In this document: piece by piece, positions 1 through 64,000 of the stretch
Position numbering within the stretch: the stretch's first letter is position 1
How the letters are laid out: each line of letters begins with the position of its first letter
NCBI GenBank assembly: GCA_040389965.1
Contig: JAZJZF010000021.1
Span: forward strand, 79,887 to 143,886
DNA: 64,000 nt
DNA from: Bacteroidota bacterium
GTDB taxonomy: Bacteria > Bacteroidota > Bacteroidia > B-17B0 > Aurantibacillaceae
Direction of reading: 5' to 3'
The notes under the pieces: model-generated
The model's input: only the letters and a program-made list of their open reading frames with translations
Told to the model about the DNA's origin: nothing
Databases searched by the model: none
Position numbers and translations under genes: made by a program

Positions 1-630
1 TAATTATAGCCGGAAACATCTTTTTTTGAAGTATTAAAATTTGTACTGTAAACCCCAATACTTGCTGTATACCATAAAATAAGCTCATCAATAAAAAACA
101 AATGATTTTGATGAGAAACAATATTTGCAACAAGGTCTTTTTTTAAAGCCCGGAAACTTGAACCAAGTCCGGCATAAGGATTCTCGACCTTTGAGATAGA
201 TTTATAAAATGCTGTAACTGCCCTTCGCGTCAATGATTTTTTGATGTTCTTAGGCATGGCGTACACAACATCTCTATCAATAGTTATAATAGAATTATAT
301 AAAGCAACAATGTCTTTAGGATCATGTTCAAAATCATCGTCAATAGTAATCACAATATTTCCCGTAGAATTATAAAAACCACACAAGGTAGCTTTATGCT
401 GCCCGAAGTTTTTAGCAAGCGAAAATGCTTTGATGTTTTTATGACTTGAGCAAATCTCTTTTATTGCCTGCCAGCTATGGTCTTTACTACAATCGTCCAC
501 AACAATGATTTCAAAAGATTTACCAAATTGGGTCAATACAGAATGAATCTCGCCAATAAGCTTACTTATGCAAGCCGCTGCATTGAACACAGGAATGATA
601 ACTGATATTTCTTTGTCTTCTTGCTGCATC
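1..630 (-). CDS. Family 2 glycosyltransferase, GtrB/ArnC/DPM1-like polyprenyl-phosphate sugar transferase (partial; C-terminus lies beyond window start)
   Basis: Absent from the ORF track because it runs off the window. ATG at 630-628, open for 210 codons to base 1. Translation MQQEDKEISVIIPVFN..IVVDDCSKD..KNFGQHKATLCGF..TGNIVITIDDDFEHDP..RRAVTAFYKSISK..GSSFRAL matches the GT-A fold and the RNFG / D.DLQ.P / G.FR blocks of GtrB/ArnC-type enzymes. Confidence 0.75.
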
Positions 631-631
631 T

Positions 632-1381
632 CTAATTAAAACCTAAAGTTAAACCACCATCCATTTTCAAACAAGTACCAGTAACCCATTTACTGGCATC
701 CGAAATAAAATAAGCCAGTGCCTGTGCAATGTCATCAGGCTCCCCTACTCCCAGAGGATACTGGGCAATCAGCTTATTCATTTCATCCGTATTGATAGCA
801 GCATCCAGTGTACTTTCAAAAATAGCTGTATTTACAAGGGCAGGCTGCAAAATGTTAACCCTTATTTTTTTAGGAACCATCTCAAGCGCCAATACTTTTG
901 CATAACCTTCTAGCGCTGCTTTTGAGCTGATATAAGGCCCTCCGCCAAAATAAGCATGTAGGGTTGATACCGAAGAAATAAACGCGATGGATGCACCGTT
1001 ATTGATTTTCTTTTGTTTTAATAATTCAGATACTGTATGTACTGCCGAAAAATAATTAACGCTAAATACATCTTCCAGGTGCCTGTCCTGTATAAATTTT
1101 ATCGGTACCGGTAAAACCTTGCCACAACAGTGTACAAAGCCATCAATACTATTCATCTCGGCAACTAATTTTTTAATATCATCGCTATGAGTGAGATCTG
1201 CTATAACGAACTGATGCTGATTATTTGCTTTTAACAACGAAAACGTTTCTTTAAGTTTTTCTTCATTTCTTGCCGTAATAATTAACTCCGCACCTAAATT
1301 GCTGAACAGAACAGCGGTTGCTCTTCCTATTCCTGAAGAGGCTCCCGTTATTAATATTTTTTTATGTAGCAATGATATCAA
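632..1381 (-). CDS. Short-chain dehydrogenase/reductase, FabG-like 3-oxoacyl-ACP reductase
   Basis: Rossmann motif ILITGASSGIGRAT and catalytic S..YxxxK (YISSKAAL). The track start at 1405 is a TTG that overlaps the upstream gene by 28 nt. I prefer the TTG at 1381, which forms a TTGA stop/start overlap with that gene. The start is uncertain; the stop is firm. Confidence 0.8.
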   Translation of the reverse strand: MISLLHKKILITGASSGIGRATAVLFSNLGAELIITARNEEKLKETFSLLKANNQHQFVIADLTHSDDIKKLVAEMNSIDGFVHCCGKVLPVPIKFIQDRHLEDVFSVNYFSAVHTVSELLKQKKINNGASIAFISSVSTLHAYFGGGPYISSKAALEGYAKVLALEMVPKKIRVNILQPALVNTAIFESTLDAAINTDEMNKLIAQYPLGVGEPDDIAQALAYFISDASKWVTGTCLKMDGGLTLGFN

Positions 1382-2439
1382 GATAATTCTATTAAAGGTA
1401 AACAAACAATATTCTTAGTTTTGACAAGAGCACTTCCCCACGAAAAACCAACTCCGAAACCGCATAAACACAGGGTCAGTGATTTTTCTTCCAGCATTGC
1501 CGAAGCTTCCGTAATCATCGTAAGTGGAATAGATGCTGAACTCGTATTGCCATATTTTTCGAGTGAATATAATACTTTATGCACATCTGTAATTTTCAAT
1601 TTTTTCCTTACAGATTCATTAATTAATTTATTAGCCTGATGAAAAACAAACAGATCTGTATCCCCAATACTTTGATTGGCCTTGGCATATAACTCATTTA
1701 CATTAGGGGATACCTCTTTTAAAGCAAAGTTAAAGATTCCTATACCATCCAATTTTAAATGCCTTTTCTCTCTTGCAATCCCCGGTTCTATCTCTACCAA
1801 TGTAAACGTATCTTCCTTAATGCCGTTCCTTGAGCCGCCATGTTCTATGTTGATCGCATCTTTCCCGGAACCATCAGACCCCAAATTAAAATACATCGTC
1901 TCTGCCTGGGGATCGTATTCAAAAGCGGTAGCAGAACCGGCATCACCAAATAAAGGATACGCGCTTTTATCTGTATATGCCGTTGATACGGTCGATTTAT
2001 CGCCCACCATCAATAATCCTTTTTTGAGCTGGCCCGAACTCATGAGGTTACTTAATACGTACATGCCATACACATAGCCCGAGCAACCTAAATTAATATC
2101 AAAAGCAAGGCACGATTTTTTAAATCCTAACCTGTCCTGCAAAATAACTGCCGAACCGGGAATAAAATAATCGGGCGATTGAGTAACGACTATAATAACA
2201 TCAATATCGTCTTTGTTCCATTGTAACTTTTCAATAAGCTGTTTCGCCGGTTCATAGCACATATCAGAGGTGGACTGATGTTCGCCTGCAACCCTTCGTT
2301 CTCTTATACCTGTAGTTTTAATAAACAGTTCACGCTCAGGCATAGTAATGTGCTCGTAATTCAAATTAGAATACACAGTAGACGGAACGCTTGCTGCGAT
2401 CCCCTTTAGTGAAACATTATTTACGGTAACAAAACTCAT
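1378..2439 (-). CDS. FabH-like 3-oxoacyl-ACP synthase III (KAS III)
   Basis: 353 aa. The Cys-His-Asn triad is present in context (NLGCSGYVYG, FVFHQANKLI, YGNTSSASIP). An ATGA overlap joins it to the upstream ACP gene. Confidence 0.85.
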   Translation of the reverse strand: MSFVTVNNVSLKGIAASVPSTVYSNLNYEHITMPERELFIKTTGIRERRVAGEHQSTSDMCYEPAKQLIEKLQWNKDDIDVIIVVTQSPDYFIPGSAVILQDRLGFKKSCLAFDINLGCSGYVYGMYVLSNLMSSGQLKKGLLMVGDKSTVSTAYTDKSAYPLFGDAGSATAFEYDPQAETMYFNLGSDGSGKDAINIEHGGSRNGIKEDTFTLVEIEPGIAREKRHLKLDGIGIFNFALKEVSPNVNELYAKANQSIGDTDLFVFHQANKLINESVRKKLKITDVHKVLYSLEKYGNTSSASIPLTMITEASAMLEEKSLTLCLCGFGVGFSWGSALVKTKNIVCLPLIELS

Positions 2440-2675
2440 TCTTTTATATTTTCCTTAACAATATTGTAAAGATCTCTTACTGTAGAGGTATTTTTTAAAT
2501 TATCAGCCGTTAGCTGAACATCAAAATTTGCATCAATAAACGCAATAATAATAAGCGCATACATAGAACTCCAGTTTTTTATATCCCGGTAATTTGTATC
2601 CGGAAACACCGTATTTGGTTCAACGTCTTCAAACTCCGCTACCAGTTGCTCCGTAAATTCTTCTGCTGATATCAT
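2436..2675 (-). CDS. Dedicated acyl carrier protein-like protein
   Basis: 79 aa, acidic, of four-helix ACP size. The candidate phosphopantetheine serine lies in NWSSMYAL rather than the canonical DSL. It sits between two KAS III genes. Confidence 0.65.
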   Translation of the reverse strand: MISAEEFTEQLVAEFEDVEPNTVFPDTNYRDIKNWSSMYALIIIAFIDANFDVQLTADNLKNTSTVRDLYNIVKENIKE

Positions 2676-2689
2676 ATTCTTTTTTTAGT

Positions 2690-3670
2690 TTAATATTCAA
2701 TAATCGTTGCTCCCCAGCTATGGCCAATACCAAAGCCTGCCAGCATTACCTTCATGCCTTTTTTTAAAACTCCCTGCTGTTCGGCATCATCTAAAGCCAC
2801 CGGTATAGTAGACGCTACAGAGTTTCCAAAATTCTTAATATTTATAAAGAATTTTTCTTTAGGGATCTTACATTTTTTGCGAATAACCTCCAGCATAAAG
2901 TAGCTCGCCTGATGAAACACAAACAAATCTATATCTTCCAACTGGTATTGGTATTTTGCTAAAATATCTTTTACTAATCCCGGTACCAGTTTAACAGCAA
3001 ATAAAAATATTTCTGTACTCTGCATTTTCATCTGGCCATATGGCAGATTTGTTTTCTGTAGTATTTCTGGCGTACTGGGTTCCCTGGCAGCACTATTTTC
3101 AACAATTAAATTTTTGTAGCCGCTTCCATCCGTTCCAAAAATAAAATGCTGGGTAAATGAAGATTTGGTAATAATTGTAGCCGTTGCAATATCACTAAAA
3201 ATACTCCTTAGTTCCAGATCATCTTTATGAATAACCGTAGTTGGCATATCGCCGGTAAGAAATAAAACCTTTTCGCACATACCGCTCATTAAATAGGCAT
3301 GCGCCATTCCCAGCCCATATATATAGCCCGAACAGCCATAAGGCAGATCAACACAGCCAATATTTTTTGATAAGCCAAGCCTGTCCTGCAAAATACAGGA
3401 GGTTGCCGGGGCCTTATAATCAAAACCTTCCGAACAAAAGATCAGGAAATCGATCTCGCTTTTATCAATCTGATGTTTTTCTAAAAGAACATCAAAGGCT
3501 TTTACAGCCATATCAGAAGATAATTCGCCCGGAGCAGAAATATACCGCTGTTCAATACCTGTGTTTTTAAATAATTGCTCTTTTGACGTATTAAATTGTG
3601 TTCCTAAATCATCATTCGTTAAAATAGCCGCGGGAAGGTAAGTTGCAATATGATTTAGTAAAACGCCCAT
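2690..3670 (-). CDS. FabH-like 3-oxoacyl-ACP synthase III (second paralogue)
   Basis: 326 aa with the triad present (PYGCSGYIYG, FVFHQASYFM, FGNSVASTIP). First gene of the minus-strand operon. Confidence 0.85.
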   Translation of the reverse strand: MGVLLNHIATYLPAAILTNDDLGTQFNTSKEQLFKNTGIEQRYISAPGELSSDMAVKAFDVLLEKHQIDKSEIDFLIFCSEGFDYKAPATSCILQDRLGLSKNIGCVDLPYGCSGYIYGLGMAHAYLMSGMCEKVLFLTGDMPTTVIHKDDLELRSIFSDIATATIITKSSFTQHFIFGTDGSGYKNLIVENSAAREPSTPEILQKTNLPYGQMKMQSTEIFLFAVKLVPGLVKDILAKYQYQLEDIDLFVFHQASYFMLEVIRKKCKIPKEKFFINIKNFGNSVASTIPVALDDAEQQGVLKKGMKVMLAGFGIGHSWGATIIEY

Positions 3671-3856
3671 AGTATTAAGGTAAATTTATACAATAACATG
3701 AACATAAATAAACTTTCAACCATCTTTTTTTTAGGTCGGGCTATATCACTGTCTTCACTCATAAAAACACCGCTTTTAATAATTACTTTTAGATTTTGTT
3801 TGCAGATTATTAAAAAATACTATACTTTAGAGTACTAATTCTATAAAAACATAATC

Positions 3857-4249
3857 ATGAAAAAACTTCTATCAATTGTATGCCTGTCTGTTTTGATGCT
3901 TTCTGCAAAAGTATATGCCCAATCAAATATCACATGGACTATTAAAGATAATGTTCAAAAAGGGTTCTTTAAAACAAGTACTACTTTCAACACCCATTTT
4001 AGTGGCTTTACTACTAAAGCTCAGTCTGATGTTTTAATTCAAAAAATGAAAGCATTTAGCGATGTAGCTTCTGCAACAACTACAAATGCGGATGCAAATG
4101 GTAACTGCGATTTAAAATTGGTTATGAAGTCGGCTCATGAAAAAAGATATTACCTGGGAGTAGCACAAAAACTAGGGATTCAATACGTTGAAGTAAACGG
4201 TAATAAAAAAACACCTGCCCAGTGGATGGAAGGTAAAACAAAAAAATAA
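3857..4249 (+). CDS. Small secreted hypothetical protein
   Basis: 130 aa with an N-terminal signal peptide (MKKLLSIVCLSVLMLSAKVYA/Q). A hairpin terminator follows. I recognise no family. Confidence 0.55.
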   Translation: MKKLLSIVCLSVLMLSAKVYAQSNITWTIKDNVQKGFFKTSTTFNTHFSGFTTKAQSDVLIQKMKAFSDVASATTTNADANGNCDLKLVMKSAHEKRYYLGVAQKLGIQYVEVNGNKKTPAQWMEGKTKK

Positions 4250-4271
4250 GCATTAAAGATTTTAATAAGTA

Positions 4272-4301
4272 AGCGTCTCAAAATTCTGGGACGCTTTTTT
4301 T
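4272..4301 (+). terminator. Rho-independent terminator
   Basis: agcgtctca / tgggacgct stem (one G-U pair) followed by a T7 run. Confidence 0.6.
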
Positions 4302-4372
4302 ATGAACAATACTTTCCTATATTTAAACTTTAAACATCTGTTTTTATAAAACGTCTATAGTATTACCCCGAT

Positions 4373-6313
4373 ATGATTGCCATATATAAACAACATAAAA
4401 AATTAGTCCTCATATTTTTTATACTTACCTTTTTACTTTACGGCAATGCTTTAAGAAATAAATATGCTCTCGACGATGATTACATTACCGTAACAAATTT
4501 TCCGGTTAAAGGACAGAATTATGTTCCTAATAACGAGCTCATATCAAAAGGCTTTGCCGGAATCGGTAAAATATGGAAAAGCAGGTATGCACACGACGGA
4601 GAATCATCGTTTGATTACAGACCAATTACCAGTACTTCTTTTGCAATAGAATATGGCATTTTTGGCCAGAATCCTTTTGTGAGCCACCTCATCAATATTA
4701 TATTATACGGGCTCACTGTTTTTGTGCTGTTCTGTGTGCTCCTATTGTTATTCGAATCTTACGAGAACAAATTGCTGATAGCAACACTTGCCGCATTTAT
4801 TTTTTTAATTCTCCCTTCGCATACCGAAGTAGTAAATAATATTAAATGCCGCGACGAAATTTTCTCATTTCTCTTTCCGCTCTTTGCATTATGGCACTGC
4901 TTAAAAGCTTATGAAAAGCCTTCTGCAAAACACCTGATCTTAATCATCGTGTTTTTAATTTTGGGATATTACAGTAAGCGTACCGCTGTTATTTTCTTAG
5001 GCGTTATCTCATTAAGCTTTATTCTTTTCAGAAAAGTAAATCTTAAAAAAGTATTAGTAGCGTTTGGCCTGTTTGCTGTCATTTTTATAATTGCGTTCAT
5101 TATCAAGAAACAGGTTATCTCCGAAACATCGATCCGTAAATTTTACCACTTCGAAAACCCTATGTTTACTGAACATTTTTCGTTTATGGATAAACTAATG
5201 GCGGCTATTAAAACCATTGGATACTATATTAAATTTTCTATAATCCCCTACCCTTTCCGTAATTATTATGGAACCAACGTGATTGATATTTCATCAAAAC
5301 CCGACATTTATTTATTTTCAGCTATTTTATTTTTAGCAGGCAGTGGTTGGTATTTCTATAAAACAAAAAACAAAATTTTCCTGTTCGGAGCATTATTATT
5401 CCTCGGAGGTGTTTTTCCTTTCTCTAATTTAATGACACCCGTTGCAGGCGTTGTTGGAGAACGACTCGGCTATAATGCATCCTTGGGAGTTGCTGTAATG
5501 CTCTGTATTTTAATAGCACCTCTTTTTAAGTCTTCAACTTCTTTTACACTGAATGGCCTGCTAAAAAAACCGACTGTATATTTTTCGCCGGTTATATTAA
5601 TTTGTGTTATTCTTATCTGGACAAGGAATACAAACTGGAAAGACAAACTGACTTTATTTGAACATGATATCACACACCTTGAAGTTTCAGCAAAGGCCAA
5701 TAGCCTTATGGCAAACGAATACCTGGAGATGCTGAAAAATCAGAATTTTAAATACCCTCCTGAAACATTAATTCAAAAAGGAATTAAATATTATACGACC
5801 GCCATTAAAAATGATTCCAGTTTTTATTCGGCCTACAATAACGTGGGGGTAATTTACTACTCTTACCTCCGCGATCTTCCTAATGCCAAATTGTATTTTA
5901 AATTAGCATTAAAATCACGCTCTGTCTACCCACAGGCATACGAAAACCTTGGTAATTGCTACAAACAGGAAAACAAAATAGATTCAGCATTTACGTGTTA
6001 TGTCAATGCTTTAAAACAAGATCCAAAACAATACACGGCATATGTAGCCTGTATTAAATTGTTTTATGAAGCAAAACAATACAAAAAAGCCATTGCTATA
6101 AACAAAATAGCACTAAGCTATTATCCTACCGATTACACACTTGTAGGCCAGGAAGCCGACGCTTATTTTATGTTAGGCAATATTAAACTGGCACTCGAAA
6201 AATACGAGGAGGCTTATAATATTTCACCAAGTCCTCAATTAGCCAATTACCTTGCTCTTAAATACCTTGAGCTGGGCGATACGTTAAACTATACCTTATA
6301 TAAAAACAAATAA
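4373..6313 (+). CDS. TMTC/PMT-like GT-C membrane glycosyltransferase with C-terminal TPR domain
   Basis: 646 aa: a polytopic N-terminal half and TPR repeats in the C-terminal third. Ordered motifs are YALDDDY, DYRPI, HLINIILYG, LPSHTEVV..CRD and RNTNWKDKLTLFEHD (DUF1736-like). Confidence 0.8.
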   Translation: MIAIYKQHKKLVLIFFILTFLLYGNALRNKYALDDDYITVTNFPVKGQNYVPNNELISKGFAGIGKIWKSRYAHDGESSFDYRPITSTSFAIEYGIFGQNPFVSHLINIILYGLTVFVLFCVLLLLFESYENKLLIATLAAFIFLILPSHTEVVNNIKCRDEIFSFLFPLFALWHCLKAYEKPSAKHLILIIVFLILGYYSKRTAVIFLGVISLSFILFRKVNLKKVLVAFGLFAVIFIIAFIIKKQVISETSIRKFYHFENPMFTEHFSFMDKLMAAIKTIGYYIKFSIIPYPFRNYYGTNVIDISSKPDIYLFSAILFLAGSGWYFYKTKNKIFLFGALLFLGGVFPFSNLMTPVAGVVGERLGYNASLGVAVMLCILIAPLFKSSTSFTLNGLLKKPTVYFSPVILICVILIWTRNTNWKDKLTLFEHDITHLEVSAKANSLMANEYLEMLKNQNFKYPPETLIQKGIKYYTTAIKNDSSFYSAYNNVGVIYYSYLRDLPNAKLYFKLALKSRSVYPQAYENLGNCYKQENKIDSAFTCYVNALKQDPKQYTAYVACIKLFYEAKQYKKAIAINKIALSYYPTDYTLVGQEADAYFMLGNIKLALEKYEEAYNISPSPQLANYLALKYLELGDTLNYTLYKNK

Positions 6314-6332
6314 CCTCAACGGTGCATACCTG

Positions 6333-8219
6333 ATGAAACTTACAGAACAATTATTGCAAAAAAAATTCCTGTTATTTTTCATGGTATCGCTTTTGCTTTA
6401 TGGCAATACCTTAAAAAACGGTTATGGCATCGATGATCAATTTGTAACCGAAAATAATTATACCAACAAAGGTTTAAAATCCATTAAAAAGATTTTCACA
6501 TCATACTATGCCGACGATGGAAAAAACAATTACGAATACAGGCCTTTTGTAAAAGTTTCTTTTGCACTCGAACATCAGTTGTTTGGTGTAAGGCCATGGG
6601 TTGGTCATTTAATAAACATTATGCTTTATGCACTTTGTTTGTTATTGCTCTACAAAGTTTTACTCATCATTTTCTACAAACATCCTCCGCTATTTAGCCT
6701 TTGCATTGCTCTTGTTTTCGCATTTTTGCCAGTCCATTCAGAGGTGGTAGCAAGTTTAAAAAACAGGGATGTATTGCTGTGTTTTATTTTTTGCATGTGT
6801 ATTATTATAAATGTAGATGCATTTTTCAGAACCAATAATTACCTGTACATTGTATATGCCGCTATCCTTTCGCTAATAGGCTTTTTAACCAAGTATGATC
6901 TGCTTCCTTTTCTGGCAATTACTCCTCTTGTGTTATATAAAAAACATAAGCTTAAAATTAAAGTAGTACCAATACTTATAACTGTTGTTATTTTTCTGGG
7001 TGGTTTTTTTCTTTCGAAACAGGTAAAACATTTATTTCTTAATCGTTCGTTAAGCGAAAGGATTTTTAGCTATACAGAAAACCCTTTATTCTTTAACCAT
7101 GCACTAAGTTTAAAAATATCTGCAGCATTTAATTCTCTGGGGTTTTATTTAAAAATGATGGTGTTTCCTTCAAAAATGGTTTCTTATTATGGTTATGACA
7201 CTATTCCTATCTCACACCTATTTTCGGCTTACGCTATCATTGGCATTATTTTATTTGCAGGAATGGTTTTTTATTTCTTTAAACTGTTTAAAACTGAGAG
7301 TCCTGTGTGGTTTGCCATTGTGTTCTCAGGGCTTTCCATATCCATGTACCTCAACGTGGTTAAAGTAGTGCCGGGTATAGTAGCCGAGCGTTTTATGTTT
7401 TTTGCATCCATCGGCTTTTGTATTTTCATTGTTCATCTGCTATTTACCTATCTCAATAAAAACAATAGTTCCGAAACATTTCAAAAAACAACTACCAATT
7501 TCCGAATAGGTATCCTTGCTCTTTTAGTGATGTATTCGGGCTTTACAATTGCCCGCAATTTTGAATGGAAAAACAGGATTACATTATTTGAGCACGACAT
7601 TAAAAAAAGACCGGAATCCGTTGCATTAAATTTACTTTACAGTAATGAAATACTAACAGGGCTAAGACAGCAGCAAAGCTACTTTTTGACTACTCAAAAT
7701 AAAATGAGTTACATCTCTAAAGCTGCTGAAAGTTTAAACAATGCACTAAAGGTTGACTCTCTTAATACAACTGCTTTAAGTAACCTCGCATATATAAAAC
7801 ATAGTATTTACAAGGACTACAGTGGCGCTATCCCTTATTACAAAAAAGCACTTCGGAAAGATTCAACAAAATTTGAAAGCCAGTTCAATCTGGCCTATTG
7901 TTTATATACTGTTGGTAATAAAGAAGAAGCCGAACACCTTATTTTAAAAATTTACCCGGAACATGCTGATAATCAGCAGGTGCTCGATTTAATGAATTAT
8001 ATTCTAATTGATAATAAAAAATCAACCCAGGGAATTCTTATTTTCGACGAATTGGCAAAAAAGCAACCTGAAAACAATAATATTAATATCATATTAGGAA
8101 ATTTCTACATCTCTATTTCTGACACAATCAATGCGAAAAATGCTTATTCGAAAGCCCTCGAAAACGACCCAAATAACCCACAACTGTTTAAAATAGTCGA
8201 TAAACTGAGTAAACATTAG
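6333..8219 (+). CDS. TMTC/PMT-like GT-C membrane glycosyltransferase with C-terminal TPR domain (tandem paralogue)
   Basis: 628 aa with the same motif series (YGIDDQF, EYRPF, HLINIMLYA, LPVHSEVV..NRD, RNFEWKNRITLFEHD) and TPRs. It lies 19 bp downstream of its paralogue. Confidence 0.8.
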   Translation: MKLTEQLLQKKFLLFFMVSLLLYGNTLKNGYGIDDQFVTENNYTNKGLKSIKKIFTSYYADDGKNNYEYRPFVKVSFALEHQLFGVRPWVGHLINIMLYALCLLLLYKVLLIIFYKHPPLFSLCIALVFAFLPVHSEVVASLKNRDVLLCFIFCMCIIINVDAFFRTNNYLYIVYAAILSLIGFLTKYDLLPFLAITPLVLYKKHKLKIKVVPILITVVIFLGGFFLSKQVKHLFLNRSLSERIFSYTENPLFFNHALSLKISAAFNSLGFYLKMMVFPSKMVSYYGYDTIPISHLFSAYAIIGIILFAGMVFYFFKLFKTESPVWFAIVFSGLSISMYLNVVKVVPGIVAERFMFFASIGFCIFIVHLLFTYLNKNNSSETFQKTTTNFRIGILALLVMYSGFTIARNFEWKNRITLFEHDIKKRPESVALNLLYSNEILTGLRQQQSYFLTTQNKMSYISKAAESLNNALKVDSLNTTALSNLAYIKHSIYKDYSGAIPYYKKALRKDSTKFESQFNLAYCLYTVGNKEEAEHLILKIYPEHADNQQVLDLMNYILIDNKKSTQGILIFDELAKKQPENNNINIILGNFYISISDTINAKNAYSKALENDPNNPQLFKIVDKLSKH

Positions 8220-8316
8220 GTTTAATTTAGTTAAAGGGACAATAAAATGTAGGGTTCCGTAAAAAAAATGTTAACTTAGACTAACATTTTAATTTTATTT
8301 AACAATACATTTTTCT

Positions 8317-11300
8317 ATGAAAAAAGTAATCCTATCACTAATGTTAGTAGCGTTGTCTCTATGTGGATTTTCGCAACTCTCCGTGGCTCCTAATCAAACA
8401 GCTACGAATTTGGCTAACTATCTATTAGGCGGCGGTGTTACCATCACTAATGCCCAATTGACCTGTCCCACAAATGCAAATGCCATATTTACTAATGGGG
8501 CAACTACCAATTTGGGATTAAACAGTGGTATTGTGCTCACAACAGGTTCGGCAGCTAATATTGCCAACGGAAATGGTACAAACAGTAGTGTTAACAATGG
8601 AGCTTCCGGGATTCCGCAAATGGCACCAATAAGCGGTACCAGTAGTAATTATGACGGCTGTATGCTCGAATTTGATATTAATCCAAAATGTTCTCCCTTA
8701 AATATCAGGTACAAATTTGCCTCGGAAGAATATCCTGAATATGTAGGTGCAGGATACAATGATGCTTTTGGCTTCTTTATTACCGGGCCTAATCCGTCGG
8801 GAGGAAATTATGCAAACTATAACTTAGCCGTTGTACCCGGAACAAGCTCTCCCGTTACTATTGATAATATTAACTCAGGAAATAACTCCTCTTATTACAT
8901 TACAAATACAGGCAGTACTATTGTGTATGATGGTATGACAACCGTTTTAACGGGAAGTGCCAACGTAACACCATGTGCCGACTACCATCTGAGGCTGGCT
9001 ATTACAGATGGGGGTGACCAATATTTTGATTCGGGTGTATTCCTTGAACAATCGGGTATTTCCTGTTCATCTCCAACAGTGAATGCCAGCGGTGCTACTA
9101 TATGCGCCGGACAATCTGCTACATTAACAGCATCCGGAACAACTACCTACACCTGGTCAACGGGTTCAACCGCTAATAGCATAGTCGTTTCTCCATCCTC
9201 AACAACATCCTACACCGTGGGAGGAAGTAATATCGGGATCTGTGTACAAACATCTAAAGTCATTACGGTTACGGTTAACAACGCTCCTACAGCAGTTGCA
9301 GGGCCAACAAAAGTATTAACCTGTGCTACAACTGCTACTGTTCTTTCCGGATCAGGCGGAGGCACTTATGCATGGTCAGGGCCTGGTATATTATCCGGAG
9401 GTTCTACAGCATCGCCAACCGTTAACCAACCCGGAAACTATACATTAGTAGTTACATCGGCAGGATGCCCTTCTTTACCATCAGTAGTAAACGTATCGCA
9501 AAATACAACACCACCTTCTGTTTCTTCTTCTGCAGGCGCATTAACCTGTGCTGTCACATCAGCCAATGTAACGGCGAACACTGCTGCTACTCCGGTCACT
9601 TATAATTGGTCCGGCCCCGGTATAACGGGTGGAGGTACAACCTCGTCACCTACTGTAAATCAACCCGGAACTTATAACTATACGGTTACCAACACTTCCA
9701 ATGGCTGTGCCACAACCGGATCACAGGCTATTACACAAAACATTGTTGCTCCTGTTGCTACATCCAGTGTTACAGCAGTACTAAACTGTACCTTAACTAC
9801 AGTTAATACGGTAGCAACCACTACTACTACACCTGTTACTTATAACTGGTCCGGTACAGGTATTACGGGTGGAAGCACTACCTCGTCACCTACTGTAAAT
9901 CAACCGGGCACATTCAATTATACGATCACCAGTACATCCAATGGCTGTACTACGACAGGCTCACAGGCGGTCACTCAAAATATTGTGCAACCTACTGTTG
10001 CCTCGAGTGCGCCAACTGTATTAAATTGTACGTTAACGTCTGTAAATGCAACAGCAAGTACAACCACTACTCCTGTTACTTATAACTGGTCTGGTCCGGG
10101 AGTTGTTTCAGGAGGTACAACTCCTACTGTTACAGTAAATCAACCGGGCACATATAACTATACAGTTACTGCTACTAATGGTTGCCAAAGAATAGGATCG
10201 CAGGCGGTTACTCAAAACATTGTAGCTCCCACAGTAGCCTCATCTGCCGGAGTATTAAACTGTACATTAACTTCTGTAAATGCTATTGCCAGTACTACTA
10301 CAACGCCTGTAACTTATAACTGGGGAGGGCCGGGTATTACAGGTGGCGCAACAACAGCAACGATTACGGCAAACCAACCGGGCACATATAATTATACGGT
10401 AACTGCAAATAACGGCTGTACAAAAACCGGCACACAAGCTATTACTCAAAACACGGCAACTCCTTCGGTAACAATGCCTGCCACACAAACCATTACCTGC
10501 GCAGCACCTTCTGTTACGCTCGTATCTTCGGCGTCTCCTTCCACCAGCATACCTGTTTGGACTGGCGGAGTATCGAGCGGAGTTAATAGCTATACTGCTA
10601 CTGCATCTTCAGCCAATACCTATACATTAACCATAACTGATCCGGCCAACGGATGTACTAAAACAGGAATAGTTCAGGTTGTTCCAAACGCGGGCTTCCC
10701 TACCGTGTTGGCAAGCAATACCAATTCGTTAAACTGTAACGTTACTTCTGCTCAGGTAGTAGCAACAACATCTACCACACCTGTATCTTATAGCTGGACA
10801 GGCCCTGGAATTACAGGCGGCGCAACAACAGCTACGGCATCTGTTAATGCCGGCGGACAATACACTGTAGTAGTTATGAATACAATTTCTTTATGTTCTT
10901 CAACTATTACAATAGCAGTACCTTTTAATACAACCGTTCCTACGCCTTCTATTACTGCATCAGGTTCTATTACCTGTACTTCGCCAACAGTTGCGTTAAA
11001 TGGTTTTCCAACAACCGGTGTAACTTATACCTGGACGGGCTCAGGAATAACAACCGGTCCTAACCTGCAAAATGTAATTGTAAATGCAGGAGGTAACTAT
11101 GTTCTAAACGTTACCAACATATCTAACGGTTGTACAGGCACACAAAATATATCGGTAGCAACCAACACCACTGCACCAAGTGTTAACTTAACTACCACAT
11201 CTTACACAACAACTTGTGCTGTTCCTAATGCTACATTTAGTGCCGTAGCAAATCCTGCTGCCAGTACTACCTATAGCTGGACATCTCCTCCTACAGGATC

Positions 11301-12912
11301 GTTGAACAGTTATACAGTATCAAATCCTATCGCCAGCGGTAGCGGTATTTTTACTGTAGCAGTTACAAATACAGTGAATGGTTGCGGAACATCCGCTATA
11401 ACACAAGGTACTGTACAAATAACTGCTGATGCAGGATTACCTTCAGCTACGATATCACAATCCTCAGCATCATTAACCTGTATTACTTCTGTGCAAACAG
11501 CTTCAGTTTTTACAACTCCGTCCTCTAACATTACATACACATGGAGTCCTGCACCTGCTACAGGTTTGCATGCTTCTGTGGCTACATTTACTACTCCTGG
11601 TACTTATGTATGTGCTTTTACGAATACAGCAAACGCTTGCCCTGGCAGTACGCAAATTGTGATCGTTACCAATACAACCACACCAACTGCAAATGTTACT
11701 CCTACGGTATCTTTAAATTGTTACTCTGTAACATCTACGATCAGCTCAACGGTTACACCTGCTTCAGGTATTACCTATACATGGGCAGGTAGCGGAATTG
11801 CAGGAGCCAATAACGGATCATCTGTATCTGTAAACAGTGCAGGAGTTTATACCTTATCTGTTTTAAATGCAGCTAACGGATGTTCAGCAACAGCGACGTC
11901 CTCTGTTATCAATAATACAACACCGCCAACATTAAGTGTTACACCATCAAGTACAGTTATTACCTGCGGTTCTCCAACATTAAATTTAAATGCGACTACC
12001 AATAGTACAGTTATTCCTGTATGGAATACACCAACAGGAAACGCTTATAACCCAATTGTAGCGGTAACTGCCGGTAATTATACGGTAAGCGTTATTGATC
12101 CTGTATCGGGTTGTACGGCATCCCTTACTCTTGCTGTGGCAGGAAGTACAGTAGCTCCTGCACTCAGTGTTACAGCTAATGCGATTATTCCTTGCGGATC
12201 AAGTTCGATAGATCTTTCGGCAGCGGCTACAGGTGGCGGCATCACCTATAACTGGGCAGGGCCAACAAGCGGAAGTATTATTGCGGGCGCTAATACAGCA
12301 ACTCCCATAGCAACAGCAGCCGGTGTTTATACAGTTACTATTACAAACAGCTATGGCTGTACAAGTTCTGCTACTGTAGCGGTAGCGCAAAGCTCGGTAA
12401 ACGCTGCATTTACAGCCGATCCTACTACAGGAGTTATTCCTTTAAATGTAAATACCACTAACCAAAGTACAGGTGGTAGTCTTACTTATCAGTGGAATTT
12501 CGGTAACGGTTCAACATCAACAAACGTAAGCCCCGGAACTGTTTATAACACAAGCGGAACTTATACTATTGTTCTCATTGCATCATCAGGTTCATGTGCA
12601 GATACCGCAACAGCAATTATTGTTGTAGAAGATAACATGTCTCTGGAAATACCTAATGTGTTTACTCCTAATAATGATGGTACAAATGATATTTTTACTA
12701 TTAAATCAACCGGTATCAAAGAAATATCATTACAGATCTTTAACCGTTGGGGAGAAAAACTATACGAATTTACAGGAACCAAAGCTGCCTGGGACGGTAT
12801 GACCCCTCAAGGAGCAAAAGTACCGGATGCCACTTATTTTTACTTCGTAAAAGCCTATGGTTTTGATGATAAGGAAATAGAAAAGCATGGTACCGTTAAC
12901 CTCTTCAGGTAA
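8317..12912 (+). CDS. Giant secreted surface protein with a choice-of-anchor-L-like N-domain, many Ig-like repeats, a PKD domain and a T9SS type B sorting domain
   Basis: 1531 aa with a signal peptide. N-domain: LEFDI..YKFASEEYPEY..YNDAFGFFITGPN. More than a dozen roughly 80-aa two-Cys repeats (C...Y[ST]W[ST]GPG...G.Y...V...NGC). PKD motif WNFGNGS. The C-terminus IPNVFTPNNDGTNDIF..FNRWGEKLYEF..WDG..PDATYFYFV..KHGTVNLFR matches the gliding-motility-associated (CHU_C/SprB-type) CTD. Confidence 0.9.
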   Translation: MKKVILSLMLVALSLCGFSQLSVAPNQTATNLANYLLGGGVTITNAQLTCPTNANAIFTNGATTNLGLNSGIVLTTGSAANIANGNGTNSSVNNGASGIPQMAPISGTSSNYDGCMLEFDINPKCSPLNIRYKFASEEYPEYVGAGYNDAFGFFITGPNPSGGNYANYNLAVVPGTSSPVTIDNINSGNNSSYYITNTGSTIVYDGMTTVLTGSANVTPCADYHLRLAITDGGDQYFDSGVFLEQSGISCSSPTVNASGATICAGQSATLTASGTTTYTWSTGSTANSIVVSPSSTTSYTVGGSNIGICVQTSKVITVTVNNAPTAVAGPTKVLTCATTATVLSGSGGGTYAWSGPGILSGGSTASPTVNQPGNYTLVVTSAGCPSLPSVVNVSQNTTPPSVSSSAGALTCAVTSANVTANTAATPVTYNWSGPGITGGGTTSSPTVNQPGTYNYTVTNTSNGCATTGSQAITQNIVAPVATSSVTAVLNCTLTTVNTVATTTTTPVTYNWSGTGITGGSTTSSPTVNQPGTFNYTITSTSNGCTTTGSQAVTQNIVQPTVASSAPTVLNCTLTSVNATASTTTTPVTYNWSGPGVVSGGTTPTVTVNQPGTYNYTVTATNGCQRIGSQAVTQNIVAPTVASSAGVLNCTLTSVNAIASTTTTPVTYNWGGPGITGGATTATITANQPGTYNYTVTANNGCTKTGTQAITQNTATPSVTMPATQTITCAAPSVTLVSSASPSTSIPVWTGGVSSGVNSYTATASSANTYTLTITDPANGCTKTGIVQVVPNAGFPTVLASNTNSLNCNVTSAQVVATTSTTPVSYSWTGPGITGGATTATASVNAGGQYTVVVMNTISLCSSTITIAVPFNTTVPTPSITASGSITCTSPTVALNGFPTTGVTYTWTGSGITTGPNLQNVIVNAGGNYVLNVTNISNGCTGTQNISVATNTTAPSVNLTTTSYTTTCAVPNATFSAVANPAASTTYSWTSPPTGSLNSYTVSNPIASGSGIFTVAVTNTVNGCGTSAITQGTVQITADAGLPSATISQSSASLTCITSVQTASVFTTPSSNITYTWSPAPATGLHASVATFTTPGTYVCAFTNTANACPGSTQIVIVTNTTTPTANVTPTVSLNCYSVTSTISSTVTPASGITYTWAGSGIAGANNGSSVSVNSAGVYTLSVLNAANGCSATATSSVINNTTPPTLSVTPSSTVITCGSPTLNLNATTNSTVIPVWNTPTGNAYNPIVAVTAGNYTVSVIDPVSGCTASLTLAVAGSTVAPALSVTANAIIPCGSSSIDLSAAATGGGITYNWAGPTSGSIIAGANTATPIATAAGVYTVTITNSYGCTSSATVAVAQSSVNAAFTADPTTGVIPLNVNTTNQSTGGSLTYQWNFGNGSTSTNVSPGTVYNTSGTYTIVLIASSGSCADTATAIIVVEDNMSLEIPNVFTPNNDGTNDIFTIKSTGIKEISLQIFNRWGEKLYEFTGTKAAWDGMTPQGAKVPDATYFYFVKAYGFDDKEIEKHGTVNLFR
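9598..10470 (+). repeat. In-frame tandem repeats, period 240/240/234 bp (about 80-aa domains)
   Basis: The landmark acttataa[ct]tgg (TYNW) recurs at 9598, 9838, 10078 and 10312. The units translate to near-identical TYNWSGPGITGG..TVNQPGTYNYTVT..NGC..QNIVAP..LNCTLT domains. Confidence 0.85.
12643..12909 (+). other. Segment encoding the T9SS type B C-terminal sorting domain
   Basis: LEIPNVFTPNNDGTNDIFTIKSTG...HGTVNLFR. By eye it aligns closely, with scattered mismatches, to the DNA of 18995-19261. Confidence 0.8.
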
Positions 12913-12940
12913 GATAAATACCTGATATCACTTGCTCAAG

Positions 12941-12972
12941 CCCCGTTTTTAACATATAAACGGGGCTTTTTG
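12941..12972 (+). terminator. Rho-independent terminator
   Basis: ccccgttt / aaacgggg stem followed by a T run, 30 nt after the stop codon. Confidence 0.7.
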
Positions 12973-13058
12973 CTGCCATCATTCTGAAGAATTTCTGGAT
13001 ATCTGAAACGGATTGTTTTAATCTATAGATTTATAGCTGCAAAAACATATCATATCAG

Positions 13059-13418
13059 ATGAAAAATCATAACCAAAATATCTTTATTACTGTTTTCCTA
13101 ATCTTTATTACAGTAACCGGATTTAGTCAAACACAAAAATCTACTACTCCCAAAAGTTCTCATAGCACAGCAAATTCAAGCAATTCGAAGAAAGTAGAAA
13201 CAAACTCACCCGGGTTTCAATTAGACGAAAATGATCCTTATCAGGGAAGAAAAAGTGAATTTTTAAACCAGATTATTGTGCCGGAGATTCCTGCAGATTT
13301 TCCAAAATATGAAAAGTGGATGGGTGTAAGGCACTATAACGAAGTGATTGAAGACTATTATAAAAAACACCCGGAAATCCTGAAAGAGAGTGTGAAAAAT
13401 AAACTCTTAAGAAACTAA
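13059..13418 (+). CDS. Small secreted hypothetical protein
   Basis: 119 aa with a signal peptide (…ITVTGFSQ), a Ser/Thr-rich linker and a charged C-terminal half. It lies between the two giant genes. Confidence 0.5.
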   Translation: MKNHNQNIFITVFLIFITVTGFSQTQKSTTPKSSHSTANSSNSKKVETNSPGFQLDENDPYQGRKSEFLNQIIVPEIPADFPKYEKWMGVRHYNEVIEDYYKKHPEILKESVKNKLLRN

Positions 13419-13462
13419 CATCAACCTCATACCTCTCCCCTACAATGCCAAATTTATTTATC

Positions 13463-16400
13463 ATGAAAAAATTTTACTCGTCCTTAATGATAGGTTTCAT
13501 ATGCCTGTTATTTTCAGGTAACCTATTCTCGCAGGGTAATACCTGCGCAACTGCAGAACCATTTTGTACAGCAGTTGGCTCACCCTATATCTTTACAAAT
13601 GTAACAGATGGCAATACGGGCTTTTGCAGCTCCTGCCCTGCGGCCGGTTGTTTAAGTTCAACTCCCCGCCCATCCTGGTTTTATGTAAAATCCTTAACTG
13701 CAGGGGCAATGACCTATAGCCTTTCACAATCTACAAGCATTGGAGGAACTCCTAACATTGATGTCGATTTTATTGCTTACGGACCTTATTCTGCCGCTCA
13801 ATTTACCAATGCCTGTGCATCATTACTTACAGGATCATGTTCAGGAGATCATAACTGTATAGGTAATATAGAAGATTGCAGTTATTCAATTGCATCTACT
13901 GAAACCATGACTCTTAGCCCAACCGCGGGCGGACAATACTACCTGATCATGATCACCAATTATGACGGTGTTGCAGGTTATATTACGTTTACACAAACCG
14001 GTGGTAATGGCTCTGATTGTGCGATTACCTGCCCTGATGATAATTTTGTACTGGTAGGAACAAATAAATCAACCAGCGCAGATGTTCCAAGTGGAAGCAC
14101 CCTAAATTGTAATCAGAATATTCAGTTGGATCCTCCTGATCTGGGTGGTTTTTCATACAATCCTTTTACCGATCAGTTGACACCTTGTATGCAGGTATAC
14201 ATTGAGCCTTTCCGCAGTAACTTAGCAACCAATGGCTCTATCGATGTTTATGAAAACGGATTTGATTCATGGTTTGCCTGTCCTTCGGGTTGTGGCGGTG
14301 CCATTGGTGGAACTACAGCAACCAACGGTGTCAATTTTGGTTGGTTCCTTGGTCAGGCAGATCCTAATTACAGCCATCCCAGCGTGTTTTGCCGAACCGG
14401 TACAATAGGCGCTAATACAGCAACCGTAAGTTTAAGAAGCTGTTGGGACAATACACAAATTCTTGCCGGACCACAGGCATGGAACTCTACAACATGTTTT
14501 ACATTAACAGCTGCTGCATCTCCAACTGCTTATGGTACTGCAGCTTTTTCAGTTACTCCGGTAGCAGGCGCGGCGGGCTTAAGCGATACCCATTGGGGGC
14601 GTGCAACCATTACCCCATCTTTGATCCCGAGCGGAACATATACTGTTACTTACACCTTTAACAATGGAAAATGCGGAGATCTGCATGGGAAATATGTATT
14701 TACAATTCCACCTACTCCTACTATCACTGCAGCGTCGGCAGCAAGCCAGACAATATGTGCAGGCAGCACTGTGGCTGCTGAAAACTTTGTTATAACCCCT
14801 GCAGCAGGTACTTATGTATGGAACAATGACAATACCACTATTGGTGTTGGAGCTTCCGGTACTTCAACTATTAATGCATATACAGCACCAAATATAGGAA
14901 GCACCACTATAGGCAATTTTACCATTACACCTACAGCATCCGGTTGTATTGGTACGCCAAGAACATTTACCATAACTCTTAATCCTAAACCCACGGTATC
15001 CATCGTATCAAATCCTGCATCCAGTATTTGTTTAAACAGTTCTCTTACATTTACATCAAGTGGTGCAAATACTTACACCTGGAGTTCATCTGCCAACGGA
15101 GGCTTAGGCTCTACATCAGGAACTAACGTGGGTGCTACACCTACTGCAACGGGAACAATAACTTACACAGTAAATGCTACATCAGTAGCAGGCTGTACAA
15201 ACACCGCTACTCAAAATATTACTGTTAATGCTTTACCTGTTGTAACTATTACGCCAGCCAGTAGCGGAACATTATGTTCAGGAACAAGCATCACTCTTAC
15301 AGGATCAGGTGCTTCTACGTATGCATGGCAAGCGCCTGCAGGTGGCGGATTAAGCGGCACATCGGGTTCGGTAGTAACAATTACACCTACTGCTTCCCCA
15401 TTAACTTATACCGTAACAGGAACTGCTGCCAATACCTGTACTAACGTAGCTATAAGAACTATTACGGTTATAGCTACACCAACAATCTCAGTATCCAATC
15501 CTTCTGCTACACAATCGAGCACTATATGCAGTGGCAACTCTGTTGTATTAACCGCTTCAGGCGCGGGAACATTTACATGGAGTCCCGCCACAGGATTAAG
15601 TTCTACCACAGGTAGTCCGGTAACCGCTAGTCCTACAAACACAGCCTCTCCAACAATTTATACCGTAACTGGTACTTCTGCTGCGGGTTGTATCAGCCCT
15701 GTTTCTTCGCAGGGAACATTTACGGTTACGGTTAATCCTATACCTAACGTTTCTATATCATCCACGCCAGCATCAAGCGTTTGTTTAAATAGTGCTTTAA
15801 CGTTTACGGCAAGCGGCGCAAATACTTACACCTGGAGTTCATCTGCCAACGGAGGTTTAGGCTCTACATCAGGTGCTAACGTGGGTGCTACACCTACTGC
15901 AACGGGAACAATAACTTACACGGTAAATGCTACATCAGTAGCAGGCTGTACAAACACCGCTACTCAAAATATTACTGTTAATGCTTTACCTGTTGTAACT
16001 ATTACGCCAGCCAGTAGCGGAACATTATGTTCGGGAACAAGTATTACCTTAACCGGGTCGGGTGCCACTTCTTATGCATGGCAATCACCCGCAGGTGGCG
16101 GCTTAACTGGTTCGGGATCAGTTGTAACTATTGCTCCTACTGTATCACCTGTAACCTATACCGTAACAGGAACTGCCGCTAATACCTGTACTAATATAGC
16201 TATAAGAACCATTACCGTTATGGCTACACCAACTGTATCAGTATCCAATCCTTCTGCTACACAATCGAGTACCCTATGCAGTGGCAACTCTGTTGTACTA
16301 ACAGCATCAGGCGCAGGAACATTTACATGGAGTCCTGCCACAGGATTAAGTTCTACCACAGGCAGTCCGGTAACCGCTAGCCCTACAAATACAAGTTCTC

Positions 16401-19264
16401 CAACAATATATACCGTAACAGGTACTTCCGCTGCAGGTTGTATCAGTCCTGCTTCTTCACAGGGAACATTTACGGTTATGGTTAATTCTACTCCTACTAT
16501 TACTGCTATCGCTACAAGATCGGCTTGCGCAGGTTCAACAGTTCCTGCATTATCTTTTACCGTTAATCCATCAAGCGGAAGTGTTAACTGGATTAACAAT
16601 AACACCTCTACGGGTTTAACAGCCAGTGGTACCGGTAGCACTATTGCAGCCTTTACGGCTTCCAATGTTACGTCTTCCACTATAGGTGTTATAACTACTA
16701 CCGCAACTGTAAATGGGTGTACTGCAACCTTCAATCATACACTAACAGTTAACCCATTACCTTTGGTTAGTATAACACCTTTAAGTCAAACCATTACATG
16801 TGCTGCTCCAACAGTAACCCTTACCGGTTCATCAAATCCCGCTTCTGCTACTCCTGTATGGACAGGTGGCGTATCAAGTGGTGTGAACAGTTATACAGCT
16901 ACGGCATCATCTGCCAATATTTATACATTAACTGCTACCAGTCTTGCCGGTTGCCTTGGCACAGCTACTACACAGGTTGTGCCTAGTGCAGGTCTTCCAA
17001 CAGTTGCAGCAAGTATTACAAATTCTTTAAATTGTACAGTAACATCGGCACAGGTTATTGCCACTACATCTACTACTCCTGTATCTTATAGCTGGACTGG
17101 CCCCGGAATTACTTCGGGAGCTACAACAGCGACTGCATCCGTCAATACAGGCGGACAATACACAGTAGTAGTGACCAATACCCTTTCTTTATGCTCTACT
17201 ACTATTACAACGTCGGTACCATCCAGTACTACACCAATTACACCAAGCATAACGGCAACAGGCTCTATCACCTGCTCTACGCCTACCTTAACATTAAACG
17301 GAGCTCCTGCAGGTAGTGTAACTTACACATGGTCGGGTGTAGGTTTAATAAGCGGAACAAATACACAAACAGCAGCCGTTAATAGCGGAGGTGTTTATAC
17401 CTTAAGTGTTACCAGTATAGCCAATGGCTGCGTAGGTTCTCAAACTCTAGCCATATCTACTAATACAACTGCACCAACGGTAAGTATGACTCCTACATCG
17501 AGCTACACAACTACCTGTGCCAATCCTACTGTTGCACTAAATACTACGGTTAATCCTTCAACAGGTGTTACCTATAGCTGGACAGCTCCTTCAACAGGTG
17601 CGTTAAACAGCTACACCATATCAAACCCTGTAGCAAGTGGTAGCGGTGCCTTTACAGTAGCAGTTACCAATAGTGCTAACGGTTGTAGCACAGCATCCGC
17701 GTCGCAGGCTACTGTACAAATTACAGCAGACGCAGGCATACCGGTAGTAACCTTATCTGCTAATTCAACAAGTATCACCTGTGCCAATCAAACACCAAGT
17801 ATAGCTGTTACAACTACAGCAAGCCCTGTGAGCTACAGCTGGTCGCCTACTACAGGCATTGTTCCTGGCACGGAAACCACTGCAAATCCTTCGTTTAATA
17901 CTCCGGGAACTTACAGTGTAATAGTTACAAATACTGTATCGGGTTGTGCATCAAGTGCTGCGCAAAGTGTGGTAACCGTAACATTAAATAATACACCTCC
18001 GGTTATTTCTTCGTTCTTAACCACAAACGGCGGTACCATTACCTGTGCTAATCCTTCTATAACGGTTACTCCATCCATAACGCCAAGCAGTAATTTAACC
18101 TATACCTGGACAGGCGGAGCGGGACTTATTACTCCTGCGAACCAGGCAAACGCCACATTTAATGCTCCCGGCACTTATACTCTGGCAGTAACAAATACCG
18201 TAACGGGTTGCGTATCGGTTACCACAAATTCGGCAAGTACTATTACTATTTATCAAAATACAGTTACCCCTACAGTAAGCGCTGCTGCAGCATCGAGTAA
18301 CAGTGTTATTGGTTGTGCAAATTCTACGGTTACCTTCTCTACAAGCATAACCGCATCGGGTAGTAATTTAAGCTATAACTGGAATACAGGTGCCACTACA
18401 CCAACCATAAGCATTACAACTGCCGGCGCCTATTCGTTTACAGTTACCGATAATAGTAATGGATGCTCTGCAAATACCCAGTTTACGGTAACAGGTAATA
18501 CCACTCCTCCACAAAATGTAAATGCAGGTGCTTCTGTAAATATTGCCTGTGGAAGCTCTACTACTACTTTAAATGGCACATCAACTTCTACAAATGTTAG
18601 CTATAGCTGGTCGGGACCAGGCTCAGGAAGTATTGTTTCAGGAAGTAATACGGCAAGCCCGGTTGTAGGCGAAACAGGAACCTATACCTTAACCGTAACT
18701 GACAATATAACAGGTTGCCAAAGCACATCTACTGTAAATGTAACCCAGGCCTTTGTAACAGCTTCATTTACGGCAGATCCTACAACGGGAATAGCTCCTT
18801 TAACTGTAAACTTTACCAATACCAGTGTGGGCGCTACCTCTTACAGTTGGAATTTTGGCGATTCACAAACATCTGCGCAAACAAATCCGGTTAATGTATT
18901 TACAACAGGTACTTATACTGTTTTGTTAACGGCTACATCGGGCACCTGTACTGCTACCGCCACCCTGCAGGTTGTTGTGGAAGACGGGCTGACTCTGGAA
19001 ATCCCGAATGTATTTACTCCTAATAATGACGGCATAAATGACCTGTTTACCATAAAATCGACCGGTGTAAAAGATATATCCCTGCAGATTTTTAACCGTT
19101 GGGGAGAAAAACTATATGAGTTCTCAGGAGCGAAAGCAGCCTGGGACGGGCTCAATACCCAGGGAATAAAAGTGCCGGATGCCACTTATTTTTATTTTGT
19201 AAAAGCCCGTGGTTTTGACGATAAAGAAATAGAAAAGCACGGCACAGTTAACCTTTTTAGGTAA
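13463..19264 (+). CDS. Giant secreted surface protein with a Cys-rich N-domain, many Ig-like repeats, a PKD domain and a T9SS type B sorting domain
   Basis: The track ORF starts at 13445. The ATG at 13463 gives a canonical signal peptide, MKKFYSSLMIGFICLLFSGNLFSQ. N-domain starts GNTCATAEPFC. Dozens of two-Cys T/S-rich repeats, PKD motif WNFGDSQ, and the same type B CTD as the 8317 gene. Confidence 0.9.
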   Translation: MKKFYSSLMIGFICLLFSGNLFSQGNTCATAEPFCTAVGSPYIFTNVTDGNTGFCSSCPAAGCLSSTPRPSWFYVKSLTAGAMTYSLSQSTSIGGTPNIDVDFIAYGPYSAAQFTNACASLLTGSCSGDHNCIGNIEDCSYSIASTETMTLSPTAGGQYYLIMITNYDGVAGYITFTQTGGNGSDCAITCPDDNFVLVGTNKSTSADVPSGSTLNCNQNIQLDPPDLGGFSYNPFTDQLTPCMQVYIEPFRSNLATNGSIDVYENGFDSWFACPSGCGGAIGGTTATNGVNFGWFLGQADPNYSHPSVFCRTGTIGANTATVSLRSCWDNTQILAGPQAWNSTTCFTLTAAASPTAYGTAAFSVTPVAGAAGLSDTHWGRATITPSLIPSGTYTVTYTFNNGKCGDLHGKYVFTIPPTPTITAASAASQTICAGSTVAAENFVITPAAGTYVWNNDNTTIGVGASGTSTINAYTAPNIGSTTIGNFTITPTASGCIGTPRTFTITLNPKPTVSIVSNPASSICLNSSLTFTSSGANTYTWSSSANGGLGSTSGTNVGATPTATGTITYTVNATSVAGCTNTATQNITVNALPVVTITPASSGTLCSGTSITLTGSGASTYAWQAPAGGGLSGTSGSVVTITPTASPLTYTVTGTAANTCTNVAIRTITVIATPTISVSNPSATQSSTICSGNSVVLTASGAGTFTWSPATGLSSTTGSPVTASPTNTASPTIYTVTGTSAAGCISPVSSQGTFTVTVNPIPNVSISSTPASSVCLNSALTFTASGANTYTWSSSANGGLGSTSGANVGATPTATGTITYTVNATSVAGCTNTATQNITVNALPVVTITPASSGTLCSGTSITLTGSGATSYAWQSPAGGGLTGSGSVVTIAPTVSPVTYTVTGTAANTCTNIAIRTITVMATPTVSVSNPSATQSSTLCSGNSVVLTASGAGTFTWSPATGLSSTTGSPVTASPTNTSSPTIYTVTGTSAAGCISPASSQGTFTVMVNSTPTITAIATRSACAGSTVPALSFTVNPSSGSVNWINNNTSTGLTASGTGSTIAAFTASNVTSSTIGVITTTATVNGCTATFNHTLTVNPLPLVSITPLSQTITCAAPTVTLTGSSNPASATPVWTGGVSSGVNSYTATASSANIYTLTATSLAGCLGTATTQVVPSAGLPTVAASITNSLNCTVTSAQVIATTSTTPVSYSWTGPGITSGATTATASVNTGGQYTVVVTNTLSLCSTTITTSVPSSTTPITPSITATGSITCSTPTLTLNGAPAGSVTYTWSGVGLISGTNTQTAAVNSGGVYTLSVTSIANGCVGSQTLAISTNTTAPTVSMTPTSSYTTTCANPTVALNTTVNPSTGVTYSWTAPSTGALNSYTISNPVASGSGAFTVAVTNSANGCSTASASQATVQITADAGIPVVTLSANSTSITCANQTPSIAVTTTASPVSYSWSPTTGIVPGTETTANPSFNTPGTYSVIVTNTVSGCASSAAQSVVTVTLNNTPPVISSFLTTNGGTITCANPSITVTPSITPSSNLTYTWTGGAGLITPANQANATFNAPGTYTLAVTNTVTGCVSVTTNSASTITIYQNTVTPTVSAAAASSNSVIGCANSTVTFSTSITASGSNLSYNWNTGATTPTISITTAGAYSFTVTDNSNGCSANTQFTVTGNTTPPQNVNAGASVNIACGSSTTTLNGTSTSTNVSYSWSGPGSGSIVSGSNTASPVVGETGTYTLTVTDNITGCQSTSTVNVTQAFVTASFTADPTTGIAPLTVNFTNTSVGATSYSWNFGDSQTSAQTNPVNVFTTGTYTVLLTATSGTCTATATLQVVVEDGLTLEIPNVFTPNNDGINDLFTIKSTGVKDISLQIFNRWGEKLYEFSGAKAAWDGLNTQGIKVPDATYFYFVKARGFDDKEIEKHGTVNLFR
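14981..16483 (+). repeat. Recent in-frame tandem duplication (753 bp plus 750 bp, three Ig-like domains per copy)
   Basis: aatccta..acg at 14981 recurs at 15734 and the unit ends at 16483. Block 15065-15279 against 15818-16032 shows 4 mismatches in 215 bp by my alignment. Copy 2 carries one 3-bp deletion. Confidence 0.9.
18995..19261 (+). other. Segment encoding the T9SS type B C-terminal sorting domain
   Basis: LEIPNVFTPNNDGINDLFTIKSTG...HGTVNLFR. Confidence 0.8.
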
Positions 19265-19292
19265 GAATACAGTTTTTTGCTCATTTTTATTA

Positions 19293-19327
19293 AAAAAGTC
19301 TTTCCTAAAAGGAAAGACTTTTTTAAT
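19293..19327 (+). terminator. Rho-independent terminator
   Basis: Perfect 13-bp stem aaaaagtctttcc / ggaaagacttttt with loop taaaa, followed by a T run. Confidence 0.8.
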
Positions 19328-19450
19328 TTCGTATCCCCCCACAAACCTATTTATGAAATAGGCCAGGTTTTTAGAAAATGAAATAAATGATCTGAATTTT
19401 CATTTTATTACTAAAAATCCAACATTTATTCAATATTTTTCAACAATTTT

Positions 19451-19481
19451 TTTGTTGATGAAGAAAATAATTATATCTTTG
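19451..19481 (+). promoter_or_regulatory. Bacteroidota-type promoter of the str/ribosomal operon
   Basis: -33 TTTG (19451-19454), a 19-nt spacer, then -7 TATCTTTG (19474-19481), matching TAnnTTTG. A small leader hairpin, tcccca/tgggga, lies at 19485-19499. Confidence 0.5.
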
Positions 19482-19544
19482 CCGTCCCCAAAATGGGGAG
19501 AAAGCGTAAATTATAGTAAAATCAAGTAATACAGAGGATTTAAG

Positions 19545-19958
19545 ATGCCTACAATATCGCAATTAGTAAGAAAAGGACGCTATAAAGCTCCTAACAAAAG
19601 TAAATCGGCCGCTTTGGACTCATGTCCACAACGCCGTGGTGTTTGTACCCGTGTGTACACAACAACCCCTAAAAAACCTAACTCAGCTATGCGTAAAGTA
19701 GCGAAGGTGCGTTTAACAAATAAGCAAGAAATTATTGCTTATATCCCTGGTGAGGGTCACAACTTGCAAGAGCACAGTATCGTTTTGGTACGTGGTGGTC
19801 GTGTTAAGGATTTACCAGGTGTACGTTACCACATCGTTCGCGGATCTTTAGATACAGCGGGTGTTGAAGGCAGAAAACAACAACGTTCCAAATACGGAAC
19901 TAAGCGTCCTAAAGCAGGTGCTGTTGCAGCTCCGGCAAAAGGTGCTAAGAAAAAATAA
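19545..19958 (+). CDS. rpsL: 30S ribosomal protein S12
   Basis: Universal S12 core [26 protein letters not shown]. Head of the str operon. Confidence 0.97.
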
Positions 19959-19992
19959 TATTAAGTAAGAAAATTTAAGTAGATTTTATACA

Positions 19993-20460
19993 ATGAGGAA
20001 ATCAACCGCTAAAAAAAGAATTCTGTTACCAGATCCAATTTATAACGATATTTTGGTAACACGTTTTTTAAACAGTTTAATGTACGACGGTAAAAAAAAT
20101 ACCGCGTCAAAACTATTTCATGAGTGCTTAGAAATCGTTGCAAAACGTACTAACGAAGATGGATTAGAAGTTTTCAAAAAAGGATTAGCTAACGTAACTC
20201 CACAAGTTGAAGTTCGTTCACGCCGTGTAGGTGGAGCAACTTTCCAGATTCCTTCAGAGGTTCGCCCTGAAAGAAAATTAGCTTTGGCTATTAAATGGAT
20301 GATCACTTACGCTCGTAAACGTAACGAAAAATCAATGGCTCAGAAATTAGCCGGAGAAATCGTTTCTGCTTCTAAAGAAGAAGGTGCTGCTTTCAAAAAG
20401 AAAGAAGACGTTCACAAAATGGCAGAAGCTAACAAAGCATTTTCACATTTCAGATTCTAA
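19993..20460 (+). CDS. rpsG: 30S ribosomal protein S7
   Basis: 155 aa with the S7 core [16 protein letters not shown]. Follows rpsL. Confidence 0.97.
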
Positions 20461-20465
20461 TTAAA

Positions 20466-22580
20466 ATGAGCGATTTAAGATATACAAGAAATATTGGTAT
20501 TGCTGCGCATATTGATGCTGGTAAAACAACCACAACAGAGCGTATCCTTTACTACACAGGTGTAAACCATAAAATTGGTGAAGTGCACGAAGGTGCAGCC
20601 ACTATGGATTGGATGGCACAAGAGCAAGAGCGAGGTATTACCATTACTTCTGCTGCTACAACCTGTTTTTGGAAATACAGAGATAATCAATACAAAATTA
20701 ATATCATTGATACACCGGGCCACGTTGACTTTACAGTTGAAGTGAATCGTTCTTTACGTGTATTAGATGGTTTAGTGTTTTTGTTTTCAGCTGTTGATGG
20801 TGTTGAGCCTCAATCTGAAACTAACTGGCGTTTAGCGGATAATTATAATGTTACCCGTTTAGGTTTCGTTAATAAAATGGATCGCCAGGGTGCTGACTTC
20901 TTAAAAGTAGTTAAGCAAACACGCGAAATCTTAGGTGGTAATGCCGTTCCTCTTCAAATCCCAATCGGTGCTGAAGAAAACTTTATTGGGGTAGTTGATT
21001 TAATTAACTTCCGTGGTATTGTTTGGAATGAACATGATAAAGGAATGACTTTCCAGGAAGTTCCTATTCCTGATGATTTATTAGAAGAAGCAACTGAGTG
21101 GAGAGAAAAAATGTTGGAAGCTGTTTCTGAATTTGATGACAAAATCATGGAGAAGTTTTTCGACGCTCCGGATACTATCACAGAAAGAGAAGTATTAGAT
21201 GCATTGCGTAAAGCTTGCGTTGCCAATAAAATTGTTCCTATGGTATGTGGTTCATCTTTCAAAAACAAAGGTGTACAAACCATGTTGGATTTGGTGATGG
21301 AATTAATGCCATCTCCAATGGACAAAGCAGAAACTAAAGGGATTAACCCTGACACTGGTTTAGAGGTAACTCGTAAACCGGATGTGAAAGAACCATTTAC
21401 AGCTTTAGCATTTAAAATTGCTACCGATCCATTCGTAGGTCGTTTAGCTTTCTTCCGTGCGTATTCTGGTCGTTTAGATGCTGGTTCTTATGTCTTGAAC
21501 ACCCGTTCAGGAAATAAAGAACGTATCTCCCGTATCTTCCAAATGCATGCTAACAAACAAAATCCAGTTGAGTTTTTAGAGGCTGGAGATATTGGAGCAG
21601 CAGTTGGATTTAAAGATATTAAAACAGGAGATACATTGTGTGATGAAAAGCATCCAATTGTTTTAGAAGCGATGAATTTCCCTGAGCCAGTTATTGGTTT
21701 AGCAATTGAACCAAAAACACAAGGCGATTTAGATCGTTTAGGCGTAGGTTTACATAAATTAGCGGAAGAAGATCCAACGTTCCGTGTTCACACAGATGAA
21801 GATTCTGGTCAAACCATTATCTCCGGTATGGGTGAGTTACACTTAGAGATTATTATCGACCGTTTAAAACGTGAGTTTAAAGTAGAAGTTAACCAGGGCG
21901 AGCCTCAGGTATCTTACAAAGAATCTATTTCTGCAACTTATGAGCACCGTGAAGTTTACAAAAAACAAACAGGTGGTCGTGGTAAATTCGCTGATATTAA
22001 AATTGTATTGGGACCTGTTGATGCAGATTTCGACAGAACAAAAGGCGATTTACAGTTTGTGAATGAAATTTCCGGTGGTTCAATTCCACGTGAGTTTATT
22101 CCTTCTGTTGAGAAAGGCTTTAAAGCATCTATGGTAAACGGTGTATTAGCCGGGTATCCATTGGATAACTTGAAAGTACGTTTAATTGATGGTTCATTCC
22201 ACGCAGTCGATTCAGATTCATTATCTTTTGAGATCTGTGCCCGTTCAGCATACCGTGAAGCATTGGTAAAATGTAAACCGGTATTAATGGAGCCGATCAT
22301 GAAAGTAGAAGTTCTTACTCCGGAAGTAAACATGGGTGATGTGGTAGGTGACTTAAACCGTCGTCGTGGCCAGATTGAAGGGATGGATTCTAAAAATAAC
22401 TCACAGGTTATTAAAGCAAAAGTTCCTTTGTCTGAAATGTTTGGTTATGTAACTCAGTTACGTACATTAACATCAGGCCGTGCAACATCAACTATGGAAT
22501 TCTCTCACTATGCAGATGCCCCTGCCAACGTAGCAGCAGATGTAATAGCAAAAGTAAAAGGTAATAAAGAAAAAGTTTAA
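20466..22580 (+). CDS. fusA: Elongation factor G
   Basis: 704 aa with G1 AHIDAGKTT and G3 DTPGHVDF, and EF-G domains through the C-terminus. Confidence 0.97.
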
Positions 22581-22598
22581 TCGCATTATTCAGATAAA

Positions 22599-22904
22599 AT
22601 GAGCCAAAGAATCAGAATCAAATTAAAATCATACGATTACAATTTAGTAGATAAATCTGCTGAAAAAATCGTAAAAACTGTGAAAATGACAGGAGCTGTG
22701 GTTAATGGACCAATTCCATTGCCTACTAACAAAAGAATCTTCACAGTATTACGTTCGCCGCACGTAAACAAAAAAGCGCGTGAGCAATTCCAGGTTTGTG
22801 CATACAAACGTTTATTGGATATCTACAGTTCTTCTTCAAAAACAGTAGATGCTTTAATGAAATTAGAGTTGCCTAGCGGAGTAGAGGTTGAGATCAAAGT
22901 TTAA
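22599..22904 (+). CDS. rpsJ: 30S ribosomal protein S10
   Basis: 101 aa: IRIKLKSYD...[14 protein letters not shown]. Confidence 0.97.
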
Positions 22905-22972
22905 CCCTCTGTTCTCTAAATAAAAAAGGATAAAAAATAATAATTAGTAAAAACAAATAACAAAAAAGTCAA

Positions 22973-23590
22973 ATGTCTGGAATTATTGGTAAAAAAATAG
23001 GAATGACTAGCTTCTTCGATGCCAATGGCAAGTATGTGCCATGCACAGTTATTGAAGCAGGTCCTTGCGTGGTTACGCAAGTAAAAACCAATGAAAAAGA
23101 CGGTTACACAGCTTTACAGTTAGCTTACGATGAGAAAAAAGAAAAACACACATCGTCTGCAATGAAAGGTCATTTTGAATTAGCAAAAACGACCCCAAAA
23201 CGTAAAATTGTTGAGTTCCGTTCTTTTGAGGAAACAAAAAATTTAGGTGATGTAGTAACTCTTGATATGTTTGTAGAAGGCGACTTCGTAGACGTAGTTG
23301 GTACTTCTAAAGGAAAAGGTTTCCAGGGTGTAGTTAAACGTCACGGATTTGGTGGTGTAGGTGGTACAACTCACGGTCAGCATGATCGTTCAAGAGCACC
23401 TGGATCATTAGGAGCATCTTCAGATCCTTCCCGTGTATTTAAAGGTATGCGTATGGCCGGAAGAACAGGTGGAAACAGAAAAAAAATCCAAAACCTGGTA
23501 GTAGTTAAAATAATGGCAGAAAAGAATGTGCTTTTAATTAAAGGTTCTATTCCTGGTGCTAAAGGGTCTTACGTTATAATCGAGAAGTAA
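22973..23590 (+). CDS. rplC: 50S ribosomal protein L3
   Basis: 205 aa: [25 protein letters not shown]. Confidence 0.97.
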
Positions 23591-23592
23591 TC

Positions 23593-24222
23593 ATGCAAGT
23601 AGAAATATTAAACATAAGCGGAAAAAAAACTACTAAGAAAGTAGATTTAACCGACAGTATCTTTGGTGCAGAGCCAAATGATCATAGCATATACCTGGAT
23701 GTAAAGCACTATTTAGCTGCTCAACGTCAGGGAACACACAAATCAAAAGAGCGTGCTGAGATTTCTCGTACGACTAAAAAATTGAAACGTCAAAAGGGAA
23801 CAGGTGGAGCTCGTGCGGGTTCTATGAAATCTCCGGTTTTCGTTGGTGGTGGTCGTGCATTCGGTCCTCGCCCTCGTAACTACGATTTCAAAATCAACAA
23901 AAAAGTAAAAGTATTAGCTCGTGTATCGGCTTTAACTTATAAAGCAAAAGAAAACGCTATTACTGTGTTAGAAGACTTCACATTTGATGCTCCAAAAACA
24001 AGTAATTATGTTGAGTTAATCAAGAATTTGAACTTATCTGACAAAAAAACATTATTAGTGTTGGGAGATGCAAATAAAAACGTATATTTGTCGTCCCGTA
24101 ATTTGGAAGGCGCAAAAGTTGTAACTGCATCAGAATTAAACACTTATGATATAGTTAATGCTCACACATTAATTCTTTCAGAAAGCTCGGTTAAAGTATT
24201 AGAATCATTATTAAACAAATAA
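23593..24222 (+). CDS. rplD: 50S ribosomal protein L4
   Basis: 209 aa with [11 protein letters not shown], in the S10-operon position. Confidence 0.96.
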
Positions 24223-24223
24223 A

Positions 24224-24514
24224 ATGGAAATATTAATAAAACCAATCATCACCGAAAAGATGACTTCTTTGGCCGAGAAGTTGAATCGCTATGGTTTTGT
24301 GGTAGATAAAAGCGCCAACAAAGTACAAATAAGACAAGCTGTTGAAAAAATGTACGGTGTAAAAGTTGAAGCAGTAAATACTCAACAATACGTTGGTAAA
24401 GTAAAAACCCGTAATACTACTCGTGGTATTGCTGTAGGCCGCGTAAACCGTTCAAAAAGAGCTTTTGTCACATTAAAAGCTGGCGAAGTAATTGATTTTT
24501 ACGCTAATATTTAA
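24224..24514 (+). CDS. rplW: 50S ribosomal protein L23
   Basis: 96 aa with ILIKPIITEK, in the expected operon position. Confidence 0.96.
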   Translation: MEILIKPIITEKMTSLAEKLNRYGFVVDKSANKVQIRQAVEKMYGVKVEAVNTQQYVGKVKTRNTTRGIAVGRVNRSKRAFVTLKAGEVIDFYANI

Positions 24515-24534
24515 TCTGATAAAAAGTAGAAGAA

Positions 24535-25359
24535 ATGGCATTAAAAAAATTCAGACCGTTGACTCCAAGTCAACGTTTTAAAATAGCAAGTGATAATTCA
24601 GATATCACTACAAACGTTCCTGAAAAAAGCTTATTAACATCAGTTAAAAATAGCGGTGGACGTGATAATACAGGTAAAATGACAATCCGTAATATCGGTG
24701 GTGGTCATAAAAAACAATACCGTATCATTGATTTCAAACGTAATAAAGATGGTATCGAAGGAGTTGTTGCTTCTATCGAATACGATCCAAACCGTACATC
24801 GCGTATTGCTTTGATCCATTATAAAGATGGTGAAAAACGTTATATCTTAGCTCCACAAGGCTTAGAAGTAGGTAAAAAAGTAATGTCAGGCGCAACTGCA
24901 ACTCCTGAAGTAGGAAATTGCATGTTCTTATCAGATATTCCATTAGGTACAATCGTTTCAAATATTGAATTACGTCCCGGACAAGGCGGAGCTATGGCTC
25001 GTTCAGCCGGAACTTATGCTCAATTAACAGCTCGTGATGGTAAATACGCAGTATTACGTATGCCTTCAGGTGAAGTTCGTATGATTTTAATTACTTGTAA
25101 AGCTACTATCGGTGCGGTTTCAAACCCTGACCATAGCTTAGAGATTTCAGGTAAAGCAGGTCGTTCCCGTTGGTTAGGTCGTCGTTCTCGTACACGTCCG
25201 GTAGCAATGAACCCAGTGGATCATCCAATGGGTGGAGGTGAAGGCCGTGCATCAGGTGGGCAACCTCGTTCTCGTAACGGTATCCCTTCAAAAGGTTACA
25301 AAACACGTTACAAAGCGAAGTCTTCAAACCAACACATTATTAAAAGAAGAAGTAAATAA
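24535..25359 (+). CDS. rplB: 50S ribosomal protein L2
   Basis: 274 aa: [14 protein letters not shown]. Confidence 0.97.
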
Positions 25360-25415
25360 TAATTAACGTTTAATGGTCCCGATGCAAATCGGGATTCATA
25401 ACAAAAAAACAAAAA

Positions 25416-25685
25416 ATGGCAAGATCATTAAAAAAAGGTCCTTTTATTGACCACAACTTAGAGAAAAAAGTTACTCAAATGAATGAGAGTAACAAAAAGA
25501 CAGTTCTTAAAACATGGGCTCGTCGTTCTGTTATTTATCCTGAAATGGTTGGACATACCTTTGCAGTGCATAACGGAAACAAATTTATCCCGGTTTATTG
25601 CACCGAAAACATGGTAGGTCATAAATTAGGAGAATTTGCTGCAACACGCTCTTTCAAAGGTCATTCAGGTAATAACAAGAAGTAA
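25416..25685 (+). CDS. rpsS: 30S ribosomal protein S19
   Basis: 89 aa: [11 protein letters not shown]...VHNGNKF. Confidence 0.97.
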
Positions 25686-25709
25686 TTAAGTTGATAAAGA
25701 AATTAAGTC

Positions 25710-26162
25710 ATGGGTAAAAGAAAAAGATTAGTAGCAGAGGCACGCAAAGAAGCAAATAAGAGTACTTATTTTGCTAAATTAAACAGCTGCCCTACATCAC
25801 CTCGTAAAATGCGCCAGGTTGCGGATTTAGTAAGAGGTATGGAAGCATATAAAGCATTAAACGTGTTAAAATTTAACACACGTGAAGCATCAGGTCGTTT
25901 AGAGAAATTATTAAAATCTGCGATAGCTAATTATGAAGCTAAAACAGGTACTCGTCCTGAAGAAAACACTTTATTCGTTACTTCGGTAATGGTGGATAGT
26001 GCTCTTATGGCAAAACGTTTACGTACTGCGCCTCAGGGTCGTGGTTACAGAATCAGAAAACGTTCAAACCACGTTACTTTAGAAGTAGGTACTGCAGTTG
26101 TTAGTACTAAAAAAGCTGAAAGAAAAGCAGCTGCAATCACTAAATCAGAAGAAAAAAAATAA
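25710..26162 (+). CDS. rplV: 50S ribosomal protein L22
   Basis: 150 aa: an L22 core ([14 protein letters not shown]) plus a K/E/A-rich C-terminal extension. Confidence 0.95.
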
Positions 26163-26169
26163 TATAGAA

Positions 26170-26913
26170 ATGGGACAAAAAGCAAATCCAATAGGTTTAC
26201 GTTTAGGAGTTATTAAAGGTTGGGATTCTAACTGGTTTGGCGGAAGAGATTACGCTGACAAATTAGTTGAAGACACTCAGATCCGTGAATACTTGAAAGT
26301 TCGTTTGCCAAAAGGCAGCATTTCTAAAATCGTTATTGAAAGAACCTTAAAGTTAATTACCGTTACAATTAACACAGCTCGTCCGGGTATCATTATCGGA
26401 AAAGGTGGTAAGGAAGTAGATAAATTAAAAGAAGAGTTAAAAAAAGTAACTAAGAAAGAAATTCAAATCAATATATTTGAAATTAAACGCCCTGAGTTGG
26501 ATGCGCGTTTAGTATCAGACAGTATTGCACGTCAGATCGAAGGACGTATTTCTTTCCGTAGAGCTGCAAAAATGTCTATCGCATCAACCATGCGTATGGG
26601 TGCAGAAGGAATCAAAATCAAAGTATCCGGTCGTTTAGGCGGTGCTGAGATGGCAAGGTCAGAAGGATATAAAGAAGGACGTACTCCGTTACAGACGTTA
26701 CGCGCTGATATCGATTATGCAATTGCTGAAGCTCACACAACTTATGGTCGTATCGGTGTTAAAGTTTGGATTTGCAAAGGTGAAATTTATGGAAAACGTG
26801 ATCTTTCTCCAAACTTCGGTTTAGACAAAGAGAAAAAAACAGGAACTAATAATCCTGCTCCAAAATTCGCAGGTCGCGGTCCAAAAAGAGACAACAAAAG
26901 AAACGACAAATAA
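26170..26913 (+). CDS. rpsC: 30S ribosomal protein S3
   Basis: The track start 26098 overlaps rplV. The conserved S3 N-terminus [13 protein letters not shown] begins at ATG 26170. A KH domain and a basic C-terminal tail follow. Confidence 0.95.
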
Positions 26914-26952
26914 TTTAACAAGAAGTAAAAGCATTTAAAAGGTATACAGAAA

Positions 26953-27381
26953 ATGATACAGCCAAAAAGAACGAAATATAGAAAGATGCACAAAATGAAA
27001 ATGAAAGGCAACACCAAACGTGGTGATCAATTAGCCTTTGGTTCATTTGGAATAAAAGCATTAGATGAAAGCTGGGTTACTGCTCGTCAGATCGAATCAG
27101 CCCGTATCGCCCTTACCCGTTTTATGAAACGTGAAGGCCAGGTATGGATCCGTATTTTCCCTGACAAACCAATCACCAAAAAACCTGCAGAGGTTCGTAT
27201 GGGTAAAGGTAAAGGTGCTCCTGAGTATTGGGTTGCCCCGGTAAAAAAAGGACGTATGTTATTTGAAGCAGAGGGTGTTCCTTTGGAAGTTGCAAAAGAA
27301 GCGTTACGTTTAGCTGCTCAAAAATTACCAATTGTTACTAAATTTGTAGTTCGCAGAGATTACGTAGAAGCAACCGTTTAA
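26953..27381 (+). CDS. rplP: 50S ribosomal protein L16
   Basis: 142 aa: [11 protein letters not shown]...RMGKGKG. Confidence 0.97.
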
Positions 27382-27401
27382 TTTCCAAAAGATTTAAAAA
27401 A

Positions 27402-27599
27402 ATGAAAAATAAAGATATCGTTGCCTTGTCAACAGCAGAGTTACAAGATAAAGTAAGAGAAGAAAAAGCGAGTTTAACAAAACTACGTTTAAACCACGCC
27501 ACATCTCCAATTGAAAACCCAATCAAAATCCGCGATAACCGCAAAGCAGTTGCTCGTTTAGCTACTGAATTAACTAAAAGAAATAAAGCTTCTAAATAA
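27402..27599 (+). CDS. rpmC: 50S ribosomal protein L29
   Basis: 65 aa and helical, placed between L16 and S17. Confidence 0.93.
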
Positions 27600-27606
27600 T
27601 ATAGCA

Positions 27607-27864
27607 ATGGAAGAAAGAAATTTAAGAAAAGAGAAAATCGGGATCGTAAAGAGCAACAAAATGCAAAAGTCAATTGTAGTTGCGGTTATGCGTAAAGTAA
27701 AACACCCTAAATACGGTAAATTCGTTAACAAAACATCTACTTTCGTAGCTCATGATGAGAACAACGAATGCAGCATTGGTGATACTGTTAAAATTGCTGA
27801 GACACGTCCTTTAAGCAAATCTAAAAACTGGCGTTTAGTACAGGTGTTAGAGAAAGTAAAATAA
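27607..27864 (+). CDS. rpsQ: 30S ribosomal protein S17
   Basis: 85 aa: KHPKYGK...HDENNEC..GD.V.I.ETRPLSK.K.W. Confidence 0.96.
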
Positions 27865-27888
27865 TCTTATTAAAAAGTTTAAGAAAAA

Positions 27889-28257
27889 ATGGTACAAAAC
27901 GAATCAAGATTAGCAGTAGCAGATAACAGTGGAGCAAAAGAAGTGCTGGTTATCCGTGTATTAGGCGGAACAAGAAAACGCTACGCATCTATAGGAGATA
28001 AAATTGTAGTTACAATTAAAAGTGCTTTACCGTCAGGTAACGTAAAAAAAGGAACTGTACATAAAGCAGTAGTTGTTAGGGTAAAAAAAGAAATCCGTCG
28101 TGCAGATGGTTCTTATATTCGCTTTGATGATAACGCTTGTGTTATCTTAAATCAAGGTGATGAAATACGCGGAACACGTATCTTCGGACCTGTAGCCCGT
28201 GAATTACGTGATAAACAATTCATGAAAATCATTTCATTAGCACCGGAAGTGCTTTAA
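27889..28257 (+). CDS. rplN: 50S ribosomal protein L14
   Basis: 122 aa: [18 protein letters not shown]. Confidence 0.97.
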
Positions 28258-28275
28258 TACATAATAGCGAAAGAA

Positions 28276-28593
28276 ATGTCAAAATTAAAATTAAAAAAAG
28301 GCGATACTGTAAAAGTAATATCTGGCGAATCCAGAGGCCAAGAAGGTAAAATTGTATCTATTGATACTAAAAAAGAAAGAGCCATTGTGGAAGGTGTTAA
28401 CATGATTAGTAAACACACGAAACCAAGCGCAAAAAATGCTAACGGTGGTATTGTTAAACAAGAAGGTTCTATCCATATCTCAAACTTAATGTTTTCTGAA
28501 GGTGGAAAAACAGTTAGAATTGGCCGTACAGTAGACGCTAAAACTAACAAAATAGAACGTATTTCTAAAAAAACTAAAGCAGTAATTAAATAA
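28276..28593 (+). CDS. rplX: 50S ribosomal protein L24
   Basis: 105 aa with a KOW motif ([20 protein letters not shown]). Confidence 0.96.
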
Positions 28594-28595
28594 CA

Positions 28596-29156
28596 ATGGC
28601 TACAGCAACATATTCCCCAAGATTAAAGGACAAATACAAAGCTGAAATTGTAACAAATTTAAAAAAACAATTTCAATACACTTCAGCAATGCAAGTGCCT
28701 AAATTAGAGAAAATCTGCATCAATCAAGGTATTGGTGACGCGGTTTCTGATAAAAAAATGATTGAATCAGCTGTGAAAGAAATGACCACTATTACAGGTC
28801 AAAAAGCAGTTCCAACGTATTCAACAAAAGATATTTCGAACTTTAAATTACGTAAAGGTGTAGCTATCGGTGTTCGTGTAACATTACGTGGCGATAAAAT
28901 GTATGAATTCTTAGATCGTTTGATCGCGTCTTCATTACCACGTATCCGTGATTTTAAAGGAGTAAATGATAAAGGATTTGATGGTCGTGGTAACTACACT
29001 TTAGGTATTACCGAGCAAATCATCTTCCCGGAGATCGATATCGATAAAGTGAGCAAAATCCAGGGTATGGACATTACTTTTGTAACTTCTGCACCTACAG
29101 ATAAAGAAGCTCATGCTTTATTAACAGAATTTGGTATTCCATTCAAAAAGAAATAG
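28596..29156 (+). CDS. rplE: 50S ribosomal protein L5
   Basis: 186 aa: [17 protein letters not shown]. Confidence 0.97.
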
Positions 29157-29185
29157 TATATTTACAGCCCTGAAAAAAAGATAAA

Positions 29186-29455
29186 ATGGCAAAAGAATCA
29201 ATGATAGCACGTGATGCTAAAAGAAAAAAGTTAGTAGATACTTACGCAGCTAAGCGTGCAGAATTAAAAAAAGCTGGTGACTCAGTAGGTTTACAAAAAT
29301 TACCAAAAAATTCTTCTAAAGTAAGAATGCGTAATCGTTGTAAATTAACCGGACGTCCTCGTGGTTACATGAGAGATTTCGGTATCAGCCGTGTTACTTT
29401 CCGTGAAATGGTATTATTCGGTTTAATCCCGGGTGTTACCAAATCAAGCTTCTAA
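29186..29455 (+). CDS. rpsN: 30S ribosomal protein S14 (long, zinc-free type)
   Basis: 89 aa: [19 protein letters not shown] with no CxxC pairs. Confidence 0.95.
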
Positions 29456-29526
29456 TCAGAAGCAACAAAAAGAGTATTAATGTATAATTATCCTGAAAGG
29501 CAGGGTAACATATAAAAACAAATAAA

Positions 29527-29925
29527 ATGACAGATACAATTTCAGATTACCTGACACGCGTAAGAAATGCGATCAGTGCAAACCACAGAATCGTTGAGAT
29601 TCCAGCTTCGAACCTGAAAAAAGAAATCACTAAGATTCTTTTTGATAAAGGTTATATCTTAAACTACAAGTTTGAAGAGAACGAAAAAAAACAAGGGACT
29701 ATTAAAATAGCTCTTAAGTACAATCCGGTAACAAAATTATCAGCTATCCGCACTTTAGACAGAGTATCAACTCCTGGTTTACGTAAGTATTCAGGTGCCG
29801 TTACTATGCCAAAAGTATTAAACGGGTTAGGCGTTGCTATTATCTCTACATCTAAAGGTGTTATGACAGATAAAGAAGCTCGCAAACTAAATGTTGGTGG
29901 CGAAGTTTTATGTTATATTTCATAA
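29527..29925 (+). CDS. rpsH: 30S ribosomal protein S8
   Basis: 132 aa: TDTISDYLTRVRNA...GGEVLCYI. Confidence 0.97.
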   Translation: MTDTISDYLTRVRNAISANHRIVEIPASNLKKEITKILFDKGYILNYKFEENEKKQGTIKIALKYNPVTKLSAIRTLDRVSTPGLRKYSGAVTMPKVLNGLGVAIISTSKGVMTDKEARKLNVGGEVLCYIS

Positions 29926-29945
29926 TTTAGAGGGAGGAAAAAGAT

Positions 29946-30500
29946 ATGTCACGTATAGGAAAATTACCAATCACAGTTCCCGCAGGCGTTGAAATCAACG
30001 TAAAAGGAACAACTGTTTCAGTAAAAGGCAAATTAGGCTCTTTATCAGAAACAATTGATGCAGATATTAAAGTAGAAGTTGAAAACGGTGTAATTAACGT
30101 TACCCGCCCAACTGATCAAAAACGCCACAGAGCATTACACGGTTTATACCGCTCTTTAATCGCTAACATGGTTAAAGGTGTTTCTGAAGGATATAAAACA
30201 GAACAAGAGTTAGTAGGTGTAGGTTACCGTGCTTCTAACAAAGGTCAATTATTAGAATTAGCTTTAGGTTTTTCTCACAACGTAGTGTTTGAATTACCGG
30301 CTGAAATTAAAATCACAACTGCTTCTGAAAAAGGTCAAAACCCTAAAATTACTTTAGAAAGTTCTGACAAACAACTTTTAGGAATGGTTGCTGCTAAAAT
30401 CCGTAGCTTACGTAAACCTGAACCGTACAAAGGAAAAGGTATTAAATTTACAGGCGAAATTTTACGTCGTAAAGCGGGCAAATCAGCAAGCAAAAAATAA
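29946..30500 (+). CDS. rplF: 50S ribosomal protein L6
   Basis: 184 aa: MSRIGKLPI.VP.GV...PEPYKGKGI. Confidence 0.97.
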   Translation: MSRIGKLPITVPAGVEINVKGTTVSVKGKLGSLSETIDADIKVEVENGVINVTRPTDQKRHRALHGLYRSLIANMVKGVSEGYKTEQELVGVGYRASNKGQLLELALGFSHNVVFELPAEIKITTASEKGQNPKITLESSDKQLLGMVAAKIRSLRKPEPYKGKGIKFTGEILRRKAGKSASKK

Positions 30501-30542
30501 CATAATTAAATTAGTATTAATCATCTTCAAAAAACTGGAAAG

Positions 30543-30899
30543 ATGGCACTCAATAAAAAACAAAGAAGAGAACGCATTAAACTTAAAATACGTAAAACGG
30601 TAATTGGTACCACATCAACTCCCCGTTTAAGCGTATTTAGAAGTAACACTGGTATTTATGCTCAATTAATTGACGATAAAACCGGAAAAACCCTTGCAGC
30701 AGCAGGATCTGACGATAAAACTATCAAAGGATCAAAAGCTACAAAGTCTGAACAAGCTAAATTAGTAGGAAAGTTAATTGCTGAAAAAGCAGGAACTACC
30801 GGAATCAGCTCAGTAGTATTTGACAGGAACGGGTATTTATACCATGGCCGTATCAAATCATTGGCAGAAGGCGCTCGTGAAGCAGGTTTAAAATTTTAA
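30543..30899 (+). CDS. rplR: 50S ribosomal protein L18
   Basis: 118 aa: [16 protein letters not shown]...[23 protein letters not shown]. Confidence 0.96.
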
Positions 30900-30924
30900 T
30901 TAGTATAAAAAGAACATACATAAC

Positions 30925-31443
30925 ATGTCAAAAGAAGTTGTAAAAAAAGTTAAGTCAAGCGACATCGAACTAAAAGATAAGTTAGTTGCGATCCAACGTG
31001 TAACAAAAGTAACAAAAGGTGGTCGTCACTTTAGTTTCGCTGCAATTGTTGTTGTTGGTGACGAAAAAGGTGTTGTAGGATACGGTTTAGGTAAAGCTAA
31101 CGAGGTTACTGACGCTATTACCAAAGGTATTGATGATGCTAAAAAGAATTTAGTAAAAGTATCAGTATTAAAGGGAACTGTTCCACATCCTGAAAACGGA
31201 AAATTTGGTGGATCAAGAGTTTTCTTAAAACCTGCTGCTCATGGTACTGGTGTAATTGCCGGTGGTGCGATGCGTGCTGTTTTAGAAAGCGTTGGTATTA
31301 CTGATGTATTAGCTAAATCAAAAGGATCTTCAAACCCACACAACGTGGTAAAAGCTACTATTGATGCTTTAGCAAAAATGCGTGATCCATTGGCTATTTC
31401 AAGACAAAGAGGTATTTCATTAGACAGAGTATTTAACGGATAA
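30925..31443 (+). CDS. rpsE: 30S ribosomal protein S5
   Basis: 172 aa: [27 protein letters not shown]. Confidence 0.97.
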
Positions 31444-31455
31444 TAATTAAGAGAA

Positions 31456-31635
31456 ATGGAAAAAGTTAAAATCACATTATCTAAAAGTTTCATCAAAAGA
31501 AACGTTAGAACTCGCGCAACAGTACAGGCTTTAGGCTTAAGAAAAACGCAACAATCCGTAGTAAAAGAAGTTACTCCGCAAATACAAGGAATGATAAATG
31601 CAGTTGCGCATTTATTGACAGTAGAAAAAATTTAA
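31456..31635 (+). CDS. rpmD: 50S ribosomal protein L30
   Basis: 59 aa, so below the ORF-track cut-off; I translated it by hand as MEKVKITLSKSFIKRNVRTRATVQALGLRKTQQSVVKEVTPQIQGMINAVAHLLTVEKI. Canonical slot between rpsE and rplO. Confidence 0.9.
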   Translation: MEKVKITLSKSFIKRNVRTRATVQALGLRKTQQSVVKEVTPQIQGMINAVAHLLTVEKI

Positions 31636-31654
31636 TTAATAAAGATATTTTAAA

Positions 31655-32101
31655 ATGAAATTAAATTCATTAACACCTGCAGAAGGTTCAGTAAAAAATA
31701 ATTTTAGAAGAGGTCGCGGACAAGGTTCTGGTGGTGGCGGTACAGCTACTCAAGGTCACAAAGGTGCTCAATCGCGTTCAGGTAACAAAAAGAAACGTGG
31801 TTTTGAAGGTGGTCAAATGCCTTTACAACGTCGTGTTCCTAAATTCGGTTTCAAAAACATTAACCGTGTTGAACACACAGGTGTAAACTTAGATGCTATC
31901 CAACGTATTGTTGAAGCACAAAACTTAACTGAAATTACTGTTGAAACTTTAATTAAAAGTGGTTTAGCTTCAAAAAATGACCTGGTTAAAATTTTAGGAA
32001 GAGGAGAATTAAAAGCAAAAGTAAACATTAACGTTCACGCTTTTACAGCAACAGCTAAAGCAGCTATTGAAGCAAAAGGTGGAGTAGCAACAGCAATTTA
32101 A
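31655..32101 (+). CDS. rplO: 50S ribosomal protein L15
   Basis: 148 aa: a Gly/Arg-rich N-terminus and GFEGGQMPL.RR.PK.GF. Confidence 0.96.
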   Translation: MKLNSLTPAEGSVKNNFRRGRGQGSGGGGTATQGHKGAQSRSGNKKKRGFEGGQMPLQRRVPKFGFKNINRVEHTGVNLDAIQRIVEAQNLTEITVETLIKSGLASKNDLVKILGRGELKAKVNINVHAFTATAKAAIEAKGGVATAI

Positions 32102-32190
32102 TTAGCTATATGTACCAGCTATGTTTTTAACAAGCATATGCCCTACTCTAACATAGCTACATATAACATTTAAAAAAGAAATAAAACTAT

Positions 32191-33525
32191 ATGAAACGTT
32201 TTTTTGAAACCCTCCGGAACATCTGGAAGATAGAAGAGCTAAAGCAAAGGATTTTAACAACCCTTGGCCTTATCTTGATCTATCGTTTGGGTTCTTATGT
32301 TGTATTGCCAGGTATTGATACCGAAGTATTGGCAAGAGCAAATGAAAACTCCAATGATGGAGGGATTATTGCTTTAATCAATGCTTTTGCCGGTGGTGCA
32401 TTCTCAAGAGCTTCTATTTTTGGACTGGGTATTATGCCTTATATTACGGCTTCCATTATTATCCAGTTATTGGGTATGGCAGTTCCGTATTTCCAAAAGA
32501 TGCAGAAAGAAGGAGAAAGCGGACGTAAAAAAATTAATCAATACACTCGTTTCTTAACAGTTGCAGTTACTGCTGTTCAGGCTCCGGGTTATTTAGCGGC
32601 TCAGGTTTACTCTAAACCGGGTGTTGTAGCTATCGACCACGCATGGTTTGGTATTCAGGCCACTATTATATTAGTAGCAGGTACCATGTTTATCATGTGG
32701 CTAGGAGAAAGAATAACAGACAAAGGTATTGGTAATGGTATTTCCATCTTAATTATGATTGGTATCATCTCCCGCTTACCTTTCGCTATCACTTCTGAGT
32801 TCGGTGCTCGTTTACAAAGCGCCGGTGGTGGTTTAATTGTATTCTTATTAGAAATTGTAGCTATTTTACTGATCATTATAAGCTGTATCTTACTGGTTCA
32901 GGGTACCCGAAGAGTTCCTGTGCAGTATGCTAAAAAGATTGTTGGTAATAAACAATATGGTGGTGTTCGTCAGTACTTACCTTTAAAAGTAAACTCTGCA
33001 GGTGTAATGCCAATCATCTTTGCTCAGGCAATAATGTTCATTCCTAATGCTATTGCTAACTTTAATGGTGGTTCAGGCGGTATCTTTGCAGAAAGATACG
33101 GATTTTGGTACAACTTTATTTTCGCAGTATTAATCATTGCTTTTACGTACTTTTATACAGCAATTATGATCAACCCTAACCAGTTGGCAGATGATATGAA
33201 ACGTAACGGAGGCTTTGTACCGGGTGTGAAACCGGGAAAAACAACTGCTGAGTTTATTGATCAGGTTATGTCGCGTATTACCCTACCGGGAGCTATTTTC
33301 CTGGCATTTATTGCGGTAATGCCTTCATTTGCTAATAAATTGGGAATTAACAGTTCATTTGCTGATTTCTTTGGAGGAACGTCATTATTAATCCTTGTAG
33401 GTGTTGTATTGGATACTTTACAACAAATTGAGACATATTTACTGAACCGCCACTATGATGGATTGATGCAGAACGGCAGAATAAAAGGCCGTACAAGCAA
33501 TCAAATGACCATGCAACAGGCTTAA
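32191..33525 (+). CDS. secY: Preprotein translocase subunit SecY
   Basis: 444 aa, ten-TM pattern: [27 protein letters not shown]. Confidence 0.97.
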
Positions 33526-33533
33526 ATAAACGA

Positions 33534-33752
33534 ATGGCGAAACAAGCAAATATAGAACTAGACGGTACAATTGTAGAATCTCTCAGCAACGCAATGTTTA
33601 GAGTTGAATTAGAGAACGGACACATCGTTATTGCACATATTTCCGGAAAAATGAGGATGCATTACATTAAAATCCTTACCGGTGATAAAGTAAAACTGGA
33701 AATGAGCCCCTACGATCTAACAAAAGGTAGAATAACATACAGATACAAATAA
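33534..33752 (+). CDS. infA: Translation initiation factor IF-1
   Basis: 72 aa S1-like fold: [12 protein letters not shown]...[26 protein letters not shown]. Confidence 0.97.
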
Positions 33753-33779
33753 CAATAAGAATTTTAACAATTAAAAGAA

Positions 33780-33896
33780 ATGAAAGTTAGAGCATCCATA
33801 AAAAAGAGAAGCGTTGATTGCAAAATCGTTCGCCGTAAAGGAAAGTTGTATATAATCAACAAAAAAAACCCAAAGTTTAAACAAAGACAAAAATAA
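33780..33896 (+). CDS. rpmJ: 50S ribosomal protein L36 (zinc-free, YkgO-like type)
   Basis: 38 aa, absent from the ORF track; I translated it by hand as [38 protein letters not shown]. It has one Cys, so no zinc ribbon. Confidence 0.9.
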
Positions 33897-33937
33897 TTTC
33901 GTATTTTCGCGAACTTTTAAAACCAAGTATATAAATA

Positions 33938-34315
33938 ATGGCACGTATTGCAGGTATAGATTTACCAAAAAATAAAAGAGGAGAGATAGGATTAACCTAC
34001 ATTTTTGGTATTGGACGTAGCAGAGCTCAACGTATTTTAACAGAAGCTGGCATTGACTTTAATAAAAAAGTAAATGAGTGGAATGATGATGAGCAAAATG
34101 CTATCCGTAAAATTGTTAATGACAATTTTAAAGTAGAAGGTGGACTTCGTTCAGAAGTTGCTTTAAATATCAAACGTTTAACCGATATCGGATCTTACAG
34201 AGGCATACGTCACCGTAATGGTTTGCCTGTTCGTGGACAACGTACAAAAACGAACTCGCGTACTCGTAAGGGTAAACGTAAAACAGTTGCAAACAAGAAA
34301 AAAGTTACCAAGTAA
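33938..34315 (+). CDS. rpsM: 30S ribosomal protein S13
   Basis: 125 aa: [11 protein letters not shown]......LTYI.GIG...A. Confidence 0.97.
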
Positions 34316-34340
34316 TAAATAATATAAGCATTTCATAAAA

Positions 34341-34751
34341 ATGGCTAAACAACAATCATCAGTAGCAGCTGCAAAAGCTAATGCTAAGAAAAGAGTAGTA
34401 AAGGTAGAAGCAGTTGGAGAAGCTCACTTGAACGCTACTTTCAATAACATCATCATCTCTTTAACTAATAGTGCAGGACAGGTAATTTCTTGGTCAAGTG
34501 CTGGTAAAATGGGATTCCGCGGTTCTAAAAAGAACACGCCTTATGCAGCTCAATTAGCTGCAGCAGATTGCTCTAAAGTAGCTGCTGACTTAGGTTTACG
34601 TAAAGTTAAAGTTTACGTAAAAGGTCCTGGTGCAGGAAGAGAATCAGCTATCAGAACGATTGCTACTTCAGGAATTGAAGTAACGGAGATAGTAGATATC
34701 ACTCCTATGCCACACAATGGTTGTCGTCCTCCAAAACGTCGTCGTTGCTAA
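34341..34751 (+). CDS. rpsK: 30S ribosomal protein S11
   Basis: 136 aa: [30 protein letters not shown]...TP.PHNGCRP.KRRR. Confidence 0.97.
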
Positions 34752-34818
34752 TTCCTGATGTGTATCAGCATAAAGCAATAAATAAAGTATAGTAAATAAC
34801 AGAAATTAATAAAATAAA

Positions 34819-35424
34819 ATGGCAAGATATACAGGTCCTAAATCCAAAATTGCAAGAAAATTCAGAGAGCCAATTTTTGGTCCGGATAAAGCATTAGAAA
34901 AGAAAAATTACCCTCCTGGACAACATGGAAATACTAAGAAAAAAGGTAAAAAATCTGAGTATGCTATCCAGTTAATGGAGAAACAAAAAGCAAAATATAC
35001 ATACGGTATTTTAGAAAAACAATTTGCCAGAACTTTTGACAGAGCTGCTCGTGCGCATGGTATTACAGGTGAAGTATTATTACAATTAATCGAGTCACGT
35101 TTAGATAACGTTGTTTACCGTTTAGGAATTGCTCCTTCTCGTAGAGCTGCACGTCAGTTAGTTTCACACACACACATTACCGTTAATGGTAACGTTGTAA
35201 ACATTCCTTCTTATACATTAAAAGCAGGAGATGTTATTGGTGTACGTGCAAAATCACAAGCTTTAGAGGCTATCACTGATTCTTTATCAGGTTCCGTTAA
35301 CAAATACTCATGGTTAGATTTTGATAAATCTACTTTCACAGGAAAATTCATTTCTGTACCTGAGCGTTCTCAGATTCCTGAAAACATTAAAGAACAGCTG
35401 ATCGTAGAGTTGTACTCTAAATAA
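34819..35424 (+). CDS. rpsD: 30S ribosomal protein S4
   Basis: 201 aa: MARYTGP..K..R......[21 protein letters not shown]. Confidence 0.97.
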
Positions 35425-35463
35425 TAGTTTAGCAAATTAGTTTTTAACCTATAAATTAATAAA

Positions 35464-36456
35464 ATGGCAATATTAAATTTCGTAAAACCAGATAAGGTTG
35501 TTATGATTAACTCTACCGAAACTGAAGGGCAATTTGAATTCCGTCCCTTAGAACCAGGATTTGGTATCACTATAGGTAACTCATTACGTCGTATTTTATT
35601 ATCTTCATTAGAAGGACACGCTATTACAAGTGTACGAATTGAAGGTGTTGATCACGAATTCTCAACCATTAAAGGTGTTGTAGAAGACGTTACTGAAATA
35701 ATTTTAAATTTAAAACAAGTTCGTTTTAAAAAACAATTAGATAACCATGATGTAGAAAAAATCGTAATCCATTTTTCCGGAAACGAAAAATTTACTGCCG
35801 GTGAAATTGGAAAATTTGCAAATGGTTTTCAGATTTTAAATCCTGATTTGGTTATTTTTAACTGCGAAAGCAATGTAAAATTAAAAATCGAATTAACGAT
35901 TGATAAAGGACGCGGATACGTTCCTGCAGAAGAAAACAAAACTAATTCTGCACCTCAGGGAACTATTTTCATTGACTCTATTTATACGCCAATTAAAAAC
36001 GTAAAATATACCATTGAAAACTACCGTGTAGAACAAAAAACAGATTACGAAAAATTAATTTTAGATATCGTTTCTGATGGGTCTATCCACCCGAAAGAAG
36101 CTTTAAAAGAGGCTGCTAAAATTTTAATTTACCATTTCATGTTGTTCTCTGATGAGAAAATTACATTGGATTCTGAAGAGAAAAAATCTGAAGAAGAATT
36201 TGACGAAACATCATTACACATGCGCCAGTTACTAAAAACTAAACTGGTTGATATGGATCTTTCTGTTCGTGCTTTAAATTGCTTAAAAGCAGCAGACGTT
36301 GAAACATTAGGAGAACTGGTTTCTTTCAATAAAAATGACCTTTTAAAATTCCGTAATTTTGGTAAAAAATCTTTAACTGAGCTCGAAGATTTAGTATCAA
36401 CCAAAGGTCTTCAGTTTGGAATGAACGTAGTAAAATATAAATTAGATAAAGATTAA
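35464..36456 (+). CDS. rpoA: DNA-directed RNA polymerase subunit alpha
   Basis: 330 aa: an NTD (PLE.GFG.T.GN.LRR.LLSS) and a CTD helix-hairpin-helix ([10 protein letters not shown]...LGELV). Confidence 0.97.
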
Positions 36457-36554
36457 ATGTAGTTTAAAAGTTAAGAAGGTTGGAAAGTTAAAAGATTAAA
36501 CACCAAAACTTTCAAAACCTTTCAACTTTCAGAACCTTCAAAACAAAAAAGAAA

Positions 36555-37034
36555 ATGAGACACGGAGATAAAATAAATAATTTAGGTAGAACACACTCTC
36601 ACCGTAAAGCATTAATGAGTAACATGGCTTGTTCATTAATCGAACACAAACGTATTTTCACGACTTTGGCTAAAGCTAAAGCATTAAGAACTTATGTTGA
36701 ACCAATCATTAACAGAAGTAAAGATGATTCTACTCATAGCCGTAGAACAGTTTTCTCTTACCTAAAAAGCAAAGAGATTGTAACAATGTTGTTTAAAGAT
36801 GTTGCTGTAAAAGTGGCTGAAAGAAACGGTGGTTACACTCGTATCATCAAAACAGGAAACCGTTTAGGTGATGCTGCTGAAATGGCGTTAATTGAATTAG
36901 TTGATTTCAACGAAATTTATTCTAACGGTAAAGCTACTACAACTGAAAAAGCTAAAACGACTCGTCGTAGCCGTGCTAAAAAAACAACTACTAAAGCTGA
37001 AGGTACTGAAACCAAAGCTGAAGAAGGAGAATAA
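36555..37034 (+). CDS. rplQ: 50S ribosomal protein L17
   Basis: 159 aa: [12 protein letters not shown]...GGYTRI.K...R.GD.A.MA.IELV plus a K/T/E-rich tail. Confidence 0.96.
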
Positions 37035-37050
37035 TTAATACATTCATTTT

Positions 37051-37088
37051 AAAAGCTCATTCGCTAACCCGAATGAGCTTTTTTTTTG
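37051..37088 (+). terminator. Rho-independent terminator ending the ribosomal super-operon
   Basis: aaaagctcattcg / cgaatgagctttt stem followed by a T9 run. Confidence 0.8.
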
Positions 37089-37106
37089 CCCCCTGCTCTA
37101 CTATCG

Positions 37107-37137
37107 TTTGCAGATATTATTCAAAATTGTATATTTG
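37107..37137 (+). promoter_or_regulatory. Bacteroidota-type promoter
   Basis: -33 TTTG (37107-37110), a 19-nt spacer, then -7 TATATTTG (37130-37137), 17 nt upstream of the TTG start at 37154. Confidence 0.45.
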
Positions 37138-37153
37138 ATTAAAATAATACCCT

Positions 37154-37729
37154 TTGAAAACACATTTACTTTTTACTTTCGGTCTGGCGCTAAGTTTGTT
37201 TTTAAGCGCTTGTCAAAAAAAACCTGTTGCTTCCTTTACAACTGATAAAGACAGCTATCTGAGGACTCAGCGTGTTTATCTTACCAGCACCTCTACTGAT
37301 GCTTATTCATTGGTATGGATCGTTAAAGGCCCCGAAAGCTATGAAAACAGAAGCTCAGAGCAGTACTTTTCGTTTGATGCAGGTTCTACAGGAAGTTACG
37401 AAATAAGCCTCTCATGCTATTCAAAAAACGGGAAATTAATCAGCAAAACCAGTAAAACCATCAATGTGCTTTCAAGCGAAGGCAGTATTGTATTTTATAC
37501 CAATACTGCCGGATCAGGCTATCAGATTTATCAAAACGGTACTTATATTGGAAACTTTGTTGGTACATTCTTCAGCGTACCCAATTGCGGAGCTACAGGT
37601 GCAGTTACTTACGGAGCAAACATCGGGCAATATAGCTTTGATATCACTAATAATTTTTCGGGAACTACAAAAACGTATAACATACAAATAGACGGCGGAG
37701 TCTGTAAACCATTTTTAGTAACATTTTAA
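37154..37729 (+). CDS. Hypothetical lipoprotein
   Basis: 191 aa with a TTG start and a lipobox, LFLSAC. Beta-rich. I recognise no family. Confidence 0.6.
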   Translation: MKTHLLFTFGLALSLFLSACQKKPVASFTTDKDSYLRTQRVYLTSTSTDAYSLVWIVKGPESYENRSSEQYFSFDAGSTGSYEISLSCYSKNGKLISKTSKTINVLSSEGSIVFYTNTAGSGYQIYQNGTYIGNFVGTFFSVPNCGATGAVTYGANIGQYSFDITNNFSGTTKTYNIQIDGGVCKPFLVTF

Positions 37730-37740
37730 ATCAATAAATT

Positions 37741-38244
37741 ATGCATATCAATTTTTTAGCAGTTTTAGTAGCAGCATTAGTGCCAATGGTAATGGGTTTT
37801 ATATGGTATAACCCAAAAGTATTAGGCAAAGCCTGGCAACAGGCAGCCGGTATAAGTGATGACAAAATGAAAGGTGCAAACATGGCTGTTATCTTCGGCG
37901 TAAGCTTTGTATTAAGCTTCTTATTGGCTTTTTTCATGCAACCCGTGGTTATTCATCAGTTTCACATTGCATCCGTATTCTATGATTATCGTGAGCAAAT
38001 AAAAGACGTAGCCACGCCTGAGGGCAGTCTTTTTAAACAGGTAATGGATTTAGTAGGTTCGGGACACCGTACATTTGGTCATGGTGTATTACATGGCGTT
38101 ATGGGTGGTTTCTTTATGGCAATGCCAATTCTAGCGACCAACGCTCTGTTTGAACGCAAAGGTTTTAAATATATAGCCATTAATTGTGGCTACTGGATCA
38201 TCTGTATGGGTATTATGGGCGGCATTGTTTCTGCCTGGGTATAA
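37741..38244 (+). CDS. DUF1761-family membrane protein
   Basis: 167 aa. The N-terminus INFLAVLVAALVPMVMGFIWYNPKVLGKAW and the four-TM layout are typical of DUF1761, as I remember the family. Confidence 0.65.
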   Translation: MHINFLAVLVAALVPMVMGFIWYNPKVLGKAWQQAAGISDDKMKGANMAVIFGVSFVLSFLLAFFMQPVVIHQFHIASVFYDYREQIKDVATPEGSLFKQVMDLVGSGHRTFGHGVLHGVMGGFFMAMPILATNALFERKGFKYIAINCGYWIICMGIMGGIVSAWV

Positions 38245-38250
38245 TACAAA

Positions 38251-39180
38251 CTAAGGTTCAAAAGGCTCAAGCCCCACTCCTGCCCTTCTTTCATTCAAAT
38301 GGTCCATATCTTCTATGGGGTAAGTAACGTATTCGTCTTTTTTGAGAAAATACTGAGTGCCATATAGCTGTTTTTCTCCTTTGGCCACTTTTAGTTTATC
38401 AATAAAAAATGCCAGCGACTTCCAACTAATCTCCTGCTTATCTGCAGCTATTTTAAGGATATTTAAGTGCTTTTCTTTTAGCCATGAAGGTGCAAAGCCC
38501 AAAATATAAAACGGCACCACAGAAACGTCGCCTACAATTAATCTGGAAGGATAACCATAAATAGTCATAATCCTGTCTATTTTCATAAAAGAAAGGCTAT
38601 CGCTGAGCTTTAATTCATTTTTAAACACAATTTGCCTGAGTGTATTTCTCTTATTGGCATTAATACTATCCGTAAGCCGAACGTTATTATTGGTAAACTC
38701 TTTATCTATCTTATGAAGTGCCTCAATCAATGAATCATTGGTTTTATTATTCTTATCTGTATAAACCGTTTTTAATAGTTCTCCGTTCTTATAAAAATAA
38801 TATTTTATCAATTCGCCTTCTTCATTATAGGCCTTCCATTTCCCGTAAAAATAATAATGGATTCTATCCGGCAGATTTTCCAATCTTGCCTGCCCCTGCA
38901 TTCGGGTTATTCCGTTTGCATAATAAAATGTTGTTTTTAATTTTTTAAAGCGATTGATTTCTCTTCTATCAATTACGCCATCATTATTATAAAAATAAGC
39001 TCTTCCTATTGGTCTTCCATTTCTGAACCGTCCTTCAAACGATTTTATTTTTTTAGCAGAATCCATATAAGTGGCCCATTTACCGGTTCTTTTGCCTTGT
39101 TTATTAAGACGATTAGGAGTCTGACTAAATAACACAACGTAGTTCAGTACTAAAAGCAATATGGTAAGCCAAGGTTTCAT
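38251..39180 (-). CDS. Secreted protein with MORN/YwqK-like repeats and an uncharacterised C-terminal domain
   Basis: 309 aa with a signal peptide and repeated G..G.W..Y..nG motifs. The C-terminal half resembles DUF6624 from memory (weak). Confidence 0.55.
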   Translation of the reverse strand: MKPWLTILLLVLNYVVLFSQTPNRLNKQGKRTGKWATYMDSAKKIKSFEGRFRNGRPIGRAYFYNNDGVIDRREINRFKKLKTTFYYANGITRMQGQARLENLPDRIHYYFYGKWKAYNEEGELIKYYFYKNGELLKTVYTDKNNKTNDSLIEALHKIDKEFTNNNVRLTDSINANKRNTLRQIVFKNELKLSDSLSFMKIDRIMTIYGYPSRLIVGDVSVVPFYILGFAPSWLKEKHLNILKIAADKQEISWKSLAFFIDKLKVAKGEKQLYGTQYFLKKDEYVTYPIEDMDHLNERRAGVGLEPFEP

Positions 39181-39453
39181 TACTTTACTTTTATAAAAGT
39201 ATTTGTTTAATCATTGCCCTTTTTCTTACTCTTTAAAGAATAGCCTTAGTACGTATAGGATTTCGTATAGAATAAAAATAATGACCATAGAAGAATGGTA
39301 TTTTTTATTATTGGTTTGCATGGCAATTAAGCACAACATAAAATGTGAAATATTACGCAAAGGGTTTACCTTTCATAAACTTAAATAGCAAAAAACGGTT
39401 TAGTCGCACTAATTGCTAAATTAAATAAAAACAGCTTACCGTTAAAATTAAGT

Positions 39454-40245
39454 TTATTGATTTTCAGGCACTTCGATGAGTGTTTTAAAAACGAATGCCG
39501 CAGGGCCTTCGAGCCAAATATTGTAGAATGTATTTTCGAGTACTTTCTCAAATTTTACATTTAAGTTTCCTCCTAATGTTTTTATAGTACAGTTTTTTTT
39601 ATCAGTACTAAGTCCTTTAAAACCTGCAACCAGAGCGGCGGCAGTTACTCCTGTACCACACGATAAGGTTTCATTTTCGACACCACGCTCGTAGGTACGA
39701 ACAAATAATTCGTGTTCTTTTCTTTCAATAAAATTAACGTTGGTGCCTTCTCCTTTGAAACGGTCGTTATAACGAATCTTTTTCCCTTCAGTAAAAACAT
39801 CAAAGGTTTCAATGTCTTTTACAAATTTTACGTAATGCGGCGAACCTGTATTTAAATAAAAATAGTCGTCTCCAACTTCAATATCCCTTACATCGTTCAT
39901 TTTTAAAGATACGATGTCTTCCGTTATTTTTGCCTCATGCATTCCGTCAATAGCCAGGAACTTTGCTTCGGTAGCTATGATGCCTAATTGTTTAGCAAAG
40001 GCCGTGATACAACGTCCTCCGTTGCCACACATGCTACTTTCGTTGCCATCGCTATTAAAATATACCATTTTAAAATCAACGCCTGGTTCCAGCTCAAGTA
40101 ACATTAAACCATCAGCACCAATGCCAAAACGCCTGTCACATAACAAGCGGATTTGTTCTATACTTAACGAAATATTTTTTTCACGATTATCAATGATCAC
40201 AAAATCATTTCCTGTGCCCTGATATTTGTAGCATTGTAATTGCAT
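39454..40245 (-). CDS. dapF: Diaminopimelate epimerase
   Basis: 263 aa: [13 protein letters not shown], with the two catalytic Cys contexts SMCGNGGRC and [12 protein letters not shown]. Confidence 0.93.
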
Positions 40246-40252
40246 AAACCGA

Positions 40253-40891
40253 TTAATTTATTTTTGCTAACAATTCTGTGTCGTTTACCAATTCCATAGG
40301 CTTAAACTCAGTGCCAGAAGAAATTTTATACACTACATCATCATTTTTCAGATAGTAGTTATCATCTACTTTATAAATAGTAATGCTGCTAAAATCCGAT
40401 AAGCCATAAAGTATTACCCTGTTACGTGTCATCCTGTAACCTTTAGAATTTAAAGGCGTTTTCCAGAACTCTACGAAAAACATATTAGGGTAATCGGCAC
40501 TTGTAACACCGGCAAGCTGGCCTGTTAATGTATCTTTTTTAGATTTCACGTCCAGGTTTATGACTTTAATATTTTTTACAGATAGTAATTCTTCCTGAGC
40601 CACATGAATGGCTTCTTCTTTAAGTAAAGCATCTACTTCGCTGTAGTTAATGTTAGGAGAATTTTTTGTGTTAATTGTTGCCTTATGTTCGTATTCAGTC
40701 TTTGCTTTTGCTTCTTTATTTGTATGGCTATCCTCTGAAACCGTATGCTCCACAATTTTGATATTATCAATAGTGGGTCTGTTTATTTTTTTTATATAGT
40801 CGTCGATTTTAAACATAAAAAAAGCCACCCCAACCAACAGGCCGATAGAAACCCCAAAAACAAAGGGAGGTATTTTATATTTAAATTTCAT
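40253..40891 (-). CDS. Membrane-anchored hypothetical protein
   Basis: 212 aa with a single N-terminal TM helix. It lies 7 bp upstream of dapF on the same strand. Confidence 0.55.
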
Positions 40892-41149
40892 TCTAATTTG
40901 GAGAGATTAAAAGTACACATTTTTTTGCTTTGTAAACGCTTATCATCAATAAATATGCCGTATACAATAAACTCATTGAATAGCAAGTATTAAGAAATTT
41001 TAAGTAAAAAATTTTAACATTTGAGCCTCAAAAATACCTCTCTGGTTAAGTATTGTTAAAACCAAAATTAAACGATAACTTCTCTTTTAATTTTGCGTTA
41101 TACATTCAAAGTTCAACGATTTTATATTAAAATTAATTTTTAAGCGAAC

Positions 41150-42616
41150 ATGAAAAAAATAATCTCTTCTCTATGCATCGGCCTTGTTGGCGGTGCATTT
41201 GCTTTGGTTGGTAACTATTACATAAACCAACATTCATCAAACAATTCTTTAAGTTATAATCCCTATACAGTTACTCCTACGCGTTTAACGTCATTTAATG
41301 GCATGTCATCCGGCAATGCTCCTGATTTTGTTGCTTCTGCAGAGAAATCAGTTAATTCTGTTGTGCATATTAAAACTATTGTTGAAAATAAAAACCTGTC
41401 TTATGATCCATTTCAGGAGTTATTTTTTGGAGGTAAACAACGCCAGCCTAACATGATGCAGGGTAGCGGTAGTGGCGTTATTATCAGCAACGACGGTTAT
41501 ATTGTTACCAATAACCACGTAGTAAACGGTGCTACCAAAATTGAAGTCGTTTTAAACGACAAACGCAGCTATGTGGGCGAGGTAGTTGGTACTGATCCAA
41601 CAACTGATTTAGCCTTGCTTAAAATTAAAGAGAAAGAGCTTCCTTATGTAAATTATGGCAATTCCGACGATGTAAAAGTTGGGGAATGGGTATTGGCAGT
41701 GGGGAATCCTTTTAATTTAAATTCTACGGTAACAGCTGGTATTGTGAGTGCCAAAGGGCGTAATATTAATATTTTAGAACAAAATGCACCTATCGGAGGC
41801 CTTGCCCCTATCGAATCGTTTATTCAAACTGATGCTGCCGTGAACCCGGGTAATAGCGGGGGTGCTTTGGTAAGTACCAGTGGCGATCTTGTGGGTATTA
41901 ACACTGCTATTGCTTCTAACAATGGCTCGTACCAGGGTTATTCGTTTGCAATACCCGTAAACATCGTTAAAAAAGTGGTAGCTGATTTAATCGAGTATGG
42001 CAATGTGCAACGTGCATTCATTGGCTTAAGCATTCAGGATATTGATTCGAGGTTTGCCAGCGAAAGACATATCAAGCAGTTAAAAGGTGTTTATATTAAT
42101 GGTATTACCGAAAATGGTGCTGCTGAAGAAGCAGGCATTAAATTAGGAGATGTGGTAACAAGAGTGGAAAACGTGACTATAAAAAGCACTTCTGAATTCC
42201 TTGAGCAGATTGGCAAATTCAGACCAAGCGATAAAATAAATGTAACTGTTATACGAAACGAAAAAGAAGTATCTATTCCGGTTGTTTTAAAGAACAAAGA
42301 CAATAGTTTAGGAATCATTAAAAAGCATGAAATCAGCAGAGCTGCGGTTAACTCTCTTGGAGCCGTGTTTGAAGAGTTAAGCCCTGAAGATATTACAAAA
42401 TATAATATCAGCGGCGGCGTAAGAATTTCGAAACTTGAACCCGGTAAACTTGCCAATGCCAGCATTAAAGAAGGCTTTATCATTACATCGGTTGATAAGA
42501 AAAAAGTGAACGGCCTACAGGACATAAAAGACGTTTTAGAAAATAAAACCGGCGGTGTTTTAATTGAAGGAGTGTACCCTAACGGTATACGCGCTTACTA
42601 TGCCCTTGGATTATAG
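41150..42616 (+). CDS. HtrA/DegP-family periplasmic serine protease with PDZ domains
   Basis: 488 aa with the His/Asp/Ser triad in context (TNNHVV, DLALLKI, GNSGGALV) and two PDZ-like regions. Confidence 0.9.
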   Translation: MKKIISSLCIGLVGGAFALVGNYYINQHSSNNSLSYNPYTVTPTRLTSFNGMSSGNAPDFVASAEKSVNSVVHIKTIVENKNLSYDPFQELFFGGKQRQPNMMQGSGSGVIISNDGYIVTNNHVVNGATKIEVVLNDKRSYVGEVVGTDPTTDLALLKIKEKELPYVNYGNSDDVKVGEWVLAVGNPFNLNSTVTAGIVSAKGRNINILEQNAPIGGLAPIESFIQTDAAVNPGNSGGALVSTSGDLVGINTAIASNNGSYQGYSFAIPVNIVKKVVADLIEYGNVQRAFIGLSIQDIDSRFASERHIKQLKGVYINGITENGAAEEAGIKLGDVVTRVENVTIKSTSEFLEQIGKFRPSDKINVTVIRNEKEVSIPVVLKNKDNSLGIIKKHEISRAAVNSLGAVFEELSPEDITKYNISGGVRISKLEPGKLANASIKEGFIITSVDKKKVNGLQDIKDVLENKTGGVLIEGVYPNGIRAYYALGL

Positions 42617-42634
42617 AACGTATAACCGCATTTC

Positions 42635-42666
42635 GGGGAAAGAAGTTATCACTCATTTCTTTCCCG
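42635..42666 (+). terminator. Hairpin downstream of the protease gene (possible terminator without a T tract)
   Basis: gggaaagaa / ttctttccc 9-bp stem with a 12-nt loop and no trailing T run. Confidence 0.35.
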
Positions 42667-42736
42667 GATGTTGGTAAATTTAAATGTTAAAAACATAACA
42701 AAAACATAAATATTTAATAATCAGAGTTATACAGAG

Positions 42737-42767
42737 TTGGGGAAATCGTCTTTTTTTCGTATCTTTG
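42737..42767 (+). promoter_or_regulatory. Bacteroidota-type promoter of rpoD
   Basis: -33 GTTG (TTG at 42737-42739), a 20-nt spacer, then -7 TATCTTTG (42760-42767). Confidence 0.45.
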
Positions 42768-42792
42768 TAGGCTTATAAACCCAACACATACC

Positions 42793-43656
42793 ATGAGGCA
42801 ACTAAAAATAACAAAATCCATAACCAATCGTGAAAGTGCATCTTTAGATAAATATTTACAGGAAATTGGAAGGGAGGAATTAATTACGGCTGAAGAAGAA
42901 GTTGTACTTGCTAAAAAAATTAAGGATGGAGATCAGGATGCCTTGGAGAAATTGACCCGTGCTAATTTACGTTTCGTTGTATCGGTTGCTAAACAATACC
43001 AAAATCAAGGTTTAAGTTTACCCGATTTAATTAATGAAGGAAATTTAGGTTTAATTAAAGCGGCACGCCGTTTTGATGAAACACGTGGTTTTAAATTTAT
43101 TTCTTATGCCGTTTGGTGGATTCGTCAATCTATTTTACAGGCATTAGCTGAACAATCCCGTATTGTACGTTTACCATTGAACCAGGTAGGTTCTTTAAAT
43201 AAAATAAATAAAGCGTATTCTAAATTAGAGCAGGAATTTGAGCGTGAGCCAAGTGCTGAAGAATTAGCGGAATTATTAGATCTTCCTATTGACAAGGTTT
43301 CTGATACTATGAAAGTTTCGGGCCGTCACGTAAGTATGGATGCTCCATTTGCAAACGGTGAAGAAAGTTCTTTATTGGATGTATTGGTTAACCACGATTC
43401 TTTAAAAGCGGATGCAGGTTTGATCATGGAATCTTTATCTAAAGAAATTGACAGAGCTTTATCTACCCTTACAGAAAGAGAACGTGATGTTGTTAAATTA
43501 TTTTTCGGTATCGGCTTAAACCATGGTTTAACTCTGGAAGAGATTGGTGATAAATTTGACCTTACCCGTGAACGTGTACGTCAGATCAAAGAAAAAGCGA
43601 TTCGTCGTTTACGTCATAGTTCAAGAAGTAAATTATTACAACAGTATTTAGGATAA
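42793..43656 (+). CDS. rpoD: Primary RNA polymerase sigma factor (Bacteroidota sigma-A type, lacking region 1.1)
   Basis: 287 aa: region 2 ([14 protein letters not shown]...DLI.EGN.GLIKA..RFD...GFKF.SYA.WWIRQ) and region 4 (LT.RER.V....FG...[20 protein letters not shown]). Confidence 0.93.
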
Positions 43657-43680
43657 TCTAACATCTGCATTTAAACATTC

Positions 43681-43711
43681 AAAGTCTCCGTTCATAAACG
43701 GGGACTTTTTT
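43681..43711 (+). terminator. Rho-independent terminator
   Basis: aaagtctccgtt / aacggggacttt stem (one G-U pair) with a 4-nt loop and a T run. Confidence 0.75.
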
Positions 43712-43760
43712 ATTTAAGGCAAATGACCTAACTTTAAGTTAGTATTTTACATAAAACCTT

Positions 43761-44498
43761 ATGCTTATGAAAAAATTTACATTTACTCAGCTGGCATCTT
43801 TATTATTTATAATCTTATTTGCTGCAAGCTGCGGCAGTAATAAAACCTTTAGTTCCCGCAAATACACTGCGGGTAATTACATAAGCCATAAACATAAACC
43901 GGCTAAGGTTAAGGTAAACGAAACCGTTAACGAAGAGCCGGTATATGCTTCTACAAAAGAAGAGTTAACGGAAAAAGACCTTACTTCTAAAAAAGCCTTA
44001 TCGCCGGAGGAAGAAAAAATATATGCAAGCCCTAAGTCTTCTACAGAGACTCCTGTAAAAAAAGAACGTTTTGCAGCACTGAAGAGTACGAAGAAAAAGA
44101 TGGATACGTTTACGGAAAAATTCACTTTAAAAAAACGTATGGGTAAAAAAGGAAAACGTTGTAATGCTTATTCTACAGACTCGGGAGATGGTGTAGAACC
44201 GACTGCCCTGGTAGGTTTTATTTTAAGTGTGGTAGGTCTGGCCGTTAATATTTTTGCCCTTACGATGACTGTAGGCGCATCAGAATACATCTTTACCTTG
44301 TTATTTATTGTAGGTATGGTACTCGGGATTATAGGCCTTGTATTTGGCACACAGGGCTTAAGAAAGCACCACAAAGAAGGTGGTTCCAATCTTGATTTGG
44401 TATTTTCTATTTTAGGAACGGCTTTAGGCGGAGCAGCCATTTTAACGGCATTTGTATTCTCCATTTATACATTCTTTTTCTGGCTGGCTGGCATATAA
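43761..44498 (+). CDS. Hypothetical membrane lipoprotein
   Basis: 245 aa with a lipobox (LFAASC), a Lys/Glu-rich linker and C-terminal TM helices. Confidence 0.55.
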   Translation: MLMKKFTFTQLASLLFIILFAASCGSNKTFSSRKYTAGNYISHKHKPAKVKVNETVNEEPVYASTKEELTEKDLTSKKALSPEEEKIYASPKSSTETPVKKERFAALKSTKKKMDTFTEKFTLKKRMGKKGKRCNAYSTDSGDGVEPTALVGFILSVVGLAVNIFALTMTVGASEYIFTLLFIVGMVLGIIGLVFGTQGLRKHHKEGGSNLDLVFSILGTALGGAAILTAFVFSIYTFFFWLAGI

Positions 44499-44515
44499 TG
44501 TAAATTATGCAGTAT

Positions 44516-44545
44516 AAAAAAAGGCAGCGTAAAACTGCCTTTTTT
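44516..44545. terminator. Bidirectional terminator between convergent genes
   Basis: An A7 run, a ggcag / ctgcc stem, then a T6 run. Confidence 0.6.
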
Positions 44546-44566
44546 GCGTTCTATAATTAGATAGTT

Positions 44567-46663
44567 TTATTCCTTCACAATTTTAAAATATTGAATGTTC
44601 TTTTCTTTATCTTTCAATGTAAAAAGATATACTCCTGAACTTTCATTCTCTAAATGTATTTCACCTTTGTGATTATTGAATGAATATGTTTTCACCAACG
44701 CTCCGTATACATTAAATATTTCCACCTGATATTCTCCTTCTTTTGCAGTTTCTATATGGTAAATGCCTGCTCCGGGATTAGGGTAAACTCGATCAACAAA
44801 TGTTTCGGTTACTTTTACATCCTTCAACTCAGCGGGTGCATCTACCTCTTCATGTGTATTTTTCCTAAAGACAAAGGTTGCACAATCAAAATAATAGGGA
44901 CCAATATGCGCATTAAAATTTGTGTTAGAGGTTGCCACAAAACCTGCCTGCAAATTAATATAACTACCCGCTGTTGCCTTAAAATCACTTGACTGTATTT
45001 GGTAGTTATTAAAATTTGTATTTGTAATGGCATATGAAGAGACATTAACACTTGTTACCGAATTATTTACGTAGGTTAAAGTGTTGATTGTAGGTCTTTG
45101 GGCCTTTGTAAGATAATAAAACACTCCTGGACCAAAGCTACTTGCATAAGAAACTACGTCACATTCTGTTGCTGTCACCCTTATTTCCTGTATAAGACTA
45201 CCTGTCGGTAGATTATAAGTAAAATCACCATTAGCATCTGTATATGTGTTTGCGTATTGAGTAATTGCATTTCCTGGAACATTATATTTTATTTCTGCAA
45301 TTGCATCTTTAACGGGAGTAGTCGTACCCGCTAATCTAACTATCCCGTTTGCATAGTTCCCTGTATAAGGAGCATTAGAGTAATTATAATAATTCGCAGG
45401 TTGGCTTGCTGTTCCTAATGTTGTCGGATTAAAATTAGTTATTTCCTGAGCTGCCGGCTTCCATACAAAAGGTGAGCCCGTCGAAGCTCCATCATTTGAC
45501 TGTATTAAACCCCAAAAGGGACCTGCATTACCTCCACTATAATTATTCGGGCTGTCGTCTGAAAATTCCCACCAGGAATAGCCGGTTGCTCCAAAATCTC
45601 TGGCTGCATTTAAGGTTTCATGTAGAAAATCTACCTGCTCCTGAATGGTTCCTCCACTCTCATTTTGATCATAATAGGAACTAAAACTGGTTGTATTCAT
45701 AGGATGAGCTGTTAAACCTGTTTCACCAACAATCCAGGGAAGTTTAACATTATTCTTATACCACCAATAGTCTGACTTCATACGGTTTATGGCATCTGCA
45801 GCCGTTGTAGTATTGCCAGCTCTTTTTGAAAAAGGATAATTGTGTAAAGAGGCAAAGTCAATATTCAACATATTGGGATCCCAGAAAAAGGTACTCGATA
45901 CTTCCCAGAAGCCAATCGTTGACAAAATTTGTGAATTAGATTTAAGAGCATCGTTCCATTCTTTCACTTTTTGGCAGGCATGGGTTTTTGTCCAATAAGC
46001 GTTGCCTGAAACTGTTGGTTCATTAAAAAAATCTACCGCAAGCAAGGCAGGCTCATTTGCAAAACGTTTTCCAAACTTATTAAGGTAATTTACATACCCT
46101 GCTTGATACACAGAATTTCCCGGAGAATCATCTCCCATTTCTGACTTACCGCATGTTAAAACAATTACTTTCAAACCTTCATCTGAAGCAGCTTTCAATG
46201 TGACTGCTGTTACGTCCAATAATAATTGATCATACAGACTATTCGTAAAAGGAATATTTATCGCGTTATTTCCCATCCAATCTGTTGTTTCAATATTAGG
46301 GTTGTACTGTGCCCCCCCATATACCCTGATCGTATTAAATCCCTTCGCTTTAATAGCTGCAAAATCTTTCCGCATAGCAGCATTTGCATTCGCATAATTA
46401 TACACATTTGGAGAAAAGGTATTATTAGGAAAATATGAATGAGAGCGCGACGGGTAAAAATTGGGATAAGTATAATTATTTGTATTAGCACCAGGACCAC
46501 GAGTAACTTCCATAAAATAATTTGCCACCACCGCAAAAAAATCATTTGATCCGCATTTCAATTTTTGCCCGTCGATGGTTATAAAATCACTGCATTGGGC
46601 AAAAGATTTACATGAAATGACTAATAGCACAATAGCTATTTTGAAAACATTTTTATATTTCAT
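44567..46663 (-). CDS. Secreted glycoside hydrolase family 5-like enzyme with a T9SS type A sorting domain
   Basis: 698 aa with a signal peptide. GH5 acid/base context DFFNEPT and nucleophile context WIVGETG. C-terminus VYPNPGAGIYHIE...GVYLFTLKD...YFKIVKE. Confidence 0.75.
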   Translation of the reverse strand: MKYKNVFKIAIVLLVISCKSFAQCSDFITIDGQKLKCGSNDFFAVVANYFMEVTRGPGANTNNYTYPNFYPSRSHSYFPNNTFSPNVYNYANANAAMRKDFAAIKAKGFNTIRVYGGAQYNPNIETTDWMGNNAINIPFTNSLYDQLLLDVTAVTLKAASDEGLKVIVLTCGKSEMGDDSPGNSVYQAGYVNYLNKFGKRFANEPALLAVDFFNEPTVSGNAYWTKTHACQKVKEWNDALKSNSQILSTIGFWEVSSTFFWDPNMLNIDFASLHNYPFSKRAGNTTTAADAINRMKSDYWWYKNNVKLPWIVGETGLTAHPMNTTSFSSYYDQNESGGTIQEQVDFLHETLNAARDFGATGYSWWEFSDDSPNNYSGGNAGPFWGLIQSNDGASTGSPFVWKPAAQEITNFNPTTLGTASQPANYYNYSNAPYTGNYANGIVRLAGTTTPVKDAIAEIKYNVPGNAITQYANTYTDANGDFTYNLPTGSLIQEIRVTATECDVVSYASSFGPGVFYYLTKAQRPTINTLTYVNNSVTSVNVSSYAITNTNFNNYQIQSSDFKATAGSYINLQAGFVATSNTNFNAHIGPYYFDCATFVFRKNTHEEVDAPAELKDVKVTETFVDRVYPNPGAGIYHIETAKEGEYQVEIFNVYGALVKTYSFNNHKGEIHLENESSGVYLFTLKDKEKNIQYFKIVKE

Positions 46664-46694
46664 AATTTTTCGTTTTTAATTCGTTATAAATTCT

Positions 46695-48827
46695 TTAATT
46701 ATCTATTTTGACCAGTTTAGATTTCTCTACTCTATTTTCTGTTTCAGCTAAAATGAAATAAATACCGGCTTTTAAAAATGCTAGATCAAAGGTTACTTGC
46801 TTTAAGGTATTTTCTTTTTCAAAAACTACTCTACCCATCACATCTGTGATTCTGATACTATTAACAGGTAAATTACTTTTTGAACCAACCGTTAATTCAT
46901 TATTAAAAGGATTAGGATAAATCTGAATTGTATTGAGAATATCAGCTGATGTTAACTCATCTTCTTTATTATCTTGTGATAAAGCGTTCCTTTGTGCCGG
47001 ACCGGGAGGAGTTAATGCAATATTATAAAAAGAAAGAGCTCCTATGTTTTTTGAGTTTCTTAAATAACATCTCAGATTATCAATATTTGTAACTGTTGTA
47101 TTAGGAATAAACCCTGCGTAGCTCACTGAAGTAAGACCTGCTGAAGAAGAGATATCAAATGTGAGGTATTTTCCTGAAATTACGGGATTTGATTTAGCAA
47201 CTGTAGACGGATAGGGATATACTTCATTATTAAATTTTATAACCGATAGAATATCATATATATTCTCTCCTAAAGCTGTGTTTACAAATACATCCTGATT
47301 AAATCTTAATGTTACCTGGTTCCCACTAATGGTAGCCAAAGAAATATCAGGCGGTGTTAAATCATTGATATTAGTTGTTTTACCATAGACATCTTTTTCT
47401 AACAAGCCGAATAAGCGGCCTGCCAAATCAATGTATGCCGGATTGTGATGATGTATTTCATGCCCCGGCTCATCAGTACGATGATTCATGATACCATTTG
47501 CCGACATCACCGTTGTATTAGGAAATACCCCACCCATTTGCCGCTGCTGTTCGCTTCTGATTCTTACTCCCGGATCGTTACCAACCCAGGATGGGATTTG
47601 CACGATATACGATTGCTTAAAATTTGGGTAATAAGTAGCCCATAAATTATAAAGCGGCGTAAAATGATCAATATAATTATAAGTCGTATTGTCTTCTGGT
47701 CCACCTGCATCTCCCTGCCACCAAAAAATGCCTTTGATATCATTTTCTACTCCTGCTTTATAAACACGTGTATTCATTAGCGCAAAAAGACCTTGGTTGT
47801 TAGCGTAATGTAACGAATTATAAAAAAAATCGTTTGGGTAGGAAGAGGGGGGTAAATGCTGTTCTATTGAAGTTTCAGCCACGGCACCATTAACAATACA
47901 GGTTGGAATTCCATACGTTTGTTCAATTTTATACTGTATGGGTAGTCCCCATGCACCAACATGATGATTTAGATCAGTATTTCCTACACTGGATACTCCC
48001 CAACTCTCCTGGCCTACATCAAAAATACTGCTATAAGACCTGCTATATTTACCATAAGTTGTTGCTGCTCCATAAGTATTGATTAGGTTATCAACTTCGG
48101 TTTGTGTAAGGTTATTTGCAATGGCATTAGATTGTCCGGAAATTATATAAGCATCTCCACACACTACATGATTTGCAATTAAACTACCGCCTGACTCAAG
48201 ATCATTGTTTATGTAATACCAAAATTCGTACTCGCTTAGTTCGGCATTAATTGGCAATGAAAAATAAAACCGATTGTTTACTATTGAAACTACAGTTGAA
48301 TTATACAGTGTCCTAACATTATTAAAATTAGTTTTATAGGTATAAAAAGCGATACTACTATTCCCACCATTATCTGTACCTGAAAAGACAACGTTTCCAT
48401 AATTATTTGCCTTACGTGGATATAATTGATAATTTATAGGATGCATTTCCCTGGCTATGGAGCCATCACCTGTATAATAATTATCCCAAACAATATCAGG
48501 GTTGCTAAGGCCACAACCTGTCAAATTATAGTTAGGGTCTACAAAGGCATGAAATGTTCCTGTTGTAAAGCTCCCTATATTACTATAAGGTGTTGTGCCG
48601 CTGGAAGCCTGAACTCGAATAGATTGGCCGGCTTTTGCTGTATAATTTACACCTGCCGTTAAATGTGTTTCACTAATATTTATATTATAAGCGCAACGCG
48701 TATACGTGCCACTTGAATACGAATCTTTGAAACTATTTACTGGTGGATTATTTGTTATCTGCCCCTTTACTTGTGTATTCCACAAAGCATAAAGGACTAA
48801 TAAAATCCATGAAATTATTTTCGACAT
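46695..48827 (-). CDS. Secreted carbohydrate esterase-like protein (sialate O-acetylesterase/DUF303-type) with a T9SS type A sorting domain
   Basis: 710 aa with a signal peptide. Block I resembles GQSNM (IISGQSNAIAN), then WWQGDAG, with His-rich DEPGHEIHHH downstream. C-terminus IYPNPFNNELTV...GIYFILAE...KLVKIDN. Confidence 0.6.
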   Translation of the reverse strand: MSKIISWILLVLYALWNTQVKGQITNNPPVNSFKDSYSSGTYTRCAYNINISETHLTAGVNYTAKAGQSIRVQASSGTTPYSNIGSFTTGTFHAFVDPNYNLTGCGLSNPDIVWDNYYTGDGSIAREMHPINYQLYPRKANNYGNVVFSGTDNGGNSSIAFYTYKTNFNNVRTLYNSTVVSIVNNRFYFSLPINAELSEYEFWYYINNDLESGGSLIANHVVCGDAYIISGQSNAIANNLTQTEVDNLINTYGAATTYGKYSRSYSSIFDVGQESWGVSSVGNTDLNHHVGAWGLPIQYKIEQTYGIPTCIVNGAVAETSIEQHLPPSSYPNDFFYNSLHYANNQGLFALMNTRVYKAGVENDIKGIFWWQGDAGGPEDNTTYNYIDHFTPLYNLWATYYPNFKQSYIVQIPSWVGNDPGVRIRSEQQRQMGGVFPNTTVMSANGIMNHRTDEPGHEIHHHNPAYIDLAGRLFGLLEKDVYGKTTNINDLTPPDISLATISGNQVTLRFNQDVFVNTALGENIYDILSVIKFNNEVYPYPSTVAKSNPVISGKYLTFDISSSAGLTSVSYAGFIPNTTVTNIDNLRCYLRNSKNIGALSFYNIALTPPGPAQRNALSQDNKEDELTSADILNTIQIYPNPFNNELTVGSKSNLPVNSIRITDVMGRVVFEKENTLKQVTFDLAFLKAGIYFILAETENRVEKSKLVKIDN

Positions 48828-48831
48828 GGCC

Positions 48832-50073
48832 TTATTTTTTATTGGTTACTTCTTTTTTCAATGCATCTAATTCCATTTTCAATTGAACAATGTAAAGTGT
48901 CAGCTCTTCAATTTTTTGCATTTGAATATTACTGATTTCAGAAATATTTATGCCTTTTTCTTCAATTTCACAAGCAGTAGGTACGTTTGGTAAATGTTTA
49001 TTTTTTTCATAATAGTCGCGCACATCATACAGATTAGTTAATTTATAATTAGCATCGAACACGAAATCAGGCCAATCTGAAGTTGCTGTTACGTAAAGGT
49101 CTTTACATACAATTTTACCATCTACCATTAACATTGCATTGGCGTGTGCTGTTGATTTTTTAATTCCAATTTGCGTTTGTCCGTTTCCGTATACGACAAA
49201 TGGCTCTTTATAGGTTCCCAAATTATTCGCAACCGTAAATGCTTTCGTTAAATCTCTGGTTACACTAGCCATCATACAATATTTATTATCTACAGTGTGT
49301 TCATCTCTTGCCAAAAAAGTAATATAACTATTATCTGTTTCTGCAATGTCTAATCTTGCCGAAGGTGTGGTTCTGTTGATACCTAAACGTCCTTTATCTA
49401 ATTGCATATATATATTAGCATCATTTCCCCAACGTTGTTGATCCAGGTAAGGATGTCTTTCCCACCACGTTTTAGTGTCTGTACCCGGTGTAATATTTGC
49501 TGTTTCCAAAGAGATACCATCATGAAATTTTGCTTTCCACCAGTCATTCCCTGCTTCTGACCTCACCAACCAAACATTATTGAACATATTATTATACCCG
49601 GAGGCAGTATTATCAGGTCTTCCGCCTTTACTTGTAATTATTTGAAAATTCCCTACAGTAGTTCCCAGAATTGCTCCTTCGTATACATGTAACCTGGCTT
49701 TCGGTGTAGTGATACCTATTCCAAAATTGCCACTACTTACTACCCTAAATTTTTCATATTGGTCTTCTAATACATTTCCTGCTGTAAAAAAAGATAAGTA
49801 ATCACCATTAGTGGCATCCCAACCAGTCTGTAAGAATTTTCGATTGGTTATACTGGAAGTATTGACCCCTATATAACTCCCAAACGGTATACCAATATTA
49901 CCTTCTACATCCAGCTTTTCAACAGCTGCTGTTGTTTTACCAATAGAGACACTTCCATTGTGATACGTAGGATCCGTATTATTGGTAGTTCCCGTGGTAT
50001 TAATAAAAATTTGTGATTTCATTTGCCCGGATACAGCGATCGACAGGCAGGCCATAAAGATTGTTTTTTTCAT
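48832..50073 (-). CDS. Secreted tail-fibre-like protein with a conserved C-terminal WPDFVF..HLP module and coiled coil
   Basis: 413 aa with a signal peptide. The G.[FL]GI..TTP.A[RK]L[HD][VI] motif recurs three times, as in tail-fibre-like proteins. C-terminus SDWPDFVFDANYKL..L.DVRDYYEKNKHLPNVP...QKIEELTLYIVQLK. Confidence 0.6.
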   Translation of the reverse strand: MKKTIFMACLSIAVSGQMKSQIFINTTGTTNNTDPTYHNGSVSIGKTTAAVEKLDVEGNIGIPFGSYIGVNTSSITNRKFLQTGWDATNGDYLSFFTAGNVLEDQYEKFRVVSSGNFGIGITTPKARLHVYEGAILGTTVGNFQIITSKGGRPDNTASGYNNMFNNVWLVRSEAGNDWWKAKFHDGISLETANITPGTDTKTWWERHPYLDQQRWGNDANIYMQLDKGRLGINRTTPSARLDIAETDNSYITFLARDEHTVDNKYCMMASVTRDLTKAFTVANNLGTYKEPFVVYGNGQTQIGIKKSTAHANAMLMVDGKIVCKDLYVTATSDWPDFVFDANYKLTNLYDVRDYYEKNKHLPNVPTACEIEEKGINISEISNIQMQKIEELTLYIVQLKMELDALKKEVTNKK

Positions 50074-50755
50074 TTTGATTTGGTTTTAAATTTATAATTA
50101 CAGTTAATTAAAGTTTTGTTATAGGCATGACTAGTTCATTACCTGCTTTCATGCATAGTCAAGTTAGTTTCAATAATGGTTTTTTGCTTATTCTAATTTC
50201 CTTAGAAATTATTTTTTATAAAGTGAATTTCTCAGTTGCGTTTTTACTCGTTAAATATGATCCAATATTACAACATCAATTTGAAACAAACCTTACCGTA
50301 AAGGGGATTTTTAGCACATTTTATTTTTGCGAAAAAGTTCCGTTTCATAATGCTCAATACTCAAAAAACATATTTACAATACAAAGAAACGAAATAAAAA
50401 AACACAAAATACAAGGCCTTTTGAATCTAAACTTTTTAAAAACATAACCTCCTGTTTTTTAAGTCTATTTTATTTTTATAGCACAAAATTGCTACAAAAT
50501 ATAGCAAAATATACGCGTAAAATTAACAGAAATTTAACAAAGAACACATCTCACATATCCTCATGTAACTCAATAATAACAAGGGTTTTGAATCTCACTT
50601 CGGCAATGACAAAGCATACAGACGGTTTTACTCAGTGGAAATCATAAACAAAAAAAACAGTATTTGCTTTAAATAAAAATCAAGTAATACTACTTGCTTT
50701 TTATAGACTAAAAATCTAAATATGAACTCATAACTATTCCAATTTGAATAAAAAA

Positions 50756-51253
50756 TTACGCCCTTTTACCTAATTCAATAATAGCAAGGTCTTTAATTTC
50801 CGCTTTATTAATCACAAAACGCAATACGGTCTTCACCTGATGGAAGCCGTGGATACCGCATGCACCCGGGTTCATATGCAGCAAATCGTATTGCTGCTGA
50901 TACATCACTTTAAGTATATGTGAGTGACCACAAATAAATAATTTCGGCTTTTCTGCAGCGATTATCTCTTTTACTTCTTTAGTATAATTAGTTGGCTGTC
51001 CACAAATGTGTGTGATAAATACTTTTACTTCTTCGCAGGTAAATACTAAATTCTTTGGGAATTCTTTGCGTGCATTGGCATCATCAATATTACCATACAC
51101 TGCCCGTAAGGGTTTCATTTTTTTGATCGTATCTGTTACTTCTAAATTGCCAATATCTCCTGCATGCCATACTTCATCTGCTGCTTCGATATGTTTTAAA
51201 AGAGCAGGGTCGAGGTAACTATGTGTATCGGAGATAAGAAGAATGTTTGTCAT
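50756..51253 (-). CDS. YfcE/MJ0936-family metallophosphoesterase
   Basis: 165 aa: ISDTHS, GD, GNID, ITHICG, GHSH. Confidence 0.85.
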   Translation of the reverse strand: MTNILLISDTHSYLDPALLKHIEAADEVWHAGDIGNLEVTDTIKKMKPLRAVYGNIDDANARKEFPKNLVFTCEEVKVFITHICGQPTNYTKEVKEIIAAEKPKLFICGHSHILKVMYQQQYDLLHMNPGACGIHGFHQVKTVLRFVINKAEIKDLAIIELGKRA

Positions 51254-51389
51254 ATGTAGATGTTACTATTTTTTAAGGCCATTACTTGTCCCGAACTCGT
51301 TTCGGGGTGGTATAGCCTGTTTTAAACTCTCATCTCTTTATACTTTAGCAAACAGGCTATTTCATTAGGCAAAACTAATCTTTTAAATT

Positions 51390-51428
51390 AAAAAGGCACA
51401 TAGAATCTAACCTCTATGTGCCTTTTTT
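51390..51428. terminator. Strong hairpin terminator after the 51449-54538 gene
   Basis: aaaaaggcacataga / tctatgtgccttttt 15-bp stem flanked by A and T runs. Confidence 0.75.
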
Positions 51429-51448
51429 AATTATTAGTTTTTTATAAT

Positions 51449-54400
51449 TTATTCCTTTACCACTTTTTTGGTAAAGCTATACCTTCCATAATTTACTTTT
51501 ATAAAATAGTTGCCGGAACTTATATTAAGATCATTGGTGTAAATTGTTTTTGTGCATGTTCCTTTGCTCTCTTTAGATGTAGTACGTATCAGTTCTTTAC
51601 CCAGCACATCATAAAGGGCAATAGATACTTCGCTGTCGACCGGTAAATTTACATTCACGGCAATACTTTGGTCAAAAGGATTAGGATAAACGGAAACATT
51701 TCCTGCATCGCTTAATTCATGAATAGCTGTAACAGTACTTGTATTAAAGGCAATTGTTTGTCCGTTTGAGCTGATTATATTACTATAAAGCCCTGCTCCA
51801 TTTTCGGAGCGTACATTAAAGAAATAAGTTGTCCCCTGTGTTAATACCAGGTTATGTGCTGTAACGGTTGTGTCGCCCCAATTGCTCGTCCAAGGTAATG
51901 TATTAGTTGCTCCGGCTGTCGTCCCAATCGAATACCAATAGCGGGCAATACCTGAATGCGGATCGGAAGAAGAACGCCAGTTAGCAGATAAGGAATCGCT
52001 GGCCGTTACCGAATTAATATCTGCCGCTTTACCATCGTTAATGGTATTAATGTTTGAAGGGTTTGTCCAGTCTATATTATTATCGTAATAAAAAATAGAA
52101 GACAAATTTCCTGCCCCATCATTTACAATCGATTTTATTTTGCACGAATTTAATACAGGCGACGGATTTTGATACCGAACATCATTGTTGTTACCACTGC
52201 CCACAGAGACACTCACAGAAGCTGTAGGACGCGAGCGATAGACTTTAATTTCGTCGAGGCTCCACTTACAGTTACCGCTTCTGAAAGAAATATAACCACC
52301 ACTGGCAAGTGGCGTAGGATCTGTCCAGCTGGCAATACTTGTATTATCTTTATATACGTCCATTTTCCCTGTAATGCGGTCATAGATCACTTTAAAATCG
52401 TACCACTGGTTTGCTGTAAAAGAAACAGGCGCTGTAAATGTAGGAGAACCAAATATATTGACGCCTCCCGAATAAGAGGTTTCATAAAGCTGCACCTGCT
52501 GTGTACCGTCTAAACGAAAATACACGAAATAGGAATTACCGCGGTTTACAGAATCAGGATGATTCACAAAAAAATGAAAGCCTGCTCTTCTGTTTGTTCC
52601 TGAGCCATCTATCTTTGCTTTAAAATTATACAGGTAACGGTTTGAGAGTGTTTGTGTGAGTGCTGCATAAATATTGGTATTGGAGGCTGCCGCGCTTACT
52701 TCGTCGGTTTGTTCGAGTGCATTGTTATTAATGCCCCATACGCCTGTCTTTTGGGTCCATTCGGGATGAATAGCCACATCGAAGTTATCGGAGAAAAATC
52801 CGTGTGTGTAATTCCCCCTCCATTCTGTTCCGTCAAAATCAATGACCTGGTAGTAGCTTTTTTCAAGACCTGATCCTCCCGCGTCGGCATCTGTAAAAGA
52901 AGCTACAAAACCTGTAGTATCCCAGGCATTGGCGGTACTTACCTGTGTCGTTGGGACTACATTATCAACCGTATTGGTTGCTACAGCATTGCTGGTATAG
53001 GTTGCAACCCATCCTGCAGCTGTGGTAGCACAATCTGACCTGAATTCGATTAATAAACTGGAACCGGTTGAATTAATATTACCGGGAGACACTGTACTCG
53101 TATACTTCCCTATTAACGGTGCATTTACTGTACTACCGTCATAAATAAACAGATAGTCATAATTATTTTCGAGGCTGAAAGATGTAAAGTTCATACTTAT
53201 GGATGTAGCTCCGGAAGGTTGAAACAGCCACAATTTACGTTCATCATTACTGTAATTGGCACCTGCCCCGCCTGTATCATAAAATGCACCACTTGTTGCT
53301 GTAACCGTTGTTACGGTTGGAGTATTATTTAATAATTTGTAATATTTATCCCAGTTCCAGTAAGGCCCCGGATCATTATGCGTTTGATTCGGGAACATCT
53401 GGTGACCTTTTATTTTTACACAAGTTCCTTGCTGGCACTGCTGAGTAGTGCCGCTACAGCCAGGACCGAAATAACAACGTAAAGGACTGATGGCATAATC
53501 CGTGCACATATCTCTTACAAGCGCTGCGCTTGAAGTGAGCATGGCCGTAGTATACCAGGATGCATTATTATTATAGCCTTCATGTTCTATCCCTAAAGTA
53601 TATGGATTCTCAGATCCGATATGCCATGCCTTGTTGCTTTCTAAAACCATCTGTGTGATTTGTCCATCAGAACTACGCACCACATAATGTGCAGAAGCAC
53701 TGGCGCTACAATTTTTAAACCAGGAGATGCAACCGGCATAACTCCCTTCTACATCATGTATTGCCACCATAGTAATAGCTGTACCATTTCTGGAACCGTA
53801 ATTACAAGTAGTAAAATCTGACAGGGCTGGTGCATAATCGACAGACACCACCGAATTGGAAACATTTGTTGCCGTAAAGGAATTTCCTGAACCGTTAGTA
53901 ATGGAAGAAGAGCTTATAATAATAGATGAAGAGCTTAGCACTTCGTAATTGCTTCCAAATACGGCTCTCATATTAATCAGGTAATCAGGAAAATTATAAA
54001 AATCCTGAAACTCTCCGTTCGATAAAAACCAGTATAATTGATACAACTGCGTATTCATGGCAAAATCATTTTGCAGGTCGTTCGTTAACGGTAATTCGCT
54101 CAATGCCACAAACAAAGGTTTATAATCTTCTATCCTATTTCCTGTAATGGCAAGCTGTTGCTGCAATACAGAAAAAGCTTTGGCATAGGCCAGGATATTT
54201 TTTTCAGGATTGGTTTTTATATCCTGCACCGAATAGCCTGATAGTTGAGCTACGGTTATTAAATTATTTCTGAAATAACCCTGTCCGTTTTCTGTAAGGC
54301 CCATTACACCATAAGCCGTGGGATAACCAATACAGCTTGGTTCAACTATGGCGTTTAAATGCGCGAAACGACTTTGCGAGTATGCTACAGATTCTAAAAC

Positions 54401-54538
54401 ACCTTTGGGGATAGAAGGATTTAAGCTGTAGGCTTTTCTAAATGAGCTTGCATAAGGATTGGTAACTAGCAGCTCGTTATTGTCTGCAAATGATTGAACA
54501 GTAAAGATGACAGAAAGAATCAGTAAAAGTTTTCGCAT
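51449..54538 (-). CDS. Secreted multidomain peptidoglycan hydrolase with an SLT-like region, Amidase_2/PGRP domain, CUB-like, LamG-like and FN3-like modules and a T9SS type A sorting domain
   Basis: 1029 aa with a signal peptide. N-terminus LESVAYSQSRF...YGVMGL resembles the E-S/GLMQ lytic transglycosylase motifs. Amidase_2: AHYVVRSSDGQITQMV...AWHIGS.NPYTLGIEHEG...HNDPGPYWNW. CUB-like: YDYLFIYDGS...LLIEFRSD. C-terminus VYPNPFDQSIAV...GNYFIKV...KKVVKE. Confidence 0.8.
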   Translation of the reverse strand: MRKLLLILSVIFTVQSFADNNELLVTNPYASSFRKAYSLNPSIPKGVLESVAYSQSRFAHLNAIVEPSCIGYPTAYGVMGLTENGQGYFRNNLITVAQLSGYSVQDIKTNPEKNILAYAKAFSVLQQQLAITGNRIEDYKPLFVALSELPLTNDLQNDFAMNTQLYQLYWFLSNGEFQDFYNFPDYLINMRAVFGSNYEVLSSSSIIISSSSITNGSGNSFTATNVSNSVVSVDYAPALSDFTTCNYGSRNGTAITMVAIHDVEGSYAGCISWFKNCSASASAHYVVRSSDGQITQMVLESNKAWHIGSENPYTLGIEHEGYNNNASWYTTAMLTSSAALVRDMCTDYAISPLRCYFGPGCSGTTQQCQQGTCVKIKGHQMFPNQTHNDPGPYWNWDKYYKLLNNTPTVTTVTATSGAFYDTGGAGANYSNDERKLWLFQPSGATSISMNFTSFSLENNYDYLFIYDGSTVNAPLIGKYTSTVSPGNINSTGSSLLIEFRSDCATTAAGWVATYTSNAVATNTVDNVVPTTQVSTANAWDTTGFVASFTDADAGGSGLEKSYYQVIDFDGTEWRGNYTHGFFSDNFDVAIHPEWTQKTGVWGINNNALEQTDEVSAAASNTNIYAALTQTLSNRYLYNFKAKIDGSGTNRRAGFHFFVNHPDSVNRGNSYFVYFRLDGTQQVQLYETSYSGGVNIFGSPTFTAPVSFTANQWYDFKVIYDRITGKMDVYKDNTSIASWTDPTPLASGGYISFRSGNCKWSLDEIKVYRSRPTASVSVSVGSGNNNDVRYQNPSPVLNSCKIKSIVNDGAGNLSSIFYYDNNIDWTNPSNINTINDGKAADINSVTASDSLSANWRSSSDPHSGIARYWYSIGTTAGATNTLPWTSNWGDTTVTAHNLVLTQGTTYFFNVRSENGAGLYSNIISSNGQTIAFNTSTVTAIHELSDAGNVSVYPNPFDQSIAVNVNLPVDSEVSIALYDVLGKELIRTTSKESKGTCTKTIYTNDLNISSGNYFIKVNYGRYSFTKKVVKE

Positions 54539-54824
54539 GGATGAAACGTATTTATTCTTTTAAAAATAGAGAAAATACGAGTGACTTAAAAGTTAATTTT
54601 TTGCTAAAAAGGTTTAGAAGGAATAACTTTTTTATTTCCATTTTCTTGACAGGGCAAGGACGGTCTTGAAAAGCTTCGAAATAGGATATAATTAAGCCTG
54701 GCATGGCTTCTGCTTTAATTATCTATCTTTCTCATTCTTTTTGCTTGAACAAAAAGAATCAAAAATTCAAGACGAAACGCCAACCTCCATTTTTTTACGC
54801 TCATGCCTTCCCAGGAAACGGAGT

Positions 54825-54854
54825 GAAAAAATGGTGGTTCGCACCGTTTCACCA
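54825..54854 (-). terminator. Possible terminator of the truA/ABC exporter operon
   Basis: On the minus strand, a tggtg...cacca stem followed by a T6 run, about 50 nt after the stop codon. The stem is weak. Confidence 0.3.
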
Positions 54855-54904
54855 AATCAGCCGCACTATTACCAACGTAGTAATAATGTGATACTAAGTT
54901 CGAT

Positions 54905-56683
54905 CTACGCAAACTCCAGCATTTTACGATATATACCATCTACTTTATCCTTTAGATCGGCTGTATTACCCTGTTCGGTAATTTTTCCCTTATCCATCAC
55001 AATAATGCTATCGGCATGATGAATCGTAGATAAACGGTGCGCAATAATAATAGAAGTTCTGTCTTTTGATAATTCGAAAGAGGCTTTTTGAATTAATTTT
55101 TCTGTTTCCAGATCAATTGATGATGTGGCTTCATCGAGTACAAATACCGGTGGGTTATATACATAAGCTCTTACAAAGGCTACTAATTGCCGTTGTCCGG
55201 CAGAAAGCATGGCACCCCGTTCTTTTACATGGTAATGATAACCGTTTGGCAACTCCTGTAAAAAATCGTGGATCCCTATTTTTTTAGCGGCTGCAATCAC
55301 ATCTGCTTCTGTTATTTGCGGGTTATGCAACGTGATATTATTTAAGATGGTATCATTAAATAAAAACACATCCTGTAATACCACGCCAACCGATCTTCTT
55401 AGTTCATCGAGTTTGTAATCTGTAATATTGATATCATCTATTAAAATACTGCCTTTATTGATCTCATAAAAGCGACTCAATAAATTAATGATACTCGATT
55501 TACCTGCACCCGTAGCGCCAATGATAGCAGCGGTTTTCCCTCTATCAATGGTAAAAGAGAGTCCTTTCAATACAAAATTTTCTTCTTTATAGGCAAACCA
55601 TACCTCTTTAAATTCTATTTTACCTTTTATATTTTGTGCGGAGACTGTTCCCTTGTCGTGGATGATGTCTTCTGTATCAAGTACCTTAAACACACGTTCA
55701 GAAGCAACGATTCCCATTTGCAAGGTATTTAAACGATCAGCAAGCATGCGTATGGGTCTGAACACCATATTGATCATCATGATAAAGAAGGTGATATCAC
55801 CCAGTTTTAAATTATAGGTATTTGATTTAACGCCTGCAAACCATACAAACAGGGCAATAGATATGGCTGAAAGGATTTCCACTACCGGAAAAAATACAGA
55901 GTAATACCAAATGGAACGGATATTAGCCACTTTATGTTTTTCATTAATCGCGCTGAATTTTTCGTATTCGATCTTCTCCCGGTTAAACAACTGAATAATA
56001 CGCATACCTGTAATATGCTCATTGGTAAAGGCATTTAAGGAAGCCACCGCATTACGCACTTCGGTAAATGTTTTTTTAACACCATTCTTAAATAAATTGG
56101 TAGCAATCAATAATAAAGGAATTGTACTTAAGGTTACCATTGCAATAGCCCAGTTTTTATAAAACATGGCACTTACAAAAATAATGATGGTTAAAATATC
56201 GCCGGCAATGACAATAAAACCTTGCGAAAACACATCGCTTAAACTTTCAATATCGGAAACAGAACGTGTAACAAGGGTTCCCACAGGTGTATTATCGAAA
56301 TAGGTATTCTTTAATTTTAAAATGTGCTTATATACCTGTAAACGCAGGTCTTTCACAATATTTTGACCCAACAGGTTAGTGATATAAATATTGGTAAATT
56401 GTAAAGCAGCTTCCAGTAATAAAATCCCTACAAGAAATAATCCCATAACATTTACGAAATGTAATTTATCTACAGGGCCTTTATAACCTTCTGCTGTGGG
56501 GTCTTCTACTCCAATAGCGTTTAATGTTTGGTTAATAAGCAATGGCCTTACAATGGCTAACGCCGACAACACCAGGGTTAATAGAATAGCCAGGTAAAAT
56601 AAGGATTTATAAGGCTTACTATAAGACAGAATCCTTTTTAATAAATTAATATTAAGCTGCTTTTTTTTCTTTGCTTCAGACAT
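54905..56683 (-). CDS. ABC transporter, fused permease/ATPase (MsbA-like exporter)
   Basis: 592 aa: a six-TM N-terminal half, Walker A GATGAGKSS, signature LSAGQRQ and Walker B VFVLDEATS. Confidence 0.9.
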   Translation of the reverse strand: MSEAKKKKQLNINLLKRILSYSKPYKSLFYLAILLTLVLSALAIVRPLLINQTLNAIGVEDPTAEGYKGPVDKLHFVNVMGLFLVGILLLEAALQFTNIYITNLLGQNIVKDLRLQVYKHILKLKNTYFDNTPVGTLVTRSVSDIESLSDVFSQGFIVIAGDILTIIIFVSAMFYKNWAIAMVTLSTIPLLLIATNLFKNGVKKTFTEVRNAVASLNAFTNEHITGMRIIQLFNREKIEYEKFSAINEKHKVANIRSIWYYSVFFPVVEILSAISIALFVWFAGVKSNTYNLKLGDITFFIMMINMVFRPIRMLADRLNTLQMGIVASERVFKVLDTEDIIHDKGTVSAQNIKGKIEFKEVWFAYKEENFVLKGLSFTIDRGKTAAIIGATGAGKSSIINLLSRFYEINKGSILIDDINITDYKLDELRRSVGVVLQDVFLFNDTILNNITLHNPQITEADVIAAAKKIGIHDFLQELPNGYHYHVKERGAMLSAGQRQLVAFVRAYVYNPPVFVLDEATSSIDLETEKLIQKASFELSKDRTSIIIAHRLSTIHHADSIIVMDKGKITEQGNTADLKDKVDGIYRKMLEFA

Positions 56684-57440
56684 TAAAAATAGTTTCCGGG
56701 TATTGAATATGTGTTAAGTATAAAGCATGTCCCGGTGCCGACATTCCTGCGGCTGAACGGTTTTTACTTTGTACAATTTGTTTGAATTCTTCTATACTCA
56801 TTTTTTCTTTCCCCACTTCCAGTAATGTGCCAACAATGGCTCGTACCATATTCCGTAAAAAGCGGTTAGCGGTTATTTTAAAAACAAACTCTTCTTCATT
56901 TAGTTTAACCCATTGTGCCTGCGTCACAGTGCAATTATTGGTATGTGTTTGGGTATTTACTTTGCTAAAGCTTGTAAAATCGGTTACGGAGAGCAAATAC
57001 TGTGCTGCTTCGTTCATTTGCTCGAAGTTAAGTTTACCAAAAACATATAAAGAGCTGTTATAGATAAAAGGGTCTTTTGAACGGTGAATATAATACTCGT
57101 AGCTCCTCCATTGGGCATCGAAACGGGCGCTGGCATTATCTTTTACCCAATATAGCTGTTTAGCGGCTATTTCGTAAGGCAGTACTTTATTTAATTTATA
57201 CAGGCAATTTGCTTCCGGTAAATGCAGATTTGTTTTTTCGGAATCGAAATGTGCGAAATAGTCTTTGGCATGTACGCCTGTATCGGTACGGCCACAGCCA
57301 ACAATTTCAATGGTTTCCGACAAAATCATAGAAAGCTTTTCGCGAAGTACCTGCTGAATGGTATTTGGGGTATTATCCTGTTCCTGCCAACCATTATAGT
57401 TGGTGCCATTATATGCTAGCTGAATAAAATAACGAGGCAT
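56676..57440 (-). CDS. truA: tRNA pseudouridine(38-40) synthase
   Basis: 254 aa: YNGT.Y.GWQ.Q, with the catalytic Asp in GCGRTDTGVHA. It overlaps the ABC exporter gene by 8 nt. Confidence 0.93.
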   Translation of the reverse strand: MPRYFIQLAYNGTNYNGWQEQDNTPNTIQQVLREKLSMILSETIEIVGCGRTDTGVHAKDYFAHFDSEKTNLHLPEANCLYKLNKVLPYEIAAKQLYWVKDNASARFDAQWRSYEYYIHRSKDPFIYNSSLYVFGKLNFEQMNEAAQYLLSVTDFTSFSKVNTQTHTNNCTVTQAQWVKLNEEEFVFKITANRFLRNMVRAIVGTLLEVGKEKMSIEEFKQIVQSKNRSAAGMSAPGHALYLTHIQYPETIFNV

Positions 57441-57599
57441 TGGGTCAAAGATACTAATTTGGATGAGAATTTTAAAGAGATTTATATGTCTGCCAGGTTA
57501 ATACGTAATTATGTTTTTATTTTTTAACGTATCATTTTTTGTAAATGGTCTATAAAAATGCACCTTTATTAAAACTAATTACCCGTTAATACAGAGCTT

Positions 57600-57788
57600 A
57601 TGAAATACGATTGGATAAACGTTGTGCTTATTTATCTTTATGCCAGCGCATTCGTATCTCAGGTCATTGGTGAAAAAAGGAAAATCGGGTATCGTAAATC
57701 TGCCTACTGGTGCCTTATCTTAACGCCTTTTATTGGCCTTATCATTACTTTATTAAGTCCAAAACTTAAAAACAAAAGCTTAATTTAA
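57600..57788 (+). CDS. Possible small two-TM membrane protein
   Basis: 62 aa with two hydrophobic helices separated by a basic loop. No recognisable family, so it may not be real. Confidence 0.35.
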   Translation: MKYDWINVVLIYLYASAFVSQVIGEKRKIGYRKSAYWCLILTPFIGLIITLLSPKLKNKSLI

Positions 57789-57808
57789 TTTCCGGTTTAT
57801 GAGAGGGA

Positions 57809-58285
57809 TTAAACTTCAGGAATATAAGGTCCTCCGGTTTCGCCCCAGCCCCATTTAGGCATAGGTTCATTATGAGATACAGGGTTTTCTGTCAGTTGAG
57901 AATTGATAACCGCTATGCGTGTCCCCCACTCTATGTATCCTACAAAGGCAGAGCGAAATTCAGGGTCGCTTTTTAAGCCTACTTCATCGGCAGTTTGTAT
58001 TAAGAGGTCAATCCAACGGCGACGTTTTTCTTCACTAAGCATTTTTCCTATGTGATGACCTACCATAGCAGAATGGCTTCCACCATCTTCTGTGGTATAC
58101 AGCTTTTCTCCGCCAAACACTTCGGCTACAAAATGCGACACGTGCTTTACATGTTCCGAAGACATATTTTTAAACACCTCTCCTAAGAGATCATCTTTTA
58201 AAACTTTATCGTAAAACTTCCCAAATAAGGTTTCAAAGGTTTGCATATCCCCTGCCCATTCGTATAAAGTTGGTATATTTTTCAT
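57809..58285 (-). CDS. Group II truncated hemoglobin (GlbO/YjbI-like)
   Basis: 158 aa: LYEWAGG-like start, FY..V..D..L...F, then the H..F....FGG and H....L..E...RW pattern of 2-on-2 globins. Confidence 0.75.
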   Translation of the reverse strand: MKNIPTLYEWAGDMQTFETLFGKFYDKVLKDDLLGEVFKNMSSEHVKHVSHFVAEVFGGEKLYTTEDGGSHSAMVGHHIGKMLSEEKRRRWIDLLIQTADEVGLKSDPEFRSAFVGYIEWGTRIAVINSQLTENPVSHNEPMPKWGWGETGGPYIPEV

Positions 58286-58308
58286 TTTCTGCTTGTCTCG
58301 TTTATGCT

Positions 58309-59442
58309 CTATTTGCCCGGTTGCGAAGTTGCCGAAGGCTTCACTTTTTCCTCCAGAATGTTTATCACACTTGCTTTTAGATCGTCGTATTTTAAATCAT
58401 CATTAAACCCAATATTAAAGGTAGAATGTTTTTCACCTTTTGTCATACACAGTAAGTATTTAGGGCCTTTGAGCTCCACTGAAATAGGCGAATACTCCGT
58501 TTGAATTTTAAATTCTATTTTTCCGTCTGTTCCAAGTACATAGAATATATGTTTATTGTAAATGTCTTTCGATTCTGTTTGATACCGTTCGTAAGCCTGA
58601 ACATTCTTATCATTCCATTTAAACTGATCGAAGCAAAACATATCTTTTAAATTCCCTTCGAGTTTCCCGTTTTTATAAGCATCGTATAATTTTTCTTTAT
58701 AAGGTTTTGCTTTATCATAATTCTTTTGGCGATAATAAATCTGGATCAACTTAGCCATTGCATGGTAATCGGTTGGTGCTACTTCAAGGAGCTCAATAAA
58801 TGCAGGCTCTGCCATGTCGTAATTTCCTTTCAACGATTCAAACAATCCTATATTGTATAAGGCGTTAATGTATGATTTGGTTTCTTTGGAGATCTTCGTT
58901 TTTGCCACATAATAGGCTTCCAAGGCTTTATCATTATTTTTAAGATCGGAATAGATCTGGCCAATCATAGAATAAGCACGATCGAGCACCTCTTCCTGCT
59001 CTGTTGCTTTTTTATAGGCTTCGAGTGCCTGCTCCGGTTTTTTAAGGTTATAGTAAGCATCGCCCAAACCGCTATAATAATCAGGCACAGTTGGTTTTAG
59101 CTCTATGGCTTTTTTAAAAACGGCAATAGCTTCTTCATACTTATCCAGATAATTGAGTGTAGAAGCCTTGAAATAATAGGCTTTGGCATCAGTGGGATCT
59201 TTATCTATGGAAAGATTCATGAACTTTAAACAGTTGCTATCGTCCTCTTTCATATAATAGGCAAGCCCTACATAATACAATGACTTTGCAGAATATTCTC
59301 TTTTTGATGAGCCATAACGCGTAATGATTTCGTCGTACTGCTTATTGTCTGCCAATGCCTTTAGCTCATCAGCTACAGCATCCTGTGCTAATAGCGCGAA
59401 GCTACATATACTTAAAACGAATGTTATGATAATGTGTTTCAT
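58309..59442 (-). CDS. Secreted TPR-repeat protein
   Basis: 377 aa with a signal peptide, at least six TPR-like units (A..YY..G.AY......A...) and a unique C-terminal domain of about 120 aa. Confidence 0.7.
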   Translation of the reverse strand: MKHIIITFVLSICSFALLAQDAVADELKALADNKQYDEIITRYGSSKREYSAKSLYYVGLAYYMKEDDSNCLKFMNLSIDKDPTDAKAYYFKASTLNYLDKYEEAIAVFKKAIELKPTVPDYYSGLGDAYYNLKKPEQALEAYKKATEQEEVLDRAYSMIGQIYSDLKNNDKALEAYYVAKTKISKETKSYINALYNIGLFESLKGNYDMAEPAFIELLEVAPTDYHAMAKLIQIYYRQKNYDKAKPYKEKLYDAYKNGKLEGNLKDMFCFDQFKWNDKNVQAYERYQTESKDIYNKHIFYVLGTDGKIEFKIQTEYSPISVELKGPKYLLCMTKGEKHSTFNIGFNDDLKYDDLKASVINILEEKVKPSATSQPGK

Positions 59443-59571
59443 GTTTTTATTAATTATTTAAGTTAAAGATAAGATTTAAACTATTACACACCTTCTTTAA
59501 CTCTATAAATAAGATTTAGCCAGAGCCGTATGTAAGCCTGTCAAAACGTAATGATGACAATAATCCTACAG

Positions 59572-60324
59572 CTATCCCACATACAGTTTAGTATTGTAGT
59601 TAATGGTTATTGTTCCTTTACTTTGATATTTATCGAACAGAAATTTCAAATCTTCCAGCATAGCGTCATATCCTTCTTCATGGAGTGCAGGCATATAAGA
59701 AGACGAAAGTAAACGTCCTTTTAATCCTTCAAAATCAAATACCTGTTGGTTGGCAAACACTTCCAAATGTATAGGCGCAGGATTGAAAAAAGCAGCTATG
59801 TGTTCCTGATCAATGTTACGGTGATCAACCTGTACATAATCGCGCGCATGTTTTGTAATAAGTGCGTCGTATTCTATTTCAAAATCTGAACTCGTTTTTC
59901 TTTCGTTCCAAATCAATGCGGTAATGCCACCTGATTTTAAGATCCGTTTAAATTCTGTTTTAGTTTTAAGGGCATCAAACCAATGAAATGCCTGGCCGGC
60001 AATAATAGCATCTACACTAGCCGTTTCAAGTCCGGTTTGTTCTGCAGTGCCATTATTGGCGACAAAACCCGGGAACACACCCAACAGTTCAATGGCCTTA
60101 TCCAGCATTTCTTTATTGGGTTCAACTGCAATAACGTTATAACCTGCCTTCAAAAACAAAGCTGTAGAAATGCCTGTTCCAGCTCCAATATCTGCTACCA
60201 GTTTATCCGGCGTGAGCTTATAGGTATTTTGAAGAAACCGGAGTAACTCTACAGGATAGTGAGGACGGTACTTCACATAATCTTCAACGCGGTTACTGAA
60301 GCGCGTGGTGCTGTTCTTTGTCAT
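59572..60324 (-). CDS. Class I SAM-dependent methyltransferase
   Basis: 250 aa: motif I VADIGAGTGISTALF and post-I acidic residue VIAVEPN. Confidence 0.85.
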   Translation of the reverse strand: MTKNSTTRFSNRVEDYVKYRPHYPVELLRFLQNTYKLTPDKLVADIGAGTGISTALFLKAGYNVIAVEPNKEMLDKAIELLGVFPGFVANNGTAEQTGLETASVDAIIAGQAFHWFDALKTKTEFKRILKSGGITALIWNERKTSSDFEIEYDALITKHARDYVQVDHRNIDQEHIAAFFNPAPIHLEVFANQQVFDFEGLKGRLLSSSYMPALHEEGYDAMLEDLKFLFDKYQSKGTITINYNTKLYVG

Positions 60325-60441
60325 AAGATAAAGTTATGCTATTTATGAAAAAGAATTTTGATTTTTTATTAAAATAACGTTTTCACTTTCTATACCTGCC
60401 ATGCAAAGAAAATAACAAGAAAATAAATTCGATTTGAACCC

Positions 60442-61881
60442 TTATCTTTTAACAGGAGCTGTCATCACAGGCCGAAATCCTCTTAACGGAGAAGGTTTTT
60501 CTGGATATTTAAATTCCTGTTTGGCATCAATTTCTAAAAAATAATCCGGACTCATCCAGCTTCCGCCTTTGGCACCAAATCCTATGGCTTTATTTGTTTT
60601 TGCATCCCATAAATAAACCATTTCCGATACATTACCTGCCATATTATAAATACCATAACTATTAGGCGCATAAGATGTAGCAACTGTTGTTAAAAAGCCT
60701 CCGTCTATGATCGGTTTTACTTCCTTATCTGGTGTAGATTTATACATGTACAAGTCGTGCACTGTATCATGCCAGCATTGTGAATATTCGGCACAATTAT
60801 AATTTTGCAGATAAACGCCTCTCCTATCTCTTAAGTTTTCTGTACCATTAGCATACTTAGCTTTTATCTTTCCATTACTGGCAGCATAGGCCCACTCGTA
60901 GTCCGTAGGAATTCTTAAATCATTTTGCAACGGTTTTTCCTTTTCCTGGAGCTTATGGTTAGCCTCTATGGTTAGCCACACACAATACATTTCCGCTCCT
61001 TTTTTTGAGATGTTCACAACGGGGTAATCATTATAGGCAGGATGAGAAAAATAATGCTCTTTCATGGGCTTCAGATCGGCCTCTTTATTAAATTGTTTGA
61101 CCCACTGATCCTGATCCGGCTTGGCTTCCAGAAATTCTTTTTTCCTTCCCTGTATTAATAAATCAAACAAAAAAGTACGGTATTCGAGGTTGCTCACTTC
61201 GGTTGTCTGCATATAAAATGCCTGACATGAAAAGGTATCTTTTCCGTAAATAAATGAACCCATTGGAATAAAGGCATATTTGTATTTATTGAGCTTCGCA
61301 AGTTGATCTATCATTCTTTTTTTCTGTGTATGATTTAATTTGATCTCATCCTCCGTCAATACAGGAAAGACATAGGCACTGTCTTCCGGTTTTGTCTGTT
61401 TATCAGGAAATAAAATAACAGGAGGTGTTTCATTCACAACAGGCGGAACAGAATTGACATTTTCGGGTAGTGGCAGAGTAATGACTTGCTGAGACTGAGC
61501 CGTTTTAAGGAGCGGTTTGGTATCTTCGGCAACAGTGGCCGAAATACTTTTTTCTTTACTCTGAGCATTTATAGGTTGTTCATGAACTAATGCAGAAGTT
61601 ACAGGTGTATTAGGTGTTATATCTGTTTTAAAATACAAGAAACAGACTACTGCAAGGACGCTCATTATAATTGCTCCGGTAAAAATCAACATCATTTTAC
61701 CTGATGAAAAAAAGGTTTTGCTACCTGTCACTATTGGAACAGGCTGCGAAAAAGTATGATTGGCAATGGTTTCCATAATATGTTCGTTTTTAGGATTTAT
61801 AGAATCTAAATTTAAAAAGGCTTGTTTCAGCAGGTTATCAAGCTCTTGTTCAGAAATAGTATGGTTATTATTACTTGGCAT
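60442..61881 (-). CDS. Single-pass membrane protein with a C-terminal SUMF1/FGE-sulfatase (GldJ/GldK-like) domain; putative anti-sigma partner
   Basis: 479 aa: a cytoplasmic N-terminus of about 65 aa, one TM helix (MLIFTGAIIMSVLAVVCFLYF), a Pro-rich linker and an FGE-type domain (EVSNLEYRTF, DYPVVNIS...A..YC.WL, LRIPTDYEWAYAA, YGIYNMAGNVSEMV, GGSW, GFRPV). It overlaps the sigma gene by 11 nt. Confidence 0.75.
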   Translation of the reverse strand: MPSNNNHTISEQELDNLLKQAFLNLDSINPKNEHIMETIANHTFSQPVPIVTGSKTFFSSGKMMLIFTGAIIMSVLAVVCFLYFKTDITPNTPVTSALVHEQPINAQSKEKSISATVAEDTKPLLKTAQSQQVITLPLPENVNSVPPVVNETPPVILFPDKQTKPEDSAYVFPVLTEDEIKLNHTQKKRMIDQLAKLNKYKYAFIPMGSFIYGKDTFSCQAFYMQTTEVSNLEYRTFLFDLLIQGRKKEFLEAKPDQDQWVKQFNKEADLKPMKEHYFSHPAYNDYPVVNISKKGAEMYCVWLTIEANHKLQEKEKPLQNDLRIPTDYEWAYAASNGKIKAKYANGTENLRDRRGVYLQNYNCAEYSQCWHDTVHDLYMYKSTPDKEVKPIIDGGFLTTVATSYAPNSYGIYNMAGNVSEMVYLWDAKTNKAIGFGAKGGSWMSPDYFLEIDAKQEFKYPEKPSPLRGFRPVMTAPVKR

Positions 61882-62449
61882 TTTCTGTGGTATTAATTAG
61901 CATTAATTGCTCATTGATTTGATCGTGCAATTGTTTTTTTAAACGGGCATAGTATACTTTTAATTGGTTTTCGGGTCGGTTGACAAATTCTGCAATTTTA
62001 CTATACGGAACATCTTGTCCACGCATAAGTAAAAGAATCCTTTGCCAGTCTTCCAATTTATCAAGCTCCTGTTGTAAAATCGTTAAGTAATTATTCTGTG
62101 AAACAGGCTTCTCAGGCTCTTCTTCAGCAGTATGATACTCCGTAAGCTCAACTTCCCGGTTATGACTTTCAAAAGATCTGTTATCCCTTAAAAAATTGCG
62201 CAAATAATTAATGTGTGTCTTAAAAATAAATCCGTTAAGTTTATATTCATTTTCAAATTCACGGTCTGGTAATATTTCAGCCATTTTGTAAAGCGTTTTG
62301 TACACAACGCTCCACGCATCATCCTCATTGGGTAGATAGGTTTTAAGAGTATATGCCAATAGCTTTTTGGCATACCTTTCATAAAGCCATTTCACCAATG
62401 CGTCTTTATTATTAATTATTGCATGTAATGTTTCTGAACTGAAACTCAT
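61871..62449 (-). CDS. ECF-type (group IV) sigma-70 family factor, divergent
   Basis: 192 aa: a region 2-like segment (DDAWSVVYKTLYK..., FIFKTHINYLRNFLRD) and a region 4 HTH (WQRILLLMRGQDVPYSKIAEFVNRPENQLKVYYARLKKQL). Confidence 0.7.
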   Translation of the reverse strand: MSFSSETLHAIINNKDALVKWLYERYAKKLLAYTLKTYLPNEDDAWSVVYKTLYKMAEILPDREFENEYKLNGFIFKTHINYLRNFLRDNRSFESHNREVELTEYHTAEEEPEKPVSQNNYLTILQQELDKLEDWQRILLLMRGQDVPYSKIAEFVNRPENQLKVYYARLKKQLHDQINEQLMLINTTENAK

Positions 62450-62596
62450 AAATAACCTGCTTACTACCTATAACACAAATTGGTAACAAGGTTATTGATT
62501 TTTAACGACGAATTTGAAAATAGTGGATAAATTCAGTGGCTTCTGCCCGATTTTTGGGAGAAGTATAATGGCAACAACTGCCCGAAAAGAATTGAT

Positions 62597-63541
62597 TTAG
62601 CTAATCATTGCGTTGTATTTATATAAAAACCTCCTCATAAAGGGTCGTTTTATTAATACCTTATCAAACAACACTAAACCGGTTAAAGCGCAGGTAATGC
62701 CACACAGCACATCCATGACATAGTGGTGGCCCGAATACACCGCAGAAAGCCAGATTCCGGACATGAACAACGCAAAAAAGATATTGATGAAACCTAAACG
62801 GTTTTTTAAGCCATAGTACAACACAACCACCGGATAAGCCGAATGCAAAGAGGGCATTGCAGCGAATACATTGGAGCTTTTGGCATACAAGGAACTAAAT
62901 ATATTTACTCCAAAGTACTGATCGAACCTTATGAGTCCTGCCGGATCACCGGGTGTATTAAAATGCAGATCGAATCCATACCGCTCAACATACCATGGTG
63001 GTGCAGCCGGAAATAGATAATACACCACAAACCCAAGGATATTGACAAATAAAAATGCCAGCGCAAAATATAAAAACTGCATTTTATTTTTTCGGAACAA
63101 GTAAAAAGCAAACACTAAAGGAACCGGCATCCAGTTAACATAAAAAAAGCCGGACAGTACATCTAAAAAAACAGAAGAATGTAATTGTGCATATTCATTA
63201 GGTGTTAATACAACTCCGTTATCATGAATACCAAATAAAGACTTTTCGTTCAAATACAAATCTTCAATATGAATATCGTTGAACATATAATTAGGAAAAG
63301 CTTTCATGGAATCAAAAATGATCCAGAAAACAATAAAGATGGAAAAGCCTAAAATAAATTTACGACTTGGTAATGAAGCATAATACAACACATTAAACAA
63401 GGCCGCTAGAAACAGTTGATCTGGCTTAAAACCAATAATCAGAGCGGAAATACATACATATGCCACAGATACGCTGCTCACATACAGTATGTTTTTTAAA
63501 GGGGTATTTGTTTTTATAGAGAGGAGATGATCTTTCAACAT
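62597..63541 (-). CDS. PAP2_C/Aur1-like integral membrane phosphotransferase (candidate inositol-phosphoceramide synthase-type enzyme)
   Basis: 314 aa and polytopic: PPWY, then the PAP2 C2/C3-type motifs AMPSLHSAYP and SGHHYVMDVLCG. Confidence 0.6.
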   Translation of the reverse strand: MLKDHLLSIKTNTPLKNILYVSSVSVAYVCISALIIGFKPDQLFLAALFNVLYYASLPSRKFILGFSIFIVFWIIFDSMKAFPNYMFNDIHIEDLYLNEKSLFGIHDNGVVLTPNEYAQLHSSVFLDVLSGFFYVNWMPVPLVFAFYLFRKNKMQFLYFALAFLFVNILGFVVYYLFPAAPPWYVERYGFDLHFNTPGDPAGLIRFDQYFGVNIFSSLYAKSSNVFAAMPSLHSAYPVVVLYYGLKNRLGFINIFFALFMSGIWLSAVYSGHHYVMDVLCGITCALTGLVLFDKVLIKRPFMRRFLYKYNAMIS

Positions 63542-63549
63542 TTCATGTA

Positions 63550-64000
63550 TTAAGGAATTATTTTTTCTGATACGGTTTTACCGTTTAAGTCTTTCCCTGT
63601 TATTTCTACATAGGTAATGTGCGGCACCCAAAATGTACCCCCTTCTATCCTCGCAAATATTTTTTCGAGACGGGATAATTTCTCATTGATATTCATATAA
63701 GCATAATACTTTTTATCCGTTGCAGATCTGATGAGATAAATATCTTTCTTTTTGTAGGACACAAAATTTACTTTAAACGTTTGCTTCTCTTTATCAACAA
63801 GCTTTGCATTTATGCCGTAAGCATATTGATTTTGAATATAAGAAAGTTCTTTGGTCTCGCCATTATCGGCATAACGGATCCAGTAAGGATGCACGGGAGA
63901 AGACGTATTTAAAGTACTGTCATTGATATAATTTAATTCATACACTATGGTGTTGATATTGTGAGTACGTTGTACATAAAAAAGCATATTCTTGTTTCCG
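63550..64000 (-). CDS. DUF4833-like protein (probably 5'-partial)
   Basis: The track ORF begins at ATG 63987, but the frame stays open to the window edge, so an N-terminal signal peptide may lie outside. LFYVQRTHNINTIVYEL...PYWIRY...AYGI resembles DUF4833 from memory. Confidence 0.5.
   Translation of the reverse strand, partial: GNKNMLFYVQRTHNINTIVYELNYINDSTLNTSSPVHPYWIRYADNGETKELSYIQNQYAYGINAKLVDKEKQTFKVNFVSYKKKDIYLIRSATDKKYYAYMNINEKLSRLEKIFARIEGGTFWVPHITYVEITGKDLNGKTVSEKIIP

Follow-up and report, generated by a model that had tools for sequence, protein, structure and literature searches.

We identified a locus in a 64-kb stretch of DNA (the window) from an uncultured Bacteroidota bacterium that we interpret, with moderate confidence, as encoding a dedicated system that sugar-coats two giant surface proteins using a polyprenyl-phosphate carrier and two cellular compartments. 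The gene order is KAS III, ACP, KAS III, ketoreductase, and ArnC/GtrB/PgfS-type GT2 on the minus strand; on the plus strand, two GT-C enzymes with TPR tails are followed by two giants with type B C-terminal domains (CTDs) for T9SS (Table 1). All genes listed in a preliminary description of this DNA were recovered at the same coordinates with only small corrections. The rpsL-rpsG-fusA genes start at 19545, and the identical layout adjoins rpsL in a relative whose GT-C is 66% identical; the label "accessory locus" is not established.

Table 1. Features of the glycosylation-type locus and the matches on which their annotation is based
Feature	Coordinates	Strand	Matches
GT2, polyprenyl-phosphate type, ArnC/GtrB/PgfS-like; N-terminal 209 aa, gene leaves the window at its left edge	1..629	-	PF00535 (E 3e-27)
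SDR-family ketoreductase, FabG-like	632..1405	-	adh_short_C2 (E 6e-43), KR domain
KAS III (FabH-like) condensing enzyme, second copy	1378..2439	-	ACP_syn_III, ACP_syn_III_C; NF006829, 252.8 bits (cutoff 249)
ACP-like ORF, 79 aa	2436..2675	-	Weak ACP match (E 3.7e-4)
KAS III (FabH-like) condensing enzyme, first gene of minus-strand operon	2690..3670	-	ACP_syn_III, ACP_syn_III_C; NF006829, 244.4 bits (just under 249)
Conserved small secreted protein, 130 aa, signal peptide ending AQ|SN	3857..4249	+	Orthologs in same position
Terminator-like hairpin, 10-bp stem and T-run, between small ORF and GT-C1	4271..4296	+	Consensus match only
GT-C1, TMTC-like, 646 aa, ~11 TM helices and C-terminal TPR domain	4373..6313	+	PMT_2, 30.6 bits (gathering cutoff 26.1); TPRs
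GT-C2, paralogous TMTC-like GT-C, 628 aa, TPR tail	6333..8219	+	PMT_2, 22.6 bits (below cutoff); TPRs
Giant 1, 1531 aa, Sec signal peptide, choice-of-anchor-L N terminus, 15 repeats, T9SS type B CTD	8317..12912	+	NF038133 (E 1e-63); TIGR04131, 56 bits (cutoff 35); CHU_C (PF13585), 75 bits (cutoff 27)
Conserved ORF, 119 aa, N-terminal hydrophobic anchor, Ser/Thr-rich linker, directly upstream of giant 2	13059..13418	+	Orthologs in same position
Giant 2, 1939 aa, Sec signal peptide, 18 repeats, T9SS type B CTD	13445..19264	+	Ig_7 (5 stretches), PKD; CHU_C, 76 bits; TIGR04131, 54 bits

Neighboring minus-strand genes either touch or share a few bases, as expected of an operon. In the second KAS III, the sequence shows the Cys (GCSGY), His (FHQAN), and Asn (GNTS) motifs, and in the first, GCSGY, FHQAS, and GNSV. 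The ACP-like ORF, which is flanked by a KAS III pair in every related locus and whose stop overlaps the start of the downstream KAS III gene by 4 nt, has a candidate phosphopantetheine serine in NWSSM, as read from the sequence. The FabG-type NCBIfam matches of the ketoreductase fall below their cutoffs; its orthologs are called at 249 aa in relatives, and its real start may be at 1381. The full-length GT2 ortholog in locus L002 (307 aa, 92% identical to the window GT2) carries two hydrophobic helices at its C terminus. It aligns over the entire length with ArnC (E 5e-35), to which the GT2 has its best named match, and with PgfS (E 7e-32), with both alignments far under the equivalog cutoffs. 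In relatives, the operon runs on to the left into genes for a PseH-like GNAT N-acyltransferase just past the window edge (best named match PseH, E 1e-12, below cutoff), three OlsC/LpxO-like hydroxylases, and sulfotransferases, while no Wzx/Wzy O-antigen genes lie within 10 kb in the annotated flanks. No flippase gene and no aminotransferase or dehydratase gene for an amino sugar was found in the window or in the 10-kb left flank of relatives, and the claim that the locus brings together every part needed was thus overstated. The KAS-ACP-KAS-KR order of the module is shared with wfpC (KAS), wfpD (ACP), wfpE (KAS), and wfpF (KR) of F. psychrophilum, which together with an acyltransferase are predicted to form the 3,5-dihydroxyhexanoyl amide of Qui2NAc4N (PMC6519341).

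GT-C1 and GT-C2 share 28-32% identity. The AF2 model of GT-C1 has a pLDDT of 88 overall and of 84 for the TM domain. In a Foldseek search with the TM-only model, GT-C glycosyltransferases took 23 of the first 25 ranks and GPI-transamidase entries the other two (ranks 16 and 18), with TMq values up to 0.51; the GT-C matches were STT3, Pmt4, AglB, PglB, ArnT, Pmt1/2, ALG3, and EmbB. Based on an 11-TM reading of the model, the TPR tail and the loop-1 DD motif are predicted to face the periplasm. As a point against a protein acceptor, some bacterial TPR domains bind polysaccharide instead of protein. Invariant residues of GT-C1 include D34 D35, Y82 R83 P84, H150 E152, R160 D161, K202, E261 N262, and R364. 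Of these, D34 D35, Y82 R83 P84, H150/E152, R160, and R364 do not vary among 59 homologs; conservation of E363 is at least 90%, and the window protein also has Y367. GT-C2 retains the DD, YRP, H.E..K.RD, EN, and ER residues. The conserved positions of GT-C1 correspond to TMTC motifs M1, M2, M3, and M7 (PMC7801869), but a search with Pfam TMTC_DUF1736 gave no match to the GT-C proteins, which speaks against the proposed reading. Together, the fold, the loop-1 DD, the 11-TM reading with periplasmic TPRs, and several TMTC motifs agree with the likeness to PMT and TMTC enzymes proposed previously.

Both giants exceed the cutoffs for PF13585 (CHU_C) and TIGR04131 (type B T9SS CTD), their CTDs are 85% identical, and their tandem repeats of ~80 aa belong to one Ig_7/PKD-like family. 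Ser and Thr account for 30.8% of giant 1 and 33.2% of giant 2, and D, E, K, and R for 3.6% and 3.8%, respectively, versus 16-21% Ser+Thr and 14-16% charged residues in the three other T9SS cargo proteins in the window; the giants are thus compositional outliers. The general Bacteroidota O-glycosylation motif D[ST][AILVMT] is present once in giant 1 and is absent from giant 2; we count this near absence, like the composition, in favor of the giants as clients. GC content rises across the giant genes, plausibly as a result of their Thr/Ser/Ala/Gly-rich composition.

To what extent these genes travel together was evaluated in related genomes, where the GT2, GT-C, and giant gene classes are syntenic. 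The donor module adjoins GT-C in every context examined at 42-92% GT-C identity, and the GT2 module is present at 12 of the 13 evaluable loci with at least 40% identity in species-representative genomes. The core of KAS III, ACP, KAS III, SDR, GT2, and GNAT reappears in rearranged form next to GT-C genes of ~30% identity at ~10 loci, at which the tailoring genes vary (B12-radical SAM, JmjC/Cupin_8, AMP-ligase, methyltransferase, and sulfotransferase). Of the 13 evaluable close loci, 9 have a same-strand CHU_C giant no more than 1.5 kb away; in 12 loci, GT-C2 orthologs are followed by a choice-of-anchor-L giant. The donor module is missing from loci L018 and L019, which still have the small ORF, GT-C1, GT-C2, and giant, and L005 and L008 have the interleaved order GT-C, giant, GT-C, small ORF, giant. 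This close-clade synteny partly reflects shared ancestry. Independently, distant GT-C genes adjoin other giant T9SS repeat proteins (L043, L044, L046, L051, L057, L059, L067, L076, and L084). T9SS cargo genes are frequent in this genome, with 5 in the 64-kb window, so that coincidence has to be reckoned with; we estimate the probability of lying next to some cargo gene by chance at ~15-20%, relative to which the independent distant cases (~7-8/22) are only moderately enriched. Among the 22 evaluable distant loci, 8 pair the donor module with GT-C and have no giant in the vicinity, and none has both the module and a giant. The deepest conserved link is therefore that of donor to GT-C and not that of GT-C to giant: the donor-transferase link is well supported, and the link of GT-C to the giants is weaker but real. 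The earlier hypothesis is partly supported. It withstood two observations that could have refuted it, as the gene classes keep their synteny in related genomes and the left-hand operon of relatives has no Wzx/Wzy genes within 10 kb. The giants are candidate clients, assigned from gene neighborhood, and the eight giant-free distant loci speak against this assignment.

Based on family membership and published precedent for the cytoplasmic steps, we propose the following pathway. The two KAS III enzymes, the dedicated ACP, and the ketoreductase would assemble a short, hydroxylated, ACP-bound acyl chain, most probably a 3-hydroxy or 3,5-dihydroxyhexanoyl type, with which the PseH-like GNAT would N-acylate a nucleotide-activated amino sugar. 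The GT2 would then place the N-acyl sugar on undecaprenyl phosphate; in relatives, the membrane-associated OlsC/LpxO-like hydroxylases and the sulfotransferases beside the operon probably decorate the intermediate further. After a putative flippase has turned the lipid-linked sugar to the periplasmic side, the two TMTC-like GT-C enzymes would pass it to the acceptor, most likely Ser/Thr side chains in the Ig-like repeats of the giants encoded directly downstream; modification would fall between Sec export and T9SS export. GT-C2 may be specialized for the choice-of-anchor-L giant. The PseH-like GNAT and the ArnC-like GT2 speak for an N-acylated amino sugar and make mannose unlikely. Nor is the arrangement without a described bacterial equivalent, as had been supposed. 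The S. mutans Pgf cluster consists of PgfS, two GT-C enzymes, and the adhesins Cnm/CnaB/CbpA, and, like the window locus, combines a GtrB-type GT-A and two GT-C enzymes with Ser/Thr-rich adhesin clients (candidate clients here); in other streptococci, GtrB/PgtC2 glycosylates Ser/Thr-rich regions.

It is conceivable, yet in our view unlikely, that the same donor pathway serves an Arn/Gtr-like modification of lipid A, LPS core, O-antigen, or another envelope glycan, with the giants being neighbors because surface components are co-regulated or because of common descent. The match of the GT2 to ArnC, the structural match to the lipid A-modifying enzyme ArnT, and the resemblance of the adjacent hydroxylases to lipid acyl hydroxylases would all fit such an acceptor, as would the eight giant-free distant loci and the abundance of T9SS cargo genes. 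To our knowledge, however, ArnT and GtrC-type enzymes have no TPR tail, and the GT-C enzymes here carry motifs common to the protein-modifying TMTC family. Moreover, several distant lineages again have giant T9SS repeat proteins next to GT-C, GT-C2 is paired with the choice-of-anchor-L giant, L018 and L019 retain GT-C and giant without the module, and the neighboring giants are extremely Ser/Thr-rich and charge-poor.

A broad protein O-glycosylation system, in which the TPR-GT-C enzymes act on many Ser/Thr-rich proteins of the periplasm or cell surface and the giants stand out only by size or abundance, is similarly improbable. The pairing of one paralog, GT-C2, with the choice-of-anchor-L giant and the interleaved order in L005 and L008 suggest enzyme-client specialization instead. 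Consistent with broad activity, streptococcal GtrB/PgtC2 and Pgf each have several Ser/Thr-rich substrates that are unrelated to one another, the GT-C family is very large (17,905 clusters at E≤1e-3 with the TM domain alone), many of its members lack a neighbor that resembles a client (e.g., the Bacteroidales group located downstream of rsmA), and giants are absent near distant module-bearing loci. That the two strands are functionally unlinked, with the minus-strand operon belonging to some other polysaccharide or lipid pathway and the plus-strand genes acting on their own, is very improbable: the operons are divergent, a terminator-like hairpin follows the small ORF, and ordinary O-antigen loci also hold KAS-ACP-KAS-KR modules, but the module accompanies the GT-C family at 12 of 13 close loci and again, in other orientations and gene orders, at ~30% identity, and the annotated flanks lack Wzx/Wzy genes.

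Three features in Table 1 had been overlooked in the preliminary description, i.e., the 130-aa ORF, the hairpin, and the 119-aa ORF. The hairpin is strong, but the total count of terminator-like sites in the region is not above chance; no such site was detected in the intervals between GT-C1, GT-C2, and giant 1, in keeping with a link of the GT-C genes to the giants. The 130-aa ORF gave no Pfam, NCBIfam, or PDB match; its orthologs (31-96% identity) occupy the same position in >25 loci and, within the close clade, always lie directly upstream of GT-C1. Similarly, family searches gave no match for the 119-aa ORF, and its orthologs (59-81% identity) hold the same position in L006, L014, L028, L030, L037, and L041.

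The ORF map and family scans bear out every feature listed in the preliminary description of this DNA, which had read the left end of the window as a lipid-linked glycosylation system for two giant proteins exported by T9SS. The observation itself is thus confirmed, and the glycosylation interpretation as a whole is partly supported. The features, together with a tailoring stretch identified in relatives, are listed in the table; loci in relatives' contigs that carry homologs of the GT-C enzymes are designated by numbers from L002 to L087.

Features of the locus (window positions, except where a relative's locus is named)
Feature	Position	Strand	Basis or remark
GT2	starts 629, exits window at left	-	PF00535; 2-nt gap after SDR gene
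SDR ketoreductase	632-1405	-	ORF map and family scans
KAS III, second copy	1378-2439	-	Cys, His, Asn catalytic motifs by direct reading
ACP-like ORF, 79 aa	2436-2675	-	weak ACP match, E 3.7e-4
KAS III, first operon gene	2690-3670	-	Cys, His, Asn catalytic motifs by direct reading
Secreted ORF, 130 aa	3857-4249	+	signal peptide ends AQ/SN (cleavage at the slash)
Strong terminator-like hairpin, 10-bp stem	4271-4296	+	3' of 130-aa ORF
GT-C1, GT-C/TPR gene	4373-6313	+	PMT_2 above Pfam cut-off
GT-C2, GT-C1 paralog with TPR	6333-8219	+	PMT_2 just below Pfam cut-off
Giant 1	8317-12912	+	signal peptide, T9SS type B CTD, 15 tandem ~80-aa Ig_7/PKD-like repeats
Anchored ORF, 119 aa	13059-13418	+	hydrophobic N-terminal anchor
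Giant 2	13445-19264	+	signal peptide, T9SS type B CTD, 18 tandem ~80-aa Ig_7/PKD-like repeats
rpsL-rpsG-fusA	from 19545	+	ORF order after giant 2
Asp_Arg_Hydrox/tailoring stretch in relatives	L002:417-4720, L003:1-4351, L005:2624-4813, L008:399-4682		beside donor operon

In relatives' contigs, the full-length GT2 comprises 307 aa and ends in two hydrophobic helices, which in the L002 ortholog lie at 231-249 and 260-278. Residues 4-305 of this ortholog align with the NCBIfam model for ArnC and residues 8-305 with that for PgfS, and the alignment of the GT2 with the PgfS model is end to end (E 7e-32). Based on its catalytic domain, two C-terminal TM helices and full-length similarity to ArnC and PgfS, the GT2 is a member of the polyprenyl-phosphate GT2 family. 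It is an ortholog of neither protein, scoring 121 bits against the NCBIfam equivalog cut-off of 529 for ArnC and 111 bits against that of 500 for PgfS.

To follow the minus-strand operon beyond the left edge of the window, we used five relatives with GT-C identities of 92% (L002), 66% (L003) and 44-56% (L005, L006, and L008). In all five, the operon runs on through the rest of the GT2 gene to a gene for a 208-aa GNAT, for which PseH, a UDP-4-amino-sugar N-acetyltransferase, is the best named match (E 1e-12, under the cut-off). Beyond the GNAT gene lie two or three OlsC/LpxO-like Asp_Arg_Hydrox genes, followed in several loci by sulfotransferase genes: three, weakly NoeE-like, in L002 and L003, and one together with an MBOAT gene in L008. 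The Asp_Arg_Hydrox proteins lack a signal peptide, and a C-terminal hydrophobic tail is present in two. In distant loci (L048, L064, L074, and L080), three JmjC/Cupin_8 genes stand in for the three hydroxylases, or one or two B12-radical SAM enzymes join the hydroxylases. The hydroxylases, sulfotransferases and radical SAM enzymes look like a lineage-variable tailoring of one scaffold. Of the N-acyltransferase, aminotransferase and flippase that had been anticipated to the left of the window, the first is thus present in the relatives as the GNAT, and neither an aminotransferase nor a flippase occurs in their 10-kb left flanks; the claim that the gene order brings together every part needed is therefore incorrect.

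The order of the acyl genes matches that of wfpC-wfpD-wfpE-wfpF-wfpG of Flavobacterium psychrophilum, namely, KAS, ACP, KAS, ketoreductase, and then N-acyltransferase. There, wfpC-wfpD-wfpE-wfpF are predicted to build a 3,5-dihydroxyhexanoyl group, which an acyltransferase then places on UDP-Qui2NAc4N (PMC6519341). The acyltransferase is PglD-like in that system, whereas it is a PseH-like GNAT here; pglE/pglF-like amino-sugar genes are missing from the window locus, and the wfp genes serve Wzx/Wzy O-antigen assembly, whereas the module here is associated with a GtrB-type GT2 and GT-C enzymes. The possibility, raised in the preliminary description against its own interpretation, that the left-hand operon belongs to an ordinary O-antigen locus is rejected because the gene tables of the 10-kb left flanks of the five relatives contain no Wzx/Wzy, DegT family or sugar-nucleotide genes.

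Both AF2 models were confident, that of full-length GT-C1 with a pLDDT of 88 and that of the TM domain only with a pLDDT of 84 and a pTM of 0.88. Because the full-length model matched only TPR proteins in Foldseek, the search was rerun with the TM-only model, using a comparison set that included no TMTC structure. Of ranks 1 to 25, 23 were GT-C glycosyltransferases (STT3, Pmt4, AglB, PglB, ArnT, Pmt1/2, ALG3, and EmbB) and two were GPI-transamidase entries (ranks 16 and 18); TMq ranged from 0.31 to 0.51, and the probability was 1.00 for every GT-C match down to rank 24. In searches against PDB sequences, the TM-domain profile had no matches, and the full-length GT-C1 profile matched TPR proteins only. 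The structural matches support a predicted GT-C_A fold for the TM domain, which places GT-C1 in the GT-C superfamily. With the TM domain alone as query, the family comprises 17,905 clusters at 50% identity with E<=1e-3 and 1,130 with E<=1e-30.

In 59 homologs, D34 D35, Y82 R83 P84, H150, E152, K158, R160 D161, K202, E261 N262, and R364 (GT-C1 positions) are invariant, and E363 is conserved in at least 90%. The acidic DD motif lies in the first extracytoplasmic loop and is also present in GT-C2. We compared these residues with the TMTC motifs M1 to M7 tabulated by Eisenhaber et al. 2021 (PMC7801869). GT-C1 contains M1 (DD), the YRP part of M2, M3 as R160-x-E162 preceded by H150-T-E152 at the spacing of TMTC3 (H.E...R.D/E), and M7 as E363 R364 ..Y367 (ERxxY). 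By contrast, M4 (KE(T/Q)xxT) is reduced to its lysine, K202, and E261 N262 replaces the DW of M5; M6 is uncertain. Pfam TMTC_DUF1736 was not matched, the only hit being one of E 0.19 in one of seven TM domains. The domain is also absent from all 10 long family members (801-985 aa), and the suspicion that these are eukaryotic TMTCs is unsupported.

If helix 271-290 is the EL4 juxtamembrane helix, then the GT-C1 model would have 11 TM helices, placing the N-terminus on the inside and the TPR tail in the periplasm. The eukaryotic TMTC1-4 proteins (GT105), which are O-mannosyltransferases of cadherin EC domains, have the same architecture of a multi-TM GT-C domain and non-cytoplasmic TPRs, and the putative clients here are likewise adhesin-like arrays of beta-sandwich repeats. 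Because of this 11-TM/TPR architecture and the partial set of TMTC motifs, we refer to the GT-C enzymes as TMTC-like; the label covers their architecture and part of their motifs and does not assign them to the TMTC family. The modeled fold and the conserved adjacency to a GtrB/ArnC-type GT2 suggest that they would use a polyprenyl-phosphate-linked sugar donor.

Scanning one genome per species yielded 78 loci, all of which are from uncultured Bacteroidota MAGs except for two records labeled otherwise. These two, L012 (CALRIU020000004.1; Hydrocarboniphaga daqingensis), which also has the donor module and a CHU_C giant, and L072 (SACF01000010.1; Alphaproteobacteria bacterium), are probably mislabeled or contaminated MAGs. 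Window proteins were placed on the loci by tblastn and a CTD HMM, and close loci were considered evaluable if GT-C identity was at least 40% and at least 4 kb was available on each side. Based on these criteria, the GT2 module adjoins the GT-C gene in 12 of 13 close loci. In about 10 loci, the core of KAS III, ACP, KAS III, SDR, GT2, and GNAT genes is found again beside GT-C genes of ~30% identity. Orientations and tailoring genes differ there, the latter including B12-radical SAM, AMP-ligase, methyltransferase and sulfotransferase genes and three JmjC/Cupin_8 oxygenase genes replacing the three Asp_Arg_Hydrox genes. The adjacency in close loci and its rearranged recurrence at ~30% identity argue strongly that the donor used by this GT-C family is a product of the module, and we consider the link between donor module and GT-C enzymes robust and highly probable.

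Both giants begin with what looks like a Sec signal peptide, and their CTDs score above the cut-offs for PF13585 CHU_C (75 and 76 bits vs 27) and the TIGR04131 type B CTD (56 and 54 bits vs 35). Their repeats belong to one Ig_7/PKD-like family. Ser and Thr together make up 30.8% of giant 1 and 33.2% of giant 2, and D, E, K and R together only 3.6-3.8%. We note that Thr alone accounts for 19-20% and each of D, E, K, and R for about 0.3-1.7%, and that the two CTDs are 85% identical, although the protein bodies differ.

The association of the GT-C genes with giants is less uniform. In 9 of the 13 close loci, a CHU_C giant gene is encoded on the GT-C strand at a distance of at most 1.5 kb, a count to be read with the caveat that synteny within a clade is non-independent evidence. 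In 12 loci, the gene after a GT-C2-type paralog encodes a choice-of-anchor-L giant, and two loci contain this giant but no GT-C2. L018 and L019 retain the small ORF, GT-C1, GT-C2, and giant without the donor module, and L005 and L008 show an alternating arrangement of GT-C, giant, GT-C, small ORF, giant. Of the distant loci, 22 were evaluable; the module is present in 8 of them, module and giant occur together in none, and about 7-8 adjoin other giant T9SS repeat proteins, including SprB-repeat plus CHU_C (L051), type A CTD (L046) and PKD-array (L057) proteins as well as those in L044, L076, and L084. A Bacteroidales subgroup of GT-C genes (L052, L069, L072, L078, and L087) lies downstream of a likely rsmA/ksgA gene, as judged by eye from its N-terminal sequence, and has neither the donor module nor a giant neighbor, pointing to another, or a general, function. 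Proteins of this subgroup have about 680 aa and a basic N-terminal extension, and their context reads as housekeeping.

Adjacency to a giant could also arise by chance, since T9SS cargo genes are densely packed in this genome, which raises the rate at which any gene adjoins one; we estimate the chance of adjacency to some T9SS cargo gene at roughly 15-20%. The window itself contains three more cargo genes with a type A CTD (Por_Secre_tail), all on the minus strand (44567-46663, 46695-48827, and 51449-54538), one of which encodes a 1029-aa Amidase_2 plus CUB protein. These three proteins have an ordinary composition (16-21% Ser+Thr and 14-16% charged residues); the most extreme compositions in the window are those of the two giants. 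A reverse search with choice-of-anchor-L says nothing on the linkage of giants and GT-C genes because it mainly recovered small proteins with a type A CTD.

Alternatively, the giants could be clients of general O-glycosylation, and T9SS cargo of other Bacteroidota is indeed O-glycosylated in the periplasm before export, e.g., TfsA/TfsB of T. forsythia (PMC11611037). That system (lfg locus) resembles the one proposed here in modifying T9SS cargo in the periplasm but assembles an oligosaccharide en bloc, whereas a GT2 plus GT-C enzymes follow a single-sugar carrier logic. The D-S/T-[A/I/L/V/M/T] sequon occurs once in the 1531 aa of giant 1 and not at all in the 1939 aa of giant 2. We therefore reject the giants as clients of the general system; being nearly devoid of its sequon, they would need a separate route to be glycosylated. 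That the giants are the principal clients of the GT-C enzymes is plausible, and we lean slightly toward it.

The use of a GT2-made polyprenyl-phosphate sugar by an extracytoplasmic GT-C enzyme is the logic of the Arn, Gtr, CsbB/YfhO and actinobacterial Ppm1/Pmt systems. As in Arn and Gtr, the GT-C enzymes here have as their partner an ArnC/GtrB-type GT2 that carries two TM helices at its C-terminus, and ArnT was among the fold matches; ArnC handles an N-acylated (formylated) 4-amino sugar. Unlike in those systems, the window locus contains no ArnA/B/D or flippase (ArnE/F, GtrA), the GT-C enzymes have a TPR tail, and the neighbors are genes for giant secreted proteins rather than LPS genes.

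Closer in arrangement is the Pgf cluster of S. mutans, which comprises PgfS, PgfE, the GT-C proteins PgfM1/PgfM2, and the Ser/Thr-rich adhesins Cnm, CnaB, and CbpA, with WapA also listed among the adhesins of the system; in S. pyogenes and S. pneumoniae, GtrB/PgtC2 glucosylates Ser/Thr-rich regions (PMC12041528, PMC5856776). Probably shared with these systems are a polyprenyl-phosphate sugar from a GtrB-type GT-A enzyme and GT-C transfer outside the cytoplasm to Ser/Thr-rich regions, and shared with Pgf are two GT-C paralogs and genes for (here putative) client adhesins in the same cluster, so that the locus has the composition of a Pgf-type cluster. The statement that no bacterial equivalent with adhesin-like clients had been described is therefore incorrect. 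The differences lie in the type of GT-C enzyme (YfhO family in Pgf, PMT_2/TMTC-like with TPR tails and no YfhO match in family scans here), in phylum and export route (LPXTG adhesins and disordered regions in Pgf, a diderm Bacteroidota with T9SS type B proteins of folded Ig-like repeats here), and in acyl-sugar chemistry with lineage-variable tailoring, the locus here having a dedicated acyl module and GNAT and no epimerase. A literature search found no description of this combination of GT-C enzymes, T9SS giants and acyl sugar and no TMTC-like enzymes described in Bacteroidota.

From gene families and neighborhoods, we propose the following route, in which donor chemistry, flippase, amino-sugar source and acceptor are hypothetical. 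By analogy with the wfp module, the KAS-ACP-KAS-KR module would make a short hydroxyacyl-ACP, from which the PseH-like GNAT would N-acylate a nucleotide amino sugar. Next, undecaprenyl phosphate would receive the N-acyl sugar through the ArnC/GtrB-type GT2, and hydroxylases and sulfotransferases at the cytoplasmic face may decorate the lipid-linked sugar. The GT-C enzymes would then transfer the sugar in the periplasm, and the giants, as Sec substrates, would be modified while crossing the periplasm before export by T9SS. The donor is more likely to be an N-acyl amino sugar than the Dol-P-Man used by TMTC1-4. A more specific and more speculative possibility, which we regard as rather doubtful, is a TMTC-type domain-specific protein O-glycosylation in Bacteroidota, in which TPR GT-C enzymes, in paralog-specific pairs with their clients, would attach to the Ig-like repeats of giant, almost uncharged T9SS type B adhesins an amino sugar with a polyketide-like acyl group from undecaprenyl phosphate, hydroxylated and sulfated in relatives. 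Bacteria would then have their own version of the O-mannosylation of cadherins by eukaryotic TMTCs, perhaps one related to it by descent, and the charge missing from the surface of the polypeptides might come from the sulfated glycan.

If the glycosylation interpretation is true, it would provide a function for a very large uncharacterized family of bacterial TPR GT-C proteins (about 18,000 clusters at 50% identity, E<=1e-3) and give Bacteroidota a second way to O-glycosylate T9SS cargo, one that does not depend on the sequon. It would also imply that SprB-like and Ig-repeat gliding/adhesion proteins can bear unusual acylated glycans, and offer a tractable bacterial model for the TPR-based choice of folded beta-sandwich clients by TMTC-like enzymes. 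The lineage-variable tailoring genes for hydroxylases, B12-radical SAM enzymes and sulfotransferases may reflect a surface chemistry that is diversifying, which could bear on recognition by phage, grazer or host. In L043, two tandem pairs of a ~480-aa ORF with an AlgI-like N-terminus and a ~315-aa ORF (L043:4993-9925) immediately precede two GT-C genes and the gene for an SprB-repeat giant exceeding 2000 aa, which hints that the AlgI-like proteins, as putative MBOATs, may O-acylate the same surface product. The literature leads FpgA (F. psychrophilum), pep25/lbp26 (F. collinsii) and N-glycosylation of C. hutchinsonii CTDs are unrelated to this gene set.

The locus also contains two small ORFs. 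The 130-aa secreted ORF has no family or PDB match and contains a conserved SN.TW..KD motif; more than 25 loci have an ortholog (31-96% identity) immediately 5' of GT-C1, and it is a candidate periplasmic accessory, adaptor or substrate. The 119-aa ORF has a Ser/Thr-rich linker, a helical C-terminal part and no family match, and nothing PorP/SprF-like lies between giant 2 and rpsL. It is conserved (59-81%) in L006, L014, L028, L030, L037, and L041, where it directly precedes the gene for the second giant, and the same slot is filled by 145-149-aa ORFs in L005, L006, and L008. The GC content is 44-46% across the giants and 34-37% in the flanks, a rise that amino acid composition plausibly explains, and the DNA of giant 1 contains repeats of 234-240 bp with 74-76% identity (9587-10453). 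A sigma-70 promoter scan and a search for the TAnnTTTG -7 box gave counts not above chance in the window. Among the boxes, only the Bacteroidota-type TATCTTTG at 19474-19481 deserves mention; it precedes rpsL by about 64 bp and is consistent with the rpsL promoter mentioned in the preliminary description.

Follow-up and report, generated by a model that had tools for sequence, protein, structure and literature searches.

Metazoan TMTC1-4 (CAZy GT105) are protein O-mannosyltransferases acting on cadherins and protocadherins. Their GT-C domain has 11 TM helices and leads into TPRs; the N-terminus is cytoplasmic, whereas the TPRs lie across the membrane. The PMT family (yeast Pmt1/2 and Pmt4, mycobacterial PMT) resembles the enzymes described here in having the GT-C_A fold and, in its first loop, a pair of acidic residues. 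In the ArnC/ArnT system, which puts aminoarabinose on lipid A, and the three-component periplasmic systems (GtrB-like GT2, flippase, GT-C) a GT2 is paired with a periplasm-facing GT-C, and in Streptococcus mutans the Pgf system, consisting of the GT2 PgfS and membrane GT-C partners, glycosylates the adhesins Cnm and WapA. In Flavobacterium psychrophilum the genes wfpC-wfpG (KAS, ACP, KAS, ketoreductase, acyltransferase) belong to a Wzy-dependent O-antigen cluster, and this gene logic has been proposed to place 3,5-dihydroxyhexanoyl on UDP-Qui2NAc4N (PMC6519341). Bacteroidota further have a general periplasmic O-glycosylation of exported proteins, including T9SS cargo, at the sequon D-[ST]-[AILVMT] (PMC11611037). 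For bacterial TMTC-like members our literature search found no paper giving a function, in line with a preliminary description of this DNA, which had said that none was assigned.

Two such proteins, A and B, are encoded in the window, the whole stretch of 64,000 nucleotides from a Bacteroidota bacterium that was analysed. The features of the locus are:

1-629, minus strand: ArnC/GtrB-like GT2 (polyprenyl-phosphate glycosyltransferase), N-terminal 208 codons seen in translation; the gene runs past the left window edge
632-1405, minus strand: short-chain dehydrogenase / ketoacyl reductase (Pfam adh_short_C2, KR)
1378-2439, minus strand: KASIII (FabH-like) condensing enzyme, copy 2 (Pfam ACP_syn_III, ACP_syn_III_C)
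2436-2675, minus strand: acyl carrier protein, 79 aa (ORF; the orthologue in related locus L002 matches NCBIfam ACP models)
2690-3670, minus strand: KASIII (FabH-like) condensing enzyme, copy 1 (Pfam)
3857-4249, plus strand: protein of 130 aa; by eye, its N-terminus is a likely signal peptide (ORF)
4271-4296, plus strand: terminator-like hairpin, a 10-bp stem then a T run, between the 130-aa gene and A
4373-6313, plus strand: A, TMTC-like GT-C glycosyltransferase, 646 aa (ORF, Pfam, hhalign, AF2, Foldseek)
6333-8219, plus strand: B, TMTC-like GT-C glycosyltransferase, 628 aa, paralogue of A (ORF, BLASTP, Pfam)
8317-12912, plus strand: giant protein 1, 1531 aa, candidate acceptor (choice-of-anchor L, Cys-containing repeats of about 79 aa, PKD, T9SS type-B C-terminal domain)
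13445-19264, plus strand: giant protein 2, 1939 aa, candidate acceptor (Ig_7/PKD repeats, T9SS type-B C-terminal domain)

A and B are separated by 19 bp (6314-6332) and share 32% identity over 537 aa (BLASTP, E 9e-67), making them paralogues. In A the membrane domain covers residues 1 to about 425 and the TPR domain about 440 to 646; Pfam finds C-terminal TPRs in both proteins. The lengths, the spacer, the paralogy and the polytopic N-terminal half with a TPR tail had all been read correctly in the preliminary description, as the ORFs, BLASTP, the 11 TM helices of the AF2 model and the Pfam TPRs confirm. The B orthologue lies directly downstream of the A orthologue also in L002, L007, L008 and L010. 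In itself such a tandem pair is ordinary, because the TMTC-like family is very large and very common: it is present in at least 596 GTDB species and is Bacteroidota-wide among the 80 listed. What is new is the genomic context, that is the ArnC-like GT2, the acyl cassette and the giant proteins.

By sequence comparison A and B are true relatives of the animal TMTC enzymes, with a likeness far beyond chance. Aligned to nine metazoan N-TMTC sequences (Eisenhaber 2021, Additional file 1), a profile of the bacterial TM half gives an hhalign probability of 99.8% (E 1.2e-27) and a wider Bacteroidota alignment 99.9% (E 3.9e-35, 387 columns); the alignments, of 381-387 columns, span the whole N-terminal membrane domain. 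In BLASTP, A and B are 22-27% identical to TMTCs over about 390-440 aa.

All the motif strings quoted in the preliminary description are present (for A and B respectively YALDDDY/YGIDDQF, DYRPI/EYRPF, HLINIILYG/HLINIMLYA, LPSHTEVV..CRD/LPVHSEVV..NRD and RNTNWKDKLTLFEHD/RNFEWKNRITLFEHD), while its claim of a full motif series holds in part. The blocks DD, YRP, H..N, HP.HTE.V...R.[DE] (with its HTE..R.E core), [DE]NP, ERxxY and RN.[DNE]W....TLF are shared with TMTC1-4; the His and Lys of SHKSYRP, the Glu of KE(T/Q) and the DW are gone. In terms of the seven published motifs (M1-M7; PMC7801869, Table 4), the Asp-Asp of M1 is kept in both proteins, in the first non-cytoplasmic loop (D34 and D35 of A, nt 4472-4477; nt 6432-6437 in B), where it aligns to D52/D53 of TMTC1 and is invariant in 41-66 relatives. 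M2 retains only YRP (SHKSYRP has become SSFDYRP in A and NNYEYRP in B), M3 R.D/E is kept in A only (RDE, against RDV in B, where the acidic residue is lost), and M4 KE(T/Q)xxT retains only its Lys (KRT in A, KYD in B). In M5 DW is replaced by YY in both, so that the aromatic residue is kept and the Asp gone; M6 PxxP is kept in part and M7 ERxxY is kept (GERLGY in A, AERFMF in B). Residues of M2, M4 and M5 are the modelled sugar, phosphate and metal contacts in TMTCs (PMC7801869). A and B lack both modelled metal ligands (Glu in M4, Asp in M5), so the chemistry may differ from that of TMTCs. Invariant or nearly so across 41-66 members are D34, D35, Y82-R83-P84, H105, H150, E152, K202, Y299-G300, R364, R418, N419 and W422.

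The RN.DW....TLF block, which had been labelled DUF1736-like, is real, reading RNTNWKDKLTLF in A and RNFEWKNRITLF in B, and is in register with the RNWDWESEYTLF that TMTC3 proteins carry directly after the last TM helix. The label is misplaced, because DUF1736 is the TM7-TM8 loop (residues 258-331 of TMTC3; PMC7801869), whereas the block follows TM11. The DUF1736 loop itself is divergent: Pfam PF08409 (TMTC_DUF1736) has no match in A and stays below threshold in B (residues 245-310, E 0.69, 10.3 bits against a cut-off of 27), and 21 of 66 wider relatives match at E<=0.01 (best 1e-7). Human TMTCs match at E<1e-30, and in the set used every eukaryotic TMTC 550 aa or longer carries the domain, apart from two N-terminally partial entries (P0289, P0321). 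The other Pfam model named at the outset, PMT_2 (PF13231), exceeds its cut-off of 26.1 bits in A (29.6), falls below it in B (22.6) and matches 35 of 66 relatives.

AF2 models A with 11 TM helices, at a pLDDT of 88 over its whole length and 93 in the TM half. Short loops carry 16 K/R on the N-terminal side and 4 on the opposite side. By this positive-inside count and the model, the N-terminus is predicted to be cytoplasmic and the DD loop and TPRs periplasmic, the orientation previously expected for the DD loop, and all the invariant family residues map to the periplasmic face of the model. The Foldseek top 50 are led by STT3, PglB and Pmt4 (8age_A, an STT3, at E 5e-4; TM-score 0.43-0.52) and the matches include Pmt1/2 and the PMT-family entries 9i5k and 6p25. 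A and B differ from PMTs in having TPRs instead of a MIR domain, and 11 TM helices. We consider it very probable that both belong to the TMTC-type GT-C enzymes and have their active site in the periplasm, where the Asp-Asp pair of the first periplasmic loop would be catalytic.

Two other GT-C identities, named earlier as alternatives, were rejected. For an O-antigen ligase or PglL, Pfam gives no Wzy_C at E<=1 and the Foldseek top 50 hold no WaaL. For ArnT, the top 50 hold no ArnT and the hhalign probability against 5EZM is 0.4%, a weak control given that the TMTC profile likewise fails against that single sequence.

The acyl cassette is transcribed divergently from A and B. The complete GT2 orthologue of L002 is matched along its whole length by the NCBIfam models ArnC (undecaprenyl-phosphate Ara4FN transferase; E 1.2e-33) and PgfS (5e-29) and has, by eye, two C-terminal hydrophobic helices; the window GT2 was recovered by jackhmmer. 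The ketoacyl reductase next to the GT2 is kept in related loci, a PseH-like GNAT acyltransferase of the cassette lies just outside the window edge, and relatives have OlsC/LpxO-like hydroxylases in their cassette. As in ArnC/ArnT and three-component systems, an ArnC-like GT2 is paired with a periplasm-facing GT-C. Here, however, the GT-C is of TMTC type, bears a TPR arm and is not detectably similar to ArnT, its acceptor is probably a protein, and no flippase gene was found near the linked GT2 and GT-C. Nor did the locus yield an amino-sugar dehydratase or aminotransferase. The Pgf system is similar in that a GtrB/ArnC-like GT2 is encoded beside membrane transferases and surface adhesins, but it belongs to another phylum with another envelope, and its membrane proteins lack TPRs. 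The cassette at 632-3670 follows the gene logic of wfpC-wfpG; there the setting is an O-antigen cluster, here the cassette is joined to an ArnC-like GT2 and a TMTC-like GT-C.

The GT2, KASIII and GNAT cassette is found no more than 10 kb from a TMTC-like gene in 7/10 close loci and, among distant loci at least 15 kb long, in 8/34; about half of the distant loci have neither cassette nor giant protein within this distance. Further, the linkage occurs in several gene orders and orientations (L023, L027, L030, L035, L045, L048, L054, L059, L066, L080). Co-regulation of envelope genes, instead of a common pathway, could also explain it. That the cassette supplies the donor of A and B is, in our judgement, an even call. 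The donor itself is likely an N-acylated amino sugar linked to undecaprenyl phosphate, and not mannose.

The giant proteins are rich in Ser and Thr (30.8% of residues in giant 1, 33.2% in giant 2), and the general sequon D-[ST]-[AILVMT] occurs once in giant 1 and not at all in giant 2. Its near-absence argues for a route separate from the general system and dedicated to them. TMTC-like genes are enriched about 10-fold beside giant T9SS type-B proteins: in loci below 42% identity, 10/225 genes within two positions of a TMTC-like gene encode giant CHU_C proteins, against 2/442 farther away (Fisher p 5e-4). In close loci the counts are 10/59 and 1/138, close-clade loci not being independent observations as their synteny may be inherited. 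The suggestion of one enzyme per giant fits the repeated enzyme-(small gene)-giant modules of L012, L004, L043 and L037, and fails in L005 and L006, where a single enzyme goes with two giants. On this evidence the giant proteins may be the acceptors, which we put at somewhat below even.

Taken as a pathway, the locus would work as follows. In the cytoplasm the two KASIII, the ACP, the ketoreductase and the PseH-like acyltransferase would put a short hydroxyacyl on an amino-sugar nucleotide; the ArnC-like GT2 would move the acylated sugar onto undecaprenyl phosphate, and a flippase would carry the lipid-linked sugar across the inner membrane. A and B would then use the lipid donor to add single sugars to Ser/Thr of clients held by their TPR arms, the likeliest clients being the two adjacent giant, Ser/Thr-rich type-B T9SS proteins, which would be glycosylated while still in the periplasm, ahead of export. 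Against this reading, TPR arms are also able to bind glycans. That A and B form a dedicated periplasmic O-glycosylation system for adhesin-like giants, fed by cassette-made lipid-linked sugar, has in our view about equal chances of being right and wrong. Homology, fold, predicted topology, conserved residues and gene linkage are what the analysis shows, whereas the donor, the acceptor and the sharing of work between A and B are inferred.

Such a system would resemble that of TMTC1-4 also in its suspected clients, which are likewise repetitive beta-sandwich adhesion proteins, and would differ in using the acylated amino sugar on undecaprenyl phosphate instead of Dol-P-mannose, in the periplasm instead of the ER. 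A more specific version, which we offer tentatively, is a client-specific O-glycosylation in Bacteroidota with an ArnC/ArnT-like build and TMTC-type end enzymes: the adjacent cassette would make an N-(hydroxyacyl) amino sugar linked to Und-P, and TPR-bearing paralogues, matched to particular giants, would attach it in the periplasm to the repeat domains of these T9SS type-B adhesins. If true, this would give cadherin-specific TMTC glycosylation a counterpart in prokaryotes, possibly its evolutionary precursor, and would provide a genetically tractable system in which to study how TMTCs select folded beta-sandwich clients.

The alternative that survives best, unlikely as we hold it to be, is an ArnC/ArnT-style decoration of a lipid or glycan (lipid A, core, O-antigen or another envelope polymer) with the acylated amino sugar, the TPR arm binding the polymer or a partner protein and the giants being bystanders. 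The GT2 matches ArnC best, the acyl cassette has been described in an O-antigen cluster (PMC6519341), and many family members have no giant nearby; together with the OlsC/LpxO-like lipid hydroxylases of relatives, the cassette could instead make a lipid. The lack of ArnT similarity argues against this, as do a fold search led by protein-modifying GT-Cs, the fact that the closest homologues of known role, the TMTCs, act on proteins, and both the enrichment beside Ser/Thr-rich giants and the repeated enzyme-giant modules.

It is improbable that A and B are classical protein O-mannosyltransferases using polyprenyl-phosphate-mannose made elsewhere in the genome, with the GT2 and acyl cassette serving an unrelated pathway. 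The modelled mannose and metal contacts are lost (His/Lys of SHKSYRP, Glu of KE(T/Q), Asp of DW), and among lipid-sugar synthases only an ArnC-like one is linked to the family; it comes with acyl-sugar genes and stays linked through rearrangement. Homology to TMTC and PMT_2 is nevertheless strong, the cassette is not nearby in about half of the distant loci, and one homologue is named 'protein O-mannosyl-transferase' by JGI; the mannosyl donor that the TMTC analogy implies is put in doubt by the conserved neighbour, a GT2 of ArnC type that comes with an acyl-sugar cassette.

Quite improbable, finally, is that A and B glycosylate many periplasmic or surface proteins, as the size of the family and its frequent position away from giants would allow, or that B is a non-catalytic heterodimer partner of A, as in Pmt1-Pmt2 (PMTs are described as acting as dimers; PMC7759382). 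The enrichment near giants argues for some specificity. In favour of the partner role, the residue after the conserved Arg is Glu in 82/92 family members, and the B orthologues of the window, L002, L008 and L010 have lost this acidic residue (R-D-[V/I] replaces R-D-E); the same four have K-[Y/F/L]-D in the third periplasmic loop. B is, however, not an obvious pseudoenzyme, because DD, YRP, H.E, the Lys, ER and RN..W are all kept.

The protein of 130 aa has no Pfam or NCBIfam match. None of the small conserved ORFs is a membrane protein, because a signal-peptide-like N-terminus is followed by no further hydrophobic stretches, and the position of the 130-aa gene immediately 5' of enzyme A is kept across the close clade.

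ORFs A and B, a pair of TMTC-like genes, are bacterial TMTC-type GT-C enzymes, as the preliminary description had it, and their DD loop is predicted to be periplasmic. They lie among the following features of the window:

1-629, reverse strand: ArnC-like GT2 gene, truncated by the window edge
632-3670, reverse strand, divergent from A and B: two KASIII genes, a 79-aa ACP and a short-chain reductase (ketoreductase)
3857-4249, forward strand: 130-aa protein with a signal-peptide-like N-terminus, no family match
4271-4296, forward strand: strong terminator-like hairpin (10-bp stem and T run), 3' of the 130-aa gene
4373..6313, forward strand: ORF A, 646 aa, TPRs at the C-terminal end
6333..8219, forward strand: ORF B, 628 aa, TPRs at the C-terminal end
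8317-12912, downstream of A and B: giant 1, 1531 aa, T9SS type-B C-terminal domain
13445-19264, downstream of A and B: giant 2, 1939 aa, T9SS type-B C-terminal domain

A and B are paralogues (32% identity over 537 aa, E 9e-67 by BLASTP) separated by 19 bp. Since the hairpin follows the 130-aa gene, A probably has its own promoter; a sigma-70 promoter scan was uninformative (35 sites observed, 32.5 expected). With a cut-off of 26.1 bits, the Pfam PMT_2 score is above threshold in A (29.6 bits) and just below it in B (22.6 bits), and NCBIfam gave generic TPR matches for both and nothing more specific.

Compared with metazoan N-TMTC sequences (Additional file 1 of Eisenhaber et al. 2021, PMC7801869), A and B show 22-27% identity over about 390-440 residues by BLASTP. 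Profile-profile comparison of the bacterial proteins with TMTC gives a probability of 99.8% (E 1.2e-27, 381 columns), and a wider Bacteroidota alignment gives 99.9% (E 3.9e-35, 387 columns). A rival reading is that the pair modifies LPS or some other glycan in the manner of ArnT. BLASTP found no match between the pair and ArnT, and the wider profile shows no similarity to it (probability 0.4%), although this is a weak control, as ArnT is represented by one sequence (5EZM) against which the TMTC profile also fails.

Neither phmmer with the TM half as query nor a 41-sequence profile matched any PDB sequence even at E<=10, and no solved TMTC structure was found there, so that none could be used in the comparison. 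Full-length PDB sequence and Foldseek queries were dominated by TPR proteins, and the TM half was therefore modelled alone for fold matching. The AlphaFold model of this half is confident (pLDDT 93.2, pTM 0.93). Its Foldseek matches are GT-C enzymes, with protein-modifying ones in the lead (STT3 8age_A, PglB, Pmt4 9i5k_A and Pmt1/2); neither ArnT nor WaaL is among the best 50. The model has 11 TM helices, the same number as published for TMTCs. Further, the short loops carry 16 Lys/Arg on the N-terminal side and 4 on the opposite side, and a cytoplasmic N-terminus is therefore predicted. On this prediction the TPRs, like the DD loop and the remaining conserved residues, face the periplasm, which agrees with the earlier placement of the DD loop.

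The seven published TMTC motifs (PMC7801869, Table 4) were compared with A and B through the profile-profile alignment.

TMTC motifs and their counterparts in A and B
M1: TMTC DD; D34 D35 in A and B, invariant in relatives; kept
M2: TMTC SHKSYRP; SSFDYRP in A, NNYEYRP in B; YRP alone kept
H..N block: TMTC H..N...H; H..N...Y in A and B; mostly kept
M3 region: TMTC HP.HTE.V..GR.D; PSHTEVV..CRDE in A, RDV in B; kept in A, without the acidic residue in B
M4: TMTC KET; KRT in A, KYD in B; Lys kept, Glu lost
DNP: TMTC DNP; ENP in A and B; kept
M5: TMTC DW; YY in A and B; Asp lost
M7: TMTC ERxxY; GERLGY in A, AERFMF in B; kept

All motif strings quoted in the preliminary description are present, but its "full motif series" is overstated. 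Both residues modelled as TMTC metal ligands are missing. The fifth block of that series, RN.DW, is genuine and in register. It is absent from the supplements of the TMTC paper (PMC7801869), and TMTC3 proteins were therefore retrieved to check it; TMTC3 has RNWDWESEYTLF immediately C-terminal to TM11, with RNTNWKDKLTLF as the counterpart in A and RNFEWKNRITLF in B. [quoted passage not shown] The PF08409 (DUF1736) profile reaches only E 0.69 in B (residues 245-310), finds no match in A, and is weakly matched by 21 of 66 wider relatives.

B orthologues directly follow A in four further loci; other loci have a third type of paralogue as their second enzyme. In the B orthologues of the window and of three GTDB loci with relatives of the pair (L002, L008 and L010), Val or Ile replaces the Glu after the conserved Arg (R-D-[V/I] versus R-D-E), at a position where 82 of 92 family members have Glu, and the third periplasmic loop carries K-[Y/F/L]-D. 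The motif search gave no match in L007. The substitutions hint that B differs in specificity or serves as a partner: the acidic residue of B may have been relocated, or B may have specialised as the partner of A. That B is a pseudoenzyme was rejected, as nearly all invariant residues are retained in it.

On the donor side, the full-length GT2 of a relative matches ArnC, the undecaprenyl-phosphate Ara4FN transferase, over its whole length (E 1.2e-33), and it also matches PgfS (5e-29); judged by eye, it terminates in two hydrophobic helices. The cassette layout is repeated in relatives at 69%, 55%, 54% and 45% identity. The next genes there encode a PseH-like N-acyltransferase and OlsC/LpxO-like hydroxylases, to which L002 adds sulfotransferases. 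In a neighbourhood survey of 79 GTDB loci, where distant loci were counted if at least 15 kb long, 7 of the 10 close loci and 8 of the 34 distant ones have GT2, KASIII and GNAT genes no more than 10 kb from a TMTC-like gene, in several orders and orientations. This linkage persists through rearrangement, which argues for a functional link. In Flavobacterium psychrophilum a KAS-ACP-KAS-KR-acyltransferase set is the proposed maker of 3,5-dihydroxyhexanoyl for UDP-Qui2NAc4N (PMC6519341). The parallel suggests a donor in which undecaprenyl phosphate carries an acylated amino sugar and not mannose; the cassette product may be such a sugar, or alternatively a lipid. Classical mannosylation by A and B is the rival here. 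Database names for the bacterial family are "tetratricopeptide repeat protein" and, in one case, "protein O-mannosyl-transferase". Cadherin O-mannosylation depends on TMTC enzymes, and in humans a mutation of TMTC3 leads to cobblestone lissencephaly (PMC7801869).

Small proteins of 109-150 aa occupy a conserved place just before the TMTC-like gene or the giants, and they might be chaperones or adaptors. Besides the 130-aa protein of the window, they lie at:

L004: 19821-20261
L005: 18488-18925
L006: 12074-12403 and 16520-16972

As flippase candidates the small conserved ORFs (130, about 146 and 109 aa) were rejected. Judged by eye, they have signal-peptide-like N-termini and no other hydrophobic stretches, and no family match was found; thus they are not GtrA/ArnE-like.

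On the acceptor side, both giants contain PKD/Ig-like repeats, and in giant 1 a unit of about 79 aa recurs regularly, each copy recognisable by N[AQ][PGA]G. They are almost uncharged (Lys+Arg about 1.4%, Asp+Glu about 2.3%) and 31-33% Ser+Thr, and the general Bacteroidota O-glycosylation sequon occurs at 1 and 0 sites. In loci below 42% identity, 10 of 225 genes at most two positions from a TMTC-like gene encode giants, compared with 2 of the 442 genes beyond that distance (Fisher p 5e-4); the counts for close loci are 10 of 59 and 1 of 138. A module of enzyme, sometimes a small gene, and giant is repeated in L012, L004, L043 and L037, and L005 and L006 have a single enzyme and two giants. A 192-aa ORF antisense within giant 2 (16156-16734, reverse strand) is most likely spurious.

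Taken together, the most likely mechanism is that the ArnC-like cassette would feed a dedicated periplasmic O-glycosylation route, which would be directed at the adjacent giant T9SS proteins. We give this mechanism an even chance of being correct, because gene linkage is the sole basis for both donor and acceptor. The rival to dedicated clients is broad glycosylation, to be weighed against the clustering of giants beside TMTC-like genes. The locus is a testable triad of donor-making cassette, transferase pair and candidate clients, which could make an anonymous "TPR repeat protein" family a defined glycosylation pathway, and could account for the solubility or function of giant, near-uncharged, Ser/Thr-rich T9SS surface proteins. 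If the acceptor is LPS, the pair would still represent a new branch of GT-C enzymes, one that bears TPRs and modifies the envelope.

The number of cluster representatives matched by the membrane half is 18,519 at E<=1e-3 and still 1,262 at E<=1e-30, and a GTDB scan confirmed at least 596 loci. The 80 GTDB loci listed span Bacteroidales, Flavobacteriales, Sphingobacteriaceae, Saprospiraceae, Chitinophaga and other Bacteroidota groups. Given this wide distribution, the pair is an ordinary member of a very large family. Literature searches found nothing relevant on what TMTC-like or DUF1736 proteins do in bacteria, or on a Bacteroidota O-glycosyltransferase with TPRs, in line with the earlier remark that bacterial members have no assigned function. 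The "two novel tandem genes" of Flavobacterium collinsii are Wza/Wzz-like and unrelated to A and B. Two Bacteroidota-type loci carry non-Bacteroidota names, L007 (CALRIU020000004.1) as Hydrocarboniphaga daqingensis and L080 (JBLMZZ010000068.1) as Omnitrophica WOR_2; mislabelled or contaminated MAG bins are the likely cause, with transfer as the alternative.

Elsewhere in the window a few other features were observed:

44567-54538, reverse strand: three proteins with type-A T9SS sorting domains (Por_Secre_tail), one of them with Amidase_2 and CUB
48832-50073: 413-aa ORF, no family match
60442-61881, reverse strand: 479-aa protein with an FGE-sulfatase domain, possibly a component of gliding or of the T9SS of the GldJ/PorK type
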